This document shows positions 1 to 64,000 of a DNA stretch of 64,000 bases, in pieces. The position numbers and the translations under genes are program-made. Source of the stretch: Chloroflexota bacterium (GTDB taxonomy: Bacteria > Chloroflexota > Limnocylindria > QHBO01); the NCBI GenBank assembly GCA_040902225.1, contig JBBDXT010000002.1, positions 30,036 to 94,035 on the forward strand. The letters run 5' to 3'. The notes under the pieces were generated by a model that saw nothing but the letters and a program-made list of their open reading frames with translations, had not been told where the DNA came from and did no database searches. How positions within the stretch are numbered: the first letter of the stretch is position 1; every line of letters starts with the position of its first letter.

Positions 1-908
1 CTCTCCAGCAATGCGAGCCGCCCCACGAGCTCATCGGGAGCTACCGGAGTCGCCTGCCAGATCGGCCCCGGATCGCGGACCAGCGAGCGCAGCGCCTCGT
101 CATCTGCCTGACGGATGAGCCGATGGGTGGCCTGGATCTCCAGCTCCTCGCGCTGCGCGTTGACGAGCACCAGCATGATCCAGTCCGCGGCCAGCGAGCC
201 GGGCCCGGCATCGGCCCAGTTTGGGTCGTGCCGGACCGCCGCCTGGTATGCCAGCGCCGTCTCGTAGCGATGGTGCCCATCAGCAATGAAGAGCTGCTGG
301 CGCGACAGGTGCTCCAGCAGGCGCTCGTCCGGCTCGACCGCCGCCAGCGTATGCAGCAGCCCGTCGCCGTCCCGCGCAAGCCATTCATCGGTCCAGGGCA
401 GGCCCATGAGATGGTCGTGGTGGACCGAGCCGTCGAAGTAGATGGCCAGAATCGGCGAGAGCTGGGTGCGGGTGGCGTGCAGCAGCGCCAGGCGATCCGC
501 CTTGGGGCCGGCAAGCGTGTGCTCGTGCGCCCGCACCCCGGCTCCGAAGGACTCGAGCAGGAGCCTGGCCACCACCCCCTGGACCACCGGCTCGTCCGGG
601 GCCGCCGGCCGAGCGTAGCGGTAGTAATAGGCCGATGGCTGGGCACGCCGCTCGAGCGTGCCGTCCGCTTGCCACGCCCTCAGGGCAGCAGCCGCAGCGG
701 CGTGTGGGTCTTGCTCCGCGGACAGCTCCAGCCGCACCGCGTTGCGCTCGCTGCGCTCCAGCAGCTCGGCCTGCTGCGCCGGCGTGATGACGTCATATGG
801 CGGGCAGACCACCTCCGTCAGGTCGGCGATCCGCATCCCCGGCGCCGATGGCACGGCATAGCGGTCCAGCGCGTAGCCGAGCCCGCGGAACGGGCGGAGA
901 GTGGGCAT
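1..908 (-). CDS. DUF1015 family protein, N-terminal ~300 aa (C-terminus beyond left edge)
   Basis: Absent from the ORF track because it runs off the window. My minus-strand translation from ATG 908-906 gives MPTLRPFRGLGYALDRYAVPSAPGMRIADLTEVVCPPYDVITPAQQAELL...QQLFIADGHHRYETALAYQ. This carries the PFRxxxY / CPPYDVI / ADGHHRY hallmarks I associate with DUF1015. The + ORF 123..959 is its antisense shadow. Confidence 0.8.
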   Translation of the reverse strand, partial: MPTLRPFRGLGYALDRYAVPSAPGMRIADLTEVVCPPYDVITPAQQAELLERSERNAVRLELSAEQDPHAAAAAALRAWQADGTLERRAQPSAYYYRYARPAAPDEPVVQGVVARLLLESFGAGVRAHEHTLAGPKADRLALLHATRTQLSPILAIYFDGSVHHDHLMGLPWTDEWLARDGDGLLHTLAAVEPDERLLEHLSRQQLFIADGHHRYETALAYQAAVRHDPNWADAGPGSLAADWIMLVLVNAQREELEIQATHRLIRQADDEALRSLVRDPGPIWQATPVAPDELVGRLALLE

Positions 909-911
909 CTG

Positions 912-942
912 GGGAGTGTACCGATGCCGCGGCTACACTCCC
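912..942. promoter_or_regulatory. 9-bp perfect inverted repeat in a divergent intergenic region
   Basis: GGGAGTGTA (912-920) and TACACTCCC (934-942) separated by 13 nt, between the DUF1015 start (908) and ATG 1024. Confidence 0.3.
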
Positions 943-1023
943 TGCCAGCCCGCGGCTGAAACTGCCGGGCTCCGCGCTGCGTCTACGGTCCAGACCATTC
1001 AACCGCACCGCTCGCGAGGTCCG

Positions 1024-3456
1024 ATGCCGCACCGAACCGGCCGCCTGGCTCGCCTGGCCGCCGCAGCGTCCCTGGCCGCGATGATGCTGCCCTCGATGGC
1101 AGCTCCCGTCGGTGCTGCCGAAGCGATCACGCTCGAGGCGCGCGCCCTGGTCGGTGGCCGCTTCGAGTCGAACGGCTGGATCGGCATCGCGGCCACCCTC
1201 TCCAACGGCGGCTCGCCCGTCACCGGCTACCTGGCCGCGGATGGCATCGACGGGACCGTGCGTCGCTTCGTCGAGCTGCCGGCCGGCGCGCACAAGGTCG
1301 TCGCCATCTACGTCAGGCCGGCGCCATTCGTGCGCGCGATCGCGCTGCGCTTCGAATCGGCCGAGGGCAAATCCCTGGCAACGTCCAGCGCCGATGCCCG
1401 CGTCCTGGAGCGGACCAGTGGCCACGTGGCGATCGTCGGCGACGGAGGCGGCAACGTGCGGCCGCAGCTGATCGCGCGCGGCGGTGGCTTTCCCGAGCCG
1501 ATCCCCCTCACGCCGGCGGATCTGCCGGAGCGCCCCGAGCCCCTGCGCGGCATCGAGACGATCGTGTGGGCCGCCGATTCGAGCGGCCTGACCGAGGCCC
1601 AGCGGCGCTCACTTGAGCGCTGGGTGGCAGCGGGCGGACAGCTGGTCGTAGTGGGCGGACCCGATTGGCAGGCACGCACCGCCGCTTTCGGTTCAATGCT
1701 CCCCGTTGAGCGCCTCGCGTCGCACGACGGCAGCAGCGCCGCCACGCTGGCCGCCTGGGCCGGCGCCGGCCAGCCGGATGGCAGCGACCCGCTCACCGTG
1801 GCGGCGGGCGACCTGCGGCCGGGCGCCATTGCCCTGGTGCGCGACGCCGGCGGCCAGACCCTCTTTGCGTCAATGAGTCGTGGAGCGGGACGCGTCAGCT
1901 TCGTTGGGATCGACCTGGCCACCCAGCCGTTCCGCACCTGGGCCGGCGCGCCCGCCCTCTGGACGCGGCTCATTCCCGACGACCGGATCTTCGAGCAGTG
2001 GGGCGGGGCCGGTCCGGTTGACGATGAAGTCGCCAACTCGATGACGGTGGTGCTCTCCCGGATTCCGTCACTGGCGGTGCCGCCGGCAGAGCTGCTGCTG
2101 GCCGTGATCGTGGGCTACATCCTGCTCATCGGGCCATTGAGCTACCTGGTGCTGCGCTGCCTGGATCGTCGAGAGCTGGCCTGGATCGTCGCTCCGGTCC
2201 TGGCACTCGCCTTCTCGGGCGTGTCGTACAGCATCGGCCTGTCGATGAAGGGCAGCCAGATCATCGTCAACGAGATCTCGGTGGTGCGCACCTCGACGGA
2301 CGGCACGGCGGCCTCGGTCTCCACCTTCGCCGGCATCTCGAGCCCGGCCCGCGCGAGCTACGACCTGACGGTGCGTGGCGACGCCCTTCTCTCGGCACTG
2401 GCCGCCAACAACTTCGATCCGACCATCGGTGGAGCCGTACTGAATTACGCCACTGAGCAGGGGGATCCGGCCCACCTGCGCGGCCTGGCGGTCCCGGTCA
2501 GCGGCCAGCAGGCGGTGCGGGCCGAGGCACTGGTCCCGTACACGCCAGCGCTGCGCGTGACCTGGTCCCTGACCGCCACCGATCTCGAGGGTCGTGCCAC
2601 CAACGAAGGGACCCAGCCGATGGAGGACGTGGCGGTCGTCAGCCAGAGCGGCGGCGTCATGGTCGGGACCCTCGCAGCCGGAGAGTCGAAGACCTTCCGC
2701 ATGCCGCTTCGCAACCTCAACGGCTCGTCGGCCTCCCAGCAGGTGTACGGCATCTCCGCGTTCGACACCAGCTCGGCCGCCCAGCGCCAGATCTCCGTCC
2801 GCAGCCTGGTGATCGATGCACTGGTTGGCTCGTACCGCGGCTTCCCGGGCAAGATGGAAGGCGCCTCGGGCGGGATCGATCGCGGGCCGTTCCTGATCGG
2901 GTGGCAGGCCGACGCCTCTCCACTCGAGGTCGAGCTCGATGGCCAGGAGGTCCAGCGCTATGCCCAGGCGGTGGAGGTGGTCTCCGGCCAGCCAACCCTC
3001 GGACCAGGCCCGGTGACGATCGGCCCATCGGCGATGAGCACCGAGGTCCTGGCGACCGATGGAGAGGCATCACAGACCGCTCCGGGCTCCGTGACGCTGG
3101 CGAACGGTGAGGTCACCTTCCGCATGGGCATGCCGCTCGAGGCGACCGGACTGGTGCCGAGCAAGGTGACGGTCATCGTGGCCAGCGAGCCCGGGACGAT
3201 CTTCTATGACCAGGAGAATGTGGGTGCCTTTCTGCCGAGCGGATTCCGCGTGGCGGTGTACGACGCGATCGCTGCCGAATGGCTCGACCTCGGCGACCTC
3301 TCCGAGCGGAGCCGATTCGACGTCGCCGATCCGACTCGCGTGCTCGACTCCTCCGGTCGGCTCCTGATCAAGATCAGCGGAACCGGCGTGCCGGCCGAGA
3401 TGGGACAGTTCTCGATCTTCGCGGGCGCGCGGGTGACGGGAGTCCCTGCCCCATGA
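1024..3456 (+). CDS. large secreted/membrane protein of unknown function (signal peptide, central TM pair)
   Basis: In-frame part of ORF 901..3456. Start moved to ATG 1024 (MPHRTGRLARLAAAASLAAMMLPSMAAPVGAAEA looks like a signal peptide). Two central TM helices (LLLAVIVGYILLIGPLSYLVL, AWIVAPVLALAFSGVSYSIGL). Stop overlaps the next start (ATGA 3453-3456). No family recognised with certainty. Confidence 0.75.
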   Translation: MPHRTGRLARLAAAASLAAMMLPSMAAPVGAAEAITLEARALVGGRFESNGWIGIAATLSNGGSPVTGYLAADGIDGTVRRFVELPAGAHKVVAIYVRPAPFVRAIALRFESAEGKSLATSSADARVLERTSGHVAIVGDGGGNVRPQLIARGGGFPEPIPLTPADLPERPEPLRGIETIVWAADSSGLTEAQRRSLERWVAAGGQLVVVGGPDWQARTAAFGSMLPVERLASHDGSSAATLAAWAGAGQPDGSDPLTVAAGDLRPGAIALVRDAGGQTLFASMSRGAGRVSFVGIDLATQPFRTWAGAPALWTRLIPDDRIFEQWGGAGPVDDEVANSMTVVLSRIPSLAVPPAELLLAVIVGYILLIGPLSYLVLRCLDRRELAWIVAPVLALAFSGVSYSIGLSMKGSQIIVNEISVVRTSTDGTAASVSTFAGISSPARASYDLTVRGDALLSALAANNFDPTIGGAVLNYATEQGDPAHLRGLAVPVSGQQAVRAEALVPYTPALRVTWSLTATDLEGRATNEGTQPMEDVAVVSQSGGVMVGTLAAGESKTFRMPLRNLNGSSASQQVYGISAFDTSSAAQRQISVRSLVIDALVGSYRGFPGKMEGASGGIDRGPFLIGWQADASPLEVELDGQEVQRYAQAVEVVSGQPTLGPGPVTIGPSAMSTEVLATDGEASQTAPGSVTLANGEVTFRMGMPLEATGLVPSKVTVIVASEPGTIFYDQENVGAFLPSGFRVAVYDAIAAEWLDLGDLSERSRFDVADPTRVLDSSGRLLIKISGTGVPAEMGQFSIFAGARVTGVPAP

Positions 3457-4412
3457 CCCCGATCATCGAGACCCGCGGCCTGGTCAAGCGCTACGACGGT
3501 GAGCTGGCGGTGGCCGGCATCGACCTGGTGGTTGGCCCGGGCGAGATCTACGGACTGGTCGGTCCCAACGGGGCCGGCAAGACGACGACGATGCGGGTGC
3601 TGGCCACCCTGCTGGCGCCCACCGCCGGGGAGGCGCTGGTGTGCGGCATCGACGTGACCGCTGACCCGGTCGAGGTCCGCCGCCGGATCGGCTACATGCC
3701 CGACTTCTACGGCGTCTACGACGACCTGCGGGTGTGGGAATACCTCGACTTCTTCGCGCGCTGCTACTCGGTGCCGGCAGGGCGGCGGGCCGGCATGATC
3801 GGGGAGTTGCTCGAGATCGTCGGCCTGAGTGACAAGCGCGAGTCGTACGTCGAAGCCCTGTCACGCGGCATGCGCCAGCGCCTGTGCCTGGCCCACACGC
3901 TGGTCCACGATCCCCAGCTCCTGATCCTCGACGAGCCGGCCTCGGGGCTCGATCCGCGGGCACGGGTCGAGATGCGCGAGATCCTGCGCGAGCTGCGCGG
4001 GATGGGCAAGACGATCCTCGTCAGCAGCCACATCCTCAGCGAGGTGGCGGAGCTGTGCACCACGGTGGGCATCATCGATCAAGGCAGGCTGGTGCGCTCC
4101 GGGCAGATCGCCGAGATCGAGCGTTCGCTGCGTGCCACCGCCCTGCTGCGCATCGACGTCCTGTCGGACGGCGAAGCGGCAGCGGCCTGGCTTGGAACCG
4201 ATCCACGGGTCGGCGACGTCCTTGCGGTGAGCAGCGAGGCAGGCAAGACGCGTCTGGAGGTCCCGTTCGACGGGCCGGCCGATGAGCAGGCGGGGCTGCT
4301 GCAGGGCATGATCGCAGCCGGACACACGGTGAGCGGCTTCGGTCAGGCGACCAGCGACCTGGAGGAGATCTTCCTCAAGGTCACCGGCAACGACGAGGAG
4401 ACGGCGGCATGA
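3453..4412 (+). CDS. ABC transporter ATP-binding protein (ABC-2 exporter type)
   Basis: Start set at MTPIIETRGLVKRYDG inside ORF 3279..4412. Walker A GPNGAGKTTT, signature LSRGMRQR, Walker B LLILDEP. ATGA overlaps at both ends. Confidence 0.9.
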   Translation: MTPIIETRGLVKRYDGELAVAGIDLVVGPGEIYGLVGPNGAGKTTTMRVLATLLAPTAGEALVCGIDVTADPVEVRRRIGYMPDFYGVYDDLRVWEYLDFFARCYSVPAGRRAGMIGELLEIVGLSDKRESYVEALSRGMRQRLCLAHTLVHDPQLLILDEPASGLDPRARVEMREILRELRGMGKTILVSSHILSEVAELCTTVGIIDQGRLVRSGQIAEIERSLRATALLRIDVLSDGEAAAAWLGTDPRVGDVLAVSSEAGKTRLEVPFDGPADEQAGLLQGMIAAGHTVSGFGQATSDLEEIFLKVTGNDEETAA

Positions 4413-5569
4413 CGGCGACGACTCTCCCTCGACGACGCCTCTCCAGCCTGCGCGAGTTCAGCTCATCGGTCTCGACCATCATGTCGAAGGAGCTGCGCTC
4501 CCGATTTCGCGGTCGACGGGCGTTCGTCGTCCTCACCATCTACCTCGCCGTGCTGGCGCTGATCGCGTACGGCGCCTACATCAGCTCGGTGGCCGACGCC
4601 AAGGTGCCGGAGGAGCTCTTCGCGCCGGATGGGTCGAGCGTCAGCGTCGCCAACGGGTCGGCCATCGTGGGGCAGGCGATCTTCGCCATGCTCTCGGTTT
4701 TCCAGCTCATGCTGGTCGCCTTCCTGGCACCGGCCTTCACGACTGGGGCGATCAGCCTGGAGCGCGAGAAGGCAACCCTCGACCTGCTGATCACGACCCC
4801 GCTGCGCCCCGGGGCCATCGTCGTCGGCAAGCTCCTGTCGGCCCTCGCCTTCGTGGTCCTCATGATCCTGGCGGGGATCCCGGTCTCGGCGCTGGTGCTG
4901 ATGTACGGCGGGGTGTTGGTGGAGGACATCGTCCGCGCGCAGGTCGTGCTGTTCGTGTCGGCGATCGGCTTCGGCGTCATCGGCCTCTTCTGCAGCGCAC
5001 TCTTCAAGCGCACGCAGAGCGCCACCGTGATCGCCTATTCGACCGTCCTCTTCCTCACCGTGGGAACCTTCTTCATCTGGCGCCTGTGGACCGCGACCCT
5101 GACCGGAATGACCGACGGCGCATTCGGCCTCCCCAACCGGGCACCCGAACAGCTCCTCTATCTGAACCCCGCCGTCGCCATGGTCGAGATCGTGGCGGAC
5201 ACCGAGATCACGACGGGCGACATGGGCAAGATCATGGCCGAGATCCGCGGCACCGCCGGCATCCAGTGCGAGGAGGGCCTCTGCTTCACGATCACCGATG
5301 GAGTGCCGACGGACGTCAAGCCCGGCTTCGATGGCGCTGGCGTCAACGGCGACTGTGCGGCGAACGAGCGCTGCGCACAGCCCGGCGTCCAGGCCGTCTT
5401 CGACCCGCAACCCGCCGAGACCGGCCACTTCTGGCCGCGCTTCGCACTCACCTTTGCCGGCCTTTCGCTGCTGCTGACCCTCGCCTCCATGCGTCTCGTC
5501 GTTCCCGCGGGCCTGGGTTTCCGGCTGCCTCGTCGCCGGCTCCGCGCGGCCCCGGAGCGTGACCTGTGA
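4409..5569 (+). CDS. ABC-2 type transporter permease with Cys-rich extracytoplasmic segment
   Basis: ORF 4409..5569. Multiple hydrophobic helices (FVVLTIYLAVLALIAYGAYI, LSALAFVVLMILAGIPVSALVLM, VLFVSAIGFGVIGLFCSALF). Directly coupled to the upstream ABC ATPase. Confidence 0.8.
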   Translation: MTATTLPRRRLSSLREFSSSVSTIMSKELRSRFRGRRAFVVLTIYLAVLALIAYGAYISSVADAKVPEELFAPDGSSVSVANGSAIVGQAIFAMLSVFQLMLVAFLAPAFTTGAISLEREKATLDLLITTPLRPGAIVVGKLLSALAFVVLMILAGIPVSALVLMYGGVLVEDIVRAQVVLFVSAIGFGVIGLFCSALFKRTQSATVIAYSTVLFLTVGTFFIWRLWTATLTGMTDGAFGLPNRAPEQLLYLNPAVAMVEIVADTEITTGDMGKIMAEIRGTAGIQCEEGLCFTITDGVPTDVKPGFDGAGVNGDCAANERCAQPGVQAVFDPQPAETGHFWPRFALTFAGLSLLLTLASMRLVVPAGLGFRLPRRRLRAAPERDL

Positions 5570-7377
5570 CCGATCGATCGCTGGCCGCCAGGATCGCCGA
5601 CCGACTCGGCTCCGATGCGCTGCGGCGCCTCCGCTCGCTCCGGCGACGCCTCTGGCTGCGCCGCAGCGTGCGGGTCGCGGGGATCGCCCTGGCTGCAGCG
5701 CTTGGCGGTATCGCCCTGGTACAGCTCGTCGCCCGCACCGTCGCCCTGGAGATCGCGCCGTGGCTGATGGCCGCGGTTGCGGCCGTGGCACTCGTCGCCT
5801 GGGCCGTCGTCTCGTGGCGATTGCGGCCGTCGCTGACCGACGCGGCTCGTGGCGCGGACGCGGAGCTTGCCCTCCGCGAGCGCCTGGGGACCGCCCTGGA
5901 GCTGATCTCCGAACCGGATCCCGAGGACCCGCTCGCCGCCGAGCTCGCGGCTCGCCAGATCGCCGACGCTCGCACCCGGCTCGCGAGTGCCGACCTCCGC
6001 GCTGCTTTTCGACCCCGGATCGCCCGCCGCCCGTCCGCAGGCAGCGGGGTCGCACTGGCCCTGCTGGTGGTGCTCATCGCCTGGCCCAATCCGCAGGACG
6101 CGCTGCTGCGTGATCGGCAGGCGGCTCGCGACGCGAGCCGCGACGTGGCGCAGCGCATCGAGGAGGTCGCGCGGGAGGCCGAGGAGCAGGGCGCCGACAC
6201 GCCGGACCCACGCCGGGATGCCCTGGTGGAGCAGCTGCGCCGGCTGGCGCGCCAGCTTCGCGATGGAGGCGATGACCGGCAGGACGTGCTTGCCAAGATC
6301 GGCGCCGTCCAGGAGCAGCTGGCACGTCTGACGGATCCGCAGGCAGCGCTCAAGGATGCGGGCCTCACTCAGCTGGCCCAGCAGATCTCGAAGGCGGCGA
6401 CCGGCAAGGAGGACGCCAACGAGGAGGGCGATCCGGAGCAGGCGGCGAAGGACCTCGAGGCTCTCACGGACCAGGTCAAGCAGATGAGCAGCGCACAGGC
6501 CGCCGCGCGCGCTGAAGCCCTTCAGCGAGCCGCGCAGGGAGCCGCCGGAACCCAGCCGGAGGTCGCCAAGCGCCTGGCCGAGGCGGCGGATGCACTCGAC
6601 AAGGCGGCGCGCACCGGCAGTCCACAGGATCAGCAGGCCGCAGAGGATGCGCTGCAGCGCGCCGCGGATGCCTTGCGCCAATCTGAGCAGGACCGACAGC
6701 TGCAGCGCAGTGTGGCGCGCGCCCAGTCCGCCCTCCAGGACGGCGCGCGGCAGGTTGCCCGTGCAGGCCAGCCTCAGCCTGGCGCATCGGGCCAGCCTGG
6801 CGCATCGGGCCAGCCGGGCGGATCGGGCCAGCCGGGCGCGTCCGGCCAGCCAGGCGGCCAACCGGGTGGCAGCGGACAGCCGGGCGCTTCAGGGCAGCCA
6901 GGTGGGCAACCCGGCGCGTCCGGCCAGCCAGGCGGGCAACCGGGTGGTCAGCCGGGCGGGCAACCGGGTGGTCAGCCGGGCAGCCAGCCGGGAACGGGGG
7001 GCCAGCTCGGCAGCGGTGGTGGCACGACCGTGCGCCGTATCCCGGGCGGCGGCGTGCGCATCGGCGGCTTCGATGGACCGAGCCAGGGCAACAAGGACTA
7101 CACGGTGTCGGGGCTCGACGGCCTGTTCGTGCCGTTCGACCGGATCGGCCTGCCAGGTGACCCGAGCTACATCGCCGGGCAGGGCGGGGACGGCGGGCAG
7201 GACCAGACGGGCAGCGGCAGCGGGGTCGGCTTCGACAATGACTCGGTGGTCCCCTACCGGTCCGTGCTCGACCTGTTCCGCAACTTCGCCAACTTCCAGC
7301 TCGATCGCCAGCAAGTCCCGATCACCCTGAAGGATCTGGTGCGCGACTACTTTTCCCGCCTCGAACCCACGGAGTGA
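5566..7377 (+). CDS. membrane-anchored coiled-coil protein with Gly-Gln-Pro repeat, unknown function
   Basis: GTG 5566 overlaps the upstream stop (GTGA). N-terminal TM pair (VAGIALAAALGGIALVQLV, APWLMAAVAAVALVAWAVVSW). Long Ala/Glu/Gln/Arg-rich helical region, GQPGAS/GGQP repeat, structured-looking C-terminus (VVPYRSVLDLFRNFANF). Confidence 0.75.
   Translation: MTDRSLAARIADRLGSDALRRLRSLRRRLWLRRSVRVAGIALAAALGGIALVQLVARTVALEIAPWLMAAVAAVALVAWAVVSWRLRPSLTDAARGADAELALRERLGTALELISEPDPEDPLAAELAARQIADARTRLASADLRAAFRPRIARRPSAGSGVALALLVVLIAWPNPQDALLRDRQAARDASRDVAQRIEEVAREAEEQGADTPDPRRDALVEQLRRLARQLRDGGDDRQDVLAKIGAVQEQLARLTDPQAALKDAGLTQLAQQISKAATGKEDANEEGDPEQAAKDLEALTDQVKQMSSAQAAARAEALQRAAQGAAGTQPEVAKRLAEAADALDKAARTGSPQDQQAAEDALQRAADALRQSEQDRQLQRSVARAQSALQDGARQVARAGQPQPGASGQPGASGQPGGSGQPGASGQPGGQPGGSGQPGASGQPGGQPGASGQPGGQPGGQPGGQPGGQPGSQPGTGGQLGSGGGTTVRRIPGGGVRIGGFDGPSQGNKDYTVSGLDGLFVPFDRIGLPGDPSYIAGQGGDGGQDQTGSGSGVGFDNDSVVPYRSVLDLFRNFANFQLDRQQVPITLKDLVRDYFSRLEPTE
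6766..6990 (+). repeat. in-frame tandem repeat of 18-bp (GASGQP) and 12-bp (GGQP) units inside CDS 5566..7377
   Basis: DNA reads ggccagcct/ggcgcatcgggccagcct/ggcgcatcgggccagccg/ggcggatcgggccagccg... . Protein reads GQPQPGASGQPGASGQPGGSGQPGASGQPGGQPGGSGQPGASGQPGGQPGASGQPGGQPGGQPGGQPGGQPGSQP. Confidence 0.9.
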
Positions 7378-8399
7378 ATGGACCGATGACCGAGCAGACC
7401 ACCGTCTCGCCCCCTGAGCCGATCACGCCGGAGCGCTTCAGCGAGCTGGCAACGGCCATCGAAACCGAGGTCGGCCGCTTCATCGTCGGGCAGAACCAGC
7501 TGGTGCGGCAGACGCTGATCAGCCTGCTCGCCGCCAGCCACGCCCTGCTGGAAGGTGTGCCAGGACTGGGCAAGACGATGCTGGTGCGGACGATCTCCGA
7601 GGCGCTCGACCTGGGCTTCTCGCGGATCCAGTTCACCCCGGACCTGATGCCCGCCGACATCGTGGGCACCAACATCATCGTGGAGGAGGGAGGCGAGCGT
7701 CGCTTCCGCTTCCAGCAGGGACCGATCTTCAGCAACCTGGTGCTGGCCGATGAGATCAATCGGGCCACCCCCAAGACCCAGAGCGCGCTGCTGGAGGCGA
7801 TGCAGGAGCATCGGGTCACCGTCGCCAAGCAGCAGTACACGCTGTCGGAGCCGTTCTTCGTGCTGGCCACCCAGAACCCGCTCGAGATGGAAGGGACCTA
7901 TCCCCTGCCGGAGGCCCAGCTCGATCGCTTCTTCTTCAAGGTCGACGTCCCCTTCCCGACCGAGGCGGAGCTGATGGAGATCCTGGCGCGCACGACCGGG
8001 GCGGAGCGGATCACCGTTCACCAGGCCGCGTCGGGGGCCGACATCCTCGCCATGCAGGCGCTGGCGCGCGACGTCCCGATCGCCAGCCACGTGATGGCCT
8101 ACGCGGTGCGCATCCTGCGCGCCACCCATCCCGACAGCGAGACCCCGCCGGACCTGGTGCGCAGATACGTGCGCTACGGAGGCTCGCCCCGCGGCGCGCA
8201 GGCCATGGTGCTGGGGGCCAAGATCCATGCCCTGCTGGATGGCCGCTTCAACGTGGCCTTCAGCGACGTGCAGGCTGTTGCGGCGCCGGCCCTACGCCAT
8301 CGGATCATCCTCAACTTCGAGGGTGAGGCCGAGGGGATCAACAGCGACAGCGTGGTCCGCGCCATCATCGCCGAGACGCCCACCGAATCGGTCGAGTAG
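7374..8399 (+). CDS. MoxR family AAA+ ATPase
   Basis: Walker A GVPGLGKT, Walker B VLADEINRATPKTQSALLEAMQE, typical MoxR length. GTG 7374 overlaps the upstream stop (alternative ATG 7386). Confidence 0.9.
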   Translation: MNGPMTEQTTVSPPEPITPERFSELATAIETEVGRFIVGQNQLVRQTLISLLAASHALLEGVPGLGKTMLVRTISEALDLGFSRIQFTPDLMPADIVGTNIIVEEGGERRFRFQQGPIFSNLVLADEINRATPKTQSALLEAMQEHRVTVAKQQYTLSEPFFVLATQNPLEMEGTYPLPEAQLDRFFFKVDVPFPTEAELMEILARTTGAERITVHQAASGADILAMQALARDVPIASHVMAYAVRILRATHPDSETPPDLVRRYVRYGGSPRGAQAMVLGAKIHALLDGRFNVAFSDVQAVAAPALRHRIILNFEGEAEGINSDSVVRAIIAETPTESVE

Positions 8400-8405
8400 C
8401 CGGGC

Positions 8406-9323
8406 ATGACCGCGCCGGTCGCGCACGCCGCGGAGGCCGGTGCAGGCGCCGATCTCCTCTTCGACGAGGCATTTCTGCGCCGCCTCGGGCAGCTCGAGCT
8501 TGCATCGCGGCGCCTGACCGCGGGCCGCATGAAGGGCGAGCGACGCTCGGTGCGCCGCGGCCAGAGCGTCGAGTTCGCCGACTATCGCAACTACAGCGCC
8601 GGCGACGACCTGCGGCAGCTCGACTGGAACGTGTACGCGCGCCTCGAGCGGCTCTTCATCAAGCTTTTCGTCGAGGAGGAGGACGTCACCGTCCACGTCC
8701 TGGTCGACGCCAGCCGCAGCATGGACTTCGGTGAGCCGAACAAGCTGACCTTCGCTCGTCGCGCGGCGGGAGCGCTCGCGTATCTGGGGCTGGCCCACCT
8801 CGACCGGGTCAGCATCGCCTTCCTGGGCGAGGGACGTGCGGTCAGCCTGCGTCCGCTGCGCGGCAAGGCGCGGGTGTTCGAGGTCTTTCGCTTCCTCTCG
8901 GAGCCGCGCCCCGAGCGGCTCACCGGCCTCGCCGCCGCGGCCCGCGACTACGCCAGCCGGATCCGGGGCCGTGGGCCGCTGATCCTGGTCAGCGACCTGC
9001 TCGACCCGGGCTACCTCGACGCGCTGCGCGACCTGGCCGGGACACGCTGCCAGCTGTCCGTGCTGCACGTGCTGGCGCCGGAGGAGCTCGATCCCGACGT
9101 CCCGCCGGATGCGCGGCTGGTCGACAACGAGACCGGCCACGGGATCGAGGTGACCGGCGACGACGACCTCGTCGACCGCTACCGCACTCGGCTGGGCGAG
9201 TGGCAGGAGGAGATCGCAGCCTTCTGCGCGCGGCGTGGCGGCGCCTACGTCAGCGTCCCCTCCGACCTGGACCTGGCCGACCTCCTGTTCGACGTCCTTC
9301 GACGCCGGAGAGTGATCGAATGA
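8406..9323 (+). CDS. DUF58 domain protein (MoxR partner)
   Basis: EFADYRNYSAGDDLRQLDWNVYARLERLFIKLFVEEED followed by VLVDASRSM, the classic DUF58 core. Positioned immediately after MoxR. Confidence 0.9.
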   Translation: MTAPVAHAAEAGAGADLLFDEAFLRRLGQLELASRRLTAGRMKGERRSVRRGQSVEFADYRNYSAGDDLRQLDWNVYARLERLFIKLFVEEEDVTVHVLVDASRSMDFGEPNKLTFARRAAGALAYLGLAHLDRVSIAFLGEGRAVSLRPLRGKARVFEVFRFLSEPRPERLTGLAAAARDYASRIRGRGPLILVSDLLDPGYLDALRDLAGTRCQLSVLHVLAPEELDPDVPPDARLVDNETGHGIEVTGDDDLVDRYRTRLGEWQEEIAAFCARRGGAYVSVPSDLDLADLLFDVLRRRRVIE

Positions 9324-9336
9324 CCACAACTTCGCT

Positions 9337-11307
9337 GTGATCGCCCCGCTGGCCCTCATCGGCCTGGTCAGCCTGCCCATCATCGTCGCGTACTACATGC
9401 TGCGGCTGCGACGCCGGGACGTGCCGGTCGGCAGCACCTTTCTGTGGCAGCAGCTGGTGCGCGACGTGGAGGCCAACGCGCCGTGGCAGCGGCTGCGCTT
9501 CAGCTGGCTGCTGATCGTCCAGCTGCTGATCGCGCTGCTGATGGTGATCGCCGCTGCACGTCCGTTCCTTACAGTCAGCTCGGACCTTGCCGCCAACGTG
9601 GTGCTGATCGTGGATACCTCGGCCTCGATGGGCACCGTCGAGGACGGCACCTCGCGCATCGCCGCAGCGCAAGTCGCGGCGCGACGCGTGATCGGGCAGC
9701 TGTCGGAGGGTGGCCACGTGACGGTGGTGACGGCCGATGACTCGGCCCACGTCCTGGTGAGCGACACGGACGACCGAGCCGCGGCGCTCGCGGCCGTCGA
9801 CGGGATCGTCGCCACCCAGGTGCCGGGCGACCTGACCGATGCCTTCGCGCTCGCCTCGGCGCTCGCCGCTCGCGACTCCGACTCCACCGTGGTGGTGGTG
9901 ACCGATGCGAATGCCGACCGCCTTCCGCGCGTCGGGATCGGCGCACCGGTGCAGGTGAAGCGCGTCGGCACGACCGACGGCAACCAGGCCGTGGCGGCCC
10001 TGTCGCTCCTTCGCCGCTCGGGCGGGGCGCAGCTCGACCTGTTCGTGGCGGTCAGCAACCCATCGGCCTCGGACGTGACGCGGCGCCTGGAGATCTACGC
10101 GGACGACGTCCTCGTGGACGCGCGCGACCTCGCCATCCCCGCCGAGCAGCGCTCCGAGGCCCTGATCAGCAGCGTCCCCCAGGGCGCCAGGGTGGTCGAG
10201 GCGCGGCTCGCCGGCGATGACGCGTTGGCGGTCGACGATCGGGCCTTTGCGCTCGTCCCCTCCGCGGCCGCCGTGCGTGCGCTCCTGGTCGGCCCCGGCA
10301 ACACATACCTCGAGAATGCGCTCGCCCTGCTCCCGCGCCTCGAGCTCTATGCCGTCGGCGCCGGCGGCTACGTGGATGCGCTGGACGCCGCCGCCGAGGC
10401 GGGCAAGCCCTATGGCATCGTCATCTTCGACCGCACCGTGCCGGCCCAACCGCCCACCGTCCCGGCGTTGTACGTGGGGCCGGCCGCCGGGAGCGCCTTC
10501 GGCACCGTTGGCCGCGTGCTCGACGGCCCAGCCCTCGACCGCACCGACCCCGCCGATCCCCTGCTGCGATTCGTCGACCTCTCGACGCTGCACATCGGTC
10601 GCGCGCGTGCCGTCACCCTGGCTGACGGGATGCGCCCGGTGGTGGAGAGCGTCCGCGGCGAGCCGCTGGTCGCGATCGGTCGCGTGAACGGACTGGGTGT
10701 CGGGCTTCTGTCATTCGCCCTCGGCGACAGTGACCTGCCGCTCCAGGTCGCGTTCCCGCTCCTCATGAGCAACCTGGTGGACGCGCTGTTGCCGTCGACC
10801 GACGGCATCTTGCCTCCGTCGGTCGAGCTCGGCCAGCCGATCGCCGTCAGCATCGATCCCGCCATCCGGCGGGTTGCCGCCGTGACCGTTGCGAGCGGGG
10901 AACAGCTGGAGCTGGAGGTCGTCGGGGGGCGGGTGACCGTGCCGGGGCCGCGGGTGACCGGCCTGGTCGACCTGCAGGTGGTCGACGACGGAAGCGGCAC
11001 CGGTGGCGTTTCGCTGGGCAGGACGGCCGCGAACCTCTTCAATCCGGGTGAGTCGCGCGTGACCCCCGGTGACCCGGCTCGGATTCGCGATCTCGGCCAG
11101 GTCGGCCCCTCCCCGGGCGACGATGGGCTGACCGCACGATCCGAGTGGTGGTGGCCGCTTGCCCTGGCGGGGCTCGTCCTGCTGCTGGTCGAGTGGCTCC
11201 TCTTCCATCGCCCGACCCGCCGCGCCGTGGCGCGGATCCTGCGCCGCGGTCGGCCGCCGGCCGCGGCACGATCGAGCAGCTCGAGCATGGCAGGCAGCCC
11301 GCGATGA
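9337..11307 (+). CDS. BatA-like N-terminal double-TM plus VWA domain protein
   Basis: N-terminus MIAPLALIGLVSLPIIVAYYMLRLRRRDVPVGSTFLWQQL (BatA-type anchor). VWA MIDAS VVLIVDTSASM. C-terminal TM helix WWWPLALAGLVLLLVEWLLF. Confidence 0.85.
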   Translation: MIAPLALIGLVSLPIIVAYYMLRLRRRDVPVGSTFLWQQLVRDVEANAPWQRLRFSWLLIVQLLIALLMVIAAARPFLTVSSDLAANVVLIVDTSASMGTVEDGTSRIAAAQVAARRVIGQLSEGGHVTVVTADDSAHVLVSDTDDRAAALAAVDGIVATQVPGDLTDAFALASALAARDSDSTVVVVTDANADRLPRVGIGAPVQVKRVGTTDGNQAVAALSLLRRSGGAQLDLFVAVSNPSASDVTRRLEIYADDVLVDARDLAIPAEQRSEALISSVPQGARVVEARLAGDDALAVDDRAFALVPSAAAVRALLVGPGNTYLENALALLPRLELYAVGAGGYVDALDAAAEAGKPYGIVIFDRTVPAQPPTVPALYVGPAAGSAFGTVGRVLDGPALDRTDPADPLLRFVDLSTLHIGRARAVTLADGMRPVVESVRGEPLVAIGRVNGLGVGLLSFALGDSDLPLQVAFPLLMSNLVDALLPSTDGILPPSVELGQPIAVSIDPAIRRVAAVTVASGEQLELEVVGGRVTVPGPRVTGLVDLQVVDDGSGTGGVSLGRTAANLFNPGESRVTPGDPARIRDLGQVGPSPGDDGLTARSEWWWPLALAGLVLLLVEWLLFHRPTRRAVARILRRGRPPAAARSSSSSMAGSPR

Positions 11308-14213
11308 TCCCGGTCGCGTTCACCGACCCAATCTGGCTGTGGCTGCTGCTGCCGGCCGCAGCGCTGGTGATCGGCGGCTGGTGGGCCGCGTCGCGCACGC
11401 TGCCGCGCGCCCGCAGGGTCGCCTCGCTCATCATCCGCCTGACCCTGGTCGGCTGTGTCGTGGCGTCCCTGGCCGGAGCGCGCCTTGCGCTGCCGTCCGA
11501 CCGGCTGTCGGTTGTCTTCCTGGTCGACGCATCGGCCTCGATGCTGGACGCCAGCCGCGAGGAGCTGCTGGCGTTTGCCAAGAAAGGCGTGACCCAGATC
11601 CCCGAGGGCGACACGGCAGGGGTCGTGGTCTTCGGGGCCAACGCCCTTGTTGATCGGCTGCCGTCGAACCTCGACGAGCTGCAAGCGCCGGGGTCGGTGC
11701 CGGTTGTCAGCGCGACCGATATCGCCGCAGCGGTCCGGCTCGGGACCGCCATCTTCCCCGCCGGCACGCAGCAGCGGCTGGTCCTCCTCTCCGATGGAAA
11801 TGACACGAGCGGCCAGGCGGAGGAGGCGATCCTCTCGGCCGCACAGCACGGCGTGCGCCTCGACGTGGTGCTGCCGGGTGGCGAGACGTACCCCGAAGCG
11901 CTGGTGGATGGCGTGGATGCTCCTTCCGGGGCGCGCGTCGGAGAGACCATCGAGTTGAGCGTGCGTGTGCGCTCCACGGTCGCAACTGCCGTGACGCTGC
12001 GCCTGCTCGCCGACGGGGCAACCGTCGCCACTCGCCAGCTCTCACTCAAGCCCGGCACCATCAGCCTCTCGTTCATCGTGAAGGCGGAGGAGCCCGGCTT
12101 CCACGTCTTCCGGGCGGTGATCGAGCCGCGCTCGGACCATTTCACCGAGAACAACGCGGCCGATGCCTACGTGCTGGTCACCGGCGAGCCGCAGGTGCTG
12201 GTCGCCACCGACGACCCGGTTCGCGCCACCGACCTGGTCGACGCCCTGACCACTGCACGCCAGCAGGTGACGGTTGTGCCCGCCGGCGGCGTCCCATCGT
12301 CGATCGCGACACTTGCCGGCTACGACGCGGTCGTGCTCGACAACGTCTCGGCAGCCCAGCTGGGGGCCACCGCCATGGCCAGCCTGCAGGTCTACGTGCG
12401 CGACCTGGGCAAGGGGCTGGTGATGCTCGGCGGCCGGAGCAGCTACGGAGCAGGCGGCTATCTCAACTCCGTCCTCGAGGACGTGCTGCCGGTGTACATG
12501 ACCGTCCGCGATCGGCAGCGTTCACCGGATGTGGCACTGGTGGCGGTGATCGACAAGAGCGGCAGCATGGCCGACTGCCACTGCACCAGCGACAACCGCG
12601 GCACGGCCACCAGCGGGACGCGCGGCTTCGAGAAGGTGGACATCGCCAAAGAGGCGATCCTGCGCGCCGCGGATGCGCTCTCTCCCACCGACCAGCTGGG
12701 GGTGGTGGCCTTTGACGAGGGCGCGCACTGGGCCGTGCGTACCGGCCCGATCGACCACATCGGCCTCCAGAACTCGCTCGGCTTCAAGGCAGACGGGCAG
12801 ACCAACATCTACGCCGGCCTCAAGGCGGCCTACGACGACCTGATCCGGAACCCGGCCAAGCTGCGCCACATCATCCTGATCACCGATGGCTGGAGCCAGT
12901 CCGGCGCCTATGACGCCCTGCTGGCCGACATGAAGAAGGCGGGGATCACCCTCTCCACGATCGGCACCGGCGGCGGCTCGGCGGCCATCCTGCGCCGATT
13001 GGCCGAGCAGTCCGGCGGGCGCTACTACGAGGCCGATGACGCGACCCGCATCCCCGACATCTTCCTGAAGGAGACGATCCGGACCGCCGGAGAGCAGATC
13101 GTCGAGGAGCCGTTCCAGCCGGTCCCCTCCTCGCCGTCCGAGATCCTGCGCGGCCTCGACCCGGGACGTCTCCCGTCGCTCCTCGGCTACAACGCGACCA
13201 CCGCCAAGGGGACCGCCACGGTGGCGTTGCTCACAGGCCGCGACGATCCGCTGCTTGCGCAATGGCAGTACGGCCTGGGGCGCTCGGTGGCATGGACCAG
13301 CGACGTGCGGCAGCAGTGGGCAACGCAGTGGATCGGCACGGAGGCGTTCGGAACGATGACCGCGCAGCTCGTGGCCTGGACCCTTCCCCCGCGGGACGAG
13401 CAGGGGATCGACGTGCAGTTCTCGCCCGGACGCGACGGCGAGCTGAACGTCGAGGTCACCTCCCTCGACGACGATGGGGCTCCGCGCAACTTCTATCGCA
13501 CCGTGCTGCGCATGGTGGCGCCTGACCTGGCACCGCTGCAGAGCACGCTGACCCAGGTTGGCCCCGGCCGCTACGCCGGCACGGTGCGCGCCGATCAGCC
13601 CGGCGCCTACCTCGTGCGGGTGGCCCAGACCCGCGACGGGGCGGACTCGGCCAACCGCACCCTTGGCGTCGTCTCACCCGCGGCGGAGGAGTTCCGGCGC
13701 CTTGGCGTGGACAGCGAGGCATTGGGCCGCTATGCCGGCGCCGGGCAGGGGCGGCAGATCCAGCTCGACCCGTCGGATCCCGAGATCGTCCGGCAGGTCT
13801 GGACACATGACATCGCGGCGGCGGCCTTCCCGACCCCGATCTGGCCGTGGCTCCTGCTGCTGGCCATGATCCTGGTGCCGATCGACGTCGGCGTGCGCCG
13901 GGTCGCCCTGACGCGTGGCGACTTCGTCCGCGCCCGGACCTGGGTCGCTCGCGGCGTGGGCCTGGCCAAGCCGGCGCCGGAGGTGGTGCCGGGGCTGGCC
14001 GAGCTGCGCGCGGCCAGGGGGAGAAGCCAGCGGCGCGCCGACCGATCCGTGCGCCGCAAGGCCGAACCTCCGCCGGCGCAGGCACCCGGCGAGGCTGCAT
14101 CTGCCGCGACGCCGGCCACACCGGCCACGCCAGCGGAGCCGGGCGAGCCGGATGCCGGTCCGGCCGCCGAGACGCTCGCCGAGCGGCTCGCCCGCAGGCG
14201 CCGCGGAGGTTAG
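11304..14213 (+). CDS. double VWA domain membrane protein with GATase1-like segment
   Basis: Start set at ATG 11304 (MIPVAFTDPIWLWLLLPAAALVIGGWW), ATGA overlap with the upstream stop. Two MIDAS motifs (VVFLVDASASM, VAVIDKSGSM). Segment YDAVVLDNVSAAQL...GKGLVMLGG. C-terminal TM plus basic/Pro-rich tail. Confidence 0.85.
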   Translation: MIPVAFTDPIWLWLLLPAAALVIGGWWAASRTLPRARRVASLIIRLTLVGCVVASLAGARLALPSDRLSVVFLVDASASMLDASREELLAFAKKGVTQIPEGDTAGVVVFGANALVDRLPSNLDELQAPGSVPVVSATDIAAAVRLGTAIFPAGTQQRLVLLSDGNDTSGQAEEAILSAAQHGVRLDVVLPGGETYPEALVDGVDAPSGARVGETIELSVRVRSTVATAVTLRLLADGATVATRQLSLKPGTISLSFIVKAEEPGFHVFRAVIEPRSDHFTENNAADAYVLVTGEPQVLVATDDPVRATDLVDALTTARQQVTVVPAGGVPSSIATLAGYDAVVLDNVSAAQLGATAMASLQVYVRDLGKGLVMLGGRSSYGAGGYLNSVLEDVLPVYMTVRDRQRSPDVALVAVIDKSGSMADCHCTSDNRGTATSGTRGFEKVDIAKEAILRAADALSPTDQLGVVAFDEGAHWAVRTGPIDHIGLQNSLGFKADGQTNIYAGLKAAYDDLIRNPAKLRHIILITDGWSQSGAYDALLADMKKAGITLSTIGTGGGSAAILRRLAEQSGGRYYEADDATRIPDIFLKETIRTAGEQIVEEPFQPVPSSPSEILRGLDPGRLPSLLGYNATTAKGTATVALLTGRDDPLLAQWQYGLGRSVAWTSDVRQQWATQWIGTEAFGTMTAQLVAWTLPPRDEQGIDVQFSPGRDGELNVEVTSLDDDGAPRNFYRTVLRMVAPDLAPLQSTLTQVGPGRYAGTVRADQPGAYLVRVAQTRDGADSANRTLGVVSPAAEEFRRLGVDSEALGRYAGAGQGRQIQLDPSDPEIVRQVWTHDIAAAAFPTPIWPWLLLLAMILVPIDVGVRRVALTRGDFVRARTWVARGVGLAKPAPEVVPGLAELRAARGRSQRRADRSVRRKAEPPPAQAPGEAASAATPATPATPAEPGEPDAGPAAETLAERLARRRRGG

Positions 14214-14279
14214 GAGCGGCCCAGGCTGGGCGCACGCGTCGTCCGCCGAGGATACCCCGCCAGTTCCCCTCTGGCATGA

Positions 14280-16244
14280 TTGCCGCCCATGCCCGACGCC
14301 CCGCCCGTGCTCTGGACGCCCCCGGCCGACGCGCGCGCCACGTCGCGGATCGGCCGCTTCCTGGACTGGCTCGAGCGTGAGCGCGGCCTGCGGTTCGCCG
14401 ACTACGACGCCCTGTGGCGCTGGTCCGTGGACGATCTCGACGGGTTCTGGTCGGCCGTGGTCGAGCATCTCGGAGTGACCTCCTCGACGCCCATGGGGCC
14501 GGCGCTGGCGCGCGCCGCGATGCCCGGCGCGCGCTGGTTCCCCGGGGCCCGCCTGAACTGGGCGGAGCACGCGCTCCGCCTCAACGGCCGCCGGCCGGAG
14601 GACGTGATCCTCGTAGCGCGCTCGCAGAGCCGGGAGCAGATCACGCTGACAGGCGACGAGCTGCGCGATCTCGTGGCGCGCCTGCGAGCGGGCCTGCAGC
14701 GGCTGGGCGTGGGTCCGGGAGACCGCGTGGCGGCTTTTCTGCCGAACGTCCCCGAGGCGGTGGCGGCGCTGCTGGCCACCGCCAGCCTGGGTGCCATCTG
14801 GTCGTCGTGCGCGCCGGAGTTCGGTACCCGCAGCGTGATCGATCGCTTCGGACAGATCGAGCCGGCGGTGCTGCTCAGTATCAACGGCTATCGGTACGGC
14901 GATCGGGAGGTCGACAAGACCGATGAGGTCGCCGCCATTCGCGCCGCGCTGCCCTCCCTGCGCGCCACCGTGGAGCTTCCCTACCTCGACACGGTGCCGC
15001 GCATCCGGGGTGCGGTGGCCTGGCACGAGCTGATCGCGGATGCGGGTGGGCTCGACTTCGCCCAGGTCCCGTTCGACCACCCCCTGTTCGTCCTCTACAG
15101 CTCGGGCACGACCGGGCTGCCCAAGCCGATCGTCCACGGCCACGGCGGGATCCTCCTGGAGCACCTGAAGATCCACGCGCTGCAGCACGACCTGGGGCCG
15201 GACGACCGCTTCTTCTGGTTCACGACCACCGGCTGGATGATGTGGCCCTACCTGGTATCCGGCCTGCTGGCGGGCGCCACCATCGTCCTGTACGACGGCT
15301 CGCCTGGCCACCCCGACATGTCCGCCCTGTGGCGGCTGGCCGCCGAGGAGAAGGTCACGTACTTCGGCGCCAGCGCGCCGTACCTCATGGGCTGCCGTCG
15401 AGAAGGGCTGCAGCCGGCGCGCGACCACGACCTGTCGCGGGTGCGGGCCATCGGCTCCACCGGCGCTCCCCTGCCGGCCGACGGCTTCCGCTGGGTGTAC
15501 GAGGCGTTCGGGCCATCGGTCCACCTGGAGTCCGTGTCGGGCGGGACCGACCTGTGCACCGCGTTCGTCGGCGCCAGCCCGCTCGTCCCGGTCTGGGAGG
15601 GCGAGATCAGCTGCCGCCATCTGGGCTCACCGATCGAGGCCTACGCCCCGGATGGTCGCCCCCTGGTTGGTGAGCAGGGTGAGCTGGTGATCACCGGCCC
15701 CATGCCGTCCATGCCGGTGAGCTTCTGGAACGACCCGGACGGGTCGCGCTATCGGTCCGCCTATTTCGAGGTGTTCCCCGGCGTGTGGCGCCACGGGGAC
15801 TGGATCACGATCACCGAGCGCGGCTCATGCGTCATCAGCGGCCGTTCCGACGCCACGCTCAACCGCGGCGGGGTGCGGATCGGGACCGCCGAGTTCTACG
15901 CCGTGGTGGAGGCCATTCCCGAGGTGGCGGACTCGGTGGTCGTCCACCTGGAGGAGACCGATGAGCTCCTGCTGTTCGTCGCGCTGCGGGCGGGGGCCGT
16001 CCTGGACGGACCCCTTGCGCGCCGCCTCCGCGAGGAACTGCGCGACAACCTGTCCCCCCGCCACGTGCCGGACCGCATCGTGGCCGTACCGGGAGTGCCG
16101 CGCACGTTGTCGGGCAAGAAGCTCGAGGTCCCGATCAAGCGCATCCTGAGCGGGACGCCGCCCGAGGCCGCTGTCTCACGGGGCTCGCTGTCCAATCCCG
16201 AGGCCCTGGACGCATTCGCCGACCTGGCCCGAAGACGTCCGTAA
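14280..16244 (+). CDS. acetoacetate-CoA ligase (acetoacetyl-CoA synthetase)
   Basis: N-terminus ...SRIGRFLDWLERERGLRFADYDALWRWSVDDLDGFWSAV is typical of acetoacetyl-CoA synthetases. AMP-binding motif YSSGTTGLPKPIVH. Start may be ATG 14289. Confidence 0.85.
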   Translation: MPPMPDAPPVLWTPPADARATSRIGRFLDWLERERGLRFADYDALWRWSVDDLDGFWSAVVEHLGVTSSTPMGPALARAAMPGARWFPGARLNWAEHALRLNGRRPEDVILVARSQSREQITLTGDELRDLVARLRAGLQRLGVGPGDRVAAFLPNVPEAVAALLATASLGAIWSSCAPEFGTRSVIDRFGQIEPAVLLSINGYRYGDREVDKTDEVAAIRAALPSLRATVELPYLDTVPRIRGAVAWHELIADAGGLDFAQVPFDHPLFVLYSSGTTGLPKPIVHGHGGILLEHLKIHALQHDLGPDDRFFWFTTTGWMMWPYLVSGLLAGATIVLYDGSPGHPDMSALWRLAAEEKVTYFGASAPYLMGCRREGLQPARDHDLSRVRAIGSTGAPLPADGFRWVYEAFGPSVHLESVSGGTDLCTAFVGASPLVPVWEGEISCRHLGSPIEAYAPDGRPLVGEQGELVITGPMPSMPVSFWNDPDGSRYRSAYFEVFPGVWRHGDWITITERGSCVISGRSDATLNRGGVRIGTAEFYAVVEAIPEVADSVVVHLEETDELLLFVALRAGAVLDGPLARRLREELRDNLSPRHVPDRIVAVPGVPRTLSGKKLEVPIKRILSGTPPEAAVSRGSLSNPEALDAFADLARRRP

Positions 16245-16268
16245 CGGGACGGCGGTCGCCCCCCGACG

Positions 16269-17507
16269 TCAACCGCGTGCCTCGAGCTCTGGGGTCGCGC
16301 GGCGTAGCCCCGCCGGGTCCTGGAGACGGCGCCGGAGATCGTCCAGGAATCGTGCGGCCAGCTCACCGTCGACCAGCCGATGGTCCGCGGTCAGCGTCAG
16401 CCGCATGATCCAGCCAATGCCCAGGCCGTCTCCGATGACAACCGGCTCGCGAGCCGCGCTCCCAACAGCAAGGATCGCGGACTCGCCCGGGTTGATGATG
16501 GCGGCGAAGTGCTCCACGCCGTGCATCCCGAGATTCGAGATCGTGAGCGTGCTGCCGCTCATCTGGTCCAGCGGCAGCCTTCCCTCGCGAGCCGCCCCGG
16601 CCAGCGAGGCCGCGCGCTGGTGGATCTCATCGAGGCTCAGGTGGTCCGCGTCGCGCACAACCACGACAACCAGCCCATTCGGCACCGAAACGGCCAGGCC
16701 CAGGTGCACGCGCCGCCGCAACCACATCGATTGCCCGTCGGTGCGCGAGTTGACCACCGGCATCTCGACCAGGCTGCGCGCGGCAGCGACCATCACGAAG
16801 TCGGTGACGGTCAGCGGCGTCCCGGCCGCTTTCAGCTCGTCCCGCATCTCGACCAGGCGCGTCACGTCGACCGCCACCGTCACCGCGAACTGCGGCGCGG
16901 TCCTCGCGCTGTCGCTCATCCGCTGGGCGATGACCTGCCGCATGCGTGACAGTGGCTGCCGCTCACCCTCGTCGTCGGCCGACGGTGGCGCCACGTCGGG
17001 CGGCTGTCGAGCGGTCGCGATCGGCACGCCAGGCGCGGTGGCCGCGGCGCGAATGTCGCGCTCGACAATGCGGCCGTCCGGGCCGCTGCCGACCAGCGTC
17101 CCCACATGGACGCCGAGCTCAGCGGCGAGCCGGCTGGCGCGAGGGCTGATCCGCGGCGCAGCTGGTGCGGCCACGTCCGCCTCGGGCGCCGGCTTGGGTG
17201 CCGATGCCGTGGCCGTCTCGGGCGCATGGGGCCCCGCAGGTGCCGAGGCGGGCTCGGGGATCTCCTCCCCGGGCTGACCGACGTAGGCACACACGCTGTT
17301 GACGGGCACCGTCTCGCCCTCCTCAACCAGGCGTCGCAGCAGGACGCCGTCGTCGAAGGCCTCGACCTCCATGACCGCCTTGTCGGTCTCGATCTCGAAC
17401 AGGACGTCGCCCCTGGCGACGAGGTCGCCCTCGTTCTTGTGCCAGACGAGCAGGGTGCATTCCTCGGTCATCTGACCGGGGCGCGGCATGAGGATCGGGT
17501 GGACCAT
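16269..17507 (-). CDS. 2-oxoacid dehydrogenase E2 (dihydrolipoamide acyltransferase)
   Basis: Lipoyl domain EIETDKAVMEVEA, Ala/Pro linker, E3-binding-like segment ISPRASRLAAELGV, catalytic LTADHRLVDG. Confidence 0.9.
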   Translation of the reverse strand: MVHPILMPRPGQMTEECTLLVWHKNEGDLVARGDVLFEIETDKAVMEVEAFDDGVLLRRLVEEGETVPVNSVCAYVGQPGEEIPEPASAPAGPHAPETATASAPKPAPEADVAAPAAPRISPRASRLAAELGVHVGTLVGSGPDGRIVERDIRAAATAPGVPIATARQPPDVAPPSADDEGERQPLSRMRQVIAQRMSDSARTAPQFAVTVAVDVTRLVEMRDELKAAGTPLTVTDFVMVAAARSLVEMPVVNSRTDGQSMWLRRRVHLGLAVSVPNGLVVVVVRDADHLSLDEIHQRAASLAGAAREGRLPLDQMSGSTLTISNLGMHGVEHFAAIINPGESAILAVGSAAREPVVIGDGLGIGWIMRLTLTADHRLVDGELAARFLDDLRRRLQDPAGLRRATPELEARG

Positions 17508-17522
17508 GTGACGGGATACCTG

Positions 17523-19838
17523 CTACACGATGTCCAGGACGGCGCGCACGATGTCACCGGCCCGAGGCAGGAAGGCCTCCTCGAGCCCGTGCGCCTGCGG
17601 CGAGATGCCGTTGGCCGCACCGATGCGACCCACCGGGCCGTCGAGGTCGTCGAACGCCTCGGCCTGCACGCGGGCCACGATCTCGTTGACGAAGCTGCCC
17701 ATCAGCACAGCCTGGCTGGCCACCACGCAGCGGCCGGTCTTGCGGACCGACGTCAGGACGCTGTCCATGTCGAGCGGCACCAGGCTGCGCAGGTCGATCA
17801 CCTCGGCCGACAGGCCGTGCTCGGCGTGCAGCACCTCGGCCGCCGCCAGCGCATCGAGGACGGCGGGGCCCCAGGCAACCACGGAGGCATCGGTCCCCTC
17901 CCGCGCCACGCGGGCACGGCCGATCTCGACCAGGTGGTCGTCCGCCTCCGGCGCCGGGCCCTTCGTCGGATACAGGCCCTGGCTCTCGACGAAAAGGACG
18001 GGGTTGTTCGTGCGGATCGCAGCCTTGAGCAGGCCCTTGGCGTCGGCCGGCGTGGCCGGGTAGAGGACGTACAGGCCGGGGATGTGGGTGAAGATGCTCT
18101 CCAGCGACTGGGAGTGCTGGCCGCCGTATCCCTTGCCGGCTCCCACCGAGGCGCGGATGACGAGCGGCACCTCGATCTGCGCCCCGCTCATGTAGTGCCA
18201 CTTGCCGGCCTGGTTGGCAATCTGGTCGGACGCCATCAGGGCGAAGTCCATGTACATCAGCTCGACCACTGGCCGGGTGCCCACGATCGCCGCCCCCACC
18301 GCGGTGCCGCAGATGCACGCCTCGGAGATTGGCGTGTTGAACACCCGCTCGCGCCCGAACGTCTCCAGCAACCCCTTGGTGAGCTTGAACGCACCGCCAT
18401 AGTCGGCGATGTCCTCGCCGTAGACGATGACCCGGCGATCGCGCAGCATCTCCTCGACCAGCGCCTCACGGATGGCGTCCCGGTAGCTGATCGTCCCGGC
18501 CTCATCCCGGGGCGCCGCGGGCGGTTCCGCGTACAGCGGCACCTCCTGCTGATCGACCGGCACGACGTCGGCGGCGGTGTCGGTGTACAAGTAACGCAGC
18601 AGATCAGCCGGATCGGGATCGGTCGCCTCGGCGGCGCGGCGAGCGGCGCGCGCGTTGCGCTCGCGCGCCTCCCCTTCCAGGCGTTCCAGCGCCGCGTCGT
18701 CCGCGACGCCGGCCTCGACGATCTGCCGCCTGAGGCGCTCGATCGGATCGATGGCGCGCCAGGCCGACTCCTCGTCTCGCGTCCGGTACTCGTTGCGCGG
18801 GTCGGAGAGGGAGTGCCCGTAGTACCGGTAGGTGCTCGCCTCGACCAGGACGGGCCCCTCGCCGGCGCGGCAGCGCTCGGCGGCACGGCGCATCGCGTCC
18901 CAGACAGCCAGCACGTCCATGCCGTTCACCACCTCGGCGTGCATGTTGTTCTCGGCGAAGCCGGCCCCGCGCCGCGCCAGGTGGCGGATGCCCATCACCT
19001 CCTCATCGGTCCTATGGGTCATGCCGTAGTGGTTGTTCTGGATCAGGTACACGATGGGCAGTCCGTACCGATGGTCGCCGGCCAGGTGGTTGGTCCACTG
19101 GTGCTGCGTCGCCCAGTTCAGCGACTCGAGCACCACGCCGTTGGCATATGCCCCGTCACCCGCCATACAGCACACCACGCGGTCCGAGCGCTGGTAGCGG
19201 AAGGCCATGGCCGCGCCGGTGGCGATCGGCACGCTGCCGCCCACGATCGCGTTGGCGCCCAGGTGACCGGTAGCGAAGTCGCCGATGTGCATGCCCCCGC
19301 CGCGCCCTCGGCAGTAGCCCTCCTCCTTGCCGAACAGCTCGGCGATGACCCGGTAGACGTGCTCCTCCAGCGCCGTGCCCAGAAGGGCGTCATCGGCCAC
19401 GGCCGTGCCGTCCGGCACGCGGGCGCGCAGTTGTGGCGCGTCCATGCGGCGGATGGCGGCGAAGCCCTTGGCGATGGCGTCGCCGTGCCCGCGGTGCGAG
19501 CTGGTGATGGCGTCGGCTGGGCGGAGGGCTGCGGCCGCGCCGACCGCGGTCGCCTCCTGCCCGATCGAGACGTGCGTCGGACCGCGGTAGTCGTAGCCGG
19601 GCAGCGGGTCGTAGCCGCCTGAGCGGAGGCGGACGATCATCTCCTCCAACTCACGGATGGCCAGCATGTCGTCCAGCAGCGCGAGGGCTGCCGGCGCGGC
19701 CAGGGTTCCCGAGGCGAGCTCGCTCGCCACGTCACCGCCATAGCCGAACCCGATGACCGTGCCGCACGGCTCCTCGAACGCGTCGAGGTCGGGGCGCGTG
19801 TCACTGCGATAGGTTGGCTCGCGGAGCGGGGTCACCAT
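17523..19838 (-). CDS. fused E1 alpha-beta thiamine-diphosphate dehydrogenase component
   Basis: 771 aa. Alpha half has the TPP motif CMAGDGAYANGVVLESLNWA...IQNNHYGM. Beta half has ISYRDAIREALVEEMLRD...VFNTPISEACICGTAVGAA. SD GGAGG 8 nt before ATG 19838. Confidence 0.9.
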   Translation of the reverse strand: MVTPLREPTYRSDTRPDLDAFEEPCGTVIGFGYGGDVASELASGTLAAPAALALLDDMLAIRELEEMIVRLRSGGYDPLPGYDYRGPTHVSIGQEATAVGAAAALRPADAITSSHRGHGDAIAKGFAAIRRMDAPQLRARVPDGTAVADDALLGTALEEHVYRVIAELFGKEEGYCRGRGGGMHIGDFATGHLGANAIVGGSVPIATGAAMAFRYQRSDRVVCCMAGDGAYANGVVLESLNWATQHQWTNHLAGDHRYGLPIVYLIQNNHYGMTHRTDEEVMGIRHLARRGAGFAENNMHAEVVNGMDVLAVWDAMRRAAERCRAGEGPVLVEASTYRYYGHSLSDPRNEYRTRDEESAWRAIDPIERLRRQIVEAGVADDAALERLEGEARERNARAARRAAEATDPDPADLLRYLYTDTAADVVPVDQQEVPLYAEPPAAPRDEAGTISYRDAIREALVEEMLRDRRVIVYGEDIADYGGAFKLTKGLLETFGRERVFNTPISEACICGTAVGAAIVGTRPVVELMYMDFALMASDQIANQAGKWHYMSGAQIEVPLVIRASVGAGKGYGGQHSQSLESIFTHIPGLYVLYPATPADAKGLLKAAIRTNNPVLFVESQGLYPTKGPAPEADDHLVEIGRARVAREGTDASVVAWGPAVLDALAAAEVLHAEHGLSAEVIDLRSLVPLDMDSVLTSVRKTGRCVVASQAVLMGSFVNEIVARVQAEAFDDLDGPVGRIGAANGISPQAHGLEEAFLPRAGDIVRAVLDIV

Positions 19839-20743
19839 GCTGCAGCCTCCAGGTCAGTCCCTCGATAATCGAGCATAGGGTCGGCAGGATCGGGGTTCAA
19901 CGCGCGGTCGGGCGCGTGGTCGGTGGGAATCACCACGCTGCGCGCGCGATCGAACGGTTCCTCGTCGAGCTGGACCAGCGTCATCCTTAGCCGCGCGTCC
20001 TCCGGCATGCGCGGATTCCCGCAGGCGTTGGAGTCGACCGCCAGCAGACGGCCTCCCTGCATGACGCGAATGCCGTACGGTCCCGGGCTGTGTCCAAAGA
20101 CGACGCGCTCGATCCCCGTGGCGCGGAAGCGTTCGAAGGCTCCCGAGCCCCACGGCGTCTCGTAGAACTCGGCGCGCACCCACAGGTGCGCATCGGTCGT
20201 CAGTCCCAGCTCGTCCAGCGCGGCGCCGGGCGGCAGCCCGCCATGCACGAACACCACGTCGTGCCAGCGCACCGCCTGCGGCAGGGTGGCGAGCCATGCG
20301 AAGAGGCCGGGTGCCAGCGCCTCGACGCCCGCCAGCGCGGCGTCGTCCTGGAGCGGGTCCGGCGGGGCGCAGCCGAACGACTGCAGGGTGGCGTGTCCGC
20401 CGTAGGCGAGCCAGACCGGCAGCCACTGGTGGCGCCCGCGGGAGAGGTGCAGCACCATCTCCTCGTGGTTGCCACGGATGAAGATCGCGCGACCGGCGGC
20501 GGCCGCGGCCTCGGGCTCGAGGCGCCGCAGCAGGGCGAGGACGCGCTGGCTGTCGGCGCCGCGGTCGAGGTAGTCGCCGCAGCCGAGCAGAGCGGTGCGC
20601 GGCGGCGCCACCCAACGCAGCGAACGGTCAAGCAGCCCAGCCTCGATGAGCGCAGCCTCCAGCCCGGTCGCGACGCCGTGCGGATCCGAGAAGGTCCAGA
20701 CCGTCCAGTCGTCCGGCACGTGGGAGATCCGCTCGCCGGTCAT
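19832..20743 (-). CDS. metallophosphoesterase (ApaH/PPP-type)
   Basis: Only the C-terminal 303 aa of ORF 19832..21310 look real (start MTGERISHV at 20743). Motifs FSDPHG, GDYLDRG, GNHE, VHGG. 7-nt overlap with the E1 start. Confidence 0.8.
   Translation of the reverse strand: MTGERISHVPDDWTVWTFSDPHGVATGLEAALIEAGLLDRSLRWVAPPRTALLGCGDYLDRGADSQRVLALLRRLEPEAAAAAGRAIFIRGNHEEMVLHLSRGRHQWLPVWLAYGGHATLQSFGCAPPDPLQDDAALAGVEALAPGLFAWLATLPQAVRWHDVVFVHGGLPPGAALDELGLTTDAHLWVRAEFYETPWGSGAFERFRATGIERVVFGHSPGPYGIRVMQGGRLLAVDSNACGNPRMPEDARLRMTLVQLDEEPFDRARSVVIPTDHAPDRALNPDPADPMLDYRGTDLEAAAW
19862..19900 (-). promoter_or_regulatory. candidate internal promoter plus operator for the E1/E2 operon, embedded in the 3' end of the phosphoesterase gene
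   Basis: The minus strand reads TTGAAC (19900-19895), a 17-nt spacer, TATGCT (19877-19872), with TCGATTATCGA (19872-19862) sharing the last T of the -10. The site lies 23 nt upstream of the E1 ATG and is followed by SD GGAGG. Confidence 0.55.
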
Positions 20744-20887
20744 CGATGAGGGGAGGCGGGGCCAGTCGCGACCGATGGACAGGCGCTGCGTGCGGTCGCC
20801 GTGGACGGCCGGCGGTGGGTGCCGCGATACAATTCGCCGGCGACCCGCCGGCGTTTGCCCGCAAGGGTCGAATTCGGAGGTCGGCCG

Positions 20888-21595
20888 ATGGCAGAGCAGG
20901 GCGCCCTGTCGCGCAGCGTGCTCGCGGACGAAGTGAAGGATCGGCTCCTGCAGGACATCCTCTCCGGCCGATACCCGCCCCACGCGCGCATCGTGGAGAC
21001 GACGGTCGCCAAGGAGCTCGGCATCAGCCAGGCGCCGGTCCGCGAGGCGCTCCGCGGGCTGGAGGCGACGGGGATCGTCGAGATCCTGCCGTTCCGCGGT
21101 GCCCGCGTCCGCAGGCCCACGACGGCCGAGCTGCTCGAGGCGATCAACGTCCGCGCCGAGCTCGAGACGCTTGGTGCCCGGCTCGCCGTGCCGCGCATGA
21201 GCGAATCGGACCTTGCCGAGCTGCTGGCTCACGGCGAGGAGCTGCGACGGGCCGCCGCGTCCGGCGATGCGCACGCCCTTGCGCTGGCGGACGCCGGGTT
21301 CCATGGCCACATCATCGCCCTGAGTGGCAATGCCACCTTGCGCCGTGTCTGGCAGTCACTCGAGCCGTTCTCGCGCACGTACATCACGGCCGCCATTCCG
21401 GGCGTGGACGTGCATTGGACGGCCGCTCTCCACTGGCCGATCCTGGACGCGCTGCGCCTGCGCGACCCGGAGCTGGTGGCGGATGCCCTGCGTCAGCACT
21501 TCGACAAGGCGGGGTCGAAGATCAATGCCGGCTGGCCGAGCGCGCTGCCGGAGTCGACCGACGGGAATGCGGAGGCCGGTCCCGCACGCGCCTGA
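20888..21595 (+). CDS. GntR family transcriptional regulator (FCD/FadR-type C-terminus), paralogue 1
   Basis: Start set at MAEQGALSRS (ATG 20888, SD cggagg). wHTH ELGISQAPVREALRGLEATGIVE. Helical C-terminal effector domain. Confidence 0.85.
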   Translation: MAEQGALSRSVLADEVKDRLLQDILSGRYPPHARIVETTVAKELGISQAPVREALRGLEATGIVEILPFRGARVRRPTTAELLEAINVRAELETLGARLAVPRMSESDLAELLAHGEELRRAAASGDAHALALADAGFHGHIIALSGNATLRRVWQSLEPFSRTYITAAIPGVDVHWTAALHWPILDALRLRDPELVADALRQHFDKAGSKINAGWPSALPESTDGNAEAGPARA

Positions 21596-21614
21596 CGCCG
21601 GTCATTCATGCGCG

Positions 21615-22562
21615 TCAGCTGTCGGCCCATTGCATGGCGCGAACCTGGTCCGCCACCTTCGCGGCCGACAGGCCGTAGAGGTCCAGCAGGACGTCGTTGG
21701 GCGCCGACACGGTGTACGTGTCCTGGAGACCGATCCGCCGCAGTGGCGTCGGACGTTGCTCGGCCAGCACTTCGGCCACCGCGCCCCCCAGGCCGCCGAT
21801 GACGGTGTGCTCCTCGACGGACACCAGCCGCCCGGTGCGATCGGCGGCCGCCACGATCGCAGCAGCGTCGAGCGGCTTGAGGGTGGGGAGGTGGAGCACT
21901 GCCGCGTCGATGCCGTCCGCGGCGAGGAGATCGGCGGCATCTACCAGGCGCGGGGTCTGGGCTCCCGTGCCGATGAGCGTCAGGTCGCCTCCACGACGCA
22001 CCTCGACGGCCGCTCCCACTCGGAAGGCGTAGGCGTCATCGAACAGGCGCTGGGTAGCGTCGCGAACGATCCGCACGTAGACCGGGCCGTCATAGCCCGC
22101 CGCCCAGCGGATGACCTGCGCCGCCTCCACGTCATCGGCCGGGGAGACGGTGACCATGCCCGGCATGGCTCGCATGATCGAGATGTCGTCCACGATTTGG
22201 TGCGTCTTGCCGGCCATGCCCGTGAACAGGCCGGCATAGCCGGCCGTCAGCTTCACGTTGAGCCCCGTCTGCGCGATCAGCACCCGGACCTGGTCGAGCG
22301 GCCGCACCACGGCGAACGAGACGAACGTGCTGATGAACGGGATGAGGCCCATGGTCGCCAGGCCCGCGGCCACGCCGATCATGTTCTGCTCGGCGATTCC
22401 CATCTGCAGAAAGCGGTCGCGATGGGCGTGCTCGAAGATGTCGGCCTTGGTGGAGCTTCCCAGGTCGCCGTCGAGCATGACGATGCGCGGGTCGTCGTCG
22501 GCGAGCTGCGCAACCGTCTCGCCGAACACCTCACGCATGGCGCGGCCCATCGGCAGGCTCAT
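21615..22562 (-). CDS. transketolase family protein, C-terminal (pyrimidine-binding) subunit
   Basis: FLQMGIAEQNMIGVAAGLATMG, MRAMPGMVTVSPAD. ATGA overlap with the upstream N-terminal subunit gene. Confidence 0.9.
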   Translation of the reverse strand: MSLPMGRAMREVFGETVAQLADDDPRIVMLDGDLGSSTKADIFEHAHRDRFLQMGIAEQNMIGVAAGLATMGLIPFISTFVSFAVVRPLDQVRVLIAQTGLNVKLTAGYAGLFTGMAGKTHQIVDDISIMRAMPGMVTVSPADDVEAAQVIRWAAGYDGPVYVRIVRDATQRLFDDAYAFRVGAAVEVRRGGDLTLIGTGAQTPRLVDAADLLAADGIDAAVLHLPTLKPLDAAAIVAAADRTGRLVSVEEHTVIGGLGGAVAEVLAEQRPTPLRRIGLQDTYTVSAPNDVLLDLYGLSAAKVADQVRAMQWADS

Positions 22563-23437
22563 GCCCCTGCCTCGCCCAGCTCGCCCATCGCCGCCGCGAA
22601 CTCCTCGGGCTTGATTGGCTTGCTATGCCAGCGGTAGTCGCCCTCCATGAACGACACGCCGCGTCCCTTGACGGTGTGGGCAACCACCACCGTCGGCCGG
22701 GTCGTTCGATCCACGGCCGCTTCCAGGCTGGCCACCACGGCGGCCATGTCGTGCCCATCCGTCTCGAGCACGCGCCAGCCGAAGGCCCGCCACTTGGCAA
22801 CCAGCTCTCCCGGCTCCTCGGGCGGCAGCCGGACATCGGACGTCTCGCCGGGCCAGCCGTACTGCTGCAGCTTGTTGTGGTCCACGATGGCGATCAGGTT
22901 GTCCACTCCGTAGCGCGCCGCCACGAACGCGGCCTCCCAGACCTGGCCCTCCTGGCATTCCCCGTCTCCGAGGAGCACAAAGGTACGCACGTCGCGCTGC
23001 GCGAAGCGTGCGCCCAGGGCCATGCCCAACCCCGCGGAGAGGCCCATGCCCAGCGAACCGGTGGACATGTCGATGCCGGGCAGCAGCCGCATGTCGGGGT
23101 GACCCTGCAGCCGCGATCCGAGCGAGTCGAAGGTGCGCAGCTCGTCCACCGGGAGGTAGCCGCGCAGGGCCATGGCCGCGTACTGGACCAGCGAGGAGTG
23201 GCCCTTGGACAGGATGAACCGATCGCGATCGGGCCAGTCCGGCTCGTCTGGTCGAATGCGCAGCACCCGGAAATAGAGGGCGGCCAGGATGTCGGCGGCC
23301 GACAGCGGTCCTCCAATGTGGCCCACCTGCGCGTGGTTGACGGTGCGGATGATCTCGACGCGGATCCGCCGCGCCATCTCGCTCAGCTGCGCGATCACCG
23401 GGCTGTCCGTGGTTCCGACGCCCCGGGCGGTCGTCAC
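22559..23437 (-). CDS. transketolase family protein, N-terminal (TPP-binding) subunit
   Basis: GHIGGPLSAADILAALYF, ILSKGH, LLGDGECQEGQVWEAA. ATGA overlap with the upstream cupin gene. Confidence 0.9.
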   Translation of the reverse strand: MTTARGVGTTDSPVIAQLSEMARRIRVEIIRTVNHAQVGHIGGPLSAADILAALYFRVLRIRPDEPDWPDRDRFILSKGHSSLVQYAAMALRGYLPVDELRTFDSLGSRLQGHPDMRLLPGIDMSTGSLGMGLSAGLGMALGARFAQRDVRTFVLLGDGECQEGQVWEAAFVAARYGVDNLIAIVDHNKLQQYGWPGETSDVRLPPEEPGELVAKWRAFGWRVLETDGHDMAAVVASLEAAVDRTTRPTVVVAHTVKGRGVSFMEGDYRWHSKPIKPEEFAAAMGELGEAGA

Positions 23438-23802
23438 CCACCCCCTCCGCGCTCGTACGAGCCGGGCACCACCGGCGGCGAGAAGAGGCAGACGAGCTCC
23501 AGGGGCTCGGGTCCGTCCGACTCGGTGGCGTGGAAGGTGCCGACCGGGATGAAGACCGATACGCCCGGCTCGAGCTCCGCGGTCGCCTCTGGCGTCACCA
23601 ACCGGCCCCGACCGGCGATAACGTAGATCGTCTCCTCTTCGGCAGCGTGAACGTGTCCCTCCGGCTTCGAGCCGGGAGGGAAGATCGCCACGCCCACCGA
23701 CACGTTGCGCGCGGGGCTGTTATGCGGCGCGATGTACGTGTACCAGTCCCGTCCGGGGAGCGGGAGGTGCTGAGCCTCTCCGCGGGTGACGCGCTTGATC
23801 AC
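23434..23802 (-). CDS. cupin domain protein
   Basis: 122 aa. Cupin motif 1 PEGHVHAAEEETIYVIAGRG and motif 2 GVSVFIPVGTFH. GTG start 23802. Confidence 0.8.
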   Translation of the reverse strand: MIKRVTRGEAQHLPLPGRDWYTYIAPHNSPARNVSVGVAIFPPGSKPEGHVHAAEEETIYVIAGRGRLVTPEATAELEPGVSVFIPVGTFHATESDGPEPLELVCLFSPPVVPGSYERGGGG

Positions 23803-23900
23803 GCGGGCACCATGAGGATCCGCGGCCCTGGTGCGGTGGTGGTCGTGCGCGTTTCGGTGGTCACGTAACGGTTCTCCTCGGCGTGCTTCCCCTGCCGACG

Positions 23901-24995
23901 TCAGGATGCGCGCGGATCAGGGTCCGGCAGGACGAGGTCACGGACCGCGCCCATGAGGTCGTGGTACGACTTGATGAATGCGCGCAGGGTCCGTGCCGAC
24001 GCGCCGAAGGCCTCGAACTCGTCGGGCGTCATGCCGTCCGGCTCGTAGGCCCGCCGGAAGTCGGGGACCCGCGCGGCCAGCTCGTCGACGATCGCCGGGT
24101 CGACGGGGACCTGCATGCGCGGCTCGGGGCGGATCCCGCTGCGATTGAAGCGAACCTGCCAGGCGTGGGGCATGGTCATGGCAACATCGCCGCCCACCAG
24201 CTCCGTCCAGTGCAGTCGGTGGCGGTAGGCGGCGGCCAGCAGGCGGGGGCGATAGCCGCGCTCCTGGAAGAGCGCATACGCTCGCTTGAAGACGGCGATG
24301 CCGGCCCAGTTCGGAGCCCCTGGATCGAGTGCGATGTCGTCGCGCTCGACGAGGACCTTCACCCAGTCGTCCAGGCGGCCGATCATGAGCGTGCAGATCG
24401 GGGTCAGAGAGCTCGTGTCGTGGCCGGCCCGCTCGCGCCGCTCCAGTCCGCGCCCGACCGCCTCGGCGACCGCGATCGCCTGCGGGAGCGTGAAGTTGAC
24501 GGTGGCGTTGATGTTGATGCCGTGGAAGGTCGCCTCCTCGATGCCGACCATCCCCGCCGCGGTGGCGGGAAACTTCACCAGGAGGTTCGGCGCCAGCCCG
24601 TCGAAGCGGAGCGCCTGCTCCAGCATCCGCTCCGGATCGCGATAGTTGGCCGGGTTGAGCTGCACGGAAAGCCGCCCCTTGCGGCCCCCCTCGCGCTCGA
24701 AAACGGGCTGCAGCACAGCGGCCCCGCGGGCAACCATCTCCTCGACCAGGGCCCACGTCAGGTCCACTTCGCTCCACGTCGAATGGGTCGCGGCGAGCTC
24801 GTGGACGCGGGGTACCCAGTGCGACGCCTCCTTCCTGAGGACCTCGTGTACGATGGTCGGGTTCGATGTCGCACCGGTCGCTCCGCGCTCCACGGCGTAG
24901 GCAAGCTCGTCAACGGCGCACGAGTCGTTCCAGTAGTCAGTCGGCGTGTCCTGGACCATGCGGAGAAGAGGGCTTTCGGTGGCCGCCAGCGTCAT
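23901..24995 (-). CDS. transaldolase family protein (long type)
   Basis: TDYWNDSC, GATGATSNPTIV, active-site-Lys context LLVKFPAT. SD GGAGGGA 5 nt before ATG 24995. Confidence 0.85.
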   Translation of the reverse strand: MTLAATESPLLRMVQDTPTDYWNDSCAVDELAYAVERGATGATSNPTIVHEVLRKEASHWVPRVHELAATHSTWSEVDLTWALVEEMVARGAAVLQPVFEREGGRKGRLSVQLNPANYRDPERMLEQALRFDGLAPNLLVKFPATAAGMVGIEEATFHGININATVNFTLPQAIAVAEAVGRGLERRERAGHDTSSLTPICTLMIGRLDDWVKVLVERDDIALDPGAPNWAGIAVFKRAYALFQERGYRPRLLAAAYRHRLHWTELVGGDVAMTMPHAWQVRFNRSGIRPEPRMQVPVDPAIVDELAARVPDFRRAYEPDGMTPDEFEAFGASARTLRAFIKSYHDLMGAVRDLVLPDPDPRAS

Positions 24996-25058
24996 AGACG
25001 TCCCTCCGGATCTGTTTCACCTGCGAGCGAATGCCATGTTCCGGTGCGCCGCTAATCA

Positions 25059-25069
25059 TCGATTATCGA
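25059..25069. promoter_or_regulatory. operator-like palindrome TCGATTATCGA upstream of the transaldolase operon
   Basis: Exact 11-mer, 64 nt upstream of the transaldolase ATG (24995), in an AT-enriched patch (gctaATCATCGATTATCGATgc). Confidence 0.55.
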
Positions 25070-25104
25070 TGCCCAACTGGCAACAGGGCCATCCGGCCCG
25101 CTTC

Positions 25105-25187
25105 CCGGTGACGAAGAGCACAGGCGACGCCGCTTGACGCGCTTACGCTGGTTCCATATCGTCATTCCATCGACAATCGATTATCGA
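25105..25187 (+). promoter_or_regulatory. promoter cassette A: conserved 17-mer, -35, -10 and TCGA-array operator
   Basis: CCGGTGACGAAGAGCAC (25105-25121), TTGACG (25134-25139), 17-nt spacer, TATCGT (25157-25162), TCGACAATCGATTATCGA (25170-25187). The same order and near-identical boxes recur at 38522-38602. Confidence 0.6.
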
Positions 25188-25559
25188 GGAGCACCCGGCG
25201 GCGCGGTGCGCACCGGCGGCAATCCGCTATGAGAGGTGGAGCATTGCCGATCGCGAGATAGCCGGGCCGCCCAGTTCCAATGGGCGCGCCCACGACGCGC
25301 TGCACGCAAAGGACCAGGGCGAGGCGCCCCCCGGCAGTGGCGAAGGAGATACAGGTAAACGATCGACCGGCACGCATCCGGCCGTCCGCCCCATGCCGGC
25401 GCTCACGAATCAGCCGCGCGCCACGCCATACGCCTTCGGCCGAGCCAGGACGGGCTCACCGCCACGGGCCGGCTCAACGTCGCAACGTCACGCAACCCTG
25501 ACCTCGGCGGGTCCCGGCCGGTCGGAGCCGAGAGCAGACCACACCTGGAGGTGACCTCG

Positions 25560-27341
25560 GTGGCGATCAAGGAAGAAGTCCTCGGCCAGTTCCTCGGGAA
25601 CGAAGAGTTCCCGGTGACCTGGGAATCCGAGACGGAGAGCGAGCTCTTCTGGGTCTACGACGACCTTCACTGCCCCCATCCATTGAGCCCGATGTACTTC
25701 GACATCGGCGGGTGGTGGCTCACCTGTGACCACATGTTCCGCCGCTTCGGGACGCCGTTCGCCTGCGACTGGCTGGCCAAGAACGTCAACGGCTACCTGT
25801 ACACCGCTGCCATTCCGGCCGATCCCGAGTACGCCATCGACGCCATGGAATACCAGGCGCGCTACGTCGCACGAACGCCCCACATGGCCGGCTACCCGGA
25901 GAAGATCGGTGTCTACCTGAACAAGGTGCTGCCCGTCTACGGGCTTCAATTCGCCGATTGGTGGCGCGATCGGCTGGTGCCGGAGATGGACCGCAACTTC
26001 GCCTATCTCGAGAGCCGGCTGGACGAGGCCGACAACATGTCGCTCGCCGAGCTGGCCTGCCTGCTCGAGGACGCGATCGACATCCACGATCGGCACTGGA
26101 AGATCCACTGGATGCTGAACTTCGCCCAGCTGTCGGCCACGCTCAACCTGCGGGCGGTGATGGAGAGGACGCACGGCAAGATCGACGAGGCGCTGCTCGG
26201 CCGGCTGCAGAACTCGGCCAAGGACCGCAACTGGGACTCGATCGAGGCGCTGTGGAGGATGAAGGAGGAGGCCAGGGCGGATTCGGAGCTGGCAGCTGCC
26301 TTCCGGCACGAGACGGCCGGTGACATCCGGACGGCCCTCGAGGCCTCGAACCATGGCCGCCGCTTCATCGCCGAACGCGTCGAGCGCTACCAGAAGGAGT
26401 TCGGCTGGCATGCGGTGTGGAGCCACGAGTTCATCTTCCCGACTGTCCGGGAGCAGATGGAGCCCGTCCTGGAGCTGATCCGCGGCTACATGGAGACCGA
26501 CTACGACTACCCAAAGACGATCAAGGCGGTCGCGGACGACATCGATGCCGCGGCGAAGGAGATCCTGCAGGGCCTCGAGGGCGAGGCGCTCGAGGAGATG
26601 CGCGCCGCCAACGACATCAACCTGCGGATGGCGCCGCTCACGCCGGATCACCACTTCTACATCGACCAGGGAGCCAATGCGCACGTGCGCCTGGTCCTGG
26701 TCGCCATCGGCAAGAAGCTGGTCGCCGACGGCGTCCTCGACCAGCCAGACGACGTGATCATGCTTCGCTACAACGAGCTGCGCGTGCTCCTGGGCGACGC
26801 ATCGGTGCTGGACGGTCGCCCCATCGTGGCGCAGCGTCGCGCGGAGCGGGAGGCGTCGTACCTGAAGCGGCCGAAGGACTGGATCGGCACCGTCACGCAG
26901 TCCCAGCTCGACTTCCCGTACCTGAACCTGTGGGGCTTCCCGGACAAGTTCTACCGCAAGGAGTCGACCGTGGCAGGGGAGGTCACCGGCATCGGCGGCT
27001 CGCCGGGCGTGGTCGAGGGGATCGCGCGCGTGGTGCTCACCGAGGACCAGTTCGACGAGGTCCGCGCCGGCGACATCCTGGTCTGCCAGATGACGAACCC
27101 GGCGTGGGTCGTCCTGTTCACGAAGATCGTGGGTCTGGTGACCGATGCCGGTGGCACGGTTTCGCATCCGGCGGTCCTGTCGCGTGAGTTCGGCATCCCG
27201 GCCGTGATCGGCTCGTCGGTTGCGACACAGCAGATCAAGTCGGGCGACCGGATCCGGGTCGACGGAACGCGGGGCGTGGTCGAGATCCTCGAGACGACGG
27301 GCCCCAAGGCTCCCGCGCCAGAAGCCGAGTTCGTGGCCTGA
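25560..27341 (+). CDS. PpsA-like PEP-utilising (swivelling phosphohistidine) domain protein lacking an ATP-grasp domain
   Basis: ORF 25551..27341. I prefer GTG 25560 because SD GGAG ends at 25550. The C-terminal mobile domain GGTVSHPAVLSREFGIPAV has its His codon at 27165-27167. N-terminal ~450 aa start like phenylphosphate synthase alpha subunits as I recall them (ELFWVYDDLHCPHPLSP). Confidence 0.8.
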   Translation: MAIKEEVLGQFLGNEEFPVTWESETESELFWVYDDLHCPHPLSPMYFDIGGWWLTCDHMFRRFGTPFACDWLAKNVNGYLYTAAIPADPEYAIDAMEYQARYVARTPHMAGYPEKIGVYLNKVLPVYGLQFADWWRDRLVPEMDRNFAYLESRLDEADNMSLAELACLLEDAIDIHDRHWKIHWMLNFAQLSATLNLRAVMERTHGKIDEALLGRLQNSAKDRNWDSIEALWRMKEEARADSELAAAFRHETAGDIRTALEASNHGRRFIAERVERYQKEFGWHAVWSHEFIFPTVREQMEPVLELIRGYMETDYDYPKTIKAVADDIDAAAKEILQGLEGEALEEMRAANDINLRMAPLTPDHHFYIDQGANAHVRLVLVAIGKKLVADGVLDQPDDVIMLRYNELRVLLGDASVLDGRPIVAQRRAEREASYLKRPKDWIGTVTQSQLDFPYLNLWGFPDKFYRKESTVAGEVTGIGGSPGVVEGIARVVLTEDQFDEVRAGDILVCQMTNPAWVVLFTKIVGLVTDAGGTVSHPAVLSREFGIPAVIGSSVATQQIKSGDRIRVDGTRGVVEILETTGPKAPAPEAEFVA

Positions 27342-27354
27342 CCGGCACGCCTCG

Positions 27355-28053
27355 ATGTCCCGAGAGGCCTCGGTCTCGCGCTTGGTGCTGAGCGAACAGG
27401 TCAAGGATCGCCTCCTCCAGGCGATCCTTGACGGACGCTTCCCGCCCGGCGCCCGGATCGTCGAGACGCGCGTCGCGCGCGAGCTCGGCATCAGCCAGGC
27501 GCCGGTGCGGGAGGCTCTGCGCGACCTTCAGGCGCTCGGGCTGGTCGAGGCGTCGGCCTTCCGGGGCGCCCGTGTTCGACGGCCCAGCGCTGAGGAGCTG
27601 CTGGAGGCGTTCGTGGTCCGATCGCAGCTCGAGTCGCTCGCCGCACGACTGGCAGTCACGACCATCACCGACCGCGACGTCGACCAGCTGACCGGGTACC
27701 TCGGCGAGATGCGCCGTGCCGCCCGTGCAGATGATGCTCGCGCCGAGGCGATGGCCGACGCGATGTTCCACGGCCGCCTCATAGAGCTGTCCGGCAACGC
27801 CACGCTGCAGCGCGTGTGGCGCCAGCTTGAGCCGGTGTCGCACACCTACATCACGCTGGTCATTCCGGGAGCCGATCGACATCTGATCGCGGATGTCCAC
27901 CAACCGGTCCTGGACGCGCTCCGCCATCGCGACGCCGCGGGCGCCACGGACGCGCTCGACCGGCACTACCTGTTCCTGGGTGCCATGCTGACCGAGCTGT
28001 GGACGGCCGCTCCCACGACGCACGACCCACTCCTGACCGAAAGGACACGATGA
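27355..28053 (+). CDS. GntR family transcriptional regulator (FCD-type), paralogue 2
   Basis: Start set at ATG 27355 (MSREASVSRLVL). ELGISQAPVREALRDLQALGLVE. Clearly paralogous to 20888..21595 over the full length. Confidence 0.85.
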   Translation: MSREASVSRLVLSEQVKDRLLQAILDGRFPPGARIVETRVARELGISQAPVREALRDLQALGLVEASAFRGARVRRPSAEELLEAFVVRSQLESLAARLAVTTITDRDVDQLTGYLGEMRRAARADDARAEAMADAMFHGRLIELSGNATLQRVWRQLEPVSHTYITLVIPGADRHLIADVHQPVLDALRHRDAAGATDALDRHYLFLGAMLTELWTAAPTTHDPLLTERTR

Positions 28054-28952
28054 ACGTAGTGCCGACCGACGCCTCTCTCCATCTCTCGGAGGAGCTCACC
28101 TGCGGGACGGCCCGCCTTCGCATCGACATCGTCGGCGATGAGCCGCGCGACCATATCCTGGAGGACATGAACTTCCTCAATTACCGCCTGGCGGACGTCC
28201 ACTACGCCGCACAGGTCTCCCTGCCCGAAGCCGATGTCATCTGGCGGGTGGACGGCGACAGGGCGATCGCCTACGACGACAGGCAGATGACGTTCACCGG
28301 CAGCTGGCCGGCCGGACCTCTGCAGAAGGTCGTGGTTGCCATGCTCGCGCTGCGCATGGAGGCGGGAGGTCTGCACCCGTTCCATGCGTCCGCAGTCCGC
28401 TACCGCGACCGCACGATCATGTTCCTGGGTGGCGAGTCGAACCACGGCAAGAGCATGGGACAGATCGAGGCGTGCCGCCGCGGCGGCCTGCTGGTCTCCA
28501 CCGAGACGACGGTCGTGGATGAGGACGGGATGGCGGTGATGGGCTCGAAGGACGTCTTCATCAAGAAGCGAGCGGAGGGAACCGAACGGGCCGACAAGGC
28601 CGCTCCGAACCGCGGCGTGGAGATCTTCTTCGGCGACATGCCCAGCTGGGAGGCATACGAATCGCCAACGAACGTCGACGTGGTGATCGTGCCCGCCATC
28701 GACGGCAACTTCGACCCCAGCCTGGTCGAGATGATCCCGTTTGAACGCCAGTTCCAGACGCTCCACTCGCTGCAGAACTACCTCTTGCTCAACGAGCTGC
28801 TGGCTCCGGGCTGGCCGATGCCGATCATCGACAACGAGGCGCTGCGCCTCGCTCGTGCCGCCTTCGTCGCACGCTTCGCCGAGCGTCCGTACTACTTCGT
28901 CCGCGCTGCGAACCCGCAGGTGCTGATGGACGAGGTGGACCGGGTTCTGTAG
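28050..28952 (+). CDS. HprK C-terminal-domain-like P-loop protein, function unknown
   Basis: Start ATG 28050 (SD gaaagga, ATGA overlap with the GntR stop). P-loop-like FLGGESNHGKSMGQIEACRRGGLLVSTETTVVDEDG (28428-28454 encodes GGESNHGKS). This resembles the HPr kinase/phosphorylase GxSGxGKS...RGxxLVxDD core. Confidence 0.6.
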   Translation: MNVVPTDASLHLSEELTCGTARLRIDIVGDEPRDHILEDMNFLNYRLADVHYAAQVSLPEADVIWRVDGDRAIAYDDRQMTFTGSWPAGPLQKVVVAMLALRMEAGGLHPFHASAVRYRDRTIMFLGGESNHGKSMGQIEACRRGGLLVSTETTVVDEDGMAVMGSKDVFIKKRAEGTERADKAAPNRGVEIFFGDMPSWEAYESPTNVDVVIVPAIDGNFDPSLVEMIPFERQFQTLHSLQNYLLLNELLAPGWPMPIIDNEALRLARAAFVARFAERPYYFVRAANPQVLMDEVDRVL

Positions 28953-28970
28953 GAAGGCGCGCGCCCCACC

Positions 28971-29840
28971 ATGCACCCGTTCCGCTACGCACGCCCGAGC
29001 AGCCTGGCAGAGGCTGTCGCGCTGCTTGACGAGCACGGTCCCCAGGCCCAGATCATCGCCGGCGGCACGGACCTGGTCATCGGGCTGCGGGACCGCACCC
29101 TCGAGCCGGACGTCGTGATCGACCTCAAGCGCATCCCCGACCTCGAGCCGCGCATCCGTCTCGTCGACGGTCGCCTGGTCATCAGCGCCGGGACGGTGAT
29201 GAGCGACATCGAGTCGGACGCGACGATCGCCGAGCTGTTCACGGCCCTGGCCGAGTCGGCGGCCGTGGTCGGTTCGGTGCAGATCCGCAACCGGGCCACC
29301 CTGGCCGGCAACATCTGCAACGCGTCACCGGCCGCGGATACCGCGCCGCCCCTGCTCGTCCACCGGGCCGAGGTGGTGGCGTTCGGCCCCCGTGGCGCGC
29401 GCCGCATCCCGATCCGCGAATTCTTCGTCCGCTCGCGCCAGACGACCCTGCAGCGCGGCGAGCTGGTGACCGCGGTGGAGCTGCCGCTCCCGGACCGACG
29501 GACGGGCGACAGCTACGTGCGTCTGACGCGCCGACGGGGCACCGACCTGGCCTCGATCACGATGTGCTGCGCCGTGGACGCATCGGGCTCGACGCGCCTG
29601 GCCTACGGCAGCGTGGGGCCCAAGCCGCTCGTCTTCGCCGACGAGAGCGGCGTGCTGGCCGACCCGGCCGCGCCGGACGAAGCCAAGGCGCCCATCCTGG
29701 AGACAATGCTGGCCGAGGCATCTCCATCCGCCGGGTCGGTCCGCGCCAGCCCGGAGTATCGCCTGGCCATGCTGCCCGTGCTCGCCATGCGGGCGTTGCA
29801 CACCGCTCTGGGCCGGCTCGGCGGAGGGCAGGTGCGGTGA
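28971..29840 (+). CDS. molybdenum hydroxylase FAD-binding (medium, CoxM-like) subunit
   Basis: FRYARPSSLAEAVALL...IIAGGTDLVIGLRD. ~289 aa as for CoxM/XdhB-type subunits. Confidence 0.9.
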   Translation: MHPFRYARPSSLAEAVALLDEHGPQAQIIAGGTDLVIGLRDRTLEPDVVIDLKRIPDLEPRIRLVDGRLVISAGTVMSDIESDATIAELFTALAESAAVVGSVQIRNRATLAGNICNASPAADTAPPLLVHRAEVVAFGPRGARRIPIREFFVRSRQTTLQRGELVTAVELPLPDRRTGDSYVRLTRRRGTDLASITMCCAVDASGSTRLAYGSVGPKPLVFADESGVLADPAAPDEAKAPILETMLAEASPSAGSVRASPEYRLAMLPVLAMRALHTALGRLGGGQVR

Positions 29841-30313
29841 GCGAGCGGCTTCCGATCGACGTCGGCATCAACGGGCGCCCCCAGCACCTCGACGTTGCCG
29901 CGCACCACACGCTGCTGGAGGTCCTGCGCGATCAGCTGGGACTCACCGGGTCGAAGGAGTGCTGCGTGGTCGGCGAGTGCGGCGCCTGCACGGTCATCGT
30001 CGATGGGCGCACCGTGAACTCCTGCCTCATGCTCGCCGTCGAGGCGGATGGACACGACATCCGCACCGTCGAGGGCCTCGCGCGCGGGCCAGAGCTGAGC
30101 GAGCTGCAGCAGGCGTTCCTCGACCGGGGCGCCACCCAATGCGGTTTCTGCATCCCGGGTCAGCTGATGTCGGCCGAGGCGCTGCTGGAGCGCAACGCGG
30201 ACCCGACCGTGGACGAGATCCACGAGGCGCTGGCCGGCAACCTGTGCCGCTGCGCCGCATACGAGCAGATCACCGATGCCGTCCTGGCCGCCGCCGAGGC
30301 ACGACACCGATGA
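29837..30313 (+). CDS. molybdenum hydroxylase [2Fe-2S] (small, CoxS-like) subunit
   Basis: GTG 29837 (GTGA overlap). Cys motifs CVVGECGACTV...NSC and CGFCIPG...CRC. Confidence 0.9.
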   Translation: MSERLPIDVGINGRPQHLDVAAHHTLLEVLRDQLGLTGSKECCVVGECGACTVIVDGRTVNSCLMLAVEADGHDIRTVEGLARGPELSELQQAFLDRGATQCGFCIPGQLMSAEALLERNADPTVDEIHEALAGNLCRCAAYEQITDAVLAAAEARHR

Positions 30314-32574
30314 CCGGAATCGTCGGCCAGTCGCCGCGGCGCGGAGGTGGGCATGGACGGGTGACCGGGCTGCAGCAATACGTCGCGGACATCCATCTGC
30401 CGGACATGCTCCACGCCCGGTTGGTCACCCTCGACACGGCCCACGCGCGCATCGTCTCGATCGATCCGGCGGAGTCGCGACGCGTGCCCGGCGTCCACCT
30501 GGTGCTCACCGCCGCCGATCTGCCACAGCCAGTGCCCCGCTTCGGTCCGCAATTCGCCGACCGGCCGGTGATCGCGGTCGACGAGGTGAAGTACCACGGC
30601 GAGCCGGTGGCGGCGATCGCCGCCGAGAGCAAGGATGCGGCCGAGGAGGCGGCACGGCTGGTGCGGGTCGAGGTCGAGGAGCTGCCAGCGGTGTTCACCA
30701 TCGCCGCCGCCCTGGCGCCGGACGCCCCGCTCGTCCAGGATCCGTCGCTGCGCCCCAACGATCCGCTGGCGGGCACCAACCTGCTGCGTGAGCACCGGTA
30801 TGCATGGGGTGACGTGAACACCGCGCAGGCTGACCTCGTCGTAGAGGACACCTACACCTTCCCGATGGTCACCCACTTCGCGATCGAGCCGCATGGCTTC
30901 ATCGCGGCCCCCGACGGCGACGGCATCGCCATCTGGAGCTCGATTCAGCATCCGTTCTGGCTGCAGCGGACAATCGCCAAGATCCTGGGGCTGCCGCTCT
31001 CCAAGGTGCGCGTGCTGGCGCCCGATCCGGGCGGGGCGTTCGGGGGCAAGCAGCACGCCAAGTTCGAGCCGCTGGTCGCGTTCATGGCCCTCCGCACCGG
31101 GCGCCCGGTGCGCCTCATCCTCAGCCTGGAGGAGACGTTCCAGGCGGTGCGGCGCAACTCGTCCGAGATCCGCGTGCGCACGGGCTTCCGCACCGACGGC
31201 ACCGTGACCTTCCGCGAGATCGAGGCCAACTACCTGCTGGGGGCCTACGCGGATATCTCCGATCGCGTGGTGGGCAAGGGTGCATACCCGGGCAACGGCC
31301 CGTATCGCGTGCCGGCCTCGCAGATCGTGGCGCGCTCCATCCTGTCGCACACCCCGCCATCCACCGCGTTCCGCGGCTTCGGCGCACCGCAGGTCAACTG
31401 GGCGGTGGAGTCCAACCTTGACGAAGCTGCGCGGCAGCTCGGTATCGACGGGCTGGAGATCCGGCTGCGCAACCTCGCCCGCCAGGGCGAGCGGTTCATC
31501 CCCACTGACCTGCCCGCCGACGGGGATTGGCAGCAGGCAGTCCGCCGCGCCGCCGAGCTCATCGGCTGGGCGGATCCCGTCGCGGCGGGCCGTGGCCGCG
31601 GCATCGCGGTCGGCATCAAGCTGGGACCTACGACCGGGCTGTCGTATGCCACCGTCCGGTTCCTGGGCGACGGGAGCCTGCTGGTCTATACCGGCACCTC
31701 GGACATGGGGCAGGGGGCGCGCACGATCTTCGCGCAGATCGCCGCCCAGGAGTTGGGCGTCCCAATGGAGCGGATCAACGTCATCACCGGCGACACCTTC
31801 GCGGTGCCATACGACCAGCAGACGTCCGCCAGCCGATCCAGCGTGCTGATGGGCAATGCCGTCCTGGACGCCTGCCACCAGATCCAGCGCCAGCTGGCGA
31901 CCATGGCGGCCCGCCTGCACGACGTCGACCCGGCGGCGGTCCTCGTCGCGAGCGGGACGGCCAGCGTGTCGGGACGGGAGATTCCGCTGGTCGAGATCCT
32001 CATCGAGGGCCTTGGCCGGCTCGGCGGCGAGCTCATCGGCAACGGCATGGCGCGCAAGGAGGGCGAGCCGGGCCATCCGCTGGGTGGATCGGCTGCCTTC
32101 TACGAATTCAACTGCACGGCGATCGAGGCCGAGGTCGACCCCGAGACCGGCGAGATCCTGCTGCATCGCCATGTGACCGTGTCGGACGTCGGCAAGGCCC
32201 TCAACCCGCTCCAGGTCCGGATGCAGGACGAGGGCGCCGCGATCATGGGGCTCGGTCACACGCTCATGGAGCACTACATCTTCGACGATGCCGGGCGGGT
32301 CAGAAACCTGGGCGCCATCGACTACCGCATCCCCACCAGCAAGGATCTGCCGCTCGAGATGGTGAGCGACATGGTGGAGAACGAGGACGGGCCGGGACCG
32401 TACGGCGCGAAGGGCATGAGCGAGGGCGCGCTGCTGTGCGTCGCCGCAGCGGTCGCAGCGGCGGTCCACGGCGCAACCGGCGTCGTCATTCGCGACCTGC
32501 CGCTCACGCCGCAACGGGTCTGGGAAGCACTCGAGGAGCGGCGAGGGGCGCCGGAGAGGGAGGTCGCGTCATGA
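30310..32574 (+). CDS. molybdenum hydroxylase molybdopterin-binding (large, CoxL/XdhA-like) subunit
   Basis: ATG 30310 (ATGA overlap). GRVTGLQQYVADI, AFRGFGAPQ, C-terminal YGAKGMSEGA with the catalytic-Glu context. The N-terminal part of ORF 29959..32574 is an out-of-frame artefact. Confidence 0.9.
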   Translation: MTGIVGQSPRRGGGHGRVTGLQQYVADIHLPDMLHARLVTLDTAHARIVSIDPAESRRVPGVHLVLTAADLPQPVPRFGPQFADRPVIAVDEVKYHGEPVAAIAAESKDAAEEAARLVRVEVEELPAVFTIAAALAPDAPLVQDPSLRPNDPLAGTNLLREHRYAWGDVNTAQADLVVEDTYTFPMVTHFAIEPHGFIAAPDGDGIAIWSSIQHPFWLQRTIAKILGLPLSKVRVLAPDPGGAFGGKQHAKFEPLVAFMALRTGRPVRLILSLEETFQAVRRNSSEIRVRTGFRTDGTVTFREIEANYLLGAYADISDRVVGKGAYPGNGPYRVPASQIVARSILSHTPPSTAFRGFGAPQVNWAVESNLDEAARQLGIDGLEIRLRNLARQGERFIPTDLPADGDWQQAVRRAAELIGWADPVAAGRGRGIAVGIKLGPTTGLSYATVRFLGDGSLLVYTGTSDMGQGARTIFAQIAAQELGVPMERINVITGDTFAVPYDQQTSASRSSVLMGNAVLDACHQIQRQLATMAARLHDVDPAAVLVASGTASVSGREIPLVEILIEGLGRLGGELIGNGMARKEGEPGHPLGGSAAFYEFNCTAIEAEVDPETGEILLHRHVTVSDVGKALNPLQVRMQDEGAAIMGLGHTLMEHYIFDDAGRVRNLGAIDYRIPTSKDLPLEMVSDMVENEDGPGPYGAKGMSEGALLCVAAAVAAAVHGATGVVIRDLPLTPQRVWEALEERRGAPEREVAS

Positions 32575-33455
32575 CCGCAGCCGACATCGGTCCGGTGGCC
32601 AGGCTGCCAGCCGATCAGCTTGTCCGCGCCGCCCGCCTGGTGCGGAGCGGCCGCATGCTCTCGCTGGCCGCTGTGCGCTATCCGGGCATGCCGCTCTTCC
32701 CGGGACACCCGCCCTTCCAGGTCCTCAACTACCGCACGCCGCGCGGCATTCGGGTCGCCGGGGCCCAGCCCTGGGGGCCTGTGAACGATGCGGGGTTGGG
32801 GTACATGGCCGAGTACGTCATGGCCACCAGCCACTCGGGGGCGCACATCGACGCGCTGGCCCACATGACGGTCGGCGACGATATGCACTGGTATGGTGGC
32901 AGCGCCGACGCGCACCTGGGTGACTCCGGCCCAACATTGAACGACGCGTCGAGCCTGCCGCCATTCTTCACCCGTGGCGTCCTGTTGGATGCGGCCGCGC
33001 ATCGCGGGGTCGCCTGCCTGCCCAAGGGATCAGCGATCGACGCGACTGAGCTGGAGGCGATTGCCTCGGCCCAGCGGGTATCGGTCGAGCGGTGGGACGT
33101 GGTCGTCATTCGCACCGGGTACATGAGCCTTTGGCCGGACGCCGATGCCATGGCCGAACACAAGACCCCGGGGCCCGATCTGTCGGCCGCGCAATGGCTG
33201 CTCGAACGCGGCGTGATCGCCACCGGGACCGATACCGAGACCTACGAGGTCCAGCCGGCGCCCGACCCCGGGCCGACCGGCAATCCGCAGCCGGTCCACA
33301 CGCTGCTCCTCATCGAGAACGGCATCTACCTGATGGAGAGCCTCGATCTCGAGGCGCTGGCACGCGAGCACATGTACGAGTTCCTGTTCGTCGCCCTGCC
33401 GCTGAAGATCCGAGGCGCCACCGGATCAATGGTGGACCCCGTGGCCGTCGTCTAG
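32571..33455 (+). CDS. cyclase family protein (kynurenine formamidase / isatin hydrolase-like fold)
   Basis: ATG 32571 (ATGA overlap). Metal motif HSGAHIDALAH. ~294 aa. Only the last third of ORF 31527..33455 is real. Confidence 0.85.
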   Translation: MTAADIGPVARLPADQLVRAARLVRSGRMLSLAAVRYPGMPLFPGHPPFQVLNYRTPRGIRVAGAQPWGPVNDAGLGYMAEYVMATSHSGAHIDALAHMTVGDDMHWYGGSADAHLGDSGPTLNDASSLPPFFTRGVLLDAAAHRGVACLPKGSAIDATELEAIASAQRVSVERWDVVVIRTGYMSLWPDADAMAEHKTPGPDLSAAQWLLERGVIATGTDTETYEVQPAPDPGPTGNPQPVHTLLLIENGIYLMESLDLEALAREHMYEFLFVALPLKIRGATGSMVDPVAVV

Positions 33456-33479
33456 GCCCTTGCCCGAAAGGATGCTGGC

Positions 33480-35600
33480 GTGACTTACCTCTACCCGTTC
33501 GACCATCCGCATGCCCTGCCGTTGCCGGACCTGAACAGGCTGATCGGCAGCAAGGCGGCCGGCCTGAGCACGATGGTCACCGCGCTGAGGCTGCCGGTCC
33601 CGCCGGGATTCACCATCGCTACCACCGCCTGCACCGACTTCCTGGCCGGCGGCTGGCCCGACGGCCTGGAGGAGGAGGTACGGGCGCAGATGCGGCGCGT
33701 CGAGCAGGCCGTGGACCGGCGGTTCGGCGCGGCCGACGATCCGCTGCTCGTGAGCGTGCGCTCTGGTGCCCCGGCGTCGATGCCGGGCATGATGGACACC
33801 ATCCTCAACCTGGGCCTCAACCAGGTCACGATGGCCGGACTGGCGCGCGCGGCGGGCGACCCAGCGTTCGCCGCCGGCTGCCTTGCCCGCTTCACGACGA
33901 TGTATCGCGCAATCGTTGGGGAGAACGAGGTGCCGGTTGATCCATGGGACCAGCTGCGCGCCGCCATCGCTGCCGTCTTCGCCTCGTGGAACAGCGAACG
34001 TGCGAGCAGCTACCGGCGGCACGAGGGAATCCCTGACCATCTCGGTACTGCGGTCACCGTGCAGGCGATGGTCTTCGGCAACCTGGGGGCCGATTCCGGC
34101 ACCGGCGTGCTGTTCACCCGCAACCCCGCCACCGGCGAGGCGACCTTCTACGGCGACGTCATGTTTAACGCGCAGGGCGAAGACGTGGTTGCCGGCGACC
34201 ATCGCACCGAGCCGATCAGCGTGCTCGACGATCGCATGCCCGACGTCGCCCGCCAGCTGCGCGGACACGCCATCGCGTTGGAGCGCCATTTCGCCGACCT
34301 GTGCGACATCGAGTTCACGATCGAACGCGGCCGGTTGTGGATGCTGCAGGTGCGGGTCGGCAAGCGCAGCCCGCAGGCCGCGCTGCGCATCGCGGTCGAC
34401 ATGGCCGAGGATCCGAATTTCCCGGTCACGCGAGCCGAGGCGGTGCAGCGCGTGCTGCCCCTGCTGGGCGACCCACCCCGCCTGCAGGTCGAGCACCCAA
34501 GCGGGGTCGAGGCGGTGGCTGCCGGGTTGGGCGCATCTCCGGGGATCGCGTGCGGCGAGATCGTTATCTCGGCCGACGATGCGGTTGCGGCCGCTGAGGC
34601 TGGGCGCCGCGTCATCTTGGTTCGGGCCGAAACGTCTCCCGATGACGTGCACGGCATGGCCAAGTCGGCGGGCATCCTTACCGCCAGCGGGGGCCTGGCC
34701 AGCCACGCGGCGGTCGTCGCGCGTGGCTGGGGCCTTCCGGCCGTGGTCGGGGCTGAGGCGGTGCGCATCACGGCCGGCGAGGTCCGCATCGGCGATCGCG
34801 CGTTCGCGGTCGGCGACACGATCACCATCGACGGCAGCAGCGGCGAGGTGTTCGCCGGCGAGGTGGCCGGCGCGCAGGAGGTGGTTGCGGAGGCCGCGAT
34901 CCTGCAGGCCTGGGCGCGTGAGCTGGGCCTTGGGATCCAGCTCGCGGAGGGAGGAGCTTCGGCGCCGGCGGTAAGCGGATCCCTCGTGCGTGAGGACGTG
35001 TTGCGAACGCTGCTCATCAAGGCCTACGCCACTCCGGAGGTGCTTGCCGCCTGCATGTTCTCGACGCCCGAGCAGGCGGCCGACTTGCTCGATCGCCTGG
35101 TGGCCGATGGCCTGCTCGAAATCTCGGCTGGCGCCTTTCGGCTGACCGCCGACGGCAAGGCCGCGGCCGCGGAGCTGGTGGCCGACGACGGCGAGCGCTG
35201 GGGAGCCGACGAGGCTGTCGCGGCGCTCGATGCCTTCCTGAGGCTCGACGGCCGGGTGAAGGAGGCGGTGACCGCTTGGCAGATGCGCGACGTGGACGGC
35301 GCGCAGACGTTGAATGACCACAGTGACGCCGCGTACGACCGCAGCGTGCTCGATCGGCTTGCCGCGTTGCATACCGACGTCGTCGCATGGCTCCACCCGC
35401 TCACCACGCGCCTCGACCGGCTGGCCGCGTATGAAGCCCGCCTTCAGCGCGCCGCGGACTGCGCGCGCGACGGCGATACCGCCTACATCGCATCACCCCG
35501 CGTGGACAGCTACCACAGCGTCTGGTTCGAGCTTCACGAGGACCTCATCCGGCTCGCCGGCCGGACGCGAACTGACGAAGTGGCGGCGGGACGGGCCTAG
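33480..35600 (+). CDS. PPDK-like protein: ATP-grasp plus phosphohistidine domains, no PEP/pyruvate TIM barrel, novel C-terminal ~220 aa
   Basis: LIGSKAAGLS, SVRSGAPASMPGMMDTILNLGLN, DIEFTIERGRLWMLQVRVGKR. GGLASHAAVVARGWGLPAV has its His codon at 34704-34706. Motifs of the PPDK C-terminal domain as I recall them (CRTEH-like, GSNDL-like) are absent. Confidence 0.85.
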   Translation: MTYLYPFDHPHALPLPDLNRLIGSKAAGLSTMVTALRLPVPPGFTIATTACTDFLAGGWPDGLEEEVRAQMRRVEQAVDRRFGAADDPLLVSVRSGAPASMPGMMDTILNLGLNQVTMAGLARAAGDPAFAAGCLARFTTMYRAIVGENEVPVDPWDQLRAAIAAVFASWNSERASSYRRHEGIPDHLGTAVTVQAMVFGNLGADSGTGVLFTRNPATGEATFYGDVMFNAQGEDVVAGDHRTEPISVLDDRMPDVARQLRGHAIALERHFADLCDIEFTIERGRLWMLQVRVGKRSPQAALRIAVDMAEDPNFPVTRAEAVQRVLPLLGDPPRLQVEHPSGVEAVAAGLGASPGIACGEIVISADDAVAAAEAGRRVILVRAETSPDDVHGMAKSAGILTASGGLASHAAVVARGWGLPAVVGAEAVRITAGEVRIGDRAFAVGDTITIDGSSGEVFAGEVAGAQEVVAEAAILQAWARELGLGIQLAEGGASAPAVSGSLVREDVLRTLLIKAYATPEVLAACMFSTPEQAADLLDRLVADGLLEISAGAFRLTADGKAAAAELVADDGERWGADEAVAALDAFLRLDGRVKEAVTAWQMRDVDGAQTLNDHSDAAYDRSVLDRLAALHTDVVAWLHPLTTRLDRLAAYEARLQRAADCARDGDTAYIASPRVDSYHSVWFELHEDLIRLAGRTRTDEVAAGRA

Positions 35601-35616
35601 CCGGCGGACTCCCCCC

Positions 35617-36672
35617 TCAGGGAGCGACGATGATCTTGATGGCCCCGCTGGATCGGTCGTTGAAGGTCGCAATCGCCTCCCCGTAGCGGCTCAGGGGGAA
35701 GCGATGCGTGATCATCTCGCTGACGCGCATCCGCCCCTGCTCCACGTGGGGCATCACGCGGCGCATCTCTCCCGCCGAGGCGCGGGAGCCGACCAGCTCC
35801 AGTTCATCGAGCACGAGCTTCTGCACGTCGATCTCGGCCGACGCGGTCGGGATGCCCACGGCGGCACAACGGCCGCCGCGGCGCAGCATGGCCATCGCCC
35901 ACGCCATGGTCTGCGGCACGCCGGCGCATTCGAGCACGACGTCCGCGCCCAGGCCACCGGTCATGTCGCGCACGGCCGGCACCGGAACGCCGGCGTCGGA
36001 GTCGATGGTCTCGAAGCCAAGGCCCGCCGCCTTCGCCAGCCGCTGGCCGCGACCTACCACGATCACCCGCGCGGCGCCGCGAATGAGCGCCGCATCGCCC
36101 GCCAGCAGGCCGATGGCGCCGGCACCGGTGATGGCGACTGTGTCGCCCGGGCTCACCAGGCCGCGATTCGCCACGTGCAGCGCGATGGAGGCGGGATCGA
36201 TCAGCGCCCCCTGCTCGAAGGTCAGCGCGTCGGGCAGGCGGAAGACGCACTTCACGCCGTGGACCACGTAGGTCGCGTCGGCCCCCTGGTAGTTGTGCCC
36301 GTACTGGCGGTGCAGCCCCTGCTTGCCGTAGTTCTCGCACAGGTTGTAGTGGCCCTCGACGCACTTCTGGCAGACACCACAGGCGTCGTGCGAGGTGCCG
36401 GCCACGCGATCGCCGACCTTCCAGCCCAGCCGGTCGGCGTCCGACCCCAGCGCCGCGACCTCCCCCGCCCACTCATGGCCCGGGATGAAGGGAAAGGCAG
36501 GCGGCCAGAAACCCGGATAGTCGCCGTGGATCAGGTGCGCATCGGTCCCGCAGATGGAGACCGCCCGAACACGCGCCAGGACCTCATTGGGTCCGGGCTC
36601 GGGGACCGGCACCTCCTGGATCTCGAAGCGCTCGGGCGCGAGCACGACGAGCGCTTCCATGGTGGATGCCAC
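35617..36672 (-). CDS. zinc-dependent alcohol dehydrogenase (MDR superfamily)
   Basis: ICGTDAH, GHEWAGEV, structural-Zn Cys cluster CGVCQKC...C, GAGAIGLL. Start GTG 36672 (SD AGGAG 6 nt upstream) or ATG 36660. The upstream part of ORF 35617..37050 is rejected. Confidence 0.85.
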   Translation of the reverse strand: MASTMEALVVLAPERFEIQEVPVPEPGPNEVLARVRAVSICGTDAHLIHGDYPGFWPPAFPFIPGHEWAGEVAALGSDADRLGWKVGDRVAGTSHDACGVCQKCVEGHYNLCENYGKQGLHRQYGHNYQGADATYVVHGVKCVFRLPDALTFEQGALIDPASIALHVANRGLVSPGDTVAITGAGAIGLLAGDAALIRGAARVIVVGRGQRLAKAAGLGFETIDSDAGVPVPAVRDMTGGLGADVVLECAGVPQTMAWAMAMLRRGGRCAAVGIPTASAEIDVQKLVLDELELVGSRASAGEMRRVMPHVEQGRMRVSEMITHRFPLSRYGEAIATFNDRSSGAIKIIVAP

Positions 36673-36716
36673 GACGGTCTCCTTCCGGTGGGCCGAGGTC
36701 ACGCCTCGGCAGCTCC

Positions 36717-37583
36717 TCAGCGGCCTGCCGGGACGGCGGTCAGCTTGTCGTAGAGCGATCCGGCGTTCAGCGTCTGGATGTGCTCCATCATGTAGCCCTG
36801 GCCGACGTCGACCGGGTAGCGATCGGCGAAGTTCACCCGTGCGATCGTCTCCTCGCGTGTCCAGCCCTTGGCAACGGCGGCGGCGACGGCCGCCTTCCAT
36901 TCGAGCAGCACCGAGCGCTGCGTGTCGAGGTAGCGGGTGGTGGTGACCGGGCCGTGCCCTGGCACGAGGTGGTCCACGTCCAGCGCCTTGATCCGATCCA
37001 GCGCCTCGAGCCATTGCTCCACGTTCGAGGTCATGAGCCAGGTCTGGCACTCGTTGAAGACGGTGTCACCGGTGAAGACGACGCGCTCCTCCGGCACGTG
37101 GACGGCGAGCTGGCCGGGCGTGTGACCCGGCGTGTGGAGCAGCCGGAAGGTGTGGTCGCCGACCCGCAGGGTCACGTCGCCGGTGAACACGATCGTGCCC
37201 TTGTTCGGATCGGCATAGTAGGCGTCCCGCTCCGGGAACAGGGTGGCGCCATCGGGGTCATCGGTTGGGATGGCCTCCCTGGCGTACTCGAACGGGTCCA
37301 GGTCCCGACCGGGAACCATGAAGTTGTCGTACAGGCCCTGGTGGTTGACGACCGTGCCGGCGCCCTTGAAGAAGTAGTTGCCGAAGATGTGGTCGACGTG
37401 GTGCTCGGTGTTGATCAGATACCGGATCGGCCCCTTTGACTCCGCCTCCCGGCGCATCGCCACCGCCCGGGTGGGCAGCTGCGGCGTGTCGATGACGACG
37501 ACGCCATCGGTGGTGGTCACGTAGCTCGGATTGCAGCCGCGCTGGGTCGTGTCGGTGCAGACGTTGTCCGTCACGCGCTCCAT
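36717..37583 (-). CDS. MBL-fold metallo-hydrolase
   Basis: NTEHHVDHIFG (HxHxDH), LLHTPGHTPG, VPGHG. Confidence 0.85.
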   Translation of the reverse strand: MERVTDNVCTDTTQRGCNPSYVTTTDGVVVIDTPQLPTRAVAMRREAESKGPIRYLINTEHHVDHIFGNYFFKGAGTVVNHQGLYDNFMVPGRDLDPFEYAREAIPTDDPDGATLFPERDAYYADPNKGTIVFTGDVTLRVGDHTFRLLHTPGHTPGQLAVHVPEERVVFTGDTVFNECQTWLMTSNVEQWLEALDRIKALDVDHLVPGHGPVTTTRYLDTQRSVLLEWKAAVAAAVAKGWTREETIARVNFADRYPVDVGQGYMMEHIQTLNAGSLYDKLTAVPAGR

Positions 37584-37600
37584 GTGCCAGCTCCTCGTTG

Positions 37601-38431
37601 TTACTGCGTGGCGGTCAGCCCGCCATCGATGCCCAGGATCTGCCCCGTCACGAAGGCCGAGGCATCCGAGCAGAAGAAGATCGCCGCCCCTACCAGATCA
37701 TCCGTGCCGCCAACGCGGCCGAGCGGAATGCGCTTCACGATGTTGGCCTTGAACTCCGGATCGCCGAGCAGCATGGCGACCTGGGGGGTGTCGACGAAGG
37801 TCGGCGAGATGGCGTTCACGGTGATCCCGTGCTTCGCCCATTCGGTCGCCCATTGCCGCGTGAGAGAGCTGATGGCGCCCTTGGCCGCGACGTACGCGGA
37901 GTAGCCGGCGTTGATGCCCAGCGCGGCACGCACCGAGCTGATGTTCAACACCCGACCGCCGTGCCCGGCCGCGATCATGGCCCTGACCGCGGCCTGCGTT
38001 GGCACCAGGGTGCTGCGGACGTTCAGGTCGTAGATCCAGTCCCACGCCTCGGCCGGGTACTGCTCTGCGTCGAAGAGCACCTTGCCGGCGCCGCCGCCCA
38101 CGGCGTTCACGACGATGTCCACGCGGCCAAGCTGGTCCAGCACATGAGCCACCATCCGATTCGACTCGCCCGCGTTGGTCACGTCGGCCGCAAGCGCGAG
38201 GCAGGTCCCACCCTGCGCCCGAATCGGCGCCGCTGCCTCCTCCAGCCGCTCGCGCGAGCGGCCGACCACGGCGACCTGCGCCCCGGCGGCAGCGAGGGCC
38301 GCTGCGATGGCTGAGCCGATGGCTCCCCCGCCCCCCGGAATGAGGGCTACCCGCCCGTCGAGGCGAAAGGCGTCCAGCGGGTTCACAGCCTCTGGGTCAC
38401 GGCGCTGCAGGGGCCAGAGCGGCGGGCCCAT
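37601..38431 (-). CDS. SDR family oxidoreductase
   Basis: ALIPGGGGAIG, NAVG, catalytic YSAYVAAK. The start is ambiguous. ATG 38431 sits only ~10 nt from the operator/-10 (near-leaderless). GTG 38386 gives a more typical SDR N-terminus. Confidence 0.85.
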   Translation of the reverse strand: MGPPLWPLQRRDPEAVNPLDAFRLDGRVALIPGGGGAIGSAIAAALAAAGAQVAVVGRSRERLEEAAAPIRAQGGTCLALAADVTNAGESNRMVAHVLDQLGRVDIVVNAVGGGAGKVLFDAEQYPAEAWDWIYDLNVRSTLVPTQAAVRAMIAAGHGGRVLNISSVRAALGINAGYSAYVAAKGAISSLTRQWATEWAKHGITVNAISPTFVDTPQVAMLLGDPEFKANIVKRIPLGRVGGTDDLVGAAIFFCSDASAFVTGQILGIDGGLTATQ

Positions 38432-38440
38432 GGCTTATCA

Positions 38441-38479
38441 TCGATTATCGAGGATAGGGATTGTCCTTTATCCAGTCAA
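38441..38479 (-). promoter_or_regulatory. candidate promoter plus operator for the SDR-MBL-ADH operon
   Basis: The minus strand reads TTGACT (38479-38474), a 17-nt spacer, TATCCT (38456-38451), with TCGATAATCGA (38451-38441) sharing the last T of the -10. This is the same architecture as the E1 promoter. Confidence 0.55.
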
Positions 38480-38521
38480 CTCGAATCCGTCCCCTGGTCG
38501 ACGGGCCGTTCAGCCCCCGTG

Positions 38522-38602
38522 CCGGTGACGAAGAGCACGGGATTTCGGAGTCTTGACTGGCCTAACAGGAGCGCCTATCGTCGATCGACAATCGATTATC
38601 GA
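38522..38602 (+). promoter_or_regulatory. promoter cassette B: conserved 17-mer, -35, -10 and TCGA-array operator
   Basis: CCGGTGACGAAGAGCAC (38522-38538), TTGACT (38553-38558), 17-nt spacer, TATCGT (38576-38581), TCGATCGACAATCGATTATCGA ending at 38602. It lies upstream of the ABC importer operon. Confidence 0.6.
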
Positions 38603-38792
38603 GGACCCGAGCTGCCCCCGTCCCGAGCCAGTCGGGTCGATAGCCCGCAGCGTGGAGAGATGTCCTGTGCCGAGGCCGACACCCATCGGGATGGGGAGAG
38701 AGCAGGACGCTGGACGAACGACGACGAAACGTCCGTACGTGTGCACACCTAATGGCGTGACGCCACCCCGCCCCAGGCAAGGGTGACGGCTG

Positions 38793-39665
38793 ATGGACTT
38801 CGTGATCCAGGCCCTGATCATCGGCGTCACCGAGCACGCACCGCTCGTGCTGGCGGCGATCGGCTTCGCGCTGCTCTACCGCCTCACCGGCCTTATCAAC
38901 GTGGCGTATTCCGAGACGATCACGCTTGGCGCGTACTTCGGCGTGTGGGCCAACACGACCTTCGGCCTCGACTTCTTCACCGTCCTGGTGCCCGCGGGAC
39001 TGATGGCCGGCCTCGTCAGCGTCGCGACATACCTGCTCATCTTCCGGGTGGCGAAGCAGCGCAAAGTGGGCGTGCTGGAGATGATCATCATCTCCTTCGG
39101 GCTGTCGATCTTCCTGCGGCATGGGCTGCAATTCGTCTTCGGCTACCCGGTGCGCTTCTTCGACGTACCGCCACCCGAGACCATCCGGATCCTCGGCGTG
39201 GGGGTGTCATCGTTCCGCCTCCTCGCCTTCGCCAGCCTCGTCGTGCTGGCACTGGCGATCTACTGGTTCATCCAGCGATCCCGCTACGGCCTCCAGATCC
39301 GCGCGCTTGCCAGCGACGAAGAGCTGGCGCAGGTGAGCGGGATTCGGCCGCTCGCCGTCACCACCCTCATCTGGTTCATCGCCGGCTTCGCCGGCGGGCT
39401 GGCGGGCGCGTTCTACGGCGTCGCGTCGTCCGTCGCGCCACTCCTCGGCTGGCGGCAGTTCCTCTTCGTCCTGCTCGTCGTCCTGGTCGGCGGCACCTGG
39501 GGGCTGCGCGGGGTCATTGCCGTGGGCGTGGCAACCGGCGTGGCGCTGGCCGCCATGTCGCTGCAGTTCGGCCAGGTGCTGTACGCCCAGCTGGCCCTGA
39601 TCGTCGCCTTCCTGGTGATCCTGAAGTGGCGCGGGCGCCGGCTCACCGAGACGGCGAAGGTGTAA
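38793..39665 (+). CDS. branched-chain-amino-acid-type (HAAT family) ABC permease, LivH-like
   Basis: 290 aa polytopic protein, MDFVIQALIIGVTEHAPLVLAAIGFALLYRLTGLINVAY... is typical of LivH-family permeases. Confidence 0.85.
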   Translation: MDFVIQALIIGVTEHAPLVLAAIGFALLYRLTGLINVAYSETITLGAYFGVWANTTFGLDFFTVLVPAGLMAGLVSVATYLLIFRVAKQRKVGVLEMIIISFGLSIFLRHGLQFVFGYPVRFFDVPPPETIRILGVGVSSFRLLAFASLVVLALAIYWFIQRSRYGLQIRALASDEELAQVSGIRPLAVTTLIWFIAGFAGGLAGAFYGVASSVAPLLGWRQFLFVLLVVLVGGTWGLRGVIAVGVATGVALAAMSLQFGQVLYAQLALIVAFLVILKWRGRRLTETAKV

Positions 39666-39669
39666 TGAC

Positions 39670-40620
39670 ATGACCCTCGACTGGCTCGACGCGTTCCTCA
39701 TCTCTGGCCTGTTCGAGGTCGTGATGGTGATCGGTCTCGGGCTGCTGCTCCATCTCGAGCTCGGATTGGCGCGGATCGCCAACTTCGGTGTCGTCGGCTT
39801 CTGGGGCGTGGGGATGTACGCCTTCGGCGTGCTCTACGTGCAGGTGGACTGGCCATTCGGCGATCCGCTGCAGTTCCTGGTCTGCGCGGCCATCGCGACG
39901 ATCGTCGCGGGGCTCTGCGGCCTCCTGGTCGGATGGCTGATCGCCGACCTCGACACCGACGGGGTGCTGGTCGGGACGCTCGGGTTCGCCGCAGCCGTGC
40001 TCATCCTGGCGACCACGCAGCAGGACCTCACCGGCGGCGCGCTGGGAATGGGCGGTCTTCGGTTCCCCTACGACATCGGCAGCGTCAAGGCCAACGAGCT
40101 GCTGTGGCTGGTCATCACCGCCGTCGTGGTCGTCGCGATCCTCGTCTTCGTGTGGCGGGTGCACCGCTCGCCGTACGGGCGCCTGCTAATCGCGGTCGGC
40201 AGCAACGAGCCGCTGGCGCGCAGCCTGGGGAAGCCGACCTACCGCGCAAAGGTCTGGCTGTTCGCCATCGCGTCGGCCGGGATGGGGCTGCTCGGCGCCA
40301 TGTACGGGGTAAATGTGCGCTTCCTGGAGATCTCCAACCTCGGCGTGGATATCACCCTCGCCGCCATGGTGGGGCTGGTGCTGGGAGGCACACTGCGGGT
40401 TTGGGGGGCAGTCGTCGGGGTGGTTCTCAGCGTGGGCCTGTTCGACATCGTGATCCAGTCGTACATCCCCTTCCCCCGCGAGTGGTACACGCAGGCCATC
40501 CCCGTTCTTAGGGAGGCCGTATTTGGAGCCACCCTGATCGGCGTCCTGCTGTTCCGGCCGCTGGGCGTGCTCGGCGACATGCGGCGCGACAGGTTGATGA
40601 GGAAGATCCATGGTCGCTGA
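39670..40620 (+). CDS. HAAT family ABC permease, LivM-like
   Basis: 316 aa polytopic protein following the LivH-like gene. Contains the LivM-like GGxxG-rich loop LTGGALGMGGL. Confidence 0.85.
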   Translation: MTLDWLDAFLISGLFEVVMVIGLGLLLHLELGLARIANFGVVGFWGVGMYAFGVLYVQVDWPFGDPLQFLVCAAIATIVAGLCGLLVGWLIADLDTDGVLVGTLGFAAAVLILATTQQDLTGGALGMGGLRFPYDIGSVKANELLWLVITAVVVVAILVFVWRVHRSPYGRLLIAVGSNEPLARSLGKPTYRAKVWLFAIASAGMGLLGAMYGVNVRFLEISNLGVDITLAAMVGLVLGGTLRVWGAVVGVVLSVGLFDIVIQSYIPFPREWYTQAIPVLREAVFGATLIGVLLFRPLGVLGDMRRDRLMRKIHGR

Positions 40621-41404
40621 CGTGGTTTCGGCCGGCGCGGTCACCCGTCCCCAGATCCGGATCCGGGGCGCCGTCAAGAGCTTCTCCGGTCGGGTCGTGG
40701 TCGACGTCGACGATCTCGTCCTGGGCGACCAGCCCATCGAGGGGCTCATCGGTCCGAACGGCGCCGGCAAGACGACCCTGATGCGCATGGTCATGCACTC
40801 GATCCCGCTCGACCGCGGCACGGTATCTCTCGTCACGAGCGGAGGCGCGGAGGTGGTGCTCTCGGAACTGCCGGCCTATCGGATGGCGCACCACGGCGTG
40901 GTCAAAAGCAACCAGGTCATCATGGACTTCGACAAGCTGACCATCTGGGATTCACTCCTGCTGGCAGTCACCGAGGAGTCGTACGAGCGGCCGCATCGCA
41001 TCTTCAGCGAGCGGGTCGCATTCGCCCGCCACGAGGAGGATATGCGCAGGCTCCTGGACTACTTCGGGTTCACCGACGCCACGAGCTTCGCGAGGTCGGC
41101 AGGCCAGAAGAAGCTGCTGGACATCGTCCGCTGCCTGCTCCTCAGGCCCACGTTCCTGCTGCTCGACGAGCCGACGGCCGGCCTTCCCGAGGAGCTCACG
41201 GAGAAGGTGATGACCATCATCAGGGAGCTTGCCGCCGGCGGAACCGCGGTGATCATCGTGGAGCACGACCTCAACGTCATCTGGAACCTCTGCGACGAGG
41301 TCGCCTTCATGGCCGAGGGCAGCGTCATCTTGAAGGGCGACCCGCAGACCATTCGCGAGCACCGCACCGTCGTCGAGAAGTACCTCGGAGAGGGCCATGT
41401 CTGA
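40610..41404 (+). CDS. HAAT family ABC ATP-binding protein, LivG-like
   Basis: Walker A GPNGAGKTTL. Degenerate signature SAGQKKLL. Walker B LLLDEPTAGL. Confidence 0.85.
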   Translation: MVADVVSAGAVTRPQIRIRGAVKSFSGRVVVDVDDLVLGDQPIEGLIGPNGAGKTTLMRMVMHSIPLDRGTVSLVTSGGAEVVLSELPAYRMAHHGVVKSNQVIMDFDKLTIWDSLLLAVTEESYERPHRIFSERVAFARHEEDMRRLLDYFGFTDATSFARSAGQKKLLDIVRCLLLRPTFLLLDEPTAGLPEELTEKVMTIIRELAAGGTAVIIVEHDLNVIWNLCDEVAFMAEGSVILKGDPQTIREHRTVVEKYLGEGHV

Positions 41405-42113
41405 GACGACCGGACCGATGGCTCTCGAGGCAGAGGGCCTGCGCAGCGGCTATGACGCGGTCACTGTTCTGAAGAGCCTCGATCTCACCGTCCGGAACGA
41501 GATCTTCGCCGTGCTCGGGGCCAACGGCGCAGGGAAGACCACGCTGCTGGCGACCCTGGCCCGCCTCATCCCGCTCATGGCGGGCACGATCCGCTTCCTG
41601 GGCGAGGATGTGTCCACGCTGCCGCCCTACGAGACGGCCAGCCGCGGCATGGGCTACGTGCCGCAGGAGAATGGCACCTTCCCGGACCTCACCGTCCTCG
41701 AGAACCTGAGCGTGGGCGGCATGATCGGCGAACGCTCGCGCGACGACCGGATGGCCGAGGTGTTCGAGCTGTTCCCCGACCTCCGGACCAAGCAGGCGCA
41801 GACGGCCGGGACCCTCAGCGGCGGCGAGTCGCGTATGGTGGCCTGCGGGCGGGCCCTCATGCAGGATCCGCGGCTCCTGCTCCTCGACGAGCCCACCGCG
41901 GGACTGTCCCCACTCTACGTCGACATGTTCTTCGAGAAAATCAGGGAGATCCACCAGACCCGCGGGGTCGCCATCATCCTGGCCGAGCAGAACGCCACGA
42001 AGGCGCTTGAGGTCGCGGACCGGGTGATGGTGCTGACCCTTGGCAAGGCGTACGCAGTGATGGACGCCGCAGACCTGACCACGGAGCAGCTCAAGGAGGC
42101 ATACCGCATCTGA
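41397..42113 (+). CDS. HAAT family ABC ATP-binding protein, LivF-like
   Basis: GANGAGKTTLL, LSGGESRMVACGRAL, LLLLDEPTAGLSP. Confidence 0.9.
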   Translation: MSETTGPMALEAEGLRSGYDAVTVLKSLDLTVRNEIFAVLGANGAGKTTLLATLARLIPLMAGTIRFLGEDVSTLPPYETASRGMGYVPQENGTFPDLTVLENLSVGGMIGERSRDDRMAEVFELFPDLRTKQAQTAGTLSGGESRMVACGRALMQDPRLLLLDEPTAGLSPLYVDMFFEKIREIHQTRGVAIILAEQNATKALEVADRVMVLTLGKAYAVMDAADLTTEQLKEAYRI

Positions 42114-42151
42114 TGACCCACCCATTGGCGCAGGACACAGGAGGAGGAACA

Positions 42152-43534
42152 GTGATTATCCGTAGCATCAGGCAGGGGCGAATAGTGGCCGTCCTCATGG
42201 CGCTCGCCCTCCTCGCCGCCGCGTGCGGCACCGGCACCTCGCCCGGGGCGTCGGCCGATGGCTCGACCGCGCCGGCGCCGTCGGTGTCGGACGAGCCGGT
42301 TGCGGTCTGCGAGCTGGCCTACTACACGGGCGAGTTCGGGGCCTTCGGCACGTCGCTCACGGAGGACGTGGTCTTCCCGGTCGAAGAGGTGATCAACCTC
42401 GACCCGCCCCTGGGCCGCTCGTGGGAGCTCTTCCACGAAGACCTCGGGACGGTCGGGGAGGCCCAGGCGGCACGTACCTGCCTCGAGCAGCACGGTGCCG
42501 AGATCGTTGTGAGCATGGCCCACGGCTACAGGACCTACCGCGACTTCATGATGGAGTGGTGGGAGGAGAATGACTCGCCACTTGTGCCGTCGGTCCACGG
42601 CGGCGCTGTCCCCGGTAACCTCGGAGGCAAGGCCGCAGAGCCGATCTTCCGGGCACAGGGCCTCGACGAGGCGCTGGGCATGTCCGGCATCCTGTACGCG
42701 GAGGAGATCGGGGCCGAGTCGGTCGTGGTCTTCGCCACCCAGGTCGAGGGCTTCCAATTGGCGGCGAACGCCGCCGAGAACGCCGCAGAGGCGGTGGGCA
42801 TCGAGGTGCTCGCGCGCATCGACGTCCCTGCCGAGCAGCCCTCCTACGGGGCCGAGGCCCAGCGCATCGCCGCCCTGGCACCGGACGCCGTTATCGTCCA
42901 GGCCGGATCAGTAGAGTCTGCTTCGCTCATCAAGCAGGCGGCCGAGGCCGGCCTGTCGCTTAACTGGATCGGTGAGACCGGCTGGATCCAGACGGAGTTC
43001 ATGAATACGCTGGGCGCCGCCGCGATCGCCTCGCAGGAGGCGATCGGCTTCGCGGCCTTCTCGTACAACGACACCACCCCGGCCTGGGAGTTCTTCTCCG
43101 AGCTGTGGGAGAGCACGGCCCACACCGCGCCAGAGGACGCGGACCCGACGGGCCTGTACCACTTCTCGACGTACGACCTCCTCATCCAGACGGCACTCGC
43201 CGTCGAGTACGGGGGCTCGTACCTGGCAAGTGACTGGGCGCCGGCGATGCACGAGGTCGGCGAGGCACCGGGAGAGGTGTGCTACACGTACGCCGATTGC
43301 CTGGCCCTCATCCGCGACGGCGAGGACATCGACTACGAGGGCATCACCGGCACCGGCACGTACACCGATGGCGGCGTGAACCACGTCGTCCAGGCGTACA
43401 CCCCGTTCAATACGGACGGAACAGCCGGCACGCCCGTGATCCTCGATGCCGAGCGTGCGCTCGAGATCATCGAGCAGATCGCTGTTACGGCGGAGTGCAC
43501 GCCCGAAGATCCACCCAACGAGTGTGAGTGGTAG
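42152..43534 (+). CDS. ABC substrate-binding lipoprotein (Leu/Ile/Val-binding protein family-like)
   Basis: I prefer GTG 42152 (SD AGGAGGAGG 4 nt upstream) within ORF 42113..43534. Lipobox LLAAAC. Periplasmic-binding-protein-like alternation of beta/alpha segments. Confidence 0.8.
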   Translation: MIIRSIRQGRIVAVLMALALLAAACGTGTSPGASADGSTAPAPSVSDEPVAVCELAYYTGEFGAFGTSLTEDVVFPVEEVINLDPPLGRSWELFHEDLGTVGEAQAARTCLEQHGAEIVVSMAHGYRTYRDFMMEWWEENDSPLVPSVHGGAVPGNLGGKAAEPIFRAQGLDEALGMSGILYAEEIGAESVVVFATQVEGFQLAANAAENAAEAVGIEVLARIDVPAEQPSYGAEAQRIAALAPDAVIVQAGSVESASLIKQAAEAGLSLNWIGETGWIQTEFMNTLGAAAIASQEAIGFAAFSYNDTTPAWEFFSELWESTAHTAPEDADPTGLYHFSTYDLLIQTALAVEYGGSYLASDWAPAMHEVGEAPGEVCYTYADCLALIRDGEDIDYEGITGTGTYTDGGVNHVVQAYTPFNTDGTAGTPVILDAERALEIIEQIAVTAECTPEDPPNECEW

Positions 43535-43566
43535 CGGGCGAGAGCCCATCTGACGCGTTCACGTCG

Positions 43567-43598
43567 AAGGTGGTCGGACCTCCGGGTCCGGCCACCTT
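43567..43598. terminator. GC-rich hairpin between convergent genes (binding protein / acyl-CoA dehydrogenase)
   Basis: AAGGTGGTCGGACC tccg GGTCCGGCCACCTT gives a 14-bp stem with one G-U pair. No clear U-tract on either strand. Confidence 0.4.
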
Positions 43599-43602
43599 TC
43601 TG

Positions 43603-44754
43603 TCACATCGCGCGCACGCCGAGCAGGTTGCGGGCGATGACCATGCGCTGGATCTCGCTGGTTCCTTCGCCGATCTCGGTCAGCTTCGCGTCGCGCAGAT
43701 AGCGCTCGACCCGATACTCGGTGATGTAGCCGTAGCCGCCGTGCACCTGCACGGCGTCGTTGGTCACCTGGCGCGCCACCTCGCTGGCGAAGAGCTTGGC
43801 CATGGCGGCCTCGGTCGAGTAGGGCTCGCCGCTGTCCTTCAGCCAGGCGGCGCGGTAGACCATCAGGCGCGCCGCGTCGATCTGGGTCGCCATGTCGGCG
43901 ATCTTGAAGGCGATCCCCTGGAACGAGGCGATCGGCCGGCCGAACTGCTGCCGTTCCCTGGCGTACGCGGAGGCGGCCTCGTACGCGGCCTGGGCGAGGC
44001 CAAGGGCCATGGCGGCGATCCCGATTCGGCCCCCATCGAGGGTCTTCAGGAAGAGCCGATCCCCGTCGCCCTCCTCTCCCAGCAGGTTCTCGGCGGGGAT
44101 CCGGCACTCGTCGAACAGCAGCTCGCCGGTGTTGCTCGCATGGAGGCCCATCTTCTCCTCCATGCGACCGATCGAGAAGCCCGGCGTGCCCGCCTCGACG
44201 ATGAAGGCGCTGATCTTGCCGGAGTCCGCATTCCGATCCGTGACAGCGGTGACGATGTAGATCTCCGCCACTCCGGCATTGGTGATGAAGCGCTTGCTTC
44301 CGGTCAGCACCCAGCTGTCGCCATCGCGATGTGCCCGCGTCCGCGTCCCGCGCGAGTCCGAGCCGGCTCCCGCCTCGGTCAGCCCGTAGGCGCCCAGCTT
44401 GGCGCCACTTGCCAGCGGGCGCAAAAAGTGCTCCTTCTGCTCCGGCGTGCCGGCGGTGAATATTGGTGCGCAGCCGAGGCTGGTGTGCGCGCTGACGATG
44501 ATCCCCACACTGCCGGACACGCGCGACAGCTCCTCGATGGTGATCGCGTAGGCCAGCGAGTCGAGCCCCGTGCCGCCGACCTCCTCGGGGTAGGGCACGC
44601 CGAGCAGCCCGAGTCCCGCTGCCTTGCGGATGATCTCGCTGGGGAACTCGCCCGCGCGCTCCATCTCATCGGCCACGGGAGCGATCTCGCGCTCGGCGAA
44701 GTCGCGAACGGTGCGCCGAATCTCGACATGCGGCGCTGAGAGGGCAAAGTCCAT
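43603..44754 (-). CDS. acyl-CoA dehydrogenase
   Basis: Start ATG 44754 (MDFALSAPHVEIRRTVRDFAEREI). GLTEAGAGSD, QVHGGYGYITEYRVERYLRDAKL. The N-terminal extension of ORF 43603..45066 is rejected. Confidence 0.9.
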   Translation of the reverse strand: MDFALSAPHVEIRRTVRDFAEREIAPVADEMERAGEFPSEIIRKAAGLGLLGVPYPEEVGGTGLDSLAYAITIEELSRVSGSVGIIVSAHTSLGCAPIFTAGTPEQKEHFLRPLASGAKLGAYGLTEAGAGSDSRGTRTRAHRDGDSWVLTGSKRFITNAGVAEIYIVTAVTDRNADSGKISAFIVEAGTPGFSIGRMEEKMGLHASNTGELLFDECRIPAENLLGEEGDGDRLFLKTLDGGRIGIAAMALGLAQAAYEAASAYARERQQFGRPIASFQGIAFKIADMATQIDAARLMVYRAAWLKDSGEPYSTEAAMAKLFASEVARQVTNDAVQVHGGYGYITEYRVERYLRDAKLTEIGEGTSEIQRMVIARNLLGVRAM

Positions 44755-44783
44755 CGGTCGGGCGAGTCTAGCAGCCCGGCTCG

Positions 44784-44814
44784 TTGACACCGCCGCGCGG
44801 CACGGTCCTATACT
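44784..44814 (+). promoter_or_regulatory. candidate sigma70-type promoter of the pot operon
   Basis: TTGACA (44784-44789) and TATACT (44809-44814), near-consensus hexamers in GC-rich DNA. The spacer is 19 nt, which is longer than optimal. Confidence 0.4.
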
Positions 44815-44878
44815 CCGGTCTTGCCCGCAGGGCCACCTTCCCCGATCAGGATCCCGATATTCACACGAGGGACCCCGG

Positions 44879-46036
44879 TTGCCGCAGAGCGTCGACGTTC
44901 GGCTCGACCACATCACGAAGCGCTTCCACGAGGTCGTGGCGGTGGACGACCTGTCGCTGGAGGTCGTTCGGGGCGAGTTCTTCTCGCTGCTCGGCCCATC
45001 CGGCTGCGGCAAGACGACCACCCTGCGCATGATCGGCGGCTTCGAGGAGGCGACCTCCGGCACCATCTACCTCGGCGACGCCGATGTCACGGGCCTGCCG
45101 CCATTCAAGCGCGACGTGAACACGGTCTTCCAGAACTACGCGCTCTTCCCGCATCTGTCCGTCTTCGAGAACGTCGCGTTCGGACTCCGCCGGCGGAAGG
45201 TGGCCGCCAGCGAGATCGCAAACCAGGTCGGCGCGATGCTGGAGCTGGTCGAGCTGCCCGGCTACGAGGCTCGCAAGCCATCCCAGCTCTCGGGCGGGCA
45301 GCAGCAGCGGGTCGCGCTCGCGCGCGCGCTCATCAACCGCCCGCGCGTCCTGCTCCTCGATGAGCCGCTCGGCGCGCTCGACCTGAAGCTGCGCAAGCAG
45401 ATGCAGCTCGAGCTGAAGCGGATCCAGACCGAGGTCGGGATCACCTTCATCTACGTCACCCATGACCAGGAAGAGGCGATGACCATGTCCGACCGGATCG
45501 CGGTCATGCGCGTCGGCCGGATCGAGCAGCTCGGCAACCCCGAGCAGCTGTACGAGCGGCCGCGCACCGCCTTCGTGGCCGGCTTCCTGGGCGTCTCGAA
45601 CCTCCTCGAGGGCGACGTCGCCGGCGCCGACGGCTCGCTCGTGACCATCAAGCTTCGCGACGGGACGCTGCTGAGGGCCCCCGGCGAAGGCGTGCCGACC
45701 AGCGGACCGGTACGGCTCGGCGTCAGACCGGAGAAGCTGCGCGTCGATGCTCGCGCCGACGCCGGTGCCAGCAACGGCCTGAACGTGCTGAGCGGGACCG
45801 TCCTCGATGCCAGCTACATCGGGGTGAGCACCCAGTATCTCGTGCAGACGGCCGAGGGGCATCGGCTGACGGTGTATGCCCAGAACCTCGACACCGCGGG
45901 GGCCGGCGAACTGCTGGCCGGCGGCCAGCGGGTCCAAATGACCTGGAAGCCACAGCACACGTTCGTGATCAGCGGCCCGGCTGAGCATGTCGCCGGCGAT
46001 CCGCACACGTCCGAAGAAGGAGAGACCGATGAGTGA
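44879..46036 (+). CDS. potA: spermidine/putrescine-type ABC ATP-binding protein
   Basis: GPSGCGKTTTL, LSGGQQQRVALARAL, LLLDEPLGALD, C-terminal TOBE-like region. Start tentatively TTG 44879 (GAGGGA upstream). Confidence 0.85.
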   Translation: MPQSVDVRLDHITKRFHEVVAVDDLSLEVVRGEFFSLLGPSGCGKTTTLRMIGGFEEATSGTIYLGDADVTGLPPFKRDVNTVFQNYALFPHLSVFENVAFGLRRRKVAASEIANQVGAMLELVELPGYEARKPSQLSGGQQQRVALARALINRPRVLLLDEPLGALDLKLRKQMQLELKRIQTEVGITFIYVTHDQEEAMTMSDRIAVMRVGRIEQLGNPEQLYERPRTAFVAGFLGVSNLLEGDVAGADGSLVTIKLRDGTLLRAPGEGVPTSGPVRLGVRPEKLRVDARADAGASNGLNVLSGTVLDASYIGVSTQYLVQTAEGHRLTVYAQNLDTAGAGELLAGGQRVQMTWKPQHTFVISGPAEHVAGDPHTSEEGETDE

Positions 46037-47276
46037 CCAGGAGCCCCGGAGTCAGATCGAGCTGACGATCGACAACCTGATGCGGAGGGACCTGATCAGC
46101 CGTCGGACCTTCATGCGCCGCGCCGGGCGAGGTGGTTTGGCGTTCGGCGCCGCGCTCACGCTGCCATCCCTTCTGGCTGCCTGCGCCACGCCGGGCTCGT
46201 CCGTCTCGAACAAGCTCGCCTGGCTCAACTGGGAGTTCTATATCGACGAGACCGAGGATGGCTCAAGCCACCCGAGCCTCGACGCATTCACCACGGAAAC
46301 GGGGATTGAGGTCGAGTACGACGTTGGTCTGCTCGACAACGCCGATTTCCTGGCCAAGTATTCGCCAGACCTGCGCGCGGGCAACGCCACCGGGTGGGAC
46401 ATCATGTCGCCCGGCAGCTGGGTCGTGGAGCGCATGGCCCGCAATGGGTGGCTGGAGGAGCTCGATCACTCCAAGCTGCCCAACTGGACGGAGAACTGCG
46501 CGGACTACGCCAAGGGCCTGTGGGCCGACCCGGAAAACAAGTACAGCGTCTGGTGGCAGGGCGGGATCACCGGCATCGCCTACGACCCGGAGCTGACCGA
46601 GCGCGAGATCACCACCTTCGACGACCTGCTGGATCCGGCGTTCTCGGGGCGAGTCGGCGGCTTCAGTGACATGCGCGACATGTTCGGTCTGGCGCTCCTC
46701 TCGCTGGGCATCGAGCCGGCCAATGCGACCGTCGATGACGTGAAGAAGGCCCAGGAGAGGCTCCTCTCAGTGGAGAAGGGCCACTTCCGAGGCTGGTATG
46801 GCAACGAGTATTACGAACCACTGGCCGCCGGGGATCTGGCCATCAGCGTCGCCTGGTCGGGCGACATCAGCCAGATGAACTTCTACGACAACGACAAGGT
46901 GAAGTTCATCGTTCCCGACAGCGGCGGGATGCGCTGGAACGACAACCTCGTGATCCCCAAGGGTGCCGCCAACATCGAGGGTGCACACAAGCTGATCGAC
47001 TACTACTACGGCATGGATGCTGCGGCCATGTTGTCGGAGTGGGTCGGCTACTTCTCTCCGGTGGCGGGAATCGAGGAGCGGGTCCTGGAAGACGCCGAGG
47101 CCGCCAGGGCGGACGACCCGGAGTGGGCCGACACGCTGACGGCGATCGCACCCACCCTGGTCCCGACTGAGGACCAGATCGCGGGGACCTACGTCGACAA
47201 GCAGCTGACCGAGGAAGAAGAGACCGAGTGGAACGACCTCTTTGAGGTTGTGCTCACGAACCTGGCCCCCGCGTAG
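46029..47276 (+). CDS. potD: polyamine-type ABC substrate-binding protein (TAT signal plus lipobox)
   Basis: ATG 46029 (SD gaaggagag). SRRTFMRRAG twin-arginine motif and LLAAC lipobox. PotD/PotF-like length. Confidence 0.8.
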   Translation: MSDQEPRSQIELTIDNLMRRDLISRRTFMRRAGRGGLAFGAALTLPSLLAACATPGSSVSNKLAWLNWEFYIDETEDGSSHPSLDAFTTETGIEVEYDVGLLDNADFLAKYSPDLRAGNATGWDIMSPGSWVVERMARNGWLEELDHSKLPNWTENCADYAKGLWADPENKYSVWWQGGITGIAYDPELTEREITTFDDLLDPAFSGRVGGFSDMRDMFGLALLSLGIEPANATVDDVKKAQERLLSVEKGHFRGWYGNEYYEPLAAGDLAISVAWSGDISQMNFYDNDKVKFIVPDSGGMRWNDNLVIPKGAANIEGAHKLIDYYYGMDAAAMLSEWVGYFSPVAGIEERVLEDAEAARADDPEWADTLTAIAPTLVPTEDQIAGTYVDKQLTEEEETEWNDLFEVVLTNLAPA

Positions 47277-47304
47277 TCCATCGCTGATAACGCCGGGGCG
47301 TTCG

Positions 47305-48153
47305 GTGCGCCGCGGGCTCGCGCCACTCTTCCTGCTCCTCCCCGGCGGAGGCTGGCTGGTCGTTTTCTTCGCCGTGCCGATGGCGCTCATGCTGGCCGTC
47401 TCGCTGCAGACCGGGACATTCGACACTGGCTACAAGCTGACCTGGAACTTCGGGATCTATCCTGAGGTCATTGCCCAGTACTGGGAGCTCTACTTCCGCT
47501 CGGCAACCTTCGCCCTGATCACTACCGCGCTGACCCTGGCCATCGGCTACCCGGTGGCGTACACCATCGCATTCCGGGGAGGACGCTTCAAGAACGCCCT
47601 CCTGCTGCTGGTGGTGCTGCCTTTCTTCGTGAGTTTCGTGATCCGCACCCTGAATTGGCGAATGATCCTGTCCGATAACGGCCTGGTGCTCGGCTTCCTC
47701 AAGGACCTGGGCCTGCTCCCGCCCGAGTACCACTTCCTTGCGACGCCGGAGGCGGTGATCCTGGGCCTGACCTACAACTTCCTGCCGTTCATGATTCTGC
47801 CTCTGTACGTTGCCCTCGAGAAGATTGACCGGCGCCTGATCGAAGCTGCCACCGACCTGTACGCCAGCCGCGCCCAGGCCTTCTGGCGGGTCACGTTCGT
47901 CCTGTCGCTGCCAGGAGTGGTGGCGGGATCGTTGCTGACCTTCATCCCCACGGTGGGTGACTTCATCACGGCCGAAGTGATCGGGTCCGGCAACCCCCAG
48001 GTCTTCATGGTCGGCAACATCATCCAGCGCAAGTTCCTCGACAGCCTCGACTACCCCGCTGCGGCGGCGCTGGCCTTCGTGCTGGTGGTGGCGGTGATGG
48101 GACTGGTGACGGTGTACACGAGGCTGCTCGGCAGCGACCGCCTGACCGGATGA
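47305..48153 (+). CDS. potB: polyamine-type ABC permease
   Basis: Start tentatively GTG 47305 (VRRGLAPLFLLLPGGGWLVVFF). Polytopic, with an EAA-like loop LIEAATDLYASRAQAFWRVTF. Confidence 0.8.
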   Translation: MRRGLAPLFLLLPGGGWLVVFFAVPMALMLAVSLQTGTFDTGYKLTWNFGIYPEVIAQYWELYFRSATFALITTALTLAIGYPVAYTIAFRGGRFKNALLLLVVLPFFVSFVIRTLNWRMILSDNGLVLGFLKDLGLLPPEYHFLATPEAVILGLTYNFLPFMILPLYVALEKIDRRLIEAATDLYASRAQAFWRVTFVLSLPGVVAGSLLTFIPTVGDFITAEVIGSGNPQVFMVGNIIQRKFLDSLDYPAAAALAFVLVVAVMGLVTVYTRLLGSDRLTG

Positions 48154-48160
48154 CAGGCAC

Positions 48161-49021
48161 ATGACGTCCGACGTTCGCTCGCACAGCACTCCATCCGTGC
48201 GTTCTCGCCTGGGGAACCTGGCGCTTCCCGCCTTCACCGGGCTGCTGTTCCTCTTCCTCTTCGCCCCGATCGCGGTGATGATCGTCTTCAGCTTCAACGA
48301 TCCGGGTGGACGCCAGAACATCACCTGGCAGGGTTTCACCCTCCGGAACTACGTCGACCTGTGGGGCCGTTCGGTCATCACCAGCGCCATAACTGTCAGC
48401 CTCGCAGTGGCCGCCATCTCGACCCTCGTTGCGACCACCTTCGGCACCATGATCGGCCTGGCGCTGACGCGCCATGCATTTCGTGGCAAGTGGCTGTTGA
48501 ATCTGCTCATCTTCATCCCGATGACTGCACCGGAGATCATCCTTGGAGCCTCGCTGCTGACACTCTGGGTCAGCCTGGGCACCGAGCGCGGTTTTTGGAC
48601 CATCCTCGCCGCCCACGTCATGTTCAACATCAGCTTCGTGGTCGTCACCGTGCGGGCACGCCTGGCCGGCATGAACCAATCCCTCGAGGAGGCTGGGATG
48701 GACCTCTACGCCGACAGCTGGACGACGTTCTGGAAGGTCACATTCCCGCTCATCTTCCCAGGCATCCTCTCGGCTGCGCTGCTCGCCTTCGCGCTGTCGA
48801 TCGACGACTACGTGATCACCGTCTTCTCATCCGGCCGCACCGTGACCTTCCCGCTATGGGTCTACGGCGCAAGCCGGTTCGGGATCCCTCCGGAGGTCAA
48901 CGTGCTCGGCACGCTCATCCTCCTTATCGCGCTGGTGTTCATCGCCGTCCAGGTCTGGAGTCAGCGTAGCGCCGGCCGCTCGACAGAACCGGCGACGCCG
49001 GTCACGATCGCGATGCGATGA
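48161..49021 (+). CDS. potC: polyamine-type ABC permease
   Basis: Polytopic, EAA-like loop LEEAGMDLYADSWTTFWKVTFP. Stop overlaps the next start (ATGA). Confidence 0.85.
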   Translation: MTSDVRSHSTPSVRSRLGNLALPAFTGLLFLFLFAPIAVMIVFSFNDPGGRQNITWQGFTLRNYVDLWGRSVITSAITVSLAVAAISTLVATTFGTMIGLALTRHAFRGKWLLNLLIFIPMTAPEIILGASLLTLWVSLGTERGFWTILAAHVMFNISFVVVTVRARLAGMNQSLEEAGMDLYADSWTTFWKVTFPLIFPGILSAALLAFALSIDDYVITVFSSGRTVTFPLWVYGASRFGIPPEVNVLGTLILLIALVFIAVQVWSQRSAGRSTEPATPVTIAMR

Positions 49022-50361
49022 CGCAACCGACCGGCGGACGGACCATCGACGAGCGGGTTGACGACAGCGCCGTTTGGCTAGCTCGCCGCGCCGGCGTGCC
49101 GCCGGTCTGGGCCCGTTACACCGACCTGGTGGTCGAGCGCGGCATCGGCTCGTGGATCGAGACGATCGACGGCGAGCGGTACCTCGACTACACCTGCGGG
49201 ATCGGGGTCACCAACACCGGCCACGCGCACCCACGGGTTGCCGCAGCGATCGCCGAGCAGGCCGGCAGGATCATCCACGCCCAGCAGAACATCCTGTATC
49301 ACAAGCCCGGCCTCGAGCTTCATGCGCGCCTGCCGCGCACCTTCCCCGGGCTCCGTGACGGGGAGGAGGCAGGGCTCTTCCTCTCGAACTCGGGGGCCGA
49401 GGCGATAGAGGCGTCCGTCAAGCTGGCCAAGTACTCCACGCGGCGGCCCGCCATCATCGCTTTCCGAGGTGGGTTCCACGGCCGCACCCACGGCGCGATG
49501 GCGCTGACCAGCTCCGGGGTCAAGTACCGCGGCCACTTCGAGCCGCTGCTCGGCGGCGTGCACTTCGCGCCCTACCCGTACGTGCTGCGCAACCCGACCG
49601 GTCGCGACGCCGACGCAGCGGTGGCATTCAGCCTGGCCGGCATCGAGGAGCTCTTCGCGACCGTCGTCTACCCCGATGACGTGGCCGCCTTCCTGGTCGA
49701 GCCGATCCTGGGCGAGGGCGGCTACGTGCTCCCGCCGGATGGCTTCCTGCCCGCGCTGCGTGAGGTCGCCGATCGGCACGGCATCCTGCTGATCGCCGAC
49801 GAGGTGCAGTCCGGCATGGGACGCAGCGGCAGGATGTGGGCGACCGATTGGTACGATGCACGCCCGGATATCGTAGTGATCGCCAAGGGAATCGCCTCGG
49901 GGATGCCGCTCTCCGGCATCATGGCCCGCCGCGAGCTGCTCGACCGGCTGGGGCCCGGCTCCCACGGCGGAACCTACGGCGGCAACGCGGTCGCCTGCGC
50001 CGCGGCCGTGGCCACGCTCGACGTGATCGAGTCGGAGGGGCTGCTCGCCAACGCGGCGCGACAGGGAGAGCGTCTGCTGGCCGGGCTCCGCGAGGTGGCC
50101 GAAGGACACAGCTGCGTCGCCGAGGTGCGAGGGCGAGGGCTGATGATCGGGATCGAGCTTGCGCAGGGCCCGCAGCTGACACCTCGCCCGGACCTGGCCA
50201 AGGGCATCCTGCACGAGGCCTTCGATCGCAAACTGCTCCTGCTCAGCTGCGGCACCCACGGCCAGGTGGTGCGCGTCATCCCGCCGCTGGTCACGACCGA
50301 TGACGAGGTCGAGACCGCGATCGGCGTAATCTCCGAGGCGCTGGCAGCGGTCCGCGCCTAG
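49018..50361 (+). CDS. class III (acetylornithine/GABA/putrescine-type) aminotransferase
   Basis: SNSGAEAIE, LIADEVQSGMGRSGRMW, PLP-Lys context VIAKGIASG, HGGTYGGN. Confidence 0.9.
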   Translation: MTQPTGGRTIDERVDDSAVWLARRAGVPPVWARYTDLVVERGIGSWIETIDGERYLDYTCGIGVTNTGHAHPRVAAAIAEQAGRIIHAQQNILYHKPGLELHARLPRTFPGLRDGEEAGLFLSNSGAEAIEASVKLAKYSTRRPAIIAFRGGFHGRTHGAMALTSSGVKYRGHFEPLLGGVHFAPYPYVLRNPTGRDADAAVAFSLAGIEELFATVVYPDDVAAFLVEPILGEGGYVLPPDGFLPALREVADRHGILLIADEVQSGMGRSGRMWATDWYDARPDIVVIAKGIASGMPLSGIMARRELLDRLGPGSHGGTYGGNAVACAAAVATLDVIESEGLLANAARQGERLLAGLREVAEGHSCVAEVRGRGLMIGIELAQGPQLTPRPDLAKGILHEAFDRKLLLLSCGTHGQVVRVIPPLVTTDDEVETAIGVISEALAAVRA

Positions 50362-50864
50362 CCCTCGACCGGTTCCGGCGCCAATCGGCGGTAGCGCGAG
50401 CCGAACCAGAGAAGCGGCTCGCCGCTCTCCTCGTAGCCGGCGGCCACGATCTCGCCGATGAAGATGGTGTGCGTGCCGGCGGCATGCGATTCGTGCAGCC
50501 GGCAATCGAAGAAGGCGATGGCGCCGTCCAGGATCGGTGAGCCGGTCTCCGCCTCATGCCACGGCGCGTCACAGAAGCGCTGCAGCTTTCCGGCCGTGGT
50601 GGGCAGGGCGAAGCAATCCGCGATCGAGCGCTGATCCTCTCCGAGGACGCTGACCGCGAACGAGTGGCTGCCCACCATGGCGACGTGCGTCTCGCTTCCC
50701 CGGTTGATGCTGACCATCAGCAGCGGCGGGTCGAGGCTGATCGAGGCGATCGCATTCGCCGTCATCCCGGCCAGCAATGGCCCATGCCGCGCGGCGACCA
50801 CCGTCACGCCGGTTGCGAAGCGGCCCATCATCGCCCGCAGCCAGAGGCCGCGATCGTCGTCCAT
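50358..50864 (-). CDS. flavin reductase family protein
   Basis: Start ATG 50864 (MDDDRGLWLRAMMGRFATGVTVVAA). FATGVTVV... and PILDGAIAFFDCRL are typical of HpaC/NADH:flavin reductase domains. Confidence 0.85.
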   Translation of the reverse strand: MDDDRGLWLRAMMGRFATGVTVVAARHGPLLAGMTANAIASISLDPPLLMVSINRGSETHVAMVGSHSFAVSVLGEDQRSIADCFALPTTAGKLQRFCDAPWHEAETGSPILDGAIAFFDCRLHESHAAGTHTIFIGEIVAAGYEESGEPLLWFGSRYRRLAPEPVEG

Positions 50865-50868
50865 CGGC

Positions 50869-51162
50869 TCAGCGGTAGCGCTCCAGCCGCTCGACGATGG
50901 CATTGGCGACCGCCCAGTCCTCCTCGGTCGGCTGCTGGCCACGGTGCAGGTGGACCAGCGGAACCGTGTTCCACGAGGGACCGTCGACCTGCGGGATGTG
51001 GGTCGCCAGGTCGCCTCGATCCAGGACCGCCACGATCGTCGCTCCCCGCTCGCCTCCACGCTCGATGGCCAGCTCGAGCGAACTCGCGAACTCCTCGGGC
51101 GGGCCGAACTCCTGGCCGATGCGCATGGCGATCAGGCCGGAGGTGGGAGGGGTCAGAGCCAT
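50869..51162 (-). CDS. hypothetical protein (97 aa)
   Basis: Start set at MALTPPTSGLIAMRIGQEF within ORF 50869..51261. G/C-ending codons predominate. 10-nt overlap with the upstream gene. No motif recognised. Confidence 0.5.
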   Translation of the reverse strand: MALTPPTSGLIAMRIGQEFGPPEEFASSLELAIERGGERGATIVAVLDRGDLATHIPQVDGPSWNTVPLVHLHRGQQPTEEDWAVANAIVERLERYR

Positions 51163-51530
51163 CCCAGCGTCCGAAGCAGCCAGCCGAAGAACGTGACGCT
51201 GCCGAGCAGGGCGAAGCCGAGCGCGGCGATCACCAGCCCAAAGCCGATGGCGTTGGCCCACGCGGGCACGTTCGAGGGTGCGGAGCCGATCGAGCCCTGC
51301 GACAGCCAGATGGCCAGCGCATCGCCGTCGACCCGCATCTCGACGTCGCTGTCGAGCGGCACGATGATCACCCGCTCTCGCTCGGGACTCCCCGCTTCCA
51401 CGGTGACCAGCGCTCGTGGCTGCTCGCCTTCGCGGACCAGCACGGCGTGGTTGCCGACCGCATTGGTCAAGGGCTCAGCCTCGAGACGCCCGTTCGGGCC
51501 GAGGGGAAACGGGGCCTGCGTACCCTCCAT
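51153..51530 (-). CDS. hypothetical C-terminally membrane-anchored protein (125 aa)
   Basis: ORF 51153..51530. Soluble N-terminal part plus hydrophobic tail NAIGFGLVIAALGFALLGSVTFFGWLL. In an operon context. Confidence 0.55.
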   Translation of the reverse strand: MEGTQAPFPLGPNGRLEAEPLTNAVGNHAVLVREGEQPRALVTVEAGSPERERVIIVPLDSDVEMRVDGDALAIWLSQGSIGSAPSNVPAWANAIGFGLVIAALGFALLGSVTFFGWLLRTLGWL

Positions 51531-51558
51531 GCACCGAGCATACCGCCCCGTGGCAGAT

Positions 51559-52491
51559 CTAGGCGCGGAGCTCCTTCAGCATCGGTGCGAGCCCGGCGAT
51601 CGTCTCCGCGTTGATGGGGTCGAGAACCAGCTGGACATGCGCAACGCCCTCGGCCTCGAATTCGCGCAGGGTCGCCGCCAGGGTGGCTGGATCGCTCGGG
51701 ATCGGCCTGACATCGGGCTCCTTCAGGTCGCCCAGCGACCTGCCTTTCGCACCCGGGAAGCCCACCAGCAGCGCCAGCGTGCGCTCAACCTCAGCGGGCT
51801 CGCGGCCGGCCGCCCGGCATGCCGCGTCGATCTTCTCGCGCAGCGGCCGGTAGCCCTCCACGCTGTTGCCGAACCAGGTGAACCAGGCGTTCCAGGCCTG
51901 GGCCCAGGGGAGCGTGATGGCCAGCATCCGCTCGCCCATCGAGCCGACCAGGAGCGGCGGCCCCTCACCATGCGCGTGGCGCGGCCCGCGCGGCAGCAGC
52001 TCGCAGTCCTGCAGGTCGTAGTAGGTGCCGTGGAAGTCGCAGCGCCCGTCTACGAGGAGCGTGCGAATGATCGTGAAAGCCTCCTCGAAGCGGCTGACCC
52101 GATGGTCGAACGGGAAGCCATAGGCCAGGTATTCAGTCTCGTTCCAGCCGGCGCCGAGGCCGAGGATCAGCCTTCCGCCGGAGATCTCGTCCACGGTGGC
52201 GGCATGCTTGGCGAGCATGGCAGGGTTATGGAAGCTGGCCGCCGCCACCAACGGCCCGATCTGCACCCGTTCCGTCACCGCGGCGATGCCGGCGAGGGTG
52301 GTCCAGGCCTCCCACGGTCCCCGCGGCGGCAGCCCGTCACCCCGATACAGCAGGTGATCGCCCACCCAGATCGAGTCGAGGCCGATCTCATCGGCCGTGC
52401 GAGCCATCTCGCGCAGATGCGGCCACCGGGCCACCCATTCGACCTCCGGCAGTTGGACTCCCACCTTCATGCGCTCGGTCATGGGGGCCAT
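51559..52491 (-). CDS. LLM class (luciferase-like) flavin/F420-dependent oxidoreductase
   Basis: KVGVQLPEVEW..., IWVGDHLLY, LILGLGAGWNETEY. ~310 aa as for LLM F420-type enzymes. Confidence 0.85.
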   Translation of the reverse strand: MAPMTERMKVGVQLPEVEWVARWPHLREMARTADEIGLDSIWVGDHLLYRGDGLPPRGPWEAWTTLAGIAAVTERVQIGPLVAAASFHNPAMLAKHAATVDEISGGRLILGLGAGWNETEYLAYGFPFDHRVSRFEEAFTIIRTLLVDGRCDFHGTYYDLQDCELLPRGPRHAHGEGPPLLVGSMGERMLAITLPWAQAWNAWFTWFGNSVEGYRPLREKIDAACRAAGREPAEVERTLALLVGFPGAKGRSLGDLKEPDVRPIPSDPATLAATLREFEAEGVAHVQLVLDPINAETIAGLAPMLKELRA

Positions 52492-52618
52492 TGTGCCGGG
52501 TCCACTCCGGTAAGCGCGCCGTAAGCGGGCCGGGCTAGTGTTCAGATCATCTGATCAGTCCGCGTATGCGGCTGCGCCGAACCGGTGGGGCGGGTAAGCC
52601 ATCGGGAGCACGGGGACG

Positions 52619-52642
52619 CCCTCGTCACCCGGGTGACGAGGG
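52619..52642 (-). terminator. perfect 24-bp palindrome downstream of the VWA gene
   Basis: CCCTCGTCACCCGGGTGACGAGGG lies between the VWA stop (52708) and the LLM start (52491). No U-tract. It could equally be a protein-binding site. Confidence 0.35.
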
Positions 52643-52707
52643 GGCTCGATGAGCCGAAAAGCGGCCCGAATCCCCCGCCGCGCGCTGCTCACGCCCTGTT
52701 GCCAGGA

Positions 52708-54741
52708 TCAGGCGACGCGCTTGCGCTTCTTGCTGACGTAGTCGACCAGGACGTACTCGCCGAGGTGCTCGGGCTCCACGTAGAAGGCACGACCGCGATT
52801 GATCCGGCTCATCAGGTCGACGAACTCGGAAAGGTACCGCGACCGCTCCAGCATGAAGGTGTTGATCACGATCCCCTCCCGGGTCGCGCGCCCCACCTCC
52901 CGCAGAGTCGACTGCATGGTCCGCATGGTCGGCGGGTAGGCGAACTCGACCTGGCCGTTGGCGATATGCGCGGTCGGCTCGCCATCGGTAATCACCACGA
53001 TCTCCTTGTTGCCGCCGCTGCGACGGCCGAGCAGCTGGCGGGCGATGATCAGCGCGTGCTGGAGGTTGGTCCCGTACTCGAACTCGTACGGTGATAGGGT
53101 GGCGATCGCCTCCGGCTTGATCTGGCGCGCGAAGTACGCGAAGCCGACCACGTACAGCCGGTCGCGCGGGTACTTCGTGTGAATCAGGGTATGGAGCGCC
53201 ATCGCCACCCGTTTGGCGGCGGTTGAGCAGCCTCGAAGCAGCATCGATCGGCTCATATCAAGCAGCAGCACCGTTGAGCTGACCGTGGTCTCCTCGGACC
53301 GATGCACCTCGAAATCGCCCGGCGCGATGCGGACGGGGGTTCCCGGTCCGTTGCGGGCCATCGCATTGAAGAGGGTCCGATTGAGGTCGACAGCGAACGG
53401 GTCCCCATGCTCGAACGGCTTGGTTTCATCCGTCTGCTCGCCGCCACTCCCCGAAGACGGCAGTGCGTGGCCGCCGAGGGACTCACGCCGCAACCGGCTG
53501 AAGATATCCGTCAGCGCGCGCATCCCCAGCTTGCGGGCTGCACGCGGCGTCAGCTCCAGCCGATCGTCCCCGCGCTCCAGGTAGCCCGCCTCCTCCAGCG
53601 CCCGGGTCAGCGCGCGCAGCTGCTCGAGGTCCCCGGTAGCCTCGTCGCCACCGAGTGCCCGGAGTGCCTCGGCATCGATCTGCTCCAGTGAGTCGGGGTC
53701 GCGGGCTGCCAGCAGCTCCTCCTCCATGGCGTCGAAGCGCTGCTGCCGATCGATGGCGTCGAGCGCCTCGGGCAGCCCCAGCGGCTCGTCGCCGCTGAAC
53801 GGATACGGCTCCCCGAAGGGGGTATCGGGGCGGAGGGCCTGGAGGGCGCCGGCCAGGCGCGCCATGTCCCACCGCAGGCGATCGTCGCGCAGCAGCTCGT
53901 CCATCATCTCCTGGAGCTCGGCCCGCATCTCGGGACTCAGTGATGCCATGAGGGATGCCATCTGTGAGGCCTGGCGGTGCAGGTGATCGATCAGCTGGTC
54001 GACCGTCTCGATCCCGGGCGGGAAGTAGTGCCCGTGTCGGACCATGAAGGAGGCGAAGTCGGCGCTCGTGTCGGAGCCCGCCGCATGCTTCTCGAGCAGC
54101 TTGTTGAGGTCGCGGACCATCGCCCGCACGCCGTCGAGATCCTCGGGCGAGATGCCGGCGACCCCCTCCTTCAGCCCATGGAAGTAGGTCTGCAGGAGCT
54201 GCTGGCGAAGCTCGTCGGTGAGGGCGTTGAATGCGTCGCGTGCATCGGCATCCATGAACTCGTAGTCGCGCAGGCTCGTCAGCCGCCCTGCCAGGTCGTC
54301 CGGCAGGGCGTCGAGGCGGTCGCGCCGCTGTTGTGCGGTGCGACTCAGGACCTGCTCCGCCATCCGTGCCTGGTCCTGCGCCGGTCCCGGCGCCGCGTCA
54401 AGGGATCGTTGCTCGGCCTCGTGGACACGCCGCTCTATCCCCGCCCGCTCCTGCTCGACGATCTGCTCCAGCCGTGCCGCGACATCGTCGAGCATGCCGT
54501 CCAGGTTCGCCTTTGACAGCTCCTCCGCGCGACGAGCGCGTAGCTGCTCCACGATCCGCCGCAACCCCGGTACGTCGCCACCGCGCGTGCCGCGCATGCC
54601 CCGCTGCATCAAGCGTTGCAGGGCGCGCCGGATATCGCCCTCGGCAAGGATGTCCTCCGAGAGCGCCTCCAGCACATCGTCGGCGTCAAAGGGAGGCAGG
54701 CTCTGGCTGCCATCCCAGTGCGAGTAGCGGTAGCTGGTCAC
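52708..54741 (-). CDS. VWA domain protein with long helical N-terminal region (partner of the ChlI-like ATPase)
   Basis: 677 aa. C-terminal VWA with MIDAS TVLLLDMSRSM. N-terminal 400 aa charged/helical (MTSYRYSHWDGSQSLPPFDADDVLEAL...). Confidence 0.85.
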   Translation of the reverse strand: MTSYRYSHWDGSQSLPPFDADDVLEALSEDILAEGDIRRALQRLMQRGMRGTRGGDVPGLRRIVEQLRARRAEELSKANLDGMLDDVAARLEQIVEQERAGIERRVHEAEQRSLDAAPGPAQDQARMAEQVLSRTAQQRRDRLDALPDDLAGRLTSLRDYEFMDADARDAFNALTDELRQQLLQTYFHGLKEGVAGISPEDLDGVRAMVRDLNKLLEKHAAGSDTSADFASFMVRHGHYFPPGIETVDQLIDHLHRQASQMASLMASLSPEMRAELQEMMDELLRDDRLRWDMARLAGALQALRPDTPFGEPYPFSGDEPLGLPEALDAIDRQQRFDAMEEELLAARDPDSLEQIDAEALRALGGDEATGDLEQLRALTRALEEAGYLERGDDRLELTPRAARKLGMRALTDIFSRLRRESLGGHALPSSGSGGEQTDETKPFEHGDPFAVDLNRTLFNAMARNGPGTPVRIAPGDFEVHRSEETTVSSTVLLLDMSRSMLLRGCSTAAKRVAMALHTLIHTKYPRDRLYVVGFAYFARQIKPEAIATLSPYEFEYGTNLQHALIIARQLLGRRSGGNKEIVVITDGEPTAHIANGQVEFAYPPTMRTMQSTLREVGRATREGIVINTFMLERSRYLSEFVDLMSRINRGRAFYVEPEHLGEYVLVDYVSKKRKRVA

Positions 54742-54810
54742 GACCGCAGACTGGATGGCGGAGTCGAAGCCGCTCGTAACGCCGCGGCCAAGCCTGCAGC
54801 AGCCACCGCC

Positions 54811-56226
54811 TTACCTCGCGTAGCGCACGCCGCCGCCACGCCGCTCCTTGTTCAGCCGCCGGTTGAGGTGCAGCCCCTCCAGCACGAACTCCACGCCGCT
54901 GGCGACGCCGGCCGGCGATTCGCCAAGGTCGAGCCGCCCCACGGCGCGGCTCAGCTCCGGCAGCTCCGCGACGGTCCGCTGCAGCAGGTCCGAGGCCACC
55001 GCGTCGCCCACCTCGATCTCCGTCCCCGCCTCGAAGCGCTCGACCAGGCCGACCAGCTCGGAGAGCGAGAAGTGCCGATTGAAGACGTTGACCACGGCGC
55101 GCTGCACGAGCTTCTCGATCACCTTGTCCTCGCGCGTCTCGTCGCCGAGCGTCTCGAGCTCGATCTTGCCGGCGGTCGATGCCACGATCGCGCCGAGGTC
55201 GCTGACGCGTGGCGCCCCGATCGGCTCGCCCAGGCGCACGGCCCGCTTCAGGGCGGCGGCCACCAGCGTCTCGTGGTTGGCGATCGTTACGCGAACGCTG
55301 ACCCCGGAGCGCTGGCTCACCTCTGACGACCGTCGCGCCAGCTGCGACAGCTCGGCGACGATCTCCTTCATGAACGAGGGCACCTGCACCGGGACCGATG
55401 CCGCCGTCTCGTCATCGAAGGCCAGCCACTCGGCCTCCATGATGGCGATCTCGGTCTCCGGGTCCTCGGGGTAGTGAGTGCGGATCTGCGCGCCGAATCG
55501 GTCCTTGAGGGGCGTGATGATGCGCCCCCGGCTGGTGTAGTCCTCCGGGTTGGCGGATGCGACCACGAACAGGTCCAGGCTGAGCCGCACCTTGTAGCCC
55601 CGGATCTGGACGTCGCGCTCCTCCATCAAGTTCAGGAGCCCCACCTGGATCCGCTCGGCAAGGTCCGGCAGCTCGTTGAGCGCGAAGATCCCGCGGTTGG
55701 TGCGCGGCAGCAGGCCGTAATGGATCGTCAGCTCGTCGGAGAGGTAGCGGCCCTCGGCAACCTTGACCGGGTCGACCTCCCCCACCAGGTCGGCGATGGT
55801 GATGTCCGGCGTGGCCAGCTTCTCCCCGTAGCGATCCGCGGCCGCCACCCAGGCGATCGGGGTGGCATCCCCTTGTTCCGCCACCAGCGCGCGCGCAAAC
55901 GGGCTGGCCGGCCGCAGCGGGTCGTCGTGCAGCTCCGCGCCGGCCACGACCGGCATCCATTCGTCGAGCAGCCCCACCAGCGAGCGGGCGATCCGGCTCT
56001 TGGCCTGGCCGCGCTCCCCGAGCAGGATGATGTCCTGCCCCGCCAGGATGGCGTTCTCCACCTGTGGCAGCACCGTCTCGTCGTAGCCGATGATCCCCGG
56101 CAGCAGCGACTCCCCGCGCCGCAGACGATCCACCAGGTTGGCGCGCATCTCCTCCTTGACGCTCCGGGACCGGTACCCGCCGGCACGCAGCTCTGCGAGG
56201 GTGCCGATGGTCGGTCGGTCGGTCAT
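54811..56226 (-). CDS. ChlI/BchI-like (Mg-chelatase-type) AAA+ ATPase
   Basis: GYDETVLPQVENAILAGQDIILLGERGQAKS (Walker A variant), RGIFALNELPDLAERIQVGLLNLMEE (Walker B region reads NE), VVASANPEDY, ITPLKDRF. Confidence 0.85.
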   Translation of the reverse strand: MTDRPTIGTLAELRAGGYRSRSVKEEMRANLVDRLRRGESLLPGIIGYDETVLPQVENAILAGQDIILLGERGQAKSRIARSLVGLLDEWMPVVAGAELHDDPLRPASPFARALVAEQGDATPIAWVAAADRYGEKLATPDITIADLVGEVDPVKVAEGRYLSDELTIHYGLLPRTNRGIFALNELPDLAERIQVGLLNLMEERDVQIRGYKVRLSLDLFVVASANPEDYTSRGRIITPLKDRFGAQIRTHYPEDPETEIAIMEAEWLAFDDETAASVPVQVPSFMKEIVAELSQLARRSSEVSQRSGVSVRVTIANHETLVAAALKRAVRLGEPIGAPRVSDLGAIVASTAGKIELETLGDETREDKVIEKLVQRAVVNVFNRHFSLSELVGLVERFEAGTEIEVGDAVASDLLQRTVAELPELSRAVGRLDLGESPAGVASGVEFVLEGLHLNRRLNKERRGGGVRYAR

Positions 56227-57143
56227 GCGGTGGCTCCTTCGGGCAGGGACGGATAATCCAGTAGGGCGGACGCGACCGAGGCCGGATCGCAGACCCCGCG
56301 ATCCGCCAGCGCGGTGAGATATTCGGAACGTTCCGCCAGCTCCGCCTCCAGGTCGTCCGGTGCGAGGCCGAGGCTCGCGGCCAGCACAGCGTACGCCGCA
56401 GGGTCATGCACCAGAAGGCGGCCGGAGCGCCCCCCGTCGCCGGCCAGCCACGGCGGCTCCGGATCACGCTGCGCGCCGGTCAGGCTCGGTGACCGGCCGC
56501 CGTCGAGCGCCGCCAGGCGGAGGGGGGCCAGCGTCCCGCCATCGTCCAGCCGCAGGTGCCAGGCCTCCTCGACCCGACGGTACATGCCGGCCGGTGTGCG
56601 GTAGGCGGAGTACTGGAGGTAGAGCGTCAGGCCGGCAAGGTCGGCATCGGCCGCGCCGAGCTGATCACCTAGGAGGGCGATCGCCTCATCCAGCGAGTCG
56701 GCGTGCATGGTGGCGCCCATGCCGTAGCCGCGCCCCGCCAGCTGCAGTGCTCCGAGAGCGTTGCGGCCCCAGACGTAGACCGGCAGGTGGTCGCTCATCT
56801 CGTTGACCAGCAGGTAGCCGCGCTCGGGACCGATCTCATCGGTCCATTCAAAGTCGCCCCGCCAGCCACGCAGGAAGACCCCCACCGTGCCGGGAGCAAG
56901 GAAGTCGACCAGCGCGGAGAGGGTCGTCGTCTTGCCGGCCATCGGTGCCTCCGAGGCGAGCATCACGCTGCGCCTGCGGCTGGTCACCGCCCAGAGGGTC
57001 GCCATCAGGCGAGCGTCGAGGCTGCCGCTGCCGACGATCTCGACCGCGCTCATCGGCCGCGGCGGGCTCCAGTGATAGCCCCACCAGCCCTCCGGGAAGC
57101 GGCCGTACCACGCTTCCAGGCTGACGTCGGGGGAGGGCTCCAT
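56223..57143 (-). CDS. PilT/VirB11/GspE-like P-loop ATPase domain protein (short, divergent)
   Basis: Start set at ATG 57143 (MEPSPDVSLEAWY) within ORF 56223..57227. Walker A SEAPMAGKTTTLSAL, Walker B-like GYLLVNEMSD (compare LVGEMRD), His-box-like GYGMGATMHADS. ATGA overlap with the downstream AAA+ gene. Confidence 0.65.
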   Translation of the reverse strand: MEPSPDVSLEAWYGRFPEGWWGYHWSPPRPMSAVEIVGSGSLDARLMATLWAVTSRRRSVMLASEAPMAGKTTTLSALVDFLAPGTVGVFLRGWRGDFEWTDEIGPERGYLLVNEMSDHLPVYVWGRNALGALQLAGRGYGMGATMHADSLDEAIALLGDQLGAADADLAGLTLYLQYSAYRTPAGMYRRVEEAWHLRLDDGGTLAPLRLAALDGGRSPSLTGAQRDPEPPWLAGDGGRSGRLLVHDPAAYAVLAASLGLAPDDLEAELAERSEYLTALADRGVCDPASVASALLDYPSLPEGATA

Positions 57144-57365
57144 GGTGGCGGCCACGGTACGCGTGGGGAACCCGGGGCGCAACCGGGCAGTCGGGGGCCG
57201 TCGCGGGCGCGGTCGGGCGCCCTGCACGCCGGTCGCCCGTCTAACTGTCGTACCGCTTCTGTCTGGGCGTGACCGTGGACAGGGCGCACCGCGTGGCGTC
57301 AGCGGTGGCGTGTAGTGCGGTTACTTGTAGTTGCAAAGTCCCCGTCGGTATAGGTCCATGGGTGG

Positions 57366-58049
57366 ATGATCCGATCCAGACCCAACGCGGGTCCCCGCGA
57401 GCACAATGGCGATGCCCTCCGCGCCTTCTCGATTGCCATCGATCAGATGCGGAAGGGTGACGAGGTGGTTGCACTCATCAACCCGGGGGCGCGACGGTCG
57501 GGGGCGGCTTCCAGCGCGTGGCTGAGCGCCCGACTGGCAATCAGCGAGCTGCGGCGCGTGCTCCTGCCCCGCTGCGACGAGCGCTGCCTCACCACGCCGC
57601 ACGACGCTCATGGATTCGTCGTCCTGGCAAACCTGGCGCTCGATCCGGCCGAGCCGCGACAGCCATCCTGGTGGGACGGCTGGAACGACACCCTGCAGCG
57701 GGACCTGCGGACGGGGCGGGTGTGGTACGCGGGCTCCCCGATGCTGCCCGAAACGCCGGAGGGACAGCAGCTGCGAGCGGGCGTGCGACTGGCGCGGGTC
57801 ACGTCGACCGATCCATATTGGATTCACTACGACGCCATGGACCAGGAGGTCCTGTACCGCATCGAATCCGGCCCGTTCGAGGGCGACGCGCTGATCGCTG
57901 CCTCGTTTGGCCTGTCCCCGCTGCTCCCCGGTCTTGCCGGCGCCCTGATCGCGCCGGACCATCCGCCGGCGCGTGACCCCGACGTGGCCAGGCGATTGCT
58001 GATCGCGGGCTGGTCGACGGTCGAGCGAGGTCTTCCCTTCGAGGCATAG
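57366..58049 (+). CDS. hypothetical protein
   Basis: ORF 57366..58049. Strong G/C bias at third codon positions and ordinary residue composition. The opposite-strand ORF 57321..58178 looks like a shadow. Start uncertain (ATG 57447 possible). Confidence 0.5.
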   Translation: MIRSRPNAGPREHNGDALRAFSIAIDQMRKGDEVVALINPGARRSGAASSAWLSARLAISELRRVLLPRCDERCLTTPHDAHGFVVLANLALDPAEPRQPSWWDGWNDTLQRDLRTGRVWYAGSPMLPETPEGQQLRAGVRLARVTSTDPYWIHYDAMDQEVLYRIESGPFEGDALIAASFGLSPLLPGLAGALIAPDHPPARDPDVARRLLIAGWSTVERGLPFEA

Positions 58050-58071
58050 CCCGTGCAAGGGGGCCGGTATC

Positions 58072-58686
58072 ATGCGGGCAATGACCGATGCCGAGGCACC
58101 CGCGCCGCGTCCCATGATCCGCGGCGAGCGGGTCTGGCTGCGCCCCAGCGAACCATCCGACGTCATCCACGACTCCACCTACGCCGGCGATGCCGAGGTC
58201 GGCCACTTCCTGGGGGCGAAGACGCCGATGTCGAAGGCCGCTGCCGAGCGCTTCAGCACCGAGATCTTCTCGCAGAACCCGATGAATCCGACCGCCTATG
58301 GCTTTGCCATCTGCCTGCTGGGGACCGAGGAGAGCATCGGTACTGTCCTCCTGCGCGACGTCGACAAGGTCAACGGCAGCGGCATCGTCGGAATCTTCAT
58401 CGGGGACCGGCGCTACCTCGGCCAGGGATACGGAACCGATGCGCTCAATGCTCTGGTTGATCTCGGCTTCGGGGAGCTGCGCCTGGAGCGGATCGAGCTC
58501 GAGGTTTTCGACTTCAACGAGCGCGCCGTCCGCTCGTACCAGAAGGCCGGCTTCCAGACCGATGCCATCCAGCGACGTGCACGCTTCCATCGCGGCGCGC
58601 ACCACGACGTGCACATCATGTCCATCCTCCGCGACGACTGGCTGGCGATCCCCCGCAAGCGCAGCTGGGAGCTGGCCGGCCCCTAG
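58072..58686 (+). CDS. GNAT family N-acetyltransferase (RimJ/RimL-like)
   Basis: IFIGDRRYLGQGYGTDALNALVDLGFGELRLERIELEVFDFNERAVRSYQKAGF is a typical GNAT acetyl-CoA-binding core. Confidence 0.8.
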   Translation: MRAMTDAEAPAPRPMIRGERVWLRPSEPSDVIHDSTYAGDAEVGHFLGAKTPMSKAAAERFSTEIFSQNPMNPTAYGFAICLLGTEESIGTVLLRDVDKVNGSGIVGIFIGDRRYLGQGYGTDALNALVDLGFGELRLERIELEVFDFNERAVRSYQKAGFQTDAIQRRARFHRGAHHDVHIMSILRDDWLAIPRKRSWELAGP

Positions 58687-60017
58687 CCGACGCGCGGCAG
58701 CGCGATCGCGAAGGTCGTCCCGTCGGGGCCAGTACGCTCGATCGCGATGCGGCCGCCGTTGGCGACCAGGAGCTCACGGGCGATGGTCAGCCCGATCCCG
58801 CTGCCCGTGCGTGGCTCCCCGGCACCACGCGCCCGGTCCGCTCGATAGAAGCGTTCGAAGACGTGTGACAGATCCTGGGCGGCGATCCCCGGCCCGGCGT
58901 CGGTGACGCGCACCACCGCCTCAGTGGCCGCCGCTTCCGCCGCGACGTGCACCGTCGCTCCCTCGGGTGAGTGCTGCGCCGCGTTGGCCAGCACGTTGCG
59001 CAGCGCGCGGCCGACCTGGGTCGGGTCGACCTCGACCTGCAACGAGGCAGGACCCTGCGCAACAACGATTCCGACCCCTCGCTGCCGGAAGAGCGGCTCG
59101 ATGGCGCGCTCGACCTCGGCCAGCAGCTCCCCCAGCGACATGACCTGGGGGCGGCGCTGGAGGACCGCGGACTCGGCGTCGACCAACTCGCCGAGCTGCG
59201 CGATCACTCGCGACAGCGCGCCGGCCGCGGCACGTGCGCGATCAAGCTGCTGGCGATCCGCGGGCACCACCCCGTCGACCATCGCCTGCAGCTGCGACTC
59301 GAGCACGGTGGCCGGGGTCGCCAGGTCGTGCGCCATGTCACTGGCGGCGCGACGGCGCAGCATCTCCGAGCGCTGGACTCGCTCTGCCATGGCGTTGAAG
59401 GCACCGGCCAGCTCATTCGACTCGCGGTCAGGCCCGCCCGTTGCGCGGGCGCCGAGGTCGCCATGGCCAAGCCGCTGTGCGGCGGCCGCCACGCCCTGGA
59501 GCGGGCGCGTCAGGCGCGAGGAGAGGAGGAGGGCGACCACTACGACCGCCACGATCGCCAGCAGGCCGGCGACGAGCAGGCTCAGGTTGAAGATCCGCAG
59601 GAAGGCGCGATCCGAGCGTGGCACTTCGATCCGCAACGTTGCGTCCGAGCCCGGAACCGCCTCCGAGATGGTCTCGGTCGAGACCCCTGGTGGCAACCGG
59701 CCGACGTCGACCAGCAGGGCTCCATCGGGACCGATCAGCTGCACGTGTCCACGCATCGAGTTTGCGATGCGGCGGAGCACAACCTCGACCCCATGCTTCG
59801 CTTTGGGCGCCCCCAGGTCGACCCCGCCGATCGCTCCGGCGACAACCGTGATTCTGTCTCGCTCGGCCGCGCTCAGCTCCTGTTCCAGCGAGCCGCTGAC
59901 GATGCGGTTCACCGCGAGGCCGGCAATCAGCAGGACCGCAAGGACGGCGGCGGAGAGCATCAGGGCCAGCCGCAGGCCCAGCGGCTGGCCCCGGACCTCC
60001 TCACGGCTGACCGTCAC
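58683..60017 (-). CDS. sensor histidine kinase (TM-HAMP-HisKA-HATPase)
   Basis: Start set at GTG 60017 (GTGA overlap with the RR stop). H-box ASDMAHDLATPATVL. N-box RNVLANAAQHS. G-boxes DAGPGI, GSGIGLTIAREL. Confidence 0.85.
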   Translation of the reverse strand: MTVSREEVRGQPLGLRLALMLSAAVLAVLLIAGLAVNRIVSGSLEQELSAAERDRITVVAGAIGGVDLGAPKAKHGVEVVLRRIANSMRGHVQLIGPDGALLVDVGRLPPGVSTETISEAVPGSDATLRIEVPRSDRAFLRIFNLSLLVAGLLAIVAVVVVALLLSSRLTRPLQGVAAAAQRLGHGDLGARATGGPDRESNELAGAFNAMAERVQRSEMLRRRAASDMAHDLATPATVLESQLQAMVDGVVPADRQQLDRARAAAGALSRVIAQLGELVDAESAVLQRRPQVMSLGELLAEVERAIEPLFRQRGVGIVVAQGPASLQVEVDPTQVGRALRNVLANAAQHSPEGATVHVAAEAAATEAVVRVTDAGPGIAAQDLSHVFERFYRADRARGAGEPRTGSGIGLTIARELLVANGGRIAIERTGPDGTTFAIALPRVG

Positions 60018-60727
60018 GCCGGATCCCTCGCGGCCACCAGGCGATAGCCGGTCGACGGGATCGTCTCGATCAGCCACGGGTCGGCGGCGTCGTCGCCCAG
60101 CTTCTTTCGCAGGTTGGCCACGTGGACGTCCACCACGCGCTCATAGACCTCGTCCGGACGGCGCGCCACCGTTTCGAGCAGCTGCTCACGCGCCAGGACC
60201 GCGCCGGGACGGCGCGCCAGCGCCACCAACAGGGAGGCCTCGCCGGGTGTCAGCCGGCCACCCTCCCCGCCCGCAAGCGTGTAGCGCCTGGAGGCGGGAT
60301 CAAGGACAAGGCGACCGGCCGCAAGCGAGATGATCGCTTCGCCCAGGTCCGCCGCCTCGGGGCGAACGCGTCGCAGGATCGCCGCCACCCGAGCCGTGAG
60401 CTCATGCGGGTTGAAGGGCTTGGCAAGGTAGTCATCCGCGCCCAGCCGCAGCCCGGCGATGCGCTCGGCGTCGGAGCGCTTGGCGCTGGTGATCAGGATC
60501 GGGACGTCCGCCTTTTCGCGCAGGCCCTCGAGCACCGCCTCGCCCTGCATCCCGGGCAGCATCAGGTCCAGGACCACCAGGTCAGCCCCATCGGTTGCGA
60601 AGGCTGCCAACGCTGCCGCGCCGTCCCCGGCATCGGTCACCACGTAGCCTGCCCGCTCCAGGTACAGTCGCAGCAGCCCGCGCAGCTGCGGCTCGTCCTC
60701 GACGATCAGGATCCTGTGACGCGCCAT
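60014..60727 (-). CDS. OmpR/PhoB family response regulator
   Basis: RILIVEDEPQL, DLVVLDLMLPG, KPF. C-terminal winged helix VDVHVANLRKKL...TIPSTGYRL. Confidence 0.9.
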   Translation of the reverse strand: MARHRILIVEDEPQLRGLLRLYLERAGYVVTDAGDGAAALAAFATDGADLVVLDLMLPGMQGEAVLEGLREKADVPILITSAKRSDAERIAGLRLGADDYLAKPFNPHELTARVAAILRRVRPEAADLGEAIISLAAGRLVLDPASRRYTLAGGEGGRLTPGEASLLVALARRPGAVLAREQLLETVARRPDEVYERVVDVHVANLRKKLGDDAADPWLIETIPSTGYRLVAARDPA

Positions 60728-60761
60728 TGGCCCATCCTAGAGGCAGGCCGATTCAGAGGAT

Positions 60762-60799
60762 GTCAAGACAGCAGGGCGCGATCTTGATGCGTTCTTGAT
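60762..60799. promoter_or_regulatory. three TCTTGAY repeats in the response regulator / secreted protein divergent region
   Basis: TCTTGAT at 60782-60788 and 60793-60799 (11-bp phasing, direct) plus an inverted TCTTGAC copy at 60762-60768. Confidence 0.45.
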
Positions 60800-60863
60800 C
60801 GCCGGAGCCGATGCTCTGCTGGACTGAGATCACGGCAAGCGACGATCCAACGAGGACGAGCAC

Positions 60864-61589
60864 GTGAAGAACACCAAGACCCTGGGCATCGCCGGCGGGC
60901 TGGTCGCGGCAGCGCTCGTGGGTGGCACCCTGATCAGCGCCGCGCTGGCGGCACCCTCAGCACCGGGGGCGAGCGCATCGGCTGCCAATCTCGCCAACGG
61001 CGAGTACTGCGAGGCCTGGCAGGCGGCGTTTGCCGACCAGTTGGGCGTTTCTGTCGACGACCTTCTCCCCGCCGCCAAGGCCGCGAGCATCGCCGCCATC
61101 GACGCGGCGGTCGCGGCCGGCGACCTGACCGAGGAGCGCGCCACCGCGCTGAAGGACAAGATCGCGGCGGCAGATGGCAGCAACGCCTGCCGGTTCTTCG
61201 GTCATCCGTTCGCGCGGGGCGGGCATGGGCCCAAGGCTCACTTCGGCGGTCCTCTCCTGAGCGTGGCGGCCGAGGCACTCGGCATCGAGCCGGGCGAGCT
61301 CAAGCAAGCGCTGCGAAGCGGTGACTCGCTCCAGGACGTCGCCACCGCGCAGGGCAAGGACTACGACACCGTCAGCCAGGCGATTCTCGATGCTGCCAAG
61401 ACCAGGCTGGATGCGGCGGTGGCGGAGGGGCTGGACCAGGCCCGCGCCGACGAGATCCTCTCGAAGCTCGACGAGGCGCTGGCCTCCGGCGATCTCTCCC
61501 TGCTCCACCCCGGCCGTGGCCACGTTGGATTCCACGGGTTGGACGATGATGAGGCCGATGCGTCGGAATCTGAGGCGCCATCGACCTGA
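60864..61589 (+). CDS. secreted helical repeat protein with His/Gly-rich motifs, unknown function
   Basis: GTG 60864 (SD gaggacgag). Signal peptide MKNTKTLGIAGGLVAAALVGGTLISAALAAPSAP. Two related helical segments. GHPFARGGHGPKAHFGG and HPGRGHVGFHG. Acidic tail. Confidence 0.65.
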   Translation: MKNTKTLGIAGGLVAAALVGGTLISAALAAPSAPGASASAANLANGEYCEAWQAAFADQLGVSVDDLLPAAKAASIAAIDAAVAAGDLTEERATALKDKIAAADGSNACRFFGHPFARGGHGPKAHFGGPLLSVAAEALGIEPGELKQALRSGDSLQDVATAQGKDYDTVSQAILDAAKTRLDAAVAEGLDQARADEILSKLDEALASGDLSLLHPGRGHVGFHGLDDDEADASESEAPST

Positions 61590-61611
61590 CCCGAGCGTTC
61601 GCTCTTCGACT

Positions 61612-61641
61612 GAGGCCGTCCCGCACCCGCGGGGCGGCCTC
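61612..61641 (+). terminator. hairpin downstream of the secreted-protein gene
   Basis: GAGGCCGTCCCGC accc GCGGGGCGGCCTC gives a 13-bp stem with one G-U pair, followed by ttcctgtct. Confidence 0.45.
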
Positions 61642-61675
61642 TTCCTGTCTCGGGTCCCATTGACTCGGGTACGCT

Positions 61676-62671
61676 GTGACGGTGACGAAGATCGGCTACG
61701 CGGCCATGCTCGAGCAGTTCCATCCGACCGACCTGCTCGAATGGTGCCCACAGGCTGAGGCCGCCGGATTCTCCGCGGGATTCATGGTCAGCGAGCACTT
61801 CCACCCCTGGACGCCGCAACAGGGAAACGCTGCGTTCGCCTGGACTTTCTTGGGCGCCTTGGGGCAGCGCACGACCTTGCCGATCGGCCTCGCCGTCACA
61901 GCCCCGGGGTTCCGCTACCACCCCGCGGTCATCGCGCATGCCGCCGCCACGATGGGCGCGATGTATCCGGGCCGCTTCTGGCTCGGACTGGGTGCAGGTG
62001 AGGCGCTCAATGAGCACGTCATCGGCGGCAAGTGGCCAGAGATCGGCATTCGCAGCGCGATGCTGTTCGAGGCGATCGAAATCATCAACAAGCTCTTCAC
62101 GGGCGACGTGGTGCGGCACACCGGCACCTATTTCACCCTGGAGTCGGCCAAGCTCTACACCCGCCCGGAACAGGCGGTCCCGATCTACGTCGCCACCGCC
62201 GGACCGATGAACGCCAAGCGCACCGGTCGCCACGCCGACGGGATGATCACGGTCGGAGCGGCAGATGTGAAGATCCAGATGTTGTGGGCCAAGTTCGGAG
62301 AGGGGGCGCTCCAGGCGGGCCGGGATCCGCACTCAATGCCGAAGTTGCTGCAGATCCACGTCTCGTGGGCGAAGACCCACGCTGTGGCTGAGGCGAACGC
62401 AATGCGCGAGTGGCCCAACGGCGGCATGCCCTTTCCGAAGCAGGACATCCGCCACCCGGAGGACTTCGCCAACCTCGCCAAGCTGATCCGCCCCGAGCAC
62501 TTCACGAATCGGGTCCTGATCTCGGCCGACCTCGACGAGCACGCGGCGCACATCCAGAAGTTCGTGGACATGGGCTTCGACGAGATCCACCTTCACAACG
62601 TCGGGCGCAACCAGGCCGAATTCATTGCCGCGTTCGGGGAGGAGGTCCTGCCGCACCTCCGCCTCGGCTGA
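61676..62671 (+). CDS. F420-dependent oxidoreductase, glucose-6-phosphate dehydrogenase (FGD) family
   Basis: KIGYAAMLEQFHPTDLLEW, VSEHFHPW, WLGLGAGEALNEHV, ~331 aa. The substrate cannot be asserted. Confidence 0.8.
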   Translation: MTVTKIGYAAMLEQFHPTDLLEWCPQAEAAGFSAGFMVSEHFHPWTPQQGNAAFAWTFLGALGQRTTLPIGLAVTAPGFRYHPAVIAHAAATMGAMYPGRFWLGLGAGEALNEHVIGGKWPEIGIRSAMLFEAIEIINKLFTGDVVRHTGTYFTLESAKLYTRPEQAVPIYVATAGPMNAKRTGRHADGMITVGAADVKIQMLWAKFGEGALQAGRDPHSMPKLLQIHVSWAKTHAVAEANAMREWPNGGMPFPKQDIRHPEDFANLAKLIRPEHFTNRVLISADLDEHAAHIQKFVDMGFDEIHLHNVGRNQAEFIAAFGEEVLPHLRLG

Positions 62672-62677
62672 CGGAGC

Positions 62678-64000
<1,323 letters not shown>

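Follow-up and report, generated by a model that had tools for sequence, protein, structure and literature searches.

Organization of the locus

The window, by which we mean the whole 64-kb stretch of Chloroflexota DNA analysed, carries five neighbouring transcription units (TU1 to TU5) and two genes for GntR-type regulators (Table 1). The gene order of TU3 is kept in 80 orthologous loci (1.36 Mb), which come mostly from Ca. Limnocylindria MAGs and in some cases from Acidimicrobiia, and so represent two phyla. Upstream of TU1, the TGA of a Metallophos gene overlaps the ATG of E1 (ATGGTGA), and this gene may be co-transcribed with E1 and E2. For the SDR gene of TU4, the gene call of a relative gives an alternative span, 37601-38386.

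Both regulators carry the GntR and FCD Pfam domains (1.2e-14 and 4.4e-25, respectively, in GntR2), and the closest solved structures to GntR2 are FCD regulators. GntR1 and GntR2 share the recognition region: identity between them is 86% in its core, against 57% overall. An ortholog of GntR2 is found between the PEP-utilizer and unk300 in most loci.

Table 1. Genes, predicted operator sites (O) and promoter-like sites of the cluster, in window coordinates
Feature	Position	Strand	Description	PWM score (bits)
TU1	16269..19838	-	Fused E1 alpha/beta (17523-19838), E2 acyltransferase (16269-17507); Pfam	
Metallophos gene	19832-~20743		Upstream of E1; gene calls in L201/L202	
O-E1	19862..19872		TCGATAATCGA on +	22.4 (weakest of five)
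Promoter-like	19900-19872	-	TTGAAC/17/TATGCT (-35 19900-19895, -10 19877-19872); E1	
GntR1	20888..21595	+	GntR/FCD regulator between the Metallophos-E1-E2 and transketolase units; Pfam	
TU2	21615..24995	-	Transaldolase (TAL, 23901-24995), cupin (23434-23802), transketolase N-terminal (22559-23437) and C-terminal (21615-22562) subunits; Pfam	
O-TAL	25059..25069		Extended CATCGATTATCGATG	28.0
Promoter-like	25083-25055	-	TTGCCA/17/GATGAT	
Promoter-like	25134-25162	+	TTGACG/17/TATCGT; PEP-utilizer...PPDK-like operon	
O-PEP array	25170..25187		Three TCGA boxes, TCGAcaaTCGAttaTCGA	26.1 + 26.4
TU3	25551..35600	+	RPH-like PEP-utilizer protein, GntR2, PEPCK/HprK-like unk300 (28050-28952), CoxM/S/L-type Mo hydroxylase, cyclase, PPDK-like protein	
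GntR2	27355..28053	+	GntR/FCD regulator inside the main operon (TU3)	
TU4	35617..38431	-	SDR (37601-38431), metallo-beta-lactamase (MBL)-fold hydrolase (36717-37583), Zn-ADH (35617-36693)	
O-SDR	38441..38451		TTATCATCGATTATCGAGGATAG	32.8 (best)
Promoter-like	38479-38451	-	TTGACT/17/TATCCT; SDR-MBL-ADH operon	
Promoter-like	38553-38581	+	TTGACT/17/TATCGT; LivHMGF-SBP ABC importer operon	
O-Liv array	38585..38602		Three TCGA boxes	24.2 + 26.5
TU5	38793..43534	+	Liv-type ABC importer: two permeases, two ATPases, Peripla_BP_6 binding protein	

A palindrome repeated at putative promoters of the cluster

The sequence TCGATTATCGA occurs exactly five times in the window, at 19862-19872 on the minus strand and at 25059, 25177, 38441 and 38592 on the plus strand; a first-pass annotation had placed the five copies correctly and had rightly judged them unexpected by chance. 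Dinucleotide shuffles (n=100) yielded a mean of 0.01 copies and a maximum of 1, with none of the 100 reaching five, and Markov chains of orders 0-3 predict at most 0.02 copies of the A/T-centred 11-mer. One-mismatch copies (TCGACAATCGA) at 25170 and 38585 each share one TCGA box with an exact copy, which generates, at 25170-25187 and 38585-38602, the three-box arrays (TCGA-CAA-TCGA-TTA-TCGA) with the 7-bp phasing that had been described before; this pattern was found nowhere else in the 64 kb. Scored with a PWM trained on the orthologous loci, the seven sites (five exact, two with one mismatch) reach 22.4-32.8 bits, while the next match, at 15.9 bits, is the 38441 site read 7 bp shifted and the best independent position in the window has 10.3 bits. 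No further intergenic site with two or fewer mismatches to TCGATTATCGA exists in the 64 kb, and the motif is absent from the other 40 kb of the window; by eye, too, it had been found nowhere else. The copies of the exact string are real, but the string itself is not the motif. It forms a 5+1+5 palindrome in which relatives may have any base at the centre; the motif proper reads TCGAT-N-ATCGA and is flanked by conserved A/T-rich sequence, in extended form AT(A/C)ATCGAT-N-ATCGAT(G/T)AT.

Promoters were sought with an objective hexamer scan, in which matches are counted out of 12. The four promoter-like sites that were called, in two divergent regions, have 9/12 matches each versus about 0-0.1 sites expected. 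O-PEP begins 8 nt past the -10 of its promoter-like site and therefore lies over the point where transcription of the PEP-utilizer...PPDK-like operon is predicted to start; O-Liv begins 4 nt past the -10, and O-SDR overlaps the final base of the -10. Of the four copies that the first-pass annotation had assigned to promoters, those at 25177, 38441 and 38592 have a called promoter-like site; that of the E1 copy has only 8/12 matches and was not called. O-E1 adjoins this weak minus-strand site, 24 nt upstream of the E1 ATG, and lies not in an intergenic region but within the last ~40 nt of the Metallophos ORF. The distance of 64 nt between the 25059 copy and the transaldolase ATG downstream of it (24995) was also correctly given. 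Since TTGCCA/17/GATGAT is called at 25083-25055, this copy too overlaps a promoter-like site, with O-TAL lying within the spacer and -10, an overlap that had been missed.

As the operators overlap or directly follow the -10, their geometry is that of repressor sites. Some FCD-family regulators activate transcription, and sequence by itself does not reveal the sign of regulation; the GntR proteins could accordingly bind the motif as activators or dual regulators, and the TAL-side and SDR-side sites do lie within promoter spacers, a position from which a small number of regulator families can activate. We consider this quite improbable, since at every called promoter-like site the operators cover the -10 or +1 to +20, as in classical steric repression, no site lies at -40 to -60, the position typical for activators, and negative autoregulation agrees with the presence of a regulator gene within an operon that it targets.

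Conservation of the predicted operators in orthologous loci

The orthologous loci (1.36 Mb) contain 51 copies of the A/T-centred 11-mer versus 0.1-0.5 expected, and 116 copies of the 11-mer with any central base versus 3-11 expected (Markov orders 1-3). With a cut-off of at least 16 bits (the maximum in 773 kb of tblastn-confirmed coding sequence being 15.7 bits), the 80 loci contain 113 high-scoring arrays, none of them inside a confirmed gene. Most (99/113) face the 5' end of a cluster gene, and the gene families are those of the window: PEP-utilizer (50), TAL (45, at a median of 72 nt from the gene in TAL-facing sites), LivH (14), SDR (14), cupin (5) and E1 (2). Further Liv transporters, E1 alpha, ALDH, UPF0261 and ROK are other targets. 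In 60/113 arrays three or four TCGA boxes follow one another every 7 bp, two-box sites being about as common as three-box sites.

In these loci promoter-like sites are more than 100-fold enriched beside operators. For PEP-utilizer, LivH and cupin the operators begin -1 to +12 nt past the -10; for TAL and SDR they overlap the spacer/-10. In a footprint of the window and three other loci (L003, L004 and L008), conservation within the intergenic regions is confined to the -35, the -10 and the two operator blocks. All five operator positions are kept in the syntenic relatives L201/L202, with O-SDR identical in L201 and O-E1, which is conserved in L003, degenerate in L201/L202, the closest relative (TCGATAGTCGA, 15.8 bits). 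Loci in which the cupin-transketolase genes lie apart from TAL have a separate operator for these genes, and in L004/L008/L029 the same Liv-type transporter as in TU5 lies between TAL and PEP-utilizer, behind the same operators.

The window contains two promoter segments of ~105 nt (25086-25190 and 38503-38605) with about 80% identity to each other. They share the element GTGACGAAGAGCAC, which is window-specific and absent from all 80 loci, and therefore point to a recent promoter duplication. The copies might on these grounds be remnants of a duplicated cassette or dispersed repeat with no specific regulatory role. This is very improbable: the operator is conserved in both phyla at positions whose surroundings are not, and it occurs at five different promoters with different flanks, outside coding DNA and the other 40 kb of the window. 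Cross-phylum conservation, the placement of arrays outside genes and the footprint largely refute it.

Least credible of all is that the element acts at the RNA level, as a leader structure or riboswitch, or as a DNA methylation or restriction site. O-PEP and O-Liv would become part of long transcript leaders (364 and 190 nt), and ATCGAT and TCGA are the recognition sequences of known restriction-modification systems, ClaI and TaqI. However, there is no Rfam match; the leaders lack conservation (44% column identity), and their folding does not exceed that of shuffled sequences (z = +0.39). A loop of 1 nt is too short to close a 5-bp stem, and several sites precede the predicted transcription starts. 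Nor does the window avoid ATCGAT (23 observed vs 4.2 expected).

Association of the motif with GntR regulators

The motif is present in 61/63 loci that have the cluster GntR and in 1/5 that do not, the latter a marginal case (Fisher p = 9e-5, counting loci as independent of phylogeny). In the GntR-negative loci no regulator lies between PEP-utilizer and unk300, and their regulator could be encoded elsewhere. GntR aside, the cluster has no conserved regulator family. In the GntR2 clade the recognition helix S-Q-A-P-V-R-E-A-L is invariant. Its Gln is found in 75/75 sequences, while the five closest solved FCD regulators have Arg there.

Outside the cluster, four distant contigs of 48-62% GC carry the 19-bp palindrome 60-151 nt from a GntR homolog match (wHTH, 5' end), with a TTGACA hexamer, read by eye, upstream of it in 3/4; this placement is of an autoregulatory kind. 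The two most informative of these homologs (L143, L169) are 79-86% identical to GntR2 in the DNA-reading core and only 26-27% in the FCD domain; a third (L151) is more diverged, at 57%.

A different, non-local transcription factor, global or paralogous, might instead bind the motif, the association with the cluster GntR being incidental. The palindrome is strongly enriched at this cluster among the metagenome matches listed. About two thirds of the listed high-GC matches to the 19-bp palindrome are beside unrelated genes (peptidases, Fpg, aminotransferase, NAD kinase, GH18, ALDH and others), and the palindrome is therefore not exclusive to this regulon or regulator; no GntR is visible beside those matches, which are mostly on short contigs. 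In L081 and L125 the palindrome adjoins a GntR of a different recognition-helix type, and the operator does not have the GT/AC dinucleotides that define the canonical family consensus (PMC4494728). We nevertheless regard a non-local factor as unlikely, because the motif comes and goes with the cluster GntR, no second regulator family is conserved, the palindrome lies close to the 5' end of same-clade homologs in the four distant contigs, and the recognition helix is conserved far above the effector domain.

Comparison with known GntR systems

FadR-subfamily (FCD) GntR repressors of catabolic operons, such as PdhR, LldR, DgoR and GlcC, bind palindromic operators with the consensus TKGT-N3-ACMA, and in this family additional half-site boxes are known to lie 7-12 nt from the centre (PMC4494728). 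The cluster regulators have the same two-domain architecture (GntR wHTH plus FCD), and the operator is likewise an A/T-rich palindrome in which 3 nt separate two 4-nt boxes, with a weaker third box 7-12 nt from the centre. As in that subfamily, sites lie over the promoter of the operon that encodes the regulator and over those of divergent neighbours, and are paired in divergent regions, each near its own promoter. In contrast, the boxes here are TCGA/TCGA rather than TKGT/ACMA, with A (96%) and T (96%) at the positions given as T and A in the family consensus; the helix begins S-Q-A-P and not S-R-x-x as in the solved FCD relatives; and the hosts are uncultured Chloroflexota and Actinomycetota. 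Gln tends toward preferring A (PMC4494728), and its substitution for Arg could explain the replacement of TKGT by TCGA boxes.

Two functionally equivalent GntR-type paralogs in one genome are known from Corynebacterium glutamicum (GntR1/GntR2; PMC2230225), but here both paralogs lie inside the regulated cluster, and motif and pathway differ. Escherichia coli NanR, also an FCD-type GntR repressor with an operator of tandem short boxes, binds as three dimers to a (GGTATA)3 repeat (PMC8012715), whereas the core of the window operator is a true palindrome with a different repeat unit and period. DipR is an experimentally characterised GntR/FadR-family repressor of the dipicolinate catabolic (dip) cluster, which is reported to be widespread across bacteria (PMC11472048). 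It resembles our case as a cluster-specific FadR-type repressor of a dedicated catabolic gene cluster; the regulon of the window is a predicted one, and its pathway, operator and hosts differ.

A model for regulation of the cluster

The five copies are very probably binding sites of the two cluster-encoded GntR-type repressors, which would switch five neighbouring operons together. That they are FadR-subfamily operators, with repression by GntR1 and GntR2 and release by a metabolite, we hold to be likely. We infer binding, the sign of regulation and induction as follows. The operator would serve a clade of FadR-subfamily (FCD) GntR factors, in the window GntR2 and GntR1, which are expected to read the same sites and may be redundant. 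A dimer would read two TCGA boxes 3 nt apart (TCGAT-N-ATCGA), helped by the A/T-rich flanks. About half of the operators have an additional, weaker box at a distance of another 7 bp. Each of the five promoters would have its own operator over the -10/spacer or the transcription start, where a bound regulator would consequently block RNA polymerase. A pathway metabolite binding to the FCD domain would release it, jointly turning on the importer, the phosphotransfer/Mo-hydroxylase operon, SDR-MBL-ADH, transaldolase-cupin-transketolase and E1/E2. GntR2, being encoded inside the phosphotransfer/Mo-hydroxylase operon, is predicted to be negatively autoregulated.

The earlier proposal that one motif and local GntR proteins join the five units into a co-repressed catabolic unit gains support from comparative evidence, namely the same gene families in 80 loci, the footprint, the co-occurrence with GntR and the autoregulatory placement. 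The five units would belong to a nutrient-degradation pathway. Their predicted control would be an ordinary kind of bacterial gene switch, and a new and well-conserved example of it in uncultured Chloroflexota and Actinomycetota.

Five copies of a palindromic motif in the gene cluster

The genes of the cluster were mapped by means of GC3-based gene calls, Pfam and NCBIfam matches, and independent gene calls on a syntenic relative. The 11-mer palindrome TCGATTATCGA occurs exactly five times in the window, as the first-pass annotation had claimed, whereas dinucleotide-preserving shuffles contain a mean of 0.01 copies and at most one. Analytical Markov models of orders 0-3 likewise give an expectation of no more than 0.02 for the A/T-centred palindrome, which is conspicuous because the window is about 70% G+C. 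On the gene map, copy (i) lies 24 nt upstream of E1, within the 3' end of the Metallophos open reading frame, copies (ii) and (iii) lie in the divergent region between the transaldolase and PEP-utilizer genes, and copies (iv) and (v) in that between SDR and LivH.

When one mismatch is allowed, only TCGACAATCGA is added, at two positions. Both share one box with an exact copy, which makes the two sites three-box arrays of the form TCGA-CAA-TCGA-TTA-TCGA with a period of 7 bp, bearing out the phased TCGA arrays proposed previously. We call them O-PEP and O-Liv; they precede the PEP-utilizer and Liv importer operons, respectively. The claim that the motif is found nowhere else in the window also held, as no further intergenic site appears there with up to two mismatches. 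The best independent sub-threshold match in the window to the weight matrix described below is the single-hexamer palindrome TCATCGATGA (10.3 bits), which is located in the divergent region of Metallophos and GntR1, where it covers part of the predicted start of the former, and, judged by its sequence, could be a weak site for the control of GntR1 and/or Metallophos.

The E1 start codon is overlapped by the Metallophos stop codon in the heptamer ATGGTGA. In a close relative (contig L201, 1-2696) both genes were merged by the gene caller into one 1088-aa product, while in another relative they are separate genes. Given this overlap and merging, E1/E2 may be transcribed from the Metallophos promoter plus an internal, operator-controlled promoter.

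Coordinates of genes, motif copies and promoter-like sites of the cluster in the window
Feature	Position (nt)	Strand	Remarks
E2	16269-17507	-	
Fused E1	17523-19838	-	
Metallophos	19832-~20743	-	TGA overlaps E1 ATG
E1/Metallophos overlap	19832-19838		ATGGTGA
GntR1	20888-21595	+	GntR/FCD regulator
Transketolase C-terminal and N-terminal subunits, cupin, transaldolase (TAL)	21615-24995	-	
PEP-utilizer	25551-27341	+	RPH-like protein
GntR2	27355-28053	+	GntR/FCD regulator
unk300	28050-28952	+	300 aa, family-less
Mo hydroxylase	28971-32574	+	CoxM/S/L-type
Cyclase	32571-33455	+	
PPDK-like protein (PPDK, pyruvate, phosphate dikinase)	33480-35600	+	706 aa
Zn-ADH, MBL-fold hydrolase, SDR	35617-38431	-	
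ABC importer	38793-43534	+	Liv-type
Copy (i)	19862	-	start; TCGATTATCGA
Copy (ii)	25059	+	start; TCGATTATCGA
Copy (iii)	25177	+	start; TCGATTATCGA
Copy (iv)	38441	+	start; TCGATTATCGA
Copy (v)	38592	+	start; TCGATTATCGA
One-mismatch copy	25170		start; TCGACAATCGA
One-mismatch copy	38585		start; TCGACAATCGA
O-PEP	25170-25187		three-box array
O-Liv	38585-38602		three-box array
Sub-threshold match	20740-20749		TCATCGATGA
Promoter-like site	25134-25162	+	TTGACG/17/TATCGT; array begins 8 nt past -10
Promoter-like site	25083-25055	-	TTGCCA/17/GATGAT; operator within spacer and -10
Promoter-like site	38553-38581	+	TTGACT/17/TATCGT; array begins 4 nt past -10
Promoter-like site	38479-38451	-	TTGACT/17/TATCCT; operator adjoins -10
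Promoter segment	25086-25190		
Promoter segment	38503-38605		

Conservation of the motif in orthologous loci

With an alignment of unk300, 80 orthologous loci with 10-kb flanks were fetched from species-representative genomes, mostly Ca. Limnocylindria/Chloroflexota MAGs plus several from Acidimicrobiia/Actinomycetota; the window's own species is absent from them, and the best-matching locus is 82% identical. Searches with the window proteins (tblastn) revealed a conserved order of PEP-utilizer, GntR, unk300, CoxM(S)L, cyclase, sometimes ADH, and the PPDK-like protein, with transaldolase, MBL-SDR, Liv importer, transketolase and E1/E2 genes near this core. The 1.36 Mb of these loci contain 51 copies of the A/T-centred 11-mer, distributed over 33 loci, against 0.1-0.5 expected (Markov orders 1-3), and 116 copies of the palindrome with any central base, against 3-11 expected. 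The generalised motif is AT(A/C)A-TCGAT-N-ATCGA-T(G/T)AT, in which any base may occupy the centre and the flanking bases are conserved.

An iterated, symmetric position weight matrix (23 nt, 219 sites) reads T-C-G-A / T-n-A / T-C-G-A, flanked by A-T-(C/A)-A and T-(G/T)-A-T. We applied a threshold of at least 16 bits, the maximum in 773 kb of tblastn-confirmed coding sequence being 15.7 bits. At this threshold the loci hold 113 site arrays; 99 of them lie within 600 nt of a cluster gene and face its 5' end, and none lies inside a confirmed gene. The genes faced are PEP-utilizer (50 arrays), transaldolase (45), LivH and SDR (14 each), cupin (5), transketolase (4), PPDK-like and GntR (3 each) and E1 (2). 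The other arrays are directed at additional Liv permeases or binding proteins, a split E1 alpha subunit, an aldehyde dehydrogenase, UPF0261 and a ROK protein. In an intergenic alignment of the window with loci L003, L004 and L008, conservation is confined to the -35 (CTTGAC), the -10 and the two operator blocks. The closest relative, which is fully syntenic (contigs L201/L202, 88% identical at unk300), keeps all five operator positions; its E1 site is degenerate (TCGATAGTCGA, 15.8 bits), and the E1 site is also the lowest-scoring one in the window. The recurrence of the arrays at the same gene families and the five positions kept in this relative support the claim of a motif shared by five transcription units. 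A dispersed repeat of the REP or MITE kind is made very unlikely by the same recurrence and by the location of every window copy at a cluster promoter.

The string TCGATGATCGA is also conserved within the cyclase gene of several loci (L008 15379, L011 15368, L012 14547, L029 15360, L045 15430, L055 12078, L070 15378), though not in that of the window, and in a gene between SDR and TAL in other loci. These matches have GC-rich flanks and score below threshold, and we regard them as coding coincidences; the string is thus a trap for exact-string searches.

Geometry of putative operators and promoter-like sites

In a consensus scan, the two divergent regions yielded four promoter-like sites with 9/12 matches apiece, where about 0-0.1 would be expected. 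The E1 operator comes after TTGAAC/17/TATGCT, a sequence with 8/12 matches that falls below calling by the scan. The proposal of promoters next to copies of the motif is borne out by promoter-like sites in both divergent regions and is weaker at E1. In the orthologous loci, such sites have a background of only 0.029 per kb-strand, yet they accompany 40 of about 140 site-gene pairs. At PEP-utilizer, LivH and cupin genes of these loci the operator is offset by -1 to +12 nt after the -10, and at transaldolase and SDR genes it overlaps the spacer or the -10. The operon that encodes the regulator has an operator in its promoter region (GntR2 lies behind O-PEP), and so do divergent operons. This geometry, with operators over the promoters, makes it unlikely that the bound regulator activates transcription instead of repressing it. 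The idea that the two operators of a divergent region pair cooperatively or form a DNA loop was also rejected, as the spacing of the 17 pairs (18-255 bp apart) has no helical phasing (Rayleigh p = 0.95).

The two promoter segments listed in the table, each of about 105 nt, are approximately 80% identical and have in common the -35, the -10, the operator array, and CCGGTGACGAAGAGCAC about 10 nt upstream of the -35. The sequence GTGACGAAGAGCAC, part of the shared segments, was considered as a second regulator site and rejected as window-specific. Neither it nor CCGGTGACGAAGAGCAC occurs in any of the 80 loci, and the most likely explanation is that a promoter cassette of about 105 nt was recently duplicated. 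In L004, L008 and L029 a single promoter pair precedes the importer, which lies between transaldolase and PEP-utilizer, so the cassette may have been duplicated when the importer operon was separated from the main operon.

A passive repeat, an RNA element or a methylation site would be other explanations for the recurrent sequence, and are disfavoured. No Rfam family was matched in the whole window by an Rfam scan, seven loci show no conservation of the leaders that follow O-PEP and O-Liv, and leader folding is no better than that of shuffles (z-score +0.39). Avoidance of a restriction site was rejected too, as ATCGAT was observed 23 times against 4.2 expected. The leaders of L010, L016 and L026 contain a conserved block, CGGAGGTGGCGATCAC(G/C)G(A/C)G, about 100-150 nt upstream of the PEP-utilizer start (alignment columns ~262-300), which from its sequence could be a ribosome-binding site with the start of a small upstream ORF; in the leader alignment this block is absent from the window.

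Candidate regulators of the motif

The cluster encodes two paralogous regulators, GntR1 and GntR2, which are 57% identical. Both match the GntR-type winged helix-turn-helix (PF00392) above the curated cut-off (E = 1.7e-15 and 1.2e-14, respectively) and the C-terminal all-helical FCD domain for effector binding and oligomerisation (PF07729; E = 8.4e-25 and 4.4e-25). Their best PDB sequence matches are FCD regulators, 7xp0 (5e-23) followed by 3c7j, 3ihu, McbR (4p9f) and others, and the FCD residues D135, H139, H182 and H204 are invariant in an alignment of eight homologs with identity down to 32%.

We compared the presence of motif and regulator in those loci in which the PEP-utilizer gene and no less than 300 nt of its upstream sequence are covered. 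The motif is present in 61 of the 63 loci with a cluster GntR, the two exceptions having incomplete upstream coverage. Four of the five loci without GntR have no site, and the fifth has a marginal 16.2-bit match elsewhere (Fisher p = 9e-5, with loci treated as independent of phylogeny). In all five, the PEP-utilizer gene directly adjoins unk300, with no regulator between them. Two actinobacterial loci of this GntR-less, motif-less kind (L065 7438-8139 and L071 7300-8016) carry a conserved membrane protein of 233-238 aa directly before the PEP-utilizer gene, and an unannotated family resembling it is found between TAL and PEP-utilizer on several metagenome contigs.

As a reverse and unbiased test, metagenome contigs were scanned for ATMATCGATNATCGATKAT, which yielded at least 120 loci. 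Among the matches listed, 57 contigs reach 60% G+C or more; on about 21 of them homologs of transaldolase, PEP-utilizer, SDR, cupin or GntR genes face the site at the usual distances, and the others have heterogeneous neighbours, indicating that the palindrome is hugely enriched at the cluster but not exclusive to it. Three contigs (L095, L109 and L116, prefix CXWL01) and about 30 other high-GC contigs among the matches listed carry the 19-bp palindrome 25-150 nt upstream of unrelated genes (M28 peptidase, Fpg glycosylase, Metallophos, aminotransferase, NAD kinase, GH18, ALDH and others). These sequences suggest that related regulators, or a wider regulon, may use the same palindrome in other organisms. 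Such occurrences outside the cluster also leave some room for a non-local regulator as the binder of the motif, which we nonetheless consider quite improbable.

The link with the local GntR proteins is independently supported by four contigs of quite different composition (48-62% G+C) among the matches listed. Each carries a GntR homolog that shares only 32-41% identity with GntR2, and the 5' end of the homolog's wHTH match is 60-151 nt away from the palindrome. On three of these contigs a TTGACA hexamer, read by eye, is located upstream of the palindrome. The homologs in L143 and L169 are 79-86% identical to GntR2 over the 28-residue recognition core but only 26-27% over the FCD domain; L151, the third alignable homolog, is more diverged (57%).

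The recognition helix G-x-S-Q-x-P-V-R-E-A-L is present in all 75 cluster GntRs whose match covers it, and Arg stands in place of this Gln in the five solved FCD regulators that match best. From these sequences, it is plausible that the clade-invariant replacement of Arg by Gln causes the use of TCGA instead of TKGT boxes. Two contigs (L081 11898 and L125 5046) have the palindrome at a distance of 124 nt from a GntR-family gene with a recognition helix that starts differently (V-S-L-G-V-V-R-E-A-L), so the Gln may not be a strict requirement for this type of operator.

Comparison with known GntR/FCD systems

Operators of the FadR subfamily share a palindromic, A/T-rich consensus whose TKGT/ACMA boxes are usually separated by 3 nt (or 2 nt); weaker extra boxes 7-12 nt from the centre are frequent, and paired sites occur in divergent regions, each near its own promoter (Suvorova et al., PMC4494728). 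The same study names NanR and BioR as non-conforming members, and describes base preferences of Arg for G and of Asn and Gln for A. The present operator resembles those of the subfamily in its two 4-nt boxes, 3-nt spacer and A/T-rich flanks, and in its third TCGA box, centred 10.5 nt from the dyad. Three or more boxes are found in 60 of the 113 arrays, as in both plus-strand operators of the window. Unlike the operators of the subfamily, it has TCGA/TCGA boxes and is missing the conserved GT and AC dinucleotides; A occupies box position 4, and T the symmetric position, in 96% of sites each. Because the proteins have GntR and FCD domains but the sites have no GT/AC, we classify the system as a GntR/FCD regulon with a non-canonical operator and not as a canonical FadR-type site.

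Two paralogs with the same predicted specificity recall GntR1/GntR2 of C. glutamicum (PMC2230225). The tandem boxes recall NanR (PMC8012715), the model for operators with three or more direct repeats to which separate dimers bind cooperatively; here, arrays with three boxes and a 7-bp period make up about half of the total, but two-box palindromes are equally common. A literature search on the motif, or on the cluster together with Limnocylindria, found nothing specific.

A regulon model for a conserved catabolic cluster

The observed sites are conserved, lie over promoters and co-occur with the regulator, and from this we infer a model. One operator per promoter would be occupied by dimers of GntR2 and/or GntR1, which would occlude RNA polymerase, GntR2 would be negatively autoregulated from O-PEP, and a pathway metabolite bound in the FCD domain would release the regulator, so that uptake and catabolism would be induced together. 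The observation of the first-pass annotation is thus confirmed, and its interpretation as one co-repressed regulon is supported with refinements. The system is a well-conserved one of a well-known kind, a putative local, autoregulated GntR/FCD repressor with palindromes overlapping promoters; its logic is conventional and its box sequence atypical.

Regarding the pathway, unk300 matched no Pfam or NCBIfam family, is 71-95% identical among about 2,800 metagenomic homologs from Chloroflexota and Actinomycetota, and keeps a constant position between the PEP-utilizer/GntR and CoxMSL genes. Its AlphaFold model (pLDDT 74, pTM 0.76) matches the folds of ATP-dependent PEPCK (E ~2e-6) and HPr kinase/phosphorylase, and its sequence contains the P-loop motif GGESNHGKS. 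The PPDK-like protein passes the NCBIfam PRK05878 'pyruvate, phosphate dikinase' cut-off (497.8 bits against 456, residues 21-468) and has about 230 extra C-terminal residues without a family match. The RPH-like and PPDK-like phosphotransfer proteins, the PEPCK/HprK-fold P-loop protein and the Mo hydroxylase, together with the cyclase-family hydrolase, lactonase-like MBL, SDR, ADH, transaldolase/transketolase and E1/E2 complex, suggest activation by phosphorylation, oxidation or hydroxylation, and C-C cleavage or rearrangement of a compound of the polyol, keto-sugar or heteroaromatic type.

A broader reading, which we hold tentatively and doubt somewhat more than we believe, is that an undescribed, cross-phylum FCD-GntR clade reads TCGA boxes because its recognition helix starts Ser-Gln-Ala and not the usual Ser-Arg. 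By analogy with NanR, several of its dimers would possibly assemble on 7-bp-phased arrays of 2-4 boxes. The clade would control an uncharacterised and extremely conserved catabolic module (RPH-like PEP-utilizer, PPDK-like protein, new PEPCK/HprK-fold protein, CoxMSL-type Mo hydroxylase, transaldolase/transketolase and E1/E2) in abundant uncultured Limnocylindria and Acidimicrobiia. If this is true, the effector of the regulator would reveal the substrate of the pathway.

The system may also serve as a natural example of altered specificity in the FadR subfamily (Gln for Arg, TCGA for TKGT), useful for rules of protein-DNA recognition, and its weight matrix can be used to delimit the regulon in MAGs. 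For abundant uncultured Ca. Limnocylindria and Acidimicrobiia of soil and freshwater, the result is a well-supported, testable regulon model of a highly conserved cluster, in which the operator and regulator pair offers a practical handle, as a metabolite screen with GntR could identify the inducer and hence the substrate.

Follow-up and report, generated by a model that had tools for sequence, protein, structure and literature searches.

Organization of the operon

The window analysed here, a stretch of 64,000 nucleotides from a Chloroflexota genome, contains an operon in which two dikinase-like genes enclose the genes of a molybdenum hydroxylase, and the question raised by this locus is what these enzymes do together and in which order they act. 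ORF calls on the window gave eight co-directional, tightly packed ORFs on the + strand, spanning 25560-35600. Four junctions overlap, ATGA at 28050 (g2/g3), GTGA at 29837 (g4/g5), ATGA at 30310 (g5/g6) and ATGA at 32571 (g6/g7), and the remaining intergenic gaps are 13, 18 and 24 nt. The first-pass annotation, made from the sequence alone, had found these eight genes and all four overlaps, and its inventory was correct in number and incomplete in naming, as the regulator gene g2 was counted and left unnamed. The motifs that it quoted were all present in the translations (GGTVSHPAVLSREFGIPAV in g1, AFRGFGAPQ in g6, HSGAHIDALAH in g7 and the P-loop GGESNHGKS in g3). Its placement of the g1 start at GTG 25560 is preferable to the first in-frame GTG at 25551, because a conserved GGAGG at 25547-25551 lies ahead of it and the N-termini of g1 homologues start with MAxKEE. 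The operon, whose source is an uncultured soil bacterium, is real and strongly conserved, and the gene arrangement is far beyond chance; the same set of genes is found again in dozens of genomes at species level.

The dikinase-like proteins and an orphan P-loop protein

The first gene, g1 (25560..27341, + strand), is predicted to encode a dikinase component of the HpeH/PpsA/CreH type, combining an RPH-like domain for substrate binding with a phosphohistidine swivel domain at the C-terminus that carries the motif TDAGGTVSH (phosphohistidine His539, numbered from the 25551 start). The Pfam search assigned only PEP-utilizers, at residues 505-575 of 596, and found neither PPDK_N nor another ATP-grasp in g1, as had been read from the sequence. 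Precomputed Pfam assignments gave Rph_4th and PEP-utilizers, NCBIfam gave a full-length PRK08296-like match, and RedH, PigC and RPH aligned to the central and C-terminal part of the protein, the alignment to RPH in the PDB covering residues 380-581. Among homologues Thr531, Gly534, Gly535 and His539 were invariant and the long RPH-like ligand-binding region was extremely conserved (mean column identity 85%), with overall identities of 70-97% in Chloroflexota and Actinomycetota MAGs, 48% in Thermomicrobium roseum and 35-44% in archaea. The Rph_4th domain, the PRK08296-like match and the RPH alignments support the resemblance to phenylphosphate synthase that had been pointed out earlier, and on these similarities the assignment of g1 as the substrate-binding and swivel-histidine component of a phenylphosphate-synthase/RPH-type system is supported.

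The sole ATP-grasp in the neighbourhood of g1 is found in the last gene, g8 (33480..35600, + strand), which encodes a truncated PPDK where the ATP-grasp and a swivel domain of its own (TASGGLASH409) are fused to a C-terminal domain. Pfam assigned PPDK_N and PEP-utilizers and found no PEP-utilizers_C, the PEP-pyruvate TIM barrel, which confirmed the first description of this protein. The catalytic motif T/SxxGGxxxH, defined for HpeH/RPH, was invariant in both the g1 and the g8 alignments. The protein scored above the NCBIfam cut-off of NF004531/PRK05878 and shared 42% identity with the PPDK of C. symbiosum across 522 columns, and its homologues are labelled 'pyruvate, orthophosphate dikinase' by JGI. 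Residues 480-706 form a domain unrelated to the PPDK barrel; the conserved C-terminal domain of ~200 aa (about 504-706) comprises a winged-helix-like part, with H-H-H-beta-beta topology, and a helical bundle, and no sequence family was found for it. In Diaphorobacter and M. avium plasmids this type of domain is encoded by a gene of its own that adjoins the gene of a truncated PPDK, and some PGAP records name stand-alone homologues MarR or 'transcriptional regulator'. It is rich in invariant His, Asp and Glu residues (NDHxDxxYD, DSYHxVWFELHEDL), a set unusual for a plain DNA-binding domain. The earlier proposal that the two proteins supply complementary parts of a dikinase was right in that g1 lacks an ATP-grasp and g8 has one, but it is too simple given His409 and the extra domain. 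PpsB and HpeI consist of an ATP-grasp only, whereas g8 is unlike all ATP-grasp components characterised so far in being PPDK-like rather than PEP-synthase-like, in its own swivel histidine and in the winged-helix-like domain, and it could therefore have a task other than loading g1.

The third gene, g3 (28050..28952, + strand), encodes an orphan 300-aa P-loop protein with an invariant FLGGESNHGKS. No match by sequence was found in Pfam, NCBIfam or PDB, and the best 120 of 2799 homologues were all 'hypothetical' or unnamed, none of them with a Pfam domain. Foldseek comparison of the AF2 model (pLDDT 75) gave ATP-PEPCK as the best structural match (E 2e-6) together with HprK/P (about 1e-4 to 1e-3), so that a PEPCK/HprK-like P-loop fold is supported at the level of the model and the original HprK-like label was upheld despite the lack of a sequence family. 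A profile search over 1.84 billion representatives returned only 199 matches. On a contig from a subsurface metagenome the gene adjoins a g1 homologue, in Nitrososphaerales and Thermococcus it lies at most 2-3 kb from one, and we propose that g3 is the third component of the dikinase system.

The molybdenum hydroxylase and the cyclase

Judged from their domains and motifs, g4-g6 are an ordinary XDH-family molybdenum hydroxylase, in agreement with the three-subunit XDH/CoxMSL assignment of AFRGFGAPQ type made before. The FAD-binding medium subunit of CoxM/XdhB type is encoded by g4 (28971..29840, + strand; FAD_binding_5 and CO_deh_flav_C), the small subunit with two [2Fe-2S] clusters by g5 (29837..30313, + strand; Fer2 and Fer2_2, top NCBIfam matches of XdhC type) and the molybdopterin-binding large subunit by g6 (30310..32574, + strand; Ald_Xan_dh_C and MoCoBD_1/2). 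Besides AFRGFGAPQ, the g6 product has the catalytic Glu (GAKGMSEG) and the Gln (SSIQHP). Its best match in the PDB was the alpha subunit of 4-hydroxybenzoyl-CoA reductase (1rm6_A, 1e-99), with Kdh (7dqx) and Qor (1t3q) next in rank, and it also scored against the archaeal glyceraldehyde dehydrogenase alpha subunit in NCBIfam. A true 4-hydroxybenzoyl-CoA reductase was rejected: although g6 is closest to the alpha subunit of that enzyme, the [4Fe-4S] insertion of the beta subunit is missing from g4, as indicated by its length of 289 aa and its three Cys only.

The remaining enzyme of the operon, g7 (32571..33455, + strand), is a putative cyclase-family (PF04199) metal hydrolase in which the HxGxHxDxxxH motif and the Pfam Cyclase domain reported earlier were both present. 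In the PDB it matched the uncharacterised protein 5ibz (2e-23) and, weakly, isatin hydrolase. A cyclase of this type occurred in 48% of related loci, always together with the Zn-ADH described below, and g7 is thus an accessory member of the system. Since it is missing from the other 52%, the cyclase cannot be an obligatory step, in contrast to the core third step that it had been assigned.

Conservation across genomes

Co-occurrence was examined in 42 loci, counted at species level, in which g1 has 9 kb or more of sequence on either side. Within 10 kb of g1, all of these loci had CoxMSL (100%), 95% had g8 and 83% had g3, with the gene order shuffled between loci and g8 often divergent from g1. 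As a single clade, Limnocylindria with its relatives, supplies most of the loci, part of the synteny reflects shared ancestry. The expected co-conservation of the dikinase-like genes with molybdenum hydroxylase genes was found, and together with the missing PEP/pyruvate domain of g8 and the missing ATP-grasp of g1 it spoke in favour of the first-pass annotation.

The g1 orthologues of T. roseum, Nitrososphaerales and Thermococcus were paired not with g8 but with a PPDK_N-only protein, which in T. roseum matched the ATP-grasp domains of RPH and PEP synthase (387-aa PDB chain 9goj_A at 2e-58). That a non-orthologous protein takes the place of g8 argues that g1 relies on its partner for the ATP-grasp. 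The g1 of Nitrososphaerales lies within an operon CoxM-CoxS-g1-CoxL. The module of g1, g3 and ATP-grasp is also present in archaea, and the Thermococcus copy lies beside two tungsten AFOR-family enzymes in a cluster whose other genes include E1/E2 and those for a cupin and an HMGL-like protein. The gene order HMGL-like, g1, g3, cupin was found in one locus (L089).

A common operator and the flanking genes

The second gene, g2 (27355..28053, + strand), encodes a GntR/FCD transcription regulator (Pfam GntR and FCD), and a GntR gene was present in 88% of related loci. The control region of the g1 operon (25055..25188, + strand) contains the operator-like site A ATCATCGATTATCGAT (25055-25070), a -35-like TTGAC (25134-25138), a -10-like ATATCGT (25156-25162) and the operator-like site B ATCGACAATCGATTATCGAG (25169-25188); these elements were kept in a 5-locus alignment and the rest of the leader was variable. 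The motif ATCGATTATCGA had 8 matches in the window, with 0.1 expected, and was found upstream of g1 in many related loci. The g2 product is likely the repressor acting at the ATCGATTATCGA sites.

The operator motif is common to three units. The divergent operon (21615..24995, - strand), which shares the operator region with g1, encodes a transaldolase-family protein (23901-24995), a cupin (23434-23802) and a split transketolase (22559-23437 and 21615-22562) according to Pfam and NCBIfam; the transaldolase gene was found in 64% and the cupin and transketolase genes in 36-40% of related loci. The transporter unit (38440..43534, + strand) begins with a second operator/promoter copy (38440-38602), a paralogue of the g1 control region, followed by a LIV-type ABC transporter with two permeases, two ATPases and a 507-aa Peripla_BP_6 binding protein, present in 14-21% of related loci. 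Convergent to the g1 operon lie genes (35617..38431, - strand) for a Zn-ADH (35617-36660), an MBL-fold hydrolase (36717-37583) and an SDR (37601-38431), identified by Pfam and NCBIfam and carried by 48%, 64% and 57% of related loci, respectively. A further block (16269..21595) comprises a TPP-dependent E1 (17523-19853), a lipoyl E2 (16269-17522) and a metallophosphoesterase (19856-20749) on the - strand and a second GntR/FCD regulator (20750-21595) on the + strand. It has an operator-like site with one mismatch at 19862, and E1/E2 genes recur in the Thermococcus cluster; it probably belongs to the same regulon, the occurrence of E1/E2 in 7-10% of Limnocylindria loci being a weak link. ACS, ADH and SDR genes were also seen near the operon in the window.

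Proposed pathway and alternative explanations

The pairing of a dikinase with a molybdenum enzyme is not unprecedented, contrary to the earlier statement that no characterised pathway has this combination, and has been demonstrated genetically once before. In the 3hpd cluster of Ensifer adhaerens an XDH-family molybdenum hydroxylase needs an adjacent PPDK-like gene (orf9) and a PEP-utilizing gene (orf10); molybdenum-dependent hydroxylation of 3-hydroxypyridine fails without these genes, and no phosphorylated intermediate was detected in that study. The products of g1, g8 and g6 are likened to Orf10, Orf9 and HpdA1 by description only, and the SRPBCC subunit and maleamate genes of 3hpd are missing from the cluster studied here. 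The pathways of the two-component dikinases PpsAB, CreHI and HpeHI start with phosphorylation via the swivel histidine, and the enzyme that follows takes only the phosphorylated compound.

We consider it about as likely as not that this operon forms the core of a catabolic regulon under GntR control, in which the dikinase step precedes the molybdenum step and the substrate is a small hydroxylated compound of phenolic, N-heterocyclic or enolic type. ATP would be bound by the PPDK-type ATP-grasp of g8 and the beta-phosphate passed to His539 of the g1 swivel domain, directly or via His409 of g8, after which the swivel domain would carry it to the RPH-like pocket of g1 and the substrate hydroxyl would be phosphorylated, with net conversion of ATP to AMP and Pi or PPi. 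The g3 protein, co-inherited with g1, may serve as a third, auxiliary or regulatory, kinase component. The g4-g6 enzyme would then oxidatively hydroxylate the phosphorylated compound or depend on its phosphorylation, in parallel to the 3-hydroxypyridine dehydrogenase that needs two dikinase-like genes, and the variable enzymes (cyclase with Zn-ADH, MBL hydrolase with SDR, transaldolase-family protein, and cupin with split transketolase) would lead the product to central metabolism.

The first-pass annotation had the reverse order, with hydroxylation of an aromatic or N-heterocyclic compound, phosphorylation of the new hydroxyl by the dikinase and ring opening by the cyclase. Every part of this scheme exists according to Pfam, a new enolic or phenolic hydroxyl is a chemically reasonable dikinase substrate, and ring and amide hydrolases are known in the cyclase family, among them the weakly matching isatin hydrolase. 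This order is nevertheless quite unlikely because the characterised two-component dikinases act first; moreover the 3hpd hydroxylation itself fails without the dikinase genes and the cyclase is absent from half of the related loci. An unlikely explanation of another kind is that the dikinase-like proteins leave the substrate unmodified and serve as a phosphorelay or regulatory device for the control or maturation of the molybdenum enzyme, with g8 as a sensor with winged-helix output and g3 as an HprK-like protein kinase/phosphorylase whose target is a swivel domain, just as PDRP acts on PPDK. The topology of the g8 C-terminal domain, the regulator names of its stand-alone homologues, the fold match of g3 to a protein kinase/phosphorylase and the missing phospho-intermediate in 3hpd are all in line with such a device, but g1 retains its highly conserved ligand-binding region, its partner in other lineages is a bare ATP-grasp free of any winged-helix domain, both swivel motifs lack the regulatory Thr at the second position ahead of the His (Val in g1, Ala in g8), and the g8 C-terminal domain has many invariant His, Asp and Glu residues.

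Given the tungsten AFOR-family neighbours in Thermococcus, the common redox step could instead be aldehyde oxidation, to our knowledge the only well-known activity common to the XDH and AFOR families. The kinase module would then act on a small carbonyl or enol, for example turning a ketone into an enol phosphate, to be followed by a carboxyl or aldol step of PEPCK-like (g3) or HMGL-like type, and E1/E2, ADH, SDR and transketolase/transaldolase would take C2-C4 fragments. The HMGL-like protein, cupin and E1/E2 of the Thermococcus cluster, the L089 gene order, PEPCK as the best structural match of g3, the E1/E2, ACS, ADH and SDR genes near the operon and the glyceraldehyde dehydrogenase score of g6 favour this idea, which we hold to be of low probability as g6 is nearest to ring-acting enzymes (4-HBCR alpha, Kdh, Qor), E1/E2 is rarely linked in Limnocylindria and the known RPH-family dikinases target hydroxyls of larger aromatic or polyketide substrates. 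That g8 is a plain pyruvate, phosphate dikinase placed next to the molybdenum genes by coincidence, as its NF004531 score and the JGI name of its homologues might suggest, is extremely improbable, since an unrelated domain takes the place of the TIM barrel and g8 stays co-localised with g1 and CoxMSL across the shuffled loci.

The operon and its genes

The operon g1-g8 is a real and conserved system, a putative variant of the dikinase-dependent molybdenum hydroxylases, which are a kind that is known but barely understood, and it includes two unstudied protein families and reaches both prokaryotic domains. Its eight genes occupy positions 25560-35600 of the + strand, in a window with a G+C content of about 70%, and have near-zero intergenic space. 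Four junctions are 4-nt overlaps of start and stop codons (ATGA at 28050, GTGA at 29837, ATGA at 30310 and ATGA at 32571) and the other gaps are 13, 18 and 24 nt. From Pfam and NCBIfam, g1 (25560-27341) contains only a PEP-utilizers swivel domain, at its C-terminus, g2 (27355-28053) is a GntR/FCD regulator, g3 (28050-28952) belongs to no family, g4-g6 (28971-32574) are the FAD, 2x[2Fe-2S] and molybdopterin subunits of an XDH-family enzyme, g7 (32571-33455) is of the cyclase family and g8 (33480-35600) contains PPDK_N and PEP-utilizers domains and lacks the PEP/pyruvate barrel. The first-pass annotation had described eight co-directional genes with four ATGA/GTGA junctions; the open reading frames of the window agree with this, and every motif quoted there was found in the translations. 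Its count of eight was right and included g2, the regulator, which it left unnamed. The g7 protein carries the metal motif HxGxHxDxxxH as HSGAHIDALAH and scored 86 bits against PF04199 (Cyclase) in Pfam, where the cut-off is 23.1, which places it in that family.

The two dikinase-like proteins

The better start codon of g1 is the GTG at 25560, as a conserved GGAGG is found 8 nt upstream and the homologues open with MAxKEE. These homologues are 70-97% identical in metagenome-assembled genomes of Chloroflexota (Limnocylindria), Dormibacteria and Actinomycetota, which makes g1 an unusually conserved protein, and in precomputed Pfam data their swivel domain is preceded by an Rph_4th domain. In NCBIfam, the full length of g1 aligned to the 'hypothetical protein' models of PRK08296, and its residues 148-584 to the region that follows the ATP-grasp in RPH-like PEP synthases, RedH and PigC; residues 380-581 aligned to rifampin phosphotransferase in the PDB. 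All of these NCBIfam scores were far under the curated cut-offs (172 bits for the curated PRK08296 subfamilies compared with a cut-off of 578), so that g1 forms a subfamily of its own, apart from the characterised ones. RPH and the prodigiosin ligases PigC/RedH are related proteins that carry the ATP-grasp, the substrate-binding part and the swivel on one chain, and g1 corresponds to their central and C-terminal parts but lacks the N-terminal ATP-grasp; its gene context gives no hint of antibiotic resistance or pigment synthesis. Sequence searches likewise revealed no ATP-grasp similarity anywhere in g1. The motif TDAGGTVSH539 is invariant among the homologues, stands 57 residues before the C-terminus and agrees with T/SxxGGxxxH, the signature described for HpeH, CreH, PpsA and RPH (PMC12167813). 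Thus g1 has the RPH-like domain and the C-terminal swivel, with its signature near the end, that characterise H/A components. An architecture that lacks ATP-grasp, taken together with the invariant motif, argues that in a two-component small-molecule dikinase g1 is the part that binds the substrate and carries the phosphohistidine.

The g8 protein (706 aa) combines a PPDK-like ATP-grasp, a swivel domain of its own with the invariant motif TASGGLASH409, and an extra C-terminal domain. Residues 1-480 are PPDK-like (1e-121 against PPDK structures by sequence), residues 21-468 exceed the cut-off of the truncated-PPDK family NF004531 / PRK05878 in NCBIfam, and in Foldseek the g8 model is 42% identical to C. 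symbiosum PPDK over 522 columns. Since the C-terminal PEP/pyruvate-binding TIM barrel (PEP-utilizers_C) is absent by Pfam, a genuine pyruvate, phosphate dikinase was excluded. The actinobacterial truncated PPDKs (NF004531) share with g8 the ATP-grasp and swivel and the lack of the PEP/pyruvate domain, but are without its extra C-terminal domain, which is about 200 aa long. To our knowledge no function has been established for this family, including the mycobacterial 'ppdK'; Mycobacterium tuberculosis Rv1127c is of the same truncated type. The I/B components of two-component dikinases consist of a PEP-synthase-like ATP-grasp only, of about 320-370 aa, and g8 does not have this form; a PpsB/HpeI-type ATP-grasp was looked for elsewhere in the window and not found. 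Partners with PPDK_N only are, on the other hand, present in relatives of the operon in Thermomicrobium roseum, Nitrososphaerales and Thermococcus.

In the AF2 model of g8 (pLDDT 82), a winged-helix-like unit (H-H-H-beta-beta) and, after it, long helices make up residues 504-706. No sequence relatives of this domain were found in Pfam or the PDB, where the matches were winged-helix-like and sub-threshold, and in the Foldseek search with the full-length model PPDK matches dominated and left the domain without information. It is strongly conserved, with invariant His/Asp/Glu-rich motifs, and on Diaphorobacter and Mycobacterium avium plasmids it has a gene of its own, with a product of about 200 aa that is 35-38% identical. 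The presence of this separate gene beside a truncated PPDK suggests that g8 is a fusion of two proteins that are found elsewhere inside a multi-gene kinase module.

The plasmid modules (locus L085 of Diaphorobacter, 9311-14111, and locus L086 of M. avium, 11929-18184) each comprise four genes, for a PEP-utilizing enzyme, a truncated PPDK, the homologue of about 200 aa and a conserved hypothetical protein of about 300 aa; they have no Mo enzyme and adjoin Rieske or P450 oxygenase genes. The two hypothetical proteins are 35% identical to one another, and when tested as homologues of g3 they proved to be unrelated to it.

The orphan protein g3

No match to g3 at E <= 0.01 was obtained in Pfam or NCBIfam, Hpr_kinase_C and the HprK-related NCBIfam models included, nor was one obtained in the PDB, and such hits as appeared were noise (e.g. 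encapsulin, E 0.03). All of the best 120 of its 2799 homologues are 'hypothetical' or unnamed and have no Pfam domain. The AF2 model, of moderate confidence (pLDDT 75), matched ATP-dependent PEP carboxykinases in Foldseek (E 2e-6, TM about 0.45) and next to these HPr kinase/phosphorylases (E about 1e-4 to 1e-3), also with modest TM-scores of about 0.45; the PEPCK-like P-loop fold is common to both groups. The Walker A sequence FLGGESNHGKS shows no variation among the close family members, and in the wider family GK[ST] is kept in all members aligned except one distant and apparently chimeric one (P0402). The local pattern H-x-S-A-V...F-L-G-G-E-S-N-H-G-K-S is similar to the Walker A region of HprK. 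Accordingly, the earlier description of g3 as an HprK-like P-loop protein holds for the fold and the motif and fails as a family assignment. The profile of the g3 family retrieved 199 matches, mostly fragments, from 1.84 billion representative proteins, and reached no HprK or PEPCK member and no distant known family; this small number suggests that g3 represents a narrow orphan family. Its members come from Gaiellaceae, WOR-3, Thermotogota, a Nitrososphaerales archaeon and the cultured Thermococcus sibiricus and its relatives, and thus from both prokaryotic domains. A hypothetical protein of 205 aa in T. roseum was tested as a g3 homologue and is not one. The third protein of the phenylphosphate synthase system, PpsC, is a CBS-domain protein and is unrelated to g3.

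The molybdenum enzyme

The Pfam domains of g4-g6 (FAD, 2x[2Fe-2S] and MoCo) all exceed their cut-offs, and the features of the XDH family are present. The best PDB match of g6 is the alpha subunit of 4-hydroxybenzoyl-CoA reductase (Thauera aromatica HcrCAB, 1rm6; 1e-99, about 38% identity by eye), followed by Kdh and Qor, and the same reductase is the best match of g6 in NCBIfam. The g6 motifs GAKGMSEG (with the catalytic Glu), SSIQHP (Gln) and AFRGFGAPQ (Arg motif) align with those of 4-HBCR, Kdh and Qor. The FAD subunit g4 (289 aa, three Cys), unlike that of HcrCAB, lacks the Cys-rich [4Fe-4S] insertion, and it matched TIGR03195 in NCBIfam piecewise and under the cut-off. Identification of g4-g6 as a 4-hydroxybenzoyl-CoA reductase was therefore rejected, given the missing insertion that defines the reductase and scores that are all below the equivalog cut-offs, and we treat the enzyme as a putative ordinary oxidative hydroxylase or dehydrogenase of the XDH family.

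Further along the window, on the - strand at 52708-56403, a gene for a VWA-domain protein adjoins one for an AAA_5 ATPase, a pairing like that of the CoxE/CoxD-type factors for the maturation of Mo enzymes.

Conservation of the module

Relatives of g1 numbered 535 in a scan with one genome per species, and the best 80 are almost all from uncultured Chloroflexota. An exact search for g1 in public assemblies gave no match, and the nearest relatives of the window are MAGs of the Limnocylindria type. The proteins of the window were compared with the loci of the best relatives using tblastn, and only the 42 loci that extend 9 kb or more to either side of g1 were counted. In these loci, which are drawn mostly from one clade, CoxM, CoxS and CoxL were present in 100%, g8 in 95%, GntR in 88%, g3 in 83%, the MBL hydrolase and the transaldolase-family protein in 64% each, the SDR in 57%, the cyclase and the Zn-ADH, always jointly, in 48% and the cupin and split transketolase in 36-40%. 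The co-occurrence of the two dikinase-like genes with Mo-hydroxylase genes that the first-pass annotation had named as a check is thus found across genomes, with g1 located within 10 kb of CoxMSL in all of the loci and within 10 kb of g8 in 95%. The cyclase is an accessory part of the system. Given that the gene order is shuffled among related loci and that g8 is often divergent from g1, linkage of the module genes is probably maintained by selection, beyond simple inheritance.

One of the related loci (L004, CAYXZN010000001.1) is labelled 'uncultured Steroidobacteraceae' and is nevertheless syntenic with the Chloroflexota-type loci, with a g1 that is 86% identical; this conflict could be due to mis-binning or to recent transfer.

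More distant relatives were found in four settings. On the megaplasmid of T. roseum (L084) a g1 orthologue of 48% identity is accompanied by XDH-family Mo, FeS and FAD genes, cyclase, GntR, LIV-type transporter, FAH, ABM and VOC genes, and the cluster has a PPDK_N-only protein of 323 aa that matches the ATP-grasp domains of RPH and PEP synthase, as well as the 387-aa PDB chain 9goj_A (2e-58). In a Nitrososphaerales archaeon (L087/L088, 1-11860) the g1 homologue is inside a CoxM-CoxS-g1-CoxL operon, divergent to which are a g3 homologue and, directly after it, a PPDK_N-only gene. A subsurface-metagenome contig (L089) has the order HMGL-like, g1, g3, cupin. The Thermococcus sibiricus-like cluster (L090/L091, 1050-19860) contains a g1 homologue (35% identity), a g3 homologue (38% identity) and a PPDK_N-only gene, together with cyclase, cupin, UPF0261, HMGL-like, DUF169 and TPP-E1/E2 genes; its redox genes encode two tungsten-type AFOR and a ferredoxin, and no XDH-family enzyme was found in it. 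The redox neighbour of the g1/g3 module is therefore mostly a Mo-XDH and in Thermococcus a W-AFOR. Taken together, these loci suggest that g1, g3 and an ATP-grasp are associated in Bacteria and Archaea alike, and that the ATP-grasp partner of g1 is interchangeable, being either bare or part of a PPDK fusion. A literature search on this gene combination in Chloroflexi and on the Thermococcus cluster found nothing relevant.

Next to the Nitrososphaerales genes there is a second, adjacent CoxMSL set, with a divergent SCP2 gene and a PTE-family hydrolase near. A gene pair for UPF0261 (Tm-1-like ATP-binding) and PEP-hydrolase-family proteins is present in T. roseum (L084, 7490-9593) and in 11-13 related loci (e.g. 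L003, 7865-9952), with 70-76% identity between T. roseum and Limnocylindria; the pair is often located between the transporter and g1 and is absent in the window.

Known systems and possible mechanism

The combination of genes had been presented in the first-pass annotation as one without a characterised counterpart, which does not hold because of the 3hpd cluster of Ensifer adhaerens HP1, where the genes for 3-hydroxypyridine dehydrogenase (HpdA1-4) stand with orf9 (PPDK-like) and orf10 (PEP-utilizing mobile subunit). HpdA belongs to the XDH family and converts 3HP only when the adjacent orf9 and orf10 are present, and knock-out mutants of either one no longer grew on 3HP; a phospho-intermediate was not seen, what the dikinase genes do was left unexplained, and orthologous clusters were noted in Actinobacteria, Rubrobacteria and Thermoleophilia (Wang et al., 10.1101/2020.01.08.898148). 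Likened by gene descriptions, both systems have a multi-subunit XDH-family Mo hydroxylase beside PPDK-like and PEP-utilizing genes, a GntR regulator and an ABC transporter. They differ in that 3hpd has a fourth HpdA subunit (SRPBCC) and maleamate-pathway genes, for neither of which a match was found in the eight operon genes or the scanned neighbours, whereas g3, the PPDK-winged-helix fusion and the TAL, TK, MBL and SDR genes are extra in the window. In the 42 loci the 3hpd-type coupling of Mo hydroxylase, PPDK-like and PEP-utilizing genes is seen as co-localisation only.

The other precedent is given by PpsAB, CreHI, HpeHI and AcvAB, with which catabolism begins by phosphorylation of a phenolic hydroxyl, the swivel domain carrying first a pyrophosphohistidine and then a phosphohistidine (Dexter et al. 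2025, PMC12167813). In the Hpe pathway of Rhodococcus the next enzyme takes the phospho-compound only and a phosphatase acts later; these dikinases were recognised as a subfamily only recently, and why catabolism starts with a costly ATP-to-AMP phosphorylation is openly unresolved (PMC12167813). The window shares with PpsAB (Thauera), CreHI (C. glutamicum) and HpeHI the H/A architecture of g1, an ATP-grasp in trans and a catabolic gene context, and differs from them in g8, which is PPDK-like instead of an ATP-grasp-only PEP-synthase-like protein and carries in addition a swivel His and a further domain, and in the next enzyme, which is a Mo hydroxylase instead of a carboxylase or P450.

The pathway first proposed for the operon, in which the substrate is hydroxylated, then phosphorylated and finally hydrolysed, runs counter to both precedents, the two-component dikinases and 3hpd, and we consider this order quite improbable. 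In the mechanism that we consider the most likely, the ATP-grasp of g8 would load His539 on the g1 swivel, either directly or via His409 of g8, and g1 would phosphorylate the hydroxyl of an imported substrate, a step that g3 may assist or regulate; the Mo enzyme would act on, or require, the phospho-compound, and lineage-specific enzymes would complete the pathway. As a whole, this five-step scheme seems to us evenly poised between right and wrong. The kinase-like proteins might instead constitute a regulatory or maturation device, a reading that the winged-helix-like domain of g8 and the HprK-like fold of g3 speak for; we regard it as unlikely. The AFOR context in Thermococcus and the PEPCK-like fold of g3 speak for a pathway built on the chemistry of aldehydes or enols, with the Mo or W enzyme serving as an aldehyde oxidoreductase, and to this explanation too we assign a low probability. 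3-Hydroxypyridine, phenolics, lactones or pyrones, acetoin/acetone-type ketones and sugar-derived enols were considered as substrates on gene-family hints only, and none was adopted.

A broader and more doubtful extension of the proposed phosphotransfer mechanism is that g1, an interchangeable ATP-grasp and g3 might make up an unrecognised three-component phosphotransfer system, extending from Chloroflexota to Nitrososphaerales and Thermococcus, which would hand a phospho-substrate to a pterin-dependent oxidoreductase, of the Mo XDH type in aerobes or of the W AFOR type in anaerobes. If true, such 'phosphorylation-gated' Mo/W hydroxylation or oxidation would be a so far undescribed mechanistic class and would explain why 3-hydroxypyridine dehydrogenase requires the dikinase. 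The coupling of dikinase and Mo hydroxylase is in any case no curiosity of one plasmid, being a tightly conserved module that reaches archaea and is found in uncultured lineages abundant in soil and peat (Limnocylindria, Dormibacteria), and the operon adds two unstudied parts, the orphan P-loop family of g3 and the C-terminal domain fused to the truncated PPDK. Given that there are cultured carriers (T. roseum with its megaplasmid and T. sibiricus), the question is experimentally tractable.

Shared control regions and neighbouring genes

The palindrome-like sequence ATCGATTATCGA has 8 matches in the window, compared with 0.1 expected. The stretch from the transaldolase-family gene to g1 contains two copies, as does that from the SDR gene to the ABC transporter, and an imperfect copy is found at 19862-19873, at the 3' end of a metallophosphoesterase gene and just upstream of E1. 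The control regions at 25055-25188, upstream of the g1 operon, and 38437-38605, upstream of the LIV-type transporter, are paralogous over about 170 nt and share a site A, a TTGAC -35-like and an ATATCGT -10-like element, and a site B operator just downstream of the -10. These elements are conserved in related loci, and the remaining g1 leader is not, beyond the operator and the RBS. The paralogous control regions and the shared motif point to a larger regulon, in which the operator-like motif would tie g1-g8 to the divergent TAL/cupin/transketolase operon, the ADH/MBL/SDR operon and the LIV-type transporter. We suggest ATCGATTATCGA as a candidate operator that may be recognised by g2 or by a second GntR protein.

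The g1 leader (25189-25559), which is about 370-390 nt long and lies 3' of the putative promoter, varies in length and sequence among close relatives. No Rfam family, and hence no Moco riboswitch, was found in the whole window, nor any tRNA. Upstream of the putative regulon, the genes at 7242-14213 (+) for a MoxR-type AAA_3 ATPase, a DUF58 protein, a BatA/VWA protein and a large VWA protein make up a Bat-like 'aerotolerance' operon. The region at 43603-50361, with an acyl-CoA dehydrogenase (-), an ABC transporter (TOBE-domain ATPase, SBP_bac_8 and two permeases) and a class-III aminotransferase, appears unrelated.

Follow-up and report, generated by a model that had tools for sequence, protein, structure and literature searches.

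Three co-oriented genes on the minus strand occupy positions 52708-57143 of a 64-kb stretch of Chloroflexota DNA, hereafter the window, as read from the translated open reading frames. They encode an ATPase domain (p1), a chelatase-like AAA+ ATPase (p2) and a von Willebrand factor type A (VWA) protein (p3), with the following features:

56223-57143, minus strand: gene 1 (p1), 306 aa, ATG at 57143; a longer GTG-start ORF (56223-57227) corresponds to 334 aa
56922-56948, minus strand: p1 Walker A, APMAGKTTT (G70, K71)
56790-56813, minus strand: p1 Walker B, LLVNEMSD (N114, E115, S117)
56694-56717, minus strand: p1 His box, GATMHADS (H147, A148)
56223-56240, minus strand: p1/p2 junction, with a GAAGGAG Shine-Dalgarno-like site (56240-56234) within the 3' end of p1 and an ATGA stop/start overlap (56226-56223)
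54811-56226, minus strand: gene 2 (p2), chelatase-like AAA+ protein, 471 aa
55996-56019, minus strand: p2 Walker A, GERGQAKS (Ala75 for the usual Gly)
55672-55686, minus strand: p2 Walker B, FALNE (Asn184-Glu185)
54742-54810: p2-p3 intergenic gap, 69 nt
52708-54741, minus strand: gene 3 (p3), VWA protein, 677 aa, GTG start
53245-53259, minus strand: p3 MIDAS motif, DxSxS (D495, S497, S499)

The shorter start of p1 is supported by the length of its relatives, most of which have 302-310 residues. The ATGA overlap and the internal GAAGGAG site at the p1/p2 junction suggest translational coupling, and the p1-p2-p3 module is probably co-translated. A sequence-only reading of the same DNA had pointed out this overlap, the 69-nt gap and a series of motifs in p1 and p2, and all of them are present.

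An ATPase domain of the FlaI/archaeal GspE type

The p1 protein is an archaeal-type FlaI/GspE assembly ATPase reduced to a stand-alone C-terminal ATPase domain, its N-terminal domain being absent. A conserved N-terminal WWG motif (W20, W21, G22, W25) is followed by a RecA-like core and a C-terminal helical bundle. Foldseek searches with the AF2 model (pLDDT 87, pTM 0.88) retrieve FlaI (4ihq, 4ii7) and GspE (2oap) at E~1e-14 (TMq 0.67, ~305 columns); FlaI and GspE rank first over the full length, followed by CpaF and then by PilB, PilT and VirB11. When the profile of the p1 family is compared with the PDB, 2oap is reached with E=1.6e-35 and FlaI with 2e-23, versus values above 0.004 for PilT and VirB11, which places p1 with FlaI and archaeal GspE and not, as the sequence-only reading had it, with PilT/VirB11. 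The suspicion voiced in the same reading that p1 is a secretion-type ATPase missing its N-terminal region is borne out, since the whole protein matches residues ~227-500, the C-terminal half, of the 511-513-aa archaeal GspE and FlaI chains. Residue ~30 of p1 aligns with residue ~230 of these chains, and the N-terminal (N1/N2, PAS-like) domain is absent.

Its C-terminal ATPase fold, motifs and helical bundle are shared with FlaI/ArlI and archaeal GspE (4ii7, 4ihq, 2oap) and, more distantly, with TadA/CpaF. Unlike FlaI and GspE, p1 has ~30 residues with the WWG motif in place of ~225 N-terminal residues, a shorter segment between Walker A and His box, and NE instead of GE in Walker B. The RecA-like C-terminal domain, the Walker A motif, the Walker B Glu and the His box make p1 a member of the type II/IV secretion-system ATPase (T2SSE) superfamily, in its FlaI/GspE/TadA branch. 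The window p1 has no match in Pfam, T2SSE included, and T2SSE is found weakly in 16 of 40 relatives.

Clustering at 50% identity divides the family into 522 clusters, almost all of ~260-310 aa, and the host genomes are labelled almost only Chloroflexota. Among 40 family members, the residues listed above for Walker A, Walker B and the His box, which aligns with the 'sTlHA' of GspE/FlaI, are nearly invariant; at the level of locus copies, AGKTT is found in 42 and NE[MIL]S in 43 of 61. These residues are under purifying selection. In full-length filament ATPases, the N-terminal domain ordinarily assembles the hexamer and links it with the membrane platform, and in full-length secretion ATPases it contributes elements that help to build the active site. 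As p1 is devoid of these N-terminal elements, it may only bind nucleotide.

The AAA+/VWA pair and its relatives

The Pfam matches of p2 are weak (AAA_5, Sigma54_activat, Mg_chelatase). ChlI (8osf, 1.9e-8 over residues 43-272) and BchI (1g8p, 2.6e-10 with a profile) are its closest solved structures, in agreement with the ChlI/BchI likeness noted in the sequence-only reading. The predicted model of p2 is poor (pLDDT 68, core <50), so that its structural assignment rests on sequence. BchI/ChlI are also the closest characterised AAA+ proteins by sequence, and their partner BchD/ChlD likewise ends in a VWA/MIDAS domain; p2 differs from them in carrying ~200 more C-terminal residues. The Walker A motif of p2 aligns with GDRGTGKS of ChlI and its Walker B motif with yvDEv, the catalytic E185 falling on the Walker B Glu of ChlI. 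Throughout the p2 family, the sensor-1 residue N226 and the Arg R243 do not vary; they align with NPEE and LLDRFG of ChlI.

The Walker motifs that had been singled out as altered are indeed present, but they are family-wide rather than a local oddity. GERGQAK[ST] occurs in 99 and GERGQGK[ST] in 5 of 107 p2 relatives, the variant being independent of the presence of p1, and the NELPD form of Walker B occurs in all 107, Actinomycetota included. These features are hallmarks of a very large family, to which the actinobacterial, purNH-linked (Rv0958-type) proteins also belong. Judging from the residues involved, the Walker B Asn and the P-loop Ala could make p2 a poor ATP hydrolyser. Conservation of p2 is high: it shares 65% identity with TRD_RS11480 of Thermomicrobium roseum, 63-68% with relatives labelled Methylomirabilota or Eisenbacteria, and 50-51% with genes of Tsukamurella, Nonomuraea and Nocardia.

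The third protein, p3, is a VWA protein, as previously read. A conserved RYSRWDG motif in its N-terminal part precedes an extended helical region, and a winged-helix segment resembling HemN_C (~353-401) comes before the VWA domain, which is C-terminal and trailed by a basic KRKRV tail. VWA_2 spans residues 490-588 and is found in 17 of 17 relatives (HemN_C in 8 of 17). The MIDAS is intact; its DxSxS residues, T558 and D586 show no variation among these 17 relatives. A domain scan detected no AAA family in residues 1-480.

We assign p2 and p3, on their sequence similarity, to the same family as an actinobacterial AAA+/VWA pair encoded beside purN-purH. In Tsukamurella, EL451_RS20575 (AAA+) and RS20570 (VWA) are adjacent and co-oriented, downstream of purN-purH, and show end-to-end identities of 51% with p2 and 33% with p3, respectively. 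The actinobacterial AAA+ protein and p2 have the NELPD Walker B, sensor-1, the Arg and C-terminal LEGLxL motifs in common, while the VWA protein and p3 share the N-terminal motif, the MIDAS and the basic tail. The Walker A motif differs, being GERGQGKT with the canonical Gly in the actinobacterial protein and GERGQAKS in p2. The actinobacterial loci also differ in having no FlaI-like gene; in Tsukamurella the upstream gene encodes an HTH_67 protein. From gene order and published annotation, and not from direct alignment, we take the purNH-linked pair to be Rv0958/Rv0959 of Mycobacterium tuberculosis and MSMEG_5512/MSMEG_5511 of Mycobacterium smegmatis. These proteins are annotated as 'magnesium chelatase' and 'von Willebrand factor type A' and are uncharacterised. 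The AAA+/VWA pair is widely conserved and of a housekeeping type, but still uncharacterised.

Pairs in which an AAA+ ring and a MIDAS-bearing VWA adaptor remodel or mature a specific client include RavA/ViaA, CbbQ/CbbO, NorQ/NorD and CoxD/CoxE (PMC7159879), and p2/p3 share the two-gene logic of AAA+ plus VWA/MIDAS with them. The score of p2 lies below the MoxR (AAA_3) cut-off (21.2 vs 27 bits) and, unlike the MoxR-class pairs with their specific clients, p2/p3 have no client gene linked to them, save possibly p1. Elsewhere in the window (7374-14213) there is a true MoxR-DUF58-BatA/VWA operon, the MoxR protein of which (7374-8399) scores 212 bits.

Linkage of p1 to the pair

Of 39 genome loci found via p1, 24 have a co-oriented AAA+ gene in the ~8 kb that follow p1. 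Wherever both genes are present, p1 lies upstream and on the same strand (45 of 45 loci). In 27 of these 45 loci the two genes are no more than 150 nt apart, and in 18 the projected distance from p1 stop to AAA+ start does not exceed 30 nt, the closest genes overlapping or abutting; more than 1 kb separates them in 9. The placement of p1 upstream of the AAA+ gene is not due to chance. The same triad occurs in the cultured T. roseum DSM 5159 (TRD_RS11475, 11480, 11485), and AAA+-linked p1 genes are spread over several deep clades with 33-40% identity, in classes from Limnocylindria to Thermomicrobia. Besides the AAA+ and VWA genes, no recurrent neighbour of p1 was found upstream or downstream in the 39 genome loci.

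The AAA+ gene adjoins a VWA gene with intact MIDAS on the same strand, as is general for AAA+/VWA pairs, and in the majority of the 80 metagenome AAA+ loci with sufficient sequence on the downstream side a VWA gene follows. Each of the three possible pairings is found: p1-AAA+ with no VWA gene next to it in one Limnocylindria subclade, VWA-p1 without an AAA+ gene at one locus (L032), and AAA+-VWA without p1. Approximately 41 of ~62 informative metagenome AAA+ loci are without p1 and about one third carry it, which implies that the pair works without p1. One Dehalococcoidia-type p1 clade does not adjoin the AAA+ gene, and p1 may therefore also work without the pair, or have its partners encoded elsewhere. 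Co-conservation, on which the sequence-only reading had let its interpretation depend, is found, p1 being kept beside the AAA+ gene in several deep clades. The triad is not universal: p1 is missing from roughly two thirds of the AAA+/VWA loci sampled, and one of its clades stands alone. The link of p1 to the AAA+/VWA pair is real and apparently undescribed, and p1 is a lineage-specific partner of the pair.

Possible roles of the triad

The clear homology of p1 to FlaI/GspE/CpaF raises the question of whether it acts as the motor, or as a degenerate motor paralogue, for a Tad pilus, type IV pilus or archaellum whose genes lie elsewhere in the genome. The wide distribution of archaellum clusters with ArlI in Chloroflexota (PMC12488501) counts in favour of such a role, as does the NCBI label of the T. 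roseum p1 gene, 'type II secretion system protein E'. This is nevertheless very improbable, given that the N-terminal domain is missing across the whole p1 family (~260-310 aa, matching the C-terminal half only) and that AAA+ and VWA genes alone recur beside p1 in the 39 genome loci; among those p1 neighbour clusters whose sequences were inspected, there is no platform protein (PilC/TadBC/ArlJ), pilin or prepilin peptidase. A function of p1 as secretion or pilus motor is set aside in our preferred explanation. In a different role, the pair might be an I/D-type AAA+/VWA chelatase motor that equips a tetrapyrrole or metalloenzyme with Mg, Co or Ni, with the large H/N-type subunit or target enzyme encoded elsewhere and p1 replacing or assisting this partner. 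The best structure and NCBIfam likenesses of p2 and of the VWA part of p3 are indeed ChlI/BchI, BchD and the putative cobaltochelatase TIGR02442, and source annotations call the AAA+ protein 'magnesium chelatase'. In a screen for B12 resistance in Mycobacterium marinum, a transposon insertion was found 49 bp upstream of a gene listed as the Rv0958 orthologue (PMC11237697), which also speaks for a chelatase. The chelatase scores of the pair are, however, 24-39 bits against cut-offs of 467-779; p2 itself reaches 35.8 bits with TIGR02030 (cut-off 466.95), 39.1 with TIGR02442 (779.45) and 17.2 with Pfam Mg_chelatase (20.3), so the pair falls outside the characterised cobalt/magnesium chelatase clade in which the sequence-only reading had allowed it might belong. 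In addition, p2 departs from the Walker A (GxxGxGK[ST]) and Walker B (hhhhDE) consensus of BchI/ChlI, its NE in place of DE arguing against this role, and the N-terminal region of p3 is helical, with no detectable AAA family, where BchD has an AAA-like domain. The window contains no ORF of CobN/ChlH size (the longest has 1022 aa) and none of that family among those scanned, and no metalloenzyme, tetrapyrrole or H/N-type gene recurs beside the pair in related loci, both of which weigh against a chelatase. The pair does not belong to the true Mg/Co chelatases, and we consider the proposal of a metal chelatase motor quite unlikely.

The sequence-only reading had also mentioned NTP-dependent conflict systems, of which AAA+/VWA pairs have been proposed to be components. 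The triad might accordingly be a conflict or defence system like the MoxR-VWA ternary ones, p1 providing the third component. MoxR-vWA ternary systems have been described (Kaur et al., 2020; PMC7159879), and the layout of AAA+, VWA and an extra NTPase resembles them superficially; there is also a weak bpMoxR match (17.6 bits), which nonetheless stays under its cut-off of 27. PADLOC returned nothing for p1 and p3 and only a trivial RtcR-AAA similarity for p2, and no effector, VMAP or beta-propeller component is present. The neighbours at this locus are metabolic and regulatory housekeeping genes, the chromosomal context beside purN-purH is stable in Mycobacteriales, and the AAA+ protein keeps 63-68% identity from phylum to phylum and has an invariant core, unlike fast-evolving defence genes. 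The conflict-system idea is hence scarcely credible. It could also be argued that the genes are neighbours without a shared function, p1 merely happening in some Chloroflexota to precede a conserved AAA+/VWA operon while working independently, for instance as an orphan nucleotide-binding regulator. The absence of p1 from most AAA+/VWA loci fits this view, as do the 9 of 45 loci with more than 1 kb between p1 and the AAA+ gene and the unrelated neighbours of the solitary p1 clade (such as a HAD hydrolase, Zn-dehydrogenase, M28-like peptidase, Lon-N-like protein). We think it unlikely because the linkage is kept over deep p1 clades (33-40% identity) from Limnocylindria to Thermomicrobia, strand and order are constant with frequent stop/start overlap, the only recurrent p1 neighbours are the AAA+ and VWA genes, and the linkage outlasts rearrangement, as seen in VWA-p1 at L032 and in p1-AAA+ without VWA.

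On the observed homologies, domain loss, motif conservation and gene linkage with its phyletic pattern, we lean towards p1 being a nucleotide-binding accessory subunit (regulator or adaptor) or a dedicated client of a housekeeping AAA+/VWA remodelling machine. The purifying selection on its Walker A, Walker B and His box is what leads us to read p1 in this manner. By analogy with BchI/BchD, CbbQ/CbbO, NorQ/NorD and RavA/ViaA, the AAA+ ring would spend ATP on pulling at a client or changing its shape, and the VWA protein would hold that client via its metal-ion-dependent adhesion site (MIDAS). The third gene, recruited directly upstream of the pair in many Chloroflexota, would then supply a FlaI/GspE-type ATPase domain after loss of the N-terminal domain. 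We infer that p1, p2 and p3 may interact physically and that the variant-Walker proteins may have ATPase activity, and likewise what the client and the cellular process served might be.

A bolder and more doubtful proposal, which we offer tentatively, is that the triad is a previously unrecognised two-motor machine, in which the domain-reduced FlaI/GspE-type ATPase docks on, is loaded by or is remodelled by the chelatase-like AAA+/VWA chaperone. The p1 family perhaps derives from archaeal-type filament ATPases acquired by Chloroflexota. If p1 is a client or adaptor, it would open a first tangible route to the cellular role of Rv0958/Rv0959-type pairs, which are very widespread and include that of M. 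tuberculosis.

Layout of the locus and its surroundings

The three genes lie in a window of about 70% G+C, whose sequence was found only in sediment and soil metagenome DNA when sequencing runs were searched. Close relatives of all three encoded proteins carry labels such as Candidatus Limnocylindria and Chloroflexota, which assigns the window to a Chloroflexota genome. The ORF calls at the locus are as follows:

56223-57227, minus strand: protein 1, FlaI-like ATPase; GTG start, with an ATG at 57143 giving 306 aa
54811-56226, minus strand: protein 2, ChlI/BchI-like AAA+ ATPase, 471 aa
52708-54741, minus strand: protein 3, VWA protein, 677 aa
57366-58049, plus strand: ORF upstream of protein 1, 227 aa, no Pfam match
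57321-58178, minus strand: ORF upstream of protein 1, 285 aa, no Pfam match

The ATG at 57143 is favoured as the start of protein 1 because most of its 120 closest relatives are 302-310 aa long. The sequence-only reading had described these genes as a coupled triad, and this description holds: all the motifs that it quoted are found in the ORF translations, the stop of protein 1 and the start of protein 2 share an ATGA (56226-56223) with GAAGGAG 8 bases upstream, and 69 nt separate genes 2 and 3. Rfam, tRNA, promoter and terminator scans returned nothing in or around the locus, and the interval 52300-58200 yielded neither a sigma-70-like promoter nor a terminator. The two ORFs upstream of protein 1 overlap in antisense within a stretch of about 930 nt (57144-58071).

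Neighbouring genes encode a GNAT acetyltransferase, a histidine kinase with a response regulator, a class-III aminotransferase, an ABC transporter that is of the polyamine type by the look of its sequence, two luciferase-like oxidoreductases (probably F420- or flavin-dependent) and one flavin reductase. The flanking oxidoreductases and the flavin reductase occupy 51559-52491 (-), 61676-62671 (+) and 50358-51059 (-); in a small number of close relatives (loci L003, L010 and L043), though not more widely, the oxidoreductase gene at 51559-52491 has a counterpart 3' of the VWA gene. A second, unrelated AAA+/VWA system, a classic Bat/MoxR-type operon, lies at 7374-14213 on the plus strand:

901-3456: DUF4350/DUF7408 protein, upstream of the operon
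3279-5569: ABC transporter, upstream of the operon
7374-8399, plus strand: MoxR (AAA_3 domain match, 212 bits)
8406-9323, plus strand: DUF58 protein
9337-11307, plus strand: BatA-N/VWA protein
11145-14213, plus strand: 1022-aa VWA and GATase1-like protein

Since this canonical MoxR(AAA_3)-DUF58-BatA/VWA operon is separate, the triad locus represents a distinct system.

The conserved AAA+/VWA pair

As the sequence-only reading had proposed, protein 2 is most similar to ChlI/BchI, with a single-sequence E-value of 1.9e-8 over residues 43-272 and a profile match to BchI of 2.6e-10. It nevertheless scores well under all curated chelatase cut-offs (TIGR02030, 35.8 vs 467; TIGR02442, 39.1 vs 779) and also under those of AAA_3 (21.2 vs 27) and Mg_chelatase (17.2 vs 20.3). 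In the alignment with ChlI, GERGQAKS pairs with GDRGTGKS (Walker A), alNEl with yvDEv (Walker B), ASANPED with GSGNPEE (sensor 1) and LKDRFG with LLDRFG (arginine); compared with ChlI, protein 2 has all ring-ATPase elements bar the canonical Walker B Asp. The altered Walker motifs that had drawn attention to this protein are real, but they are family hallmarks and no local oddity: among 107 relatives in the fetched loci, Walker B reads [ILVM]NELPD in every one, and Walker A reads GERGQAK[ST] in 99 and GERGQGK[ST] in 5. Actinobacterial copies retain the Gly. The idea that the Ala/Gly variant tracks the presence of protein 1 was rejected, as the two showed no relation among the 107 relatives. 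Asn-Glu occupies Walker B in both ATPases of the locus (protein 1, 56790-56813; protein 2, 55672-55686), where FlaI-type proteins have GE and AAA+ proteins DE, respectively; each is conserved in its own family, and we treat the resemblance as coincidence.

Protein 2 shares 63-68% identity with proteins that have Methylomirabilota or Eisenbacteria as their closest named relatives, and extended segments of it do not vary at all between Chloroflexota and Actinomycetota. Its structure model is poor (pLDDT 68, and below 50 in the invariant core at residues 134-251), probably because the alignment holds almost no variation in that core, and a Foldseek search with this model gave weak ChlI/BchI and MCM matches only. 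In protein 3 a C-terminal VWA domain bears an invariant MIDAS (D495, S497, S499, T558, D586). Its other features are a motif conserved in the N-terminal part (RYSRWDG), an extended helical region and a C-terminal tail of basic character; a HemN_C-like winged-helix segment is seen in it and in 8 of 17 relatives. With about 65% identity between Chloroflexota and Methylomirabilota-labelled relatives, the pair is one of the better-conserved protein pairs of monoderm-type phyla that still await characterisation.

Searches of annotated replicons with tblastn located the pair in Thermomicrobium roseum, Tsukamurella, Nocardia and Nonomuraea. In Tsukamurella both genes lie downstream of purN-purH, and their products are 51% (AAA+) and 33% (VWA) identical to those of the window over their full length. 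We take the gene order of Mycobacterium tuberculosis to be purN (Rv0956) and purH (Rv0957), with the Tsukamurella-type pair then corresponding to Rv0958/Rv0959. Published tables agree with this assignment: they list Rv0958/mmar_4541 as a 1,392-bp 'magnesium chelatase', MSMEG_5512 as orthologous to Rv0958 and bearing a sigma-54-interaction domain, and MSMEG_5511 as a von Willebrand factor type A protein. The mycobacterial proteins also turn up in an RNA-polymerase AP-MS list without DNA association, in the ClpC1 interactome and in the PafBC proteome; none of these tables and papers assigns them a function. In Tsukamurella a co-oriented gene for a 286-aa protein (L041:6011-6871) immediately precedes the AAA+ gene at a distance of 76 nt. 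Its product was considered as a cryptic protein 1 and rejected, as it belongs to the HTH_67 family (6.5e-80); it may regulate the pair locally.

A family of stand-alone FlaI-type domains

Protein 1 has no Pfam match and only a local FlaI match in NCBIfam. A search of 1.84 billion representative proteins, clustered at 50% identity, gathered its relatives into 522 clusters (295 at E<=1e-10), and the length of 260-310 aa found in almost all of them indicates a real family of short stand-alone proteins, for which the models searched include no dedicated Pfam or NCBIfam entry. In a 40-member alignment the invariant or near-invariant positions comprise W20 and W21 of an N-terminal motif, G70 and K71 (Walker A), N114, E115 and S117 (Walker B), Y123, W125 and G126, and H147 and A148 (His box).

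A confident AlphaFold model (pLDDT 87, pTM 0.88) places protein 1 nearest to archaeal-type ATPases rather than PilT or VirB11, with which it had been grouped from its sequence. Foldseek returned FlaI (4ihq, 4ii7) and Archaeoglobus GspE (2oap) at E~1e-14 (TMq 0.67, about 305 columns), followed by CpaF/TadA, with PilB, PilT, PilU, VirB11 and DotB far weaker; the family profile agrees (2oap, 1.6e-35; FlaI, 2e-23; CpaF, just 1e-4; PilT and VirB11, >0.004). The suspicion that N-terminal regions are missing proved correct, in that the match covers only residues ~227-500 of the 511-513-residue FlaI/GspE, which is the C-terminal ATPase domain and helical bundle. About 30 residues with a WWG motif stand in for the N-terminal domain of some 225 residues. 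In Chloroflexota, horizontal transfer has widely spread archaellum clusters that include ArlI (FlaI) (PMC12488501), and these constitute a plausible source of the domain. The family illustrates that the ATPase domain of a type IV filament motor can persist alone, without its N-terminal domain and away from filament genes, which bears on both the evolution and the annotation of these motors.

Several features are local to individual members. The protein 1 of the window carries a low-confidence insertion of about 30 residues (214-243, DGGRSPSLTGAQRDPEPPWLAGDGGRSGRLL), absent from most family members outside Limnocylindria, and an RGD tripeptide within the Asp-box region (residues 94-96) that is not conserved across the family; window positions 57043-57051, the region of residues 31-33, are listed with these two. 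On a complete 2.07-Mb Chloroflexota chromosome (OY969711.1, L027:6915-9254), a protein 1-like frame continues stop-free into a domain of the F420H2-dependent quinone reductase type (Pfam 2.1e-38; residues 650-773 when the frame is counted from stop to stop), which could be a fusion or a mere in-frame neighbour.

Linkage of protein 1 to the pair, and its possible role

Scanning one genome per species with a 10-sequence alignment of protein 1 yielded 39 loci, all but three with Chloroflexota-lineage labels (Limnocylindria, Chloroflexia, Thermomicrobiales, Sphaerobacter, Dehalococcoidia, SAR202 and 'Bacterium HR24'); the exceptions are one 'uncultured bacterium', one probably mis-binned locus and one weak non-member. 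This restriction is provisional, since the scan patterns derive from Chloroflexota members and no taxonomy is attached to the 522 clusters. In 24 of the 39 loci the AAA+ gene is found downstream in the same orientation; about four others have too little downstream sequence to tell. Conversely, among 80 metagenome loci with the AAA+ gene, counted by hand from the locus table, most have the VWA gene downstream; protein 1 is upstream in about 21 and absent in about 41 that have at least 1 kb of upstream sequence. Wherever both genes occur (45 loci), protein 1 precedes the AAA+ gene in the same orientation, at a projected gap of <=30 nt in 18, 31-150 nt in 9, 151-1000 nt in 9 and >1 kb in 9. Protein 1 is a lineage-specific accessory partner; it is not obligatory as a third subunit.

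Could the genes be mere neighbours? Such a reading would accommodate the unlinked copies, which form one Dehalococcoidia-type clade of the neighbour-joining tree with a SAR202 locus at its base; all other deep clades are linked to the AAA+ gene. Linkage persisting through rearrangement is a classical signature of functional association, and here it is kept across proteins that are just 33-40% identical, which argues for association of protein 1 with the pair and leaves chance neighbourhood unlikely. The triad of the sequence-only reading has therefore withstood the question of co-conservation. The comparison of loci revealed no other gene that recurred before the AAA+ gene, after the VWA gene or in the surroundings of protein 1, no alternative conserved upstream partner where protein 1 is absent, and no fourth conserved gene downstream of the VWA gene.

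Two further arrangements were seen. A SAR202 MAG (L032:5919-8789) has the VWA gene directly upstream of protein 1, with no AAA+ gene within 8 kb, as a third type of pairwise linkage. A Limnocylindria subclade (genome loci L004, L005, L006, L008, L009, L011, L012 and L013; metagenome loci L044 and L046) keeps protein 1 and AAA+ with no VWA gene in the 6-8 kb fetched; in several of these loci a small DUF1232-like protein and a protein of about 890 aa, both read by eye, follow the AAA+ gene. The latter was rejected as a replacement VWA protein, as it looks by eye like a membrane PAS/GGDEF/EAL-type signalling protein.

On balance we lean towards protein 1 being a functional partner of a housekeeping AAA+/VWA remodelling machine. 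By analogy to BchI/BchD and the MoxR/VWA chaperones (reviewed in PMC7159879), the AAA+ ring would turn ATP binding or hydrolysis into a conformational pull, which might then be passed via the VWA protein to a client at the MIDAS site; protein 1 could act as an added nucleotide-sensing regulator or adaptor, or be the client itself. What is observed is a FlaI-type nucleotide-binding domain without its N-terminal domain, with conserved catalytic motifs, in tight and often overlapping linkage. In secretion ATPases the N-terminal domain normally serves to build the hexamer, supplies part of the active site and links the motor with the membrane platform. Having lost it, protein 1 is unlikely to be an autonomous motor, and a role in a filament or secretion system, to which its FlaI-like fold might point, seems very improbable; its WWG segment, which is conserved and exposed, is a candidate for docking.

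A true metal chelatase with an unlinked partner would suit the similarity of protein 2 to ChlI/BchI and is rather improbable: the classical chelatase was rejected on family scores, motifs, the lack of a D-type AAA domain and the lack of an H/N gene nearby, and the 64-kb window holds no ORF of CobN/ChlH size. Conflict systems had been suggested, AAA+/VWA pairs having been proposed as components of such systems. We consider a defence role hardly credible, as PADLOC gave no meaningful matches for the three proteins, the neighbouring genes listed do not suggest one, and the extreme conservation of the AAA+ protein fits a constrained core function instead.

AAA+/VWA pairs are of a known kind, and the triad genes are already in public genomes under misleading annotations. 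In the literature searched we found neither the family of stand-alone FlaI domains nor its linkage to the Rv0958/Rv0959-type pair described. Judged from sequence comparison, the triad is a solid comparative-genomic lead: the pair is present in mycobacteria, and a lineage-specific, tightly linked third gene is a clue that can make its function testable. The cultured Thermomicrobium roseum DSM 5159 carries the full triad, annotated as 'type II secretion system protein E', 'sigma 54-interacting transcriptional regulator' and 'VWA domain-containing protein', and offers a model organism; the first of these labels is misleading for protein 1, and 'sigma-54-interacting transcriptional regulator / magnesium chelatase' is unsupported for protein 2.
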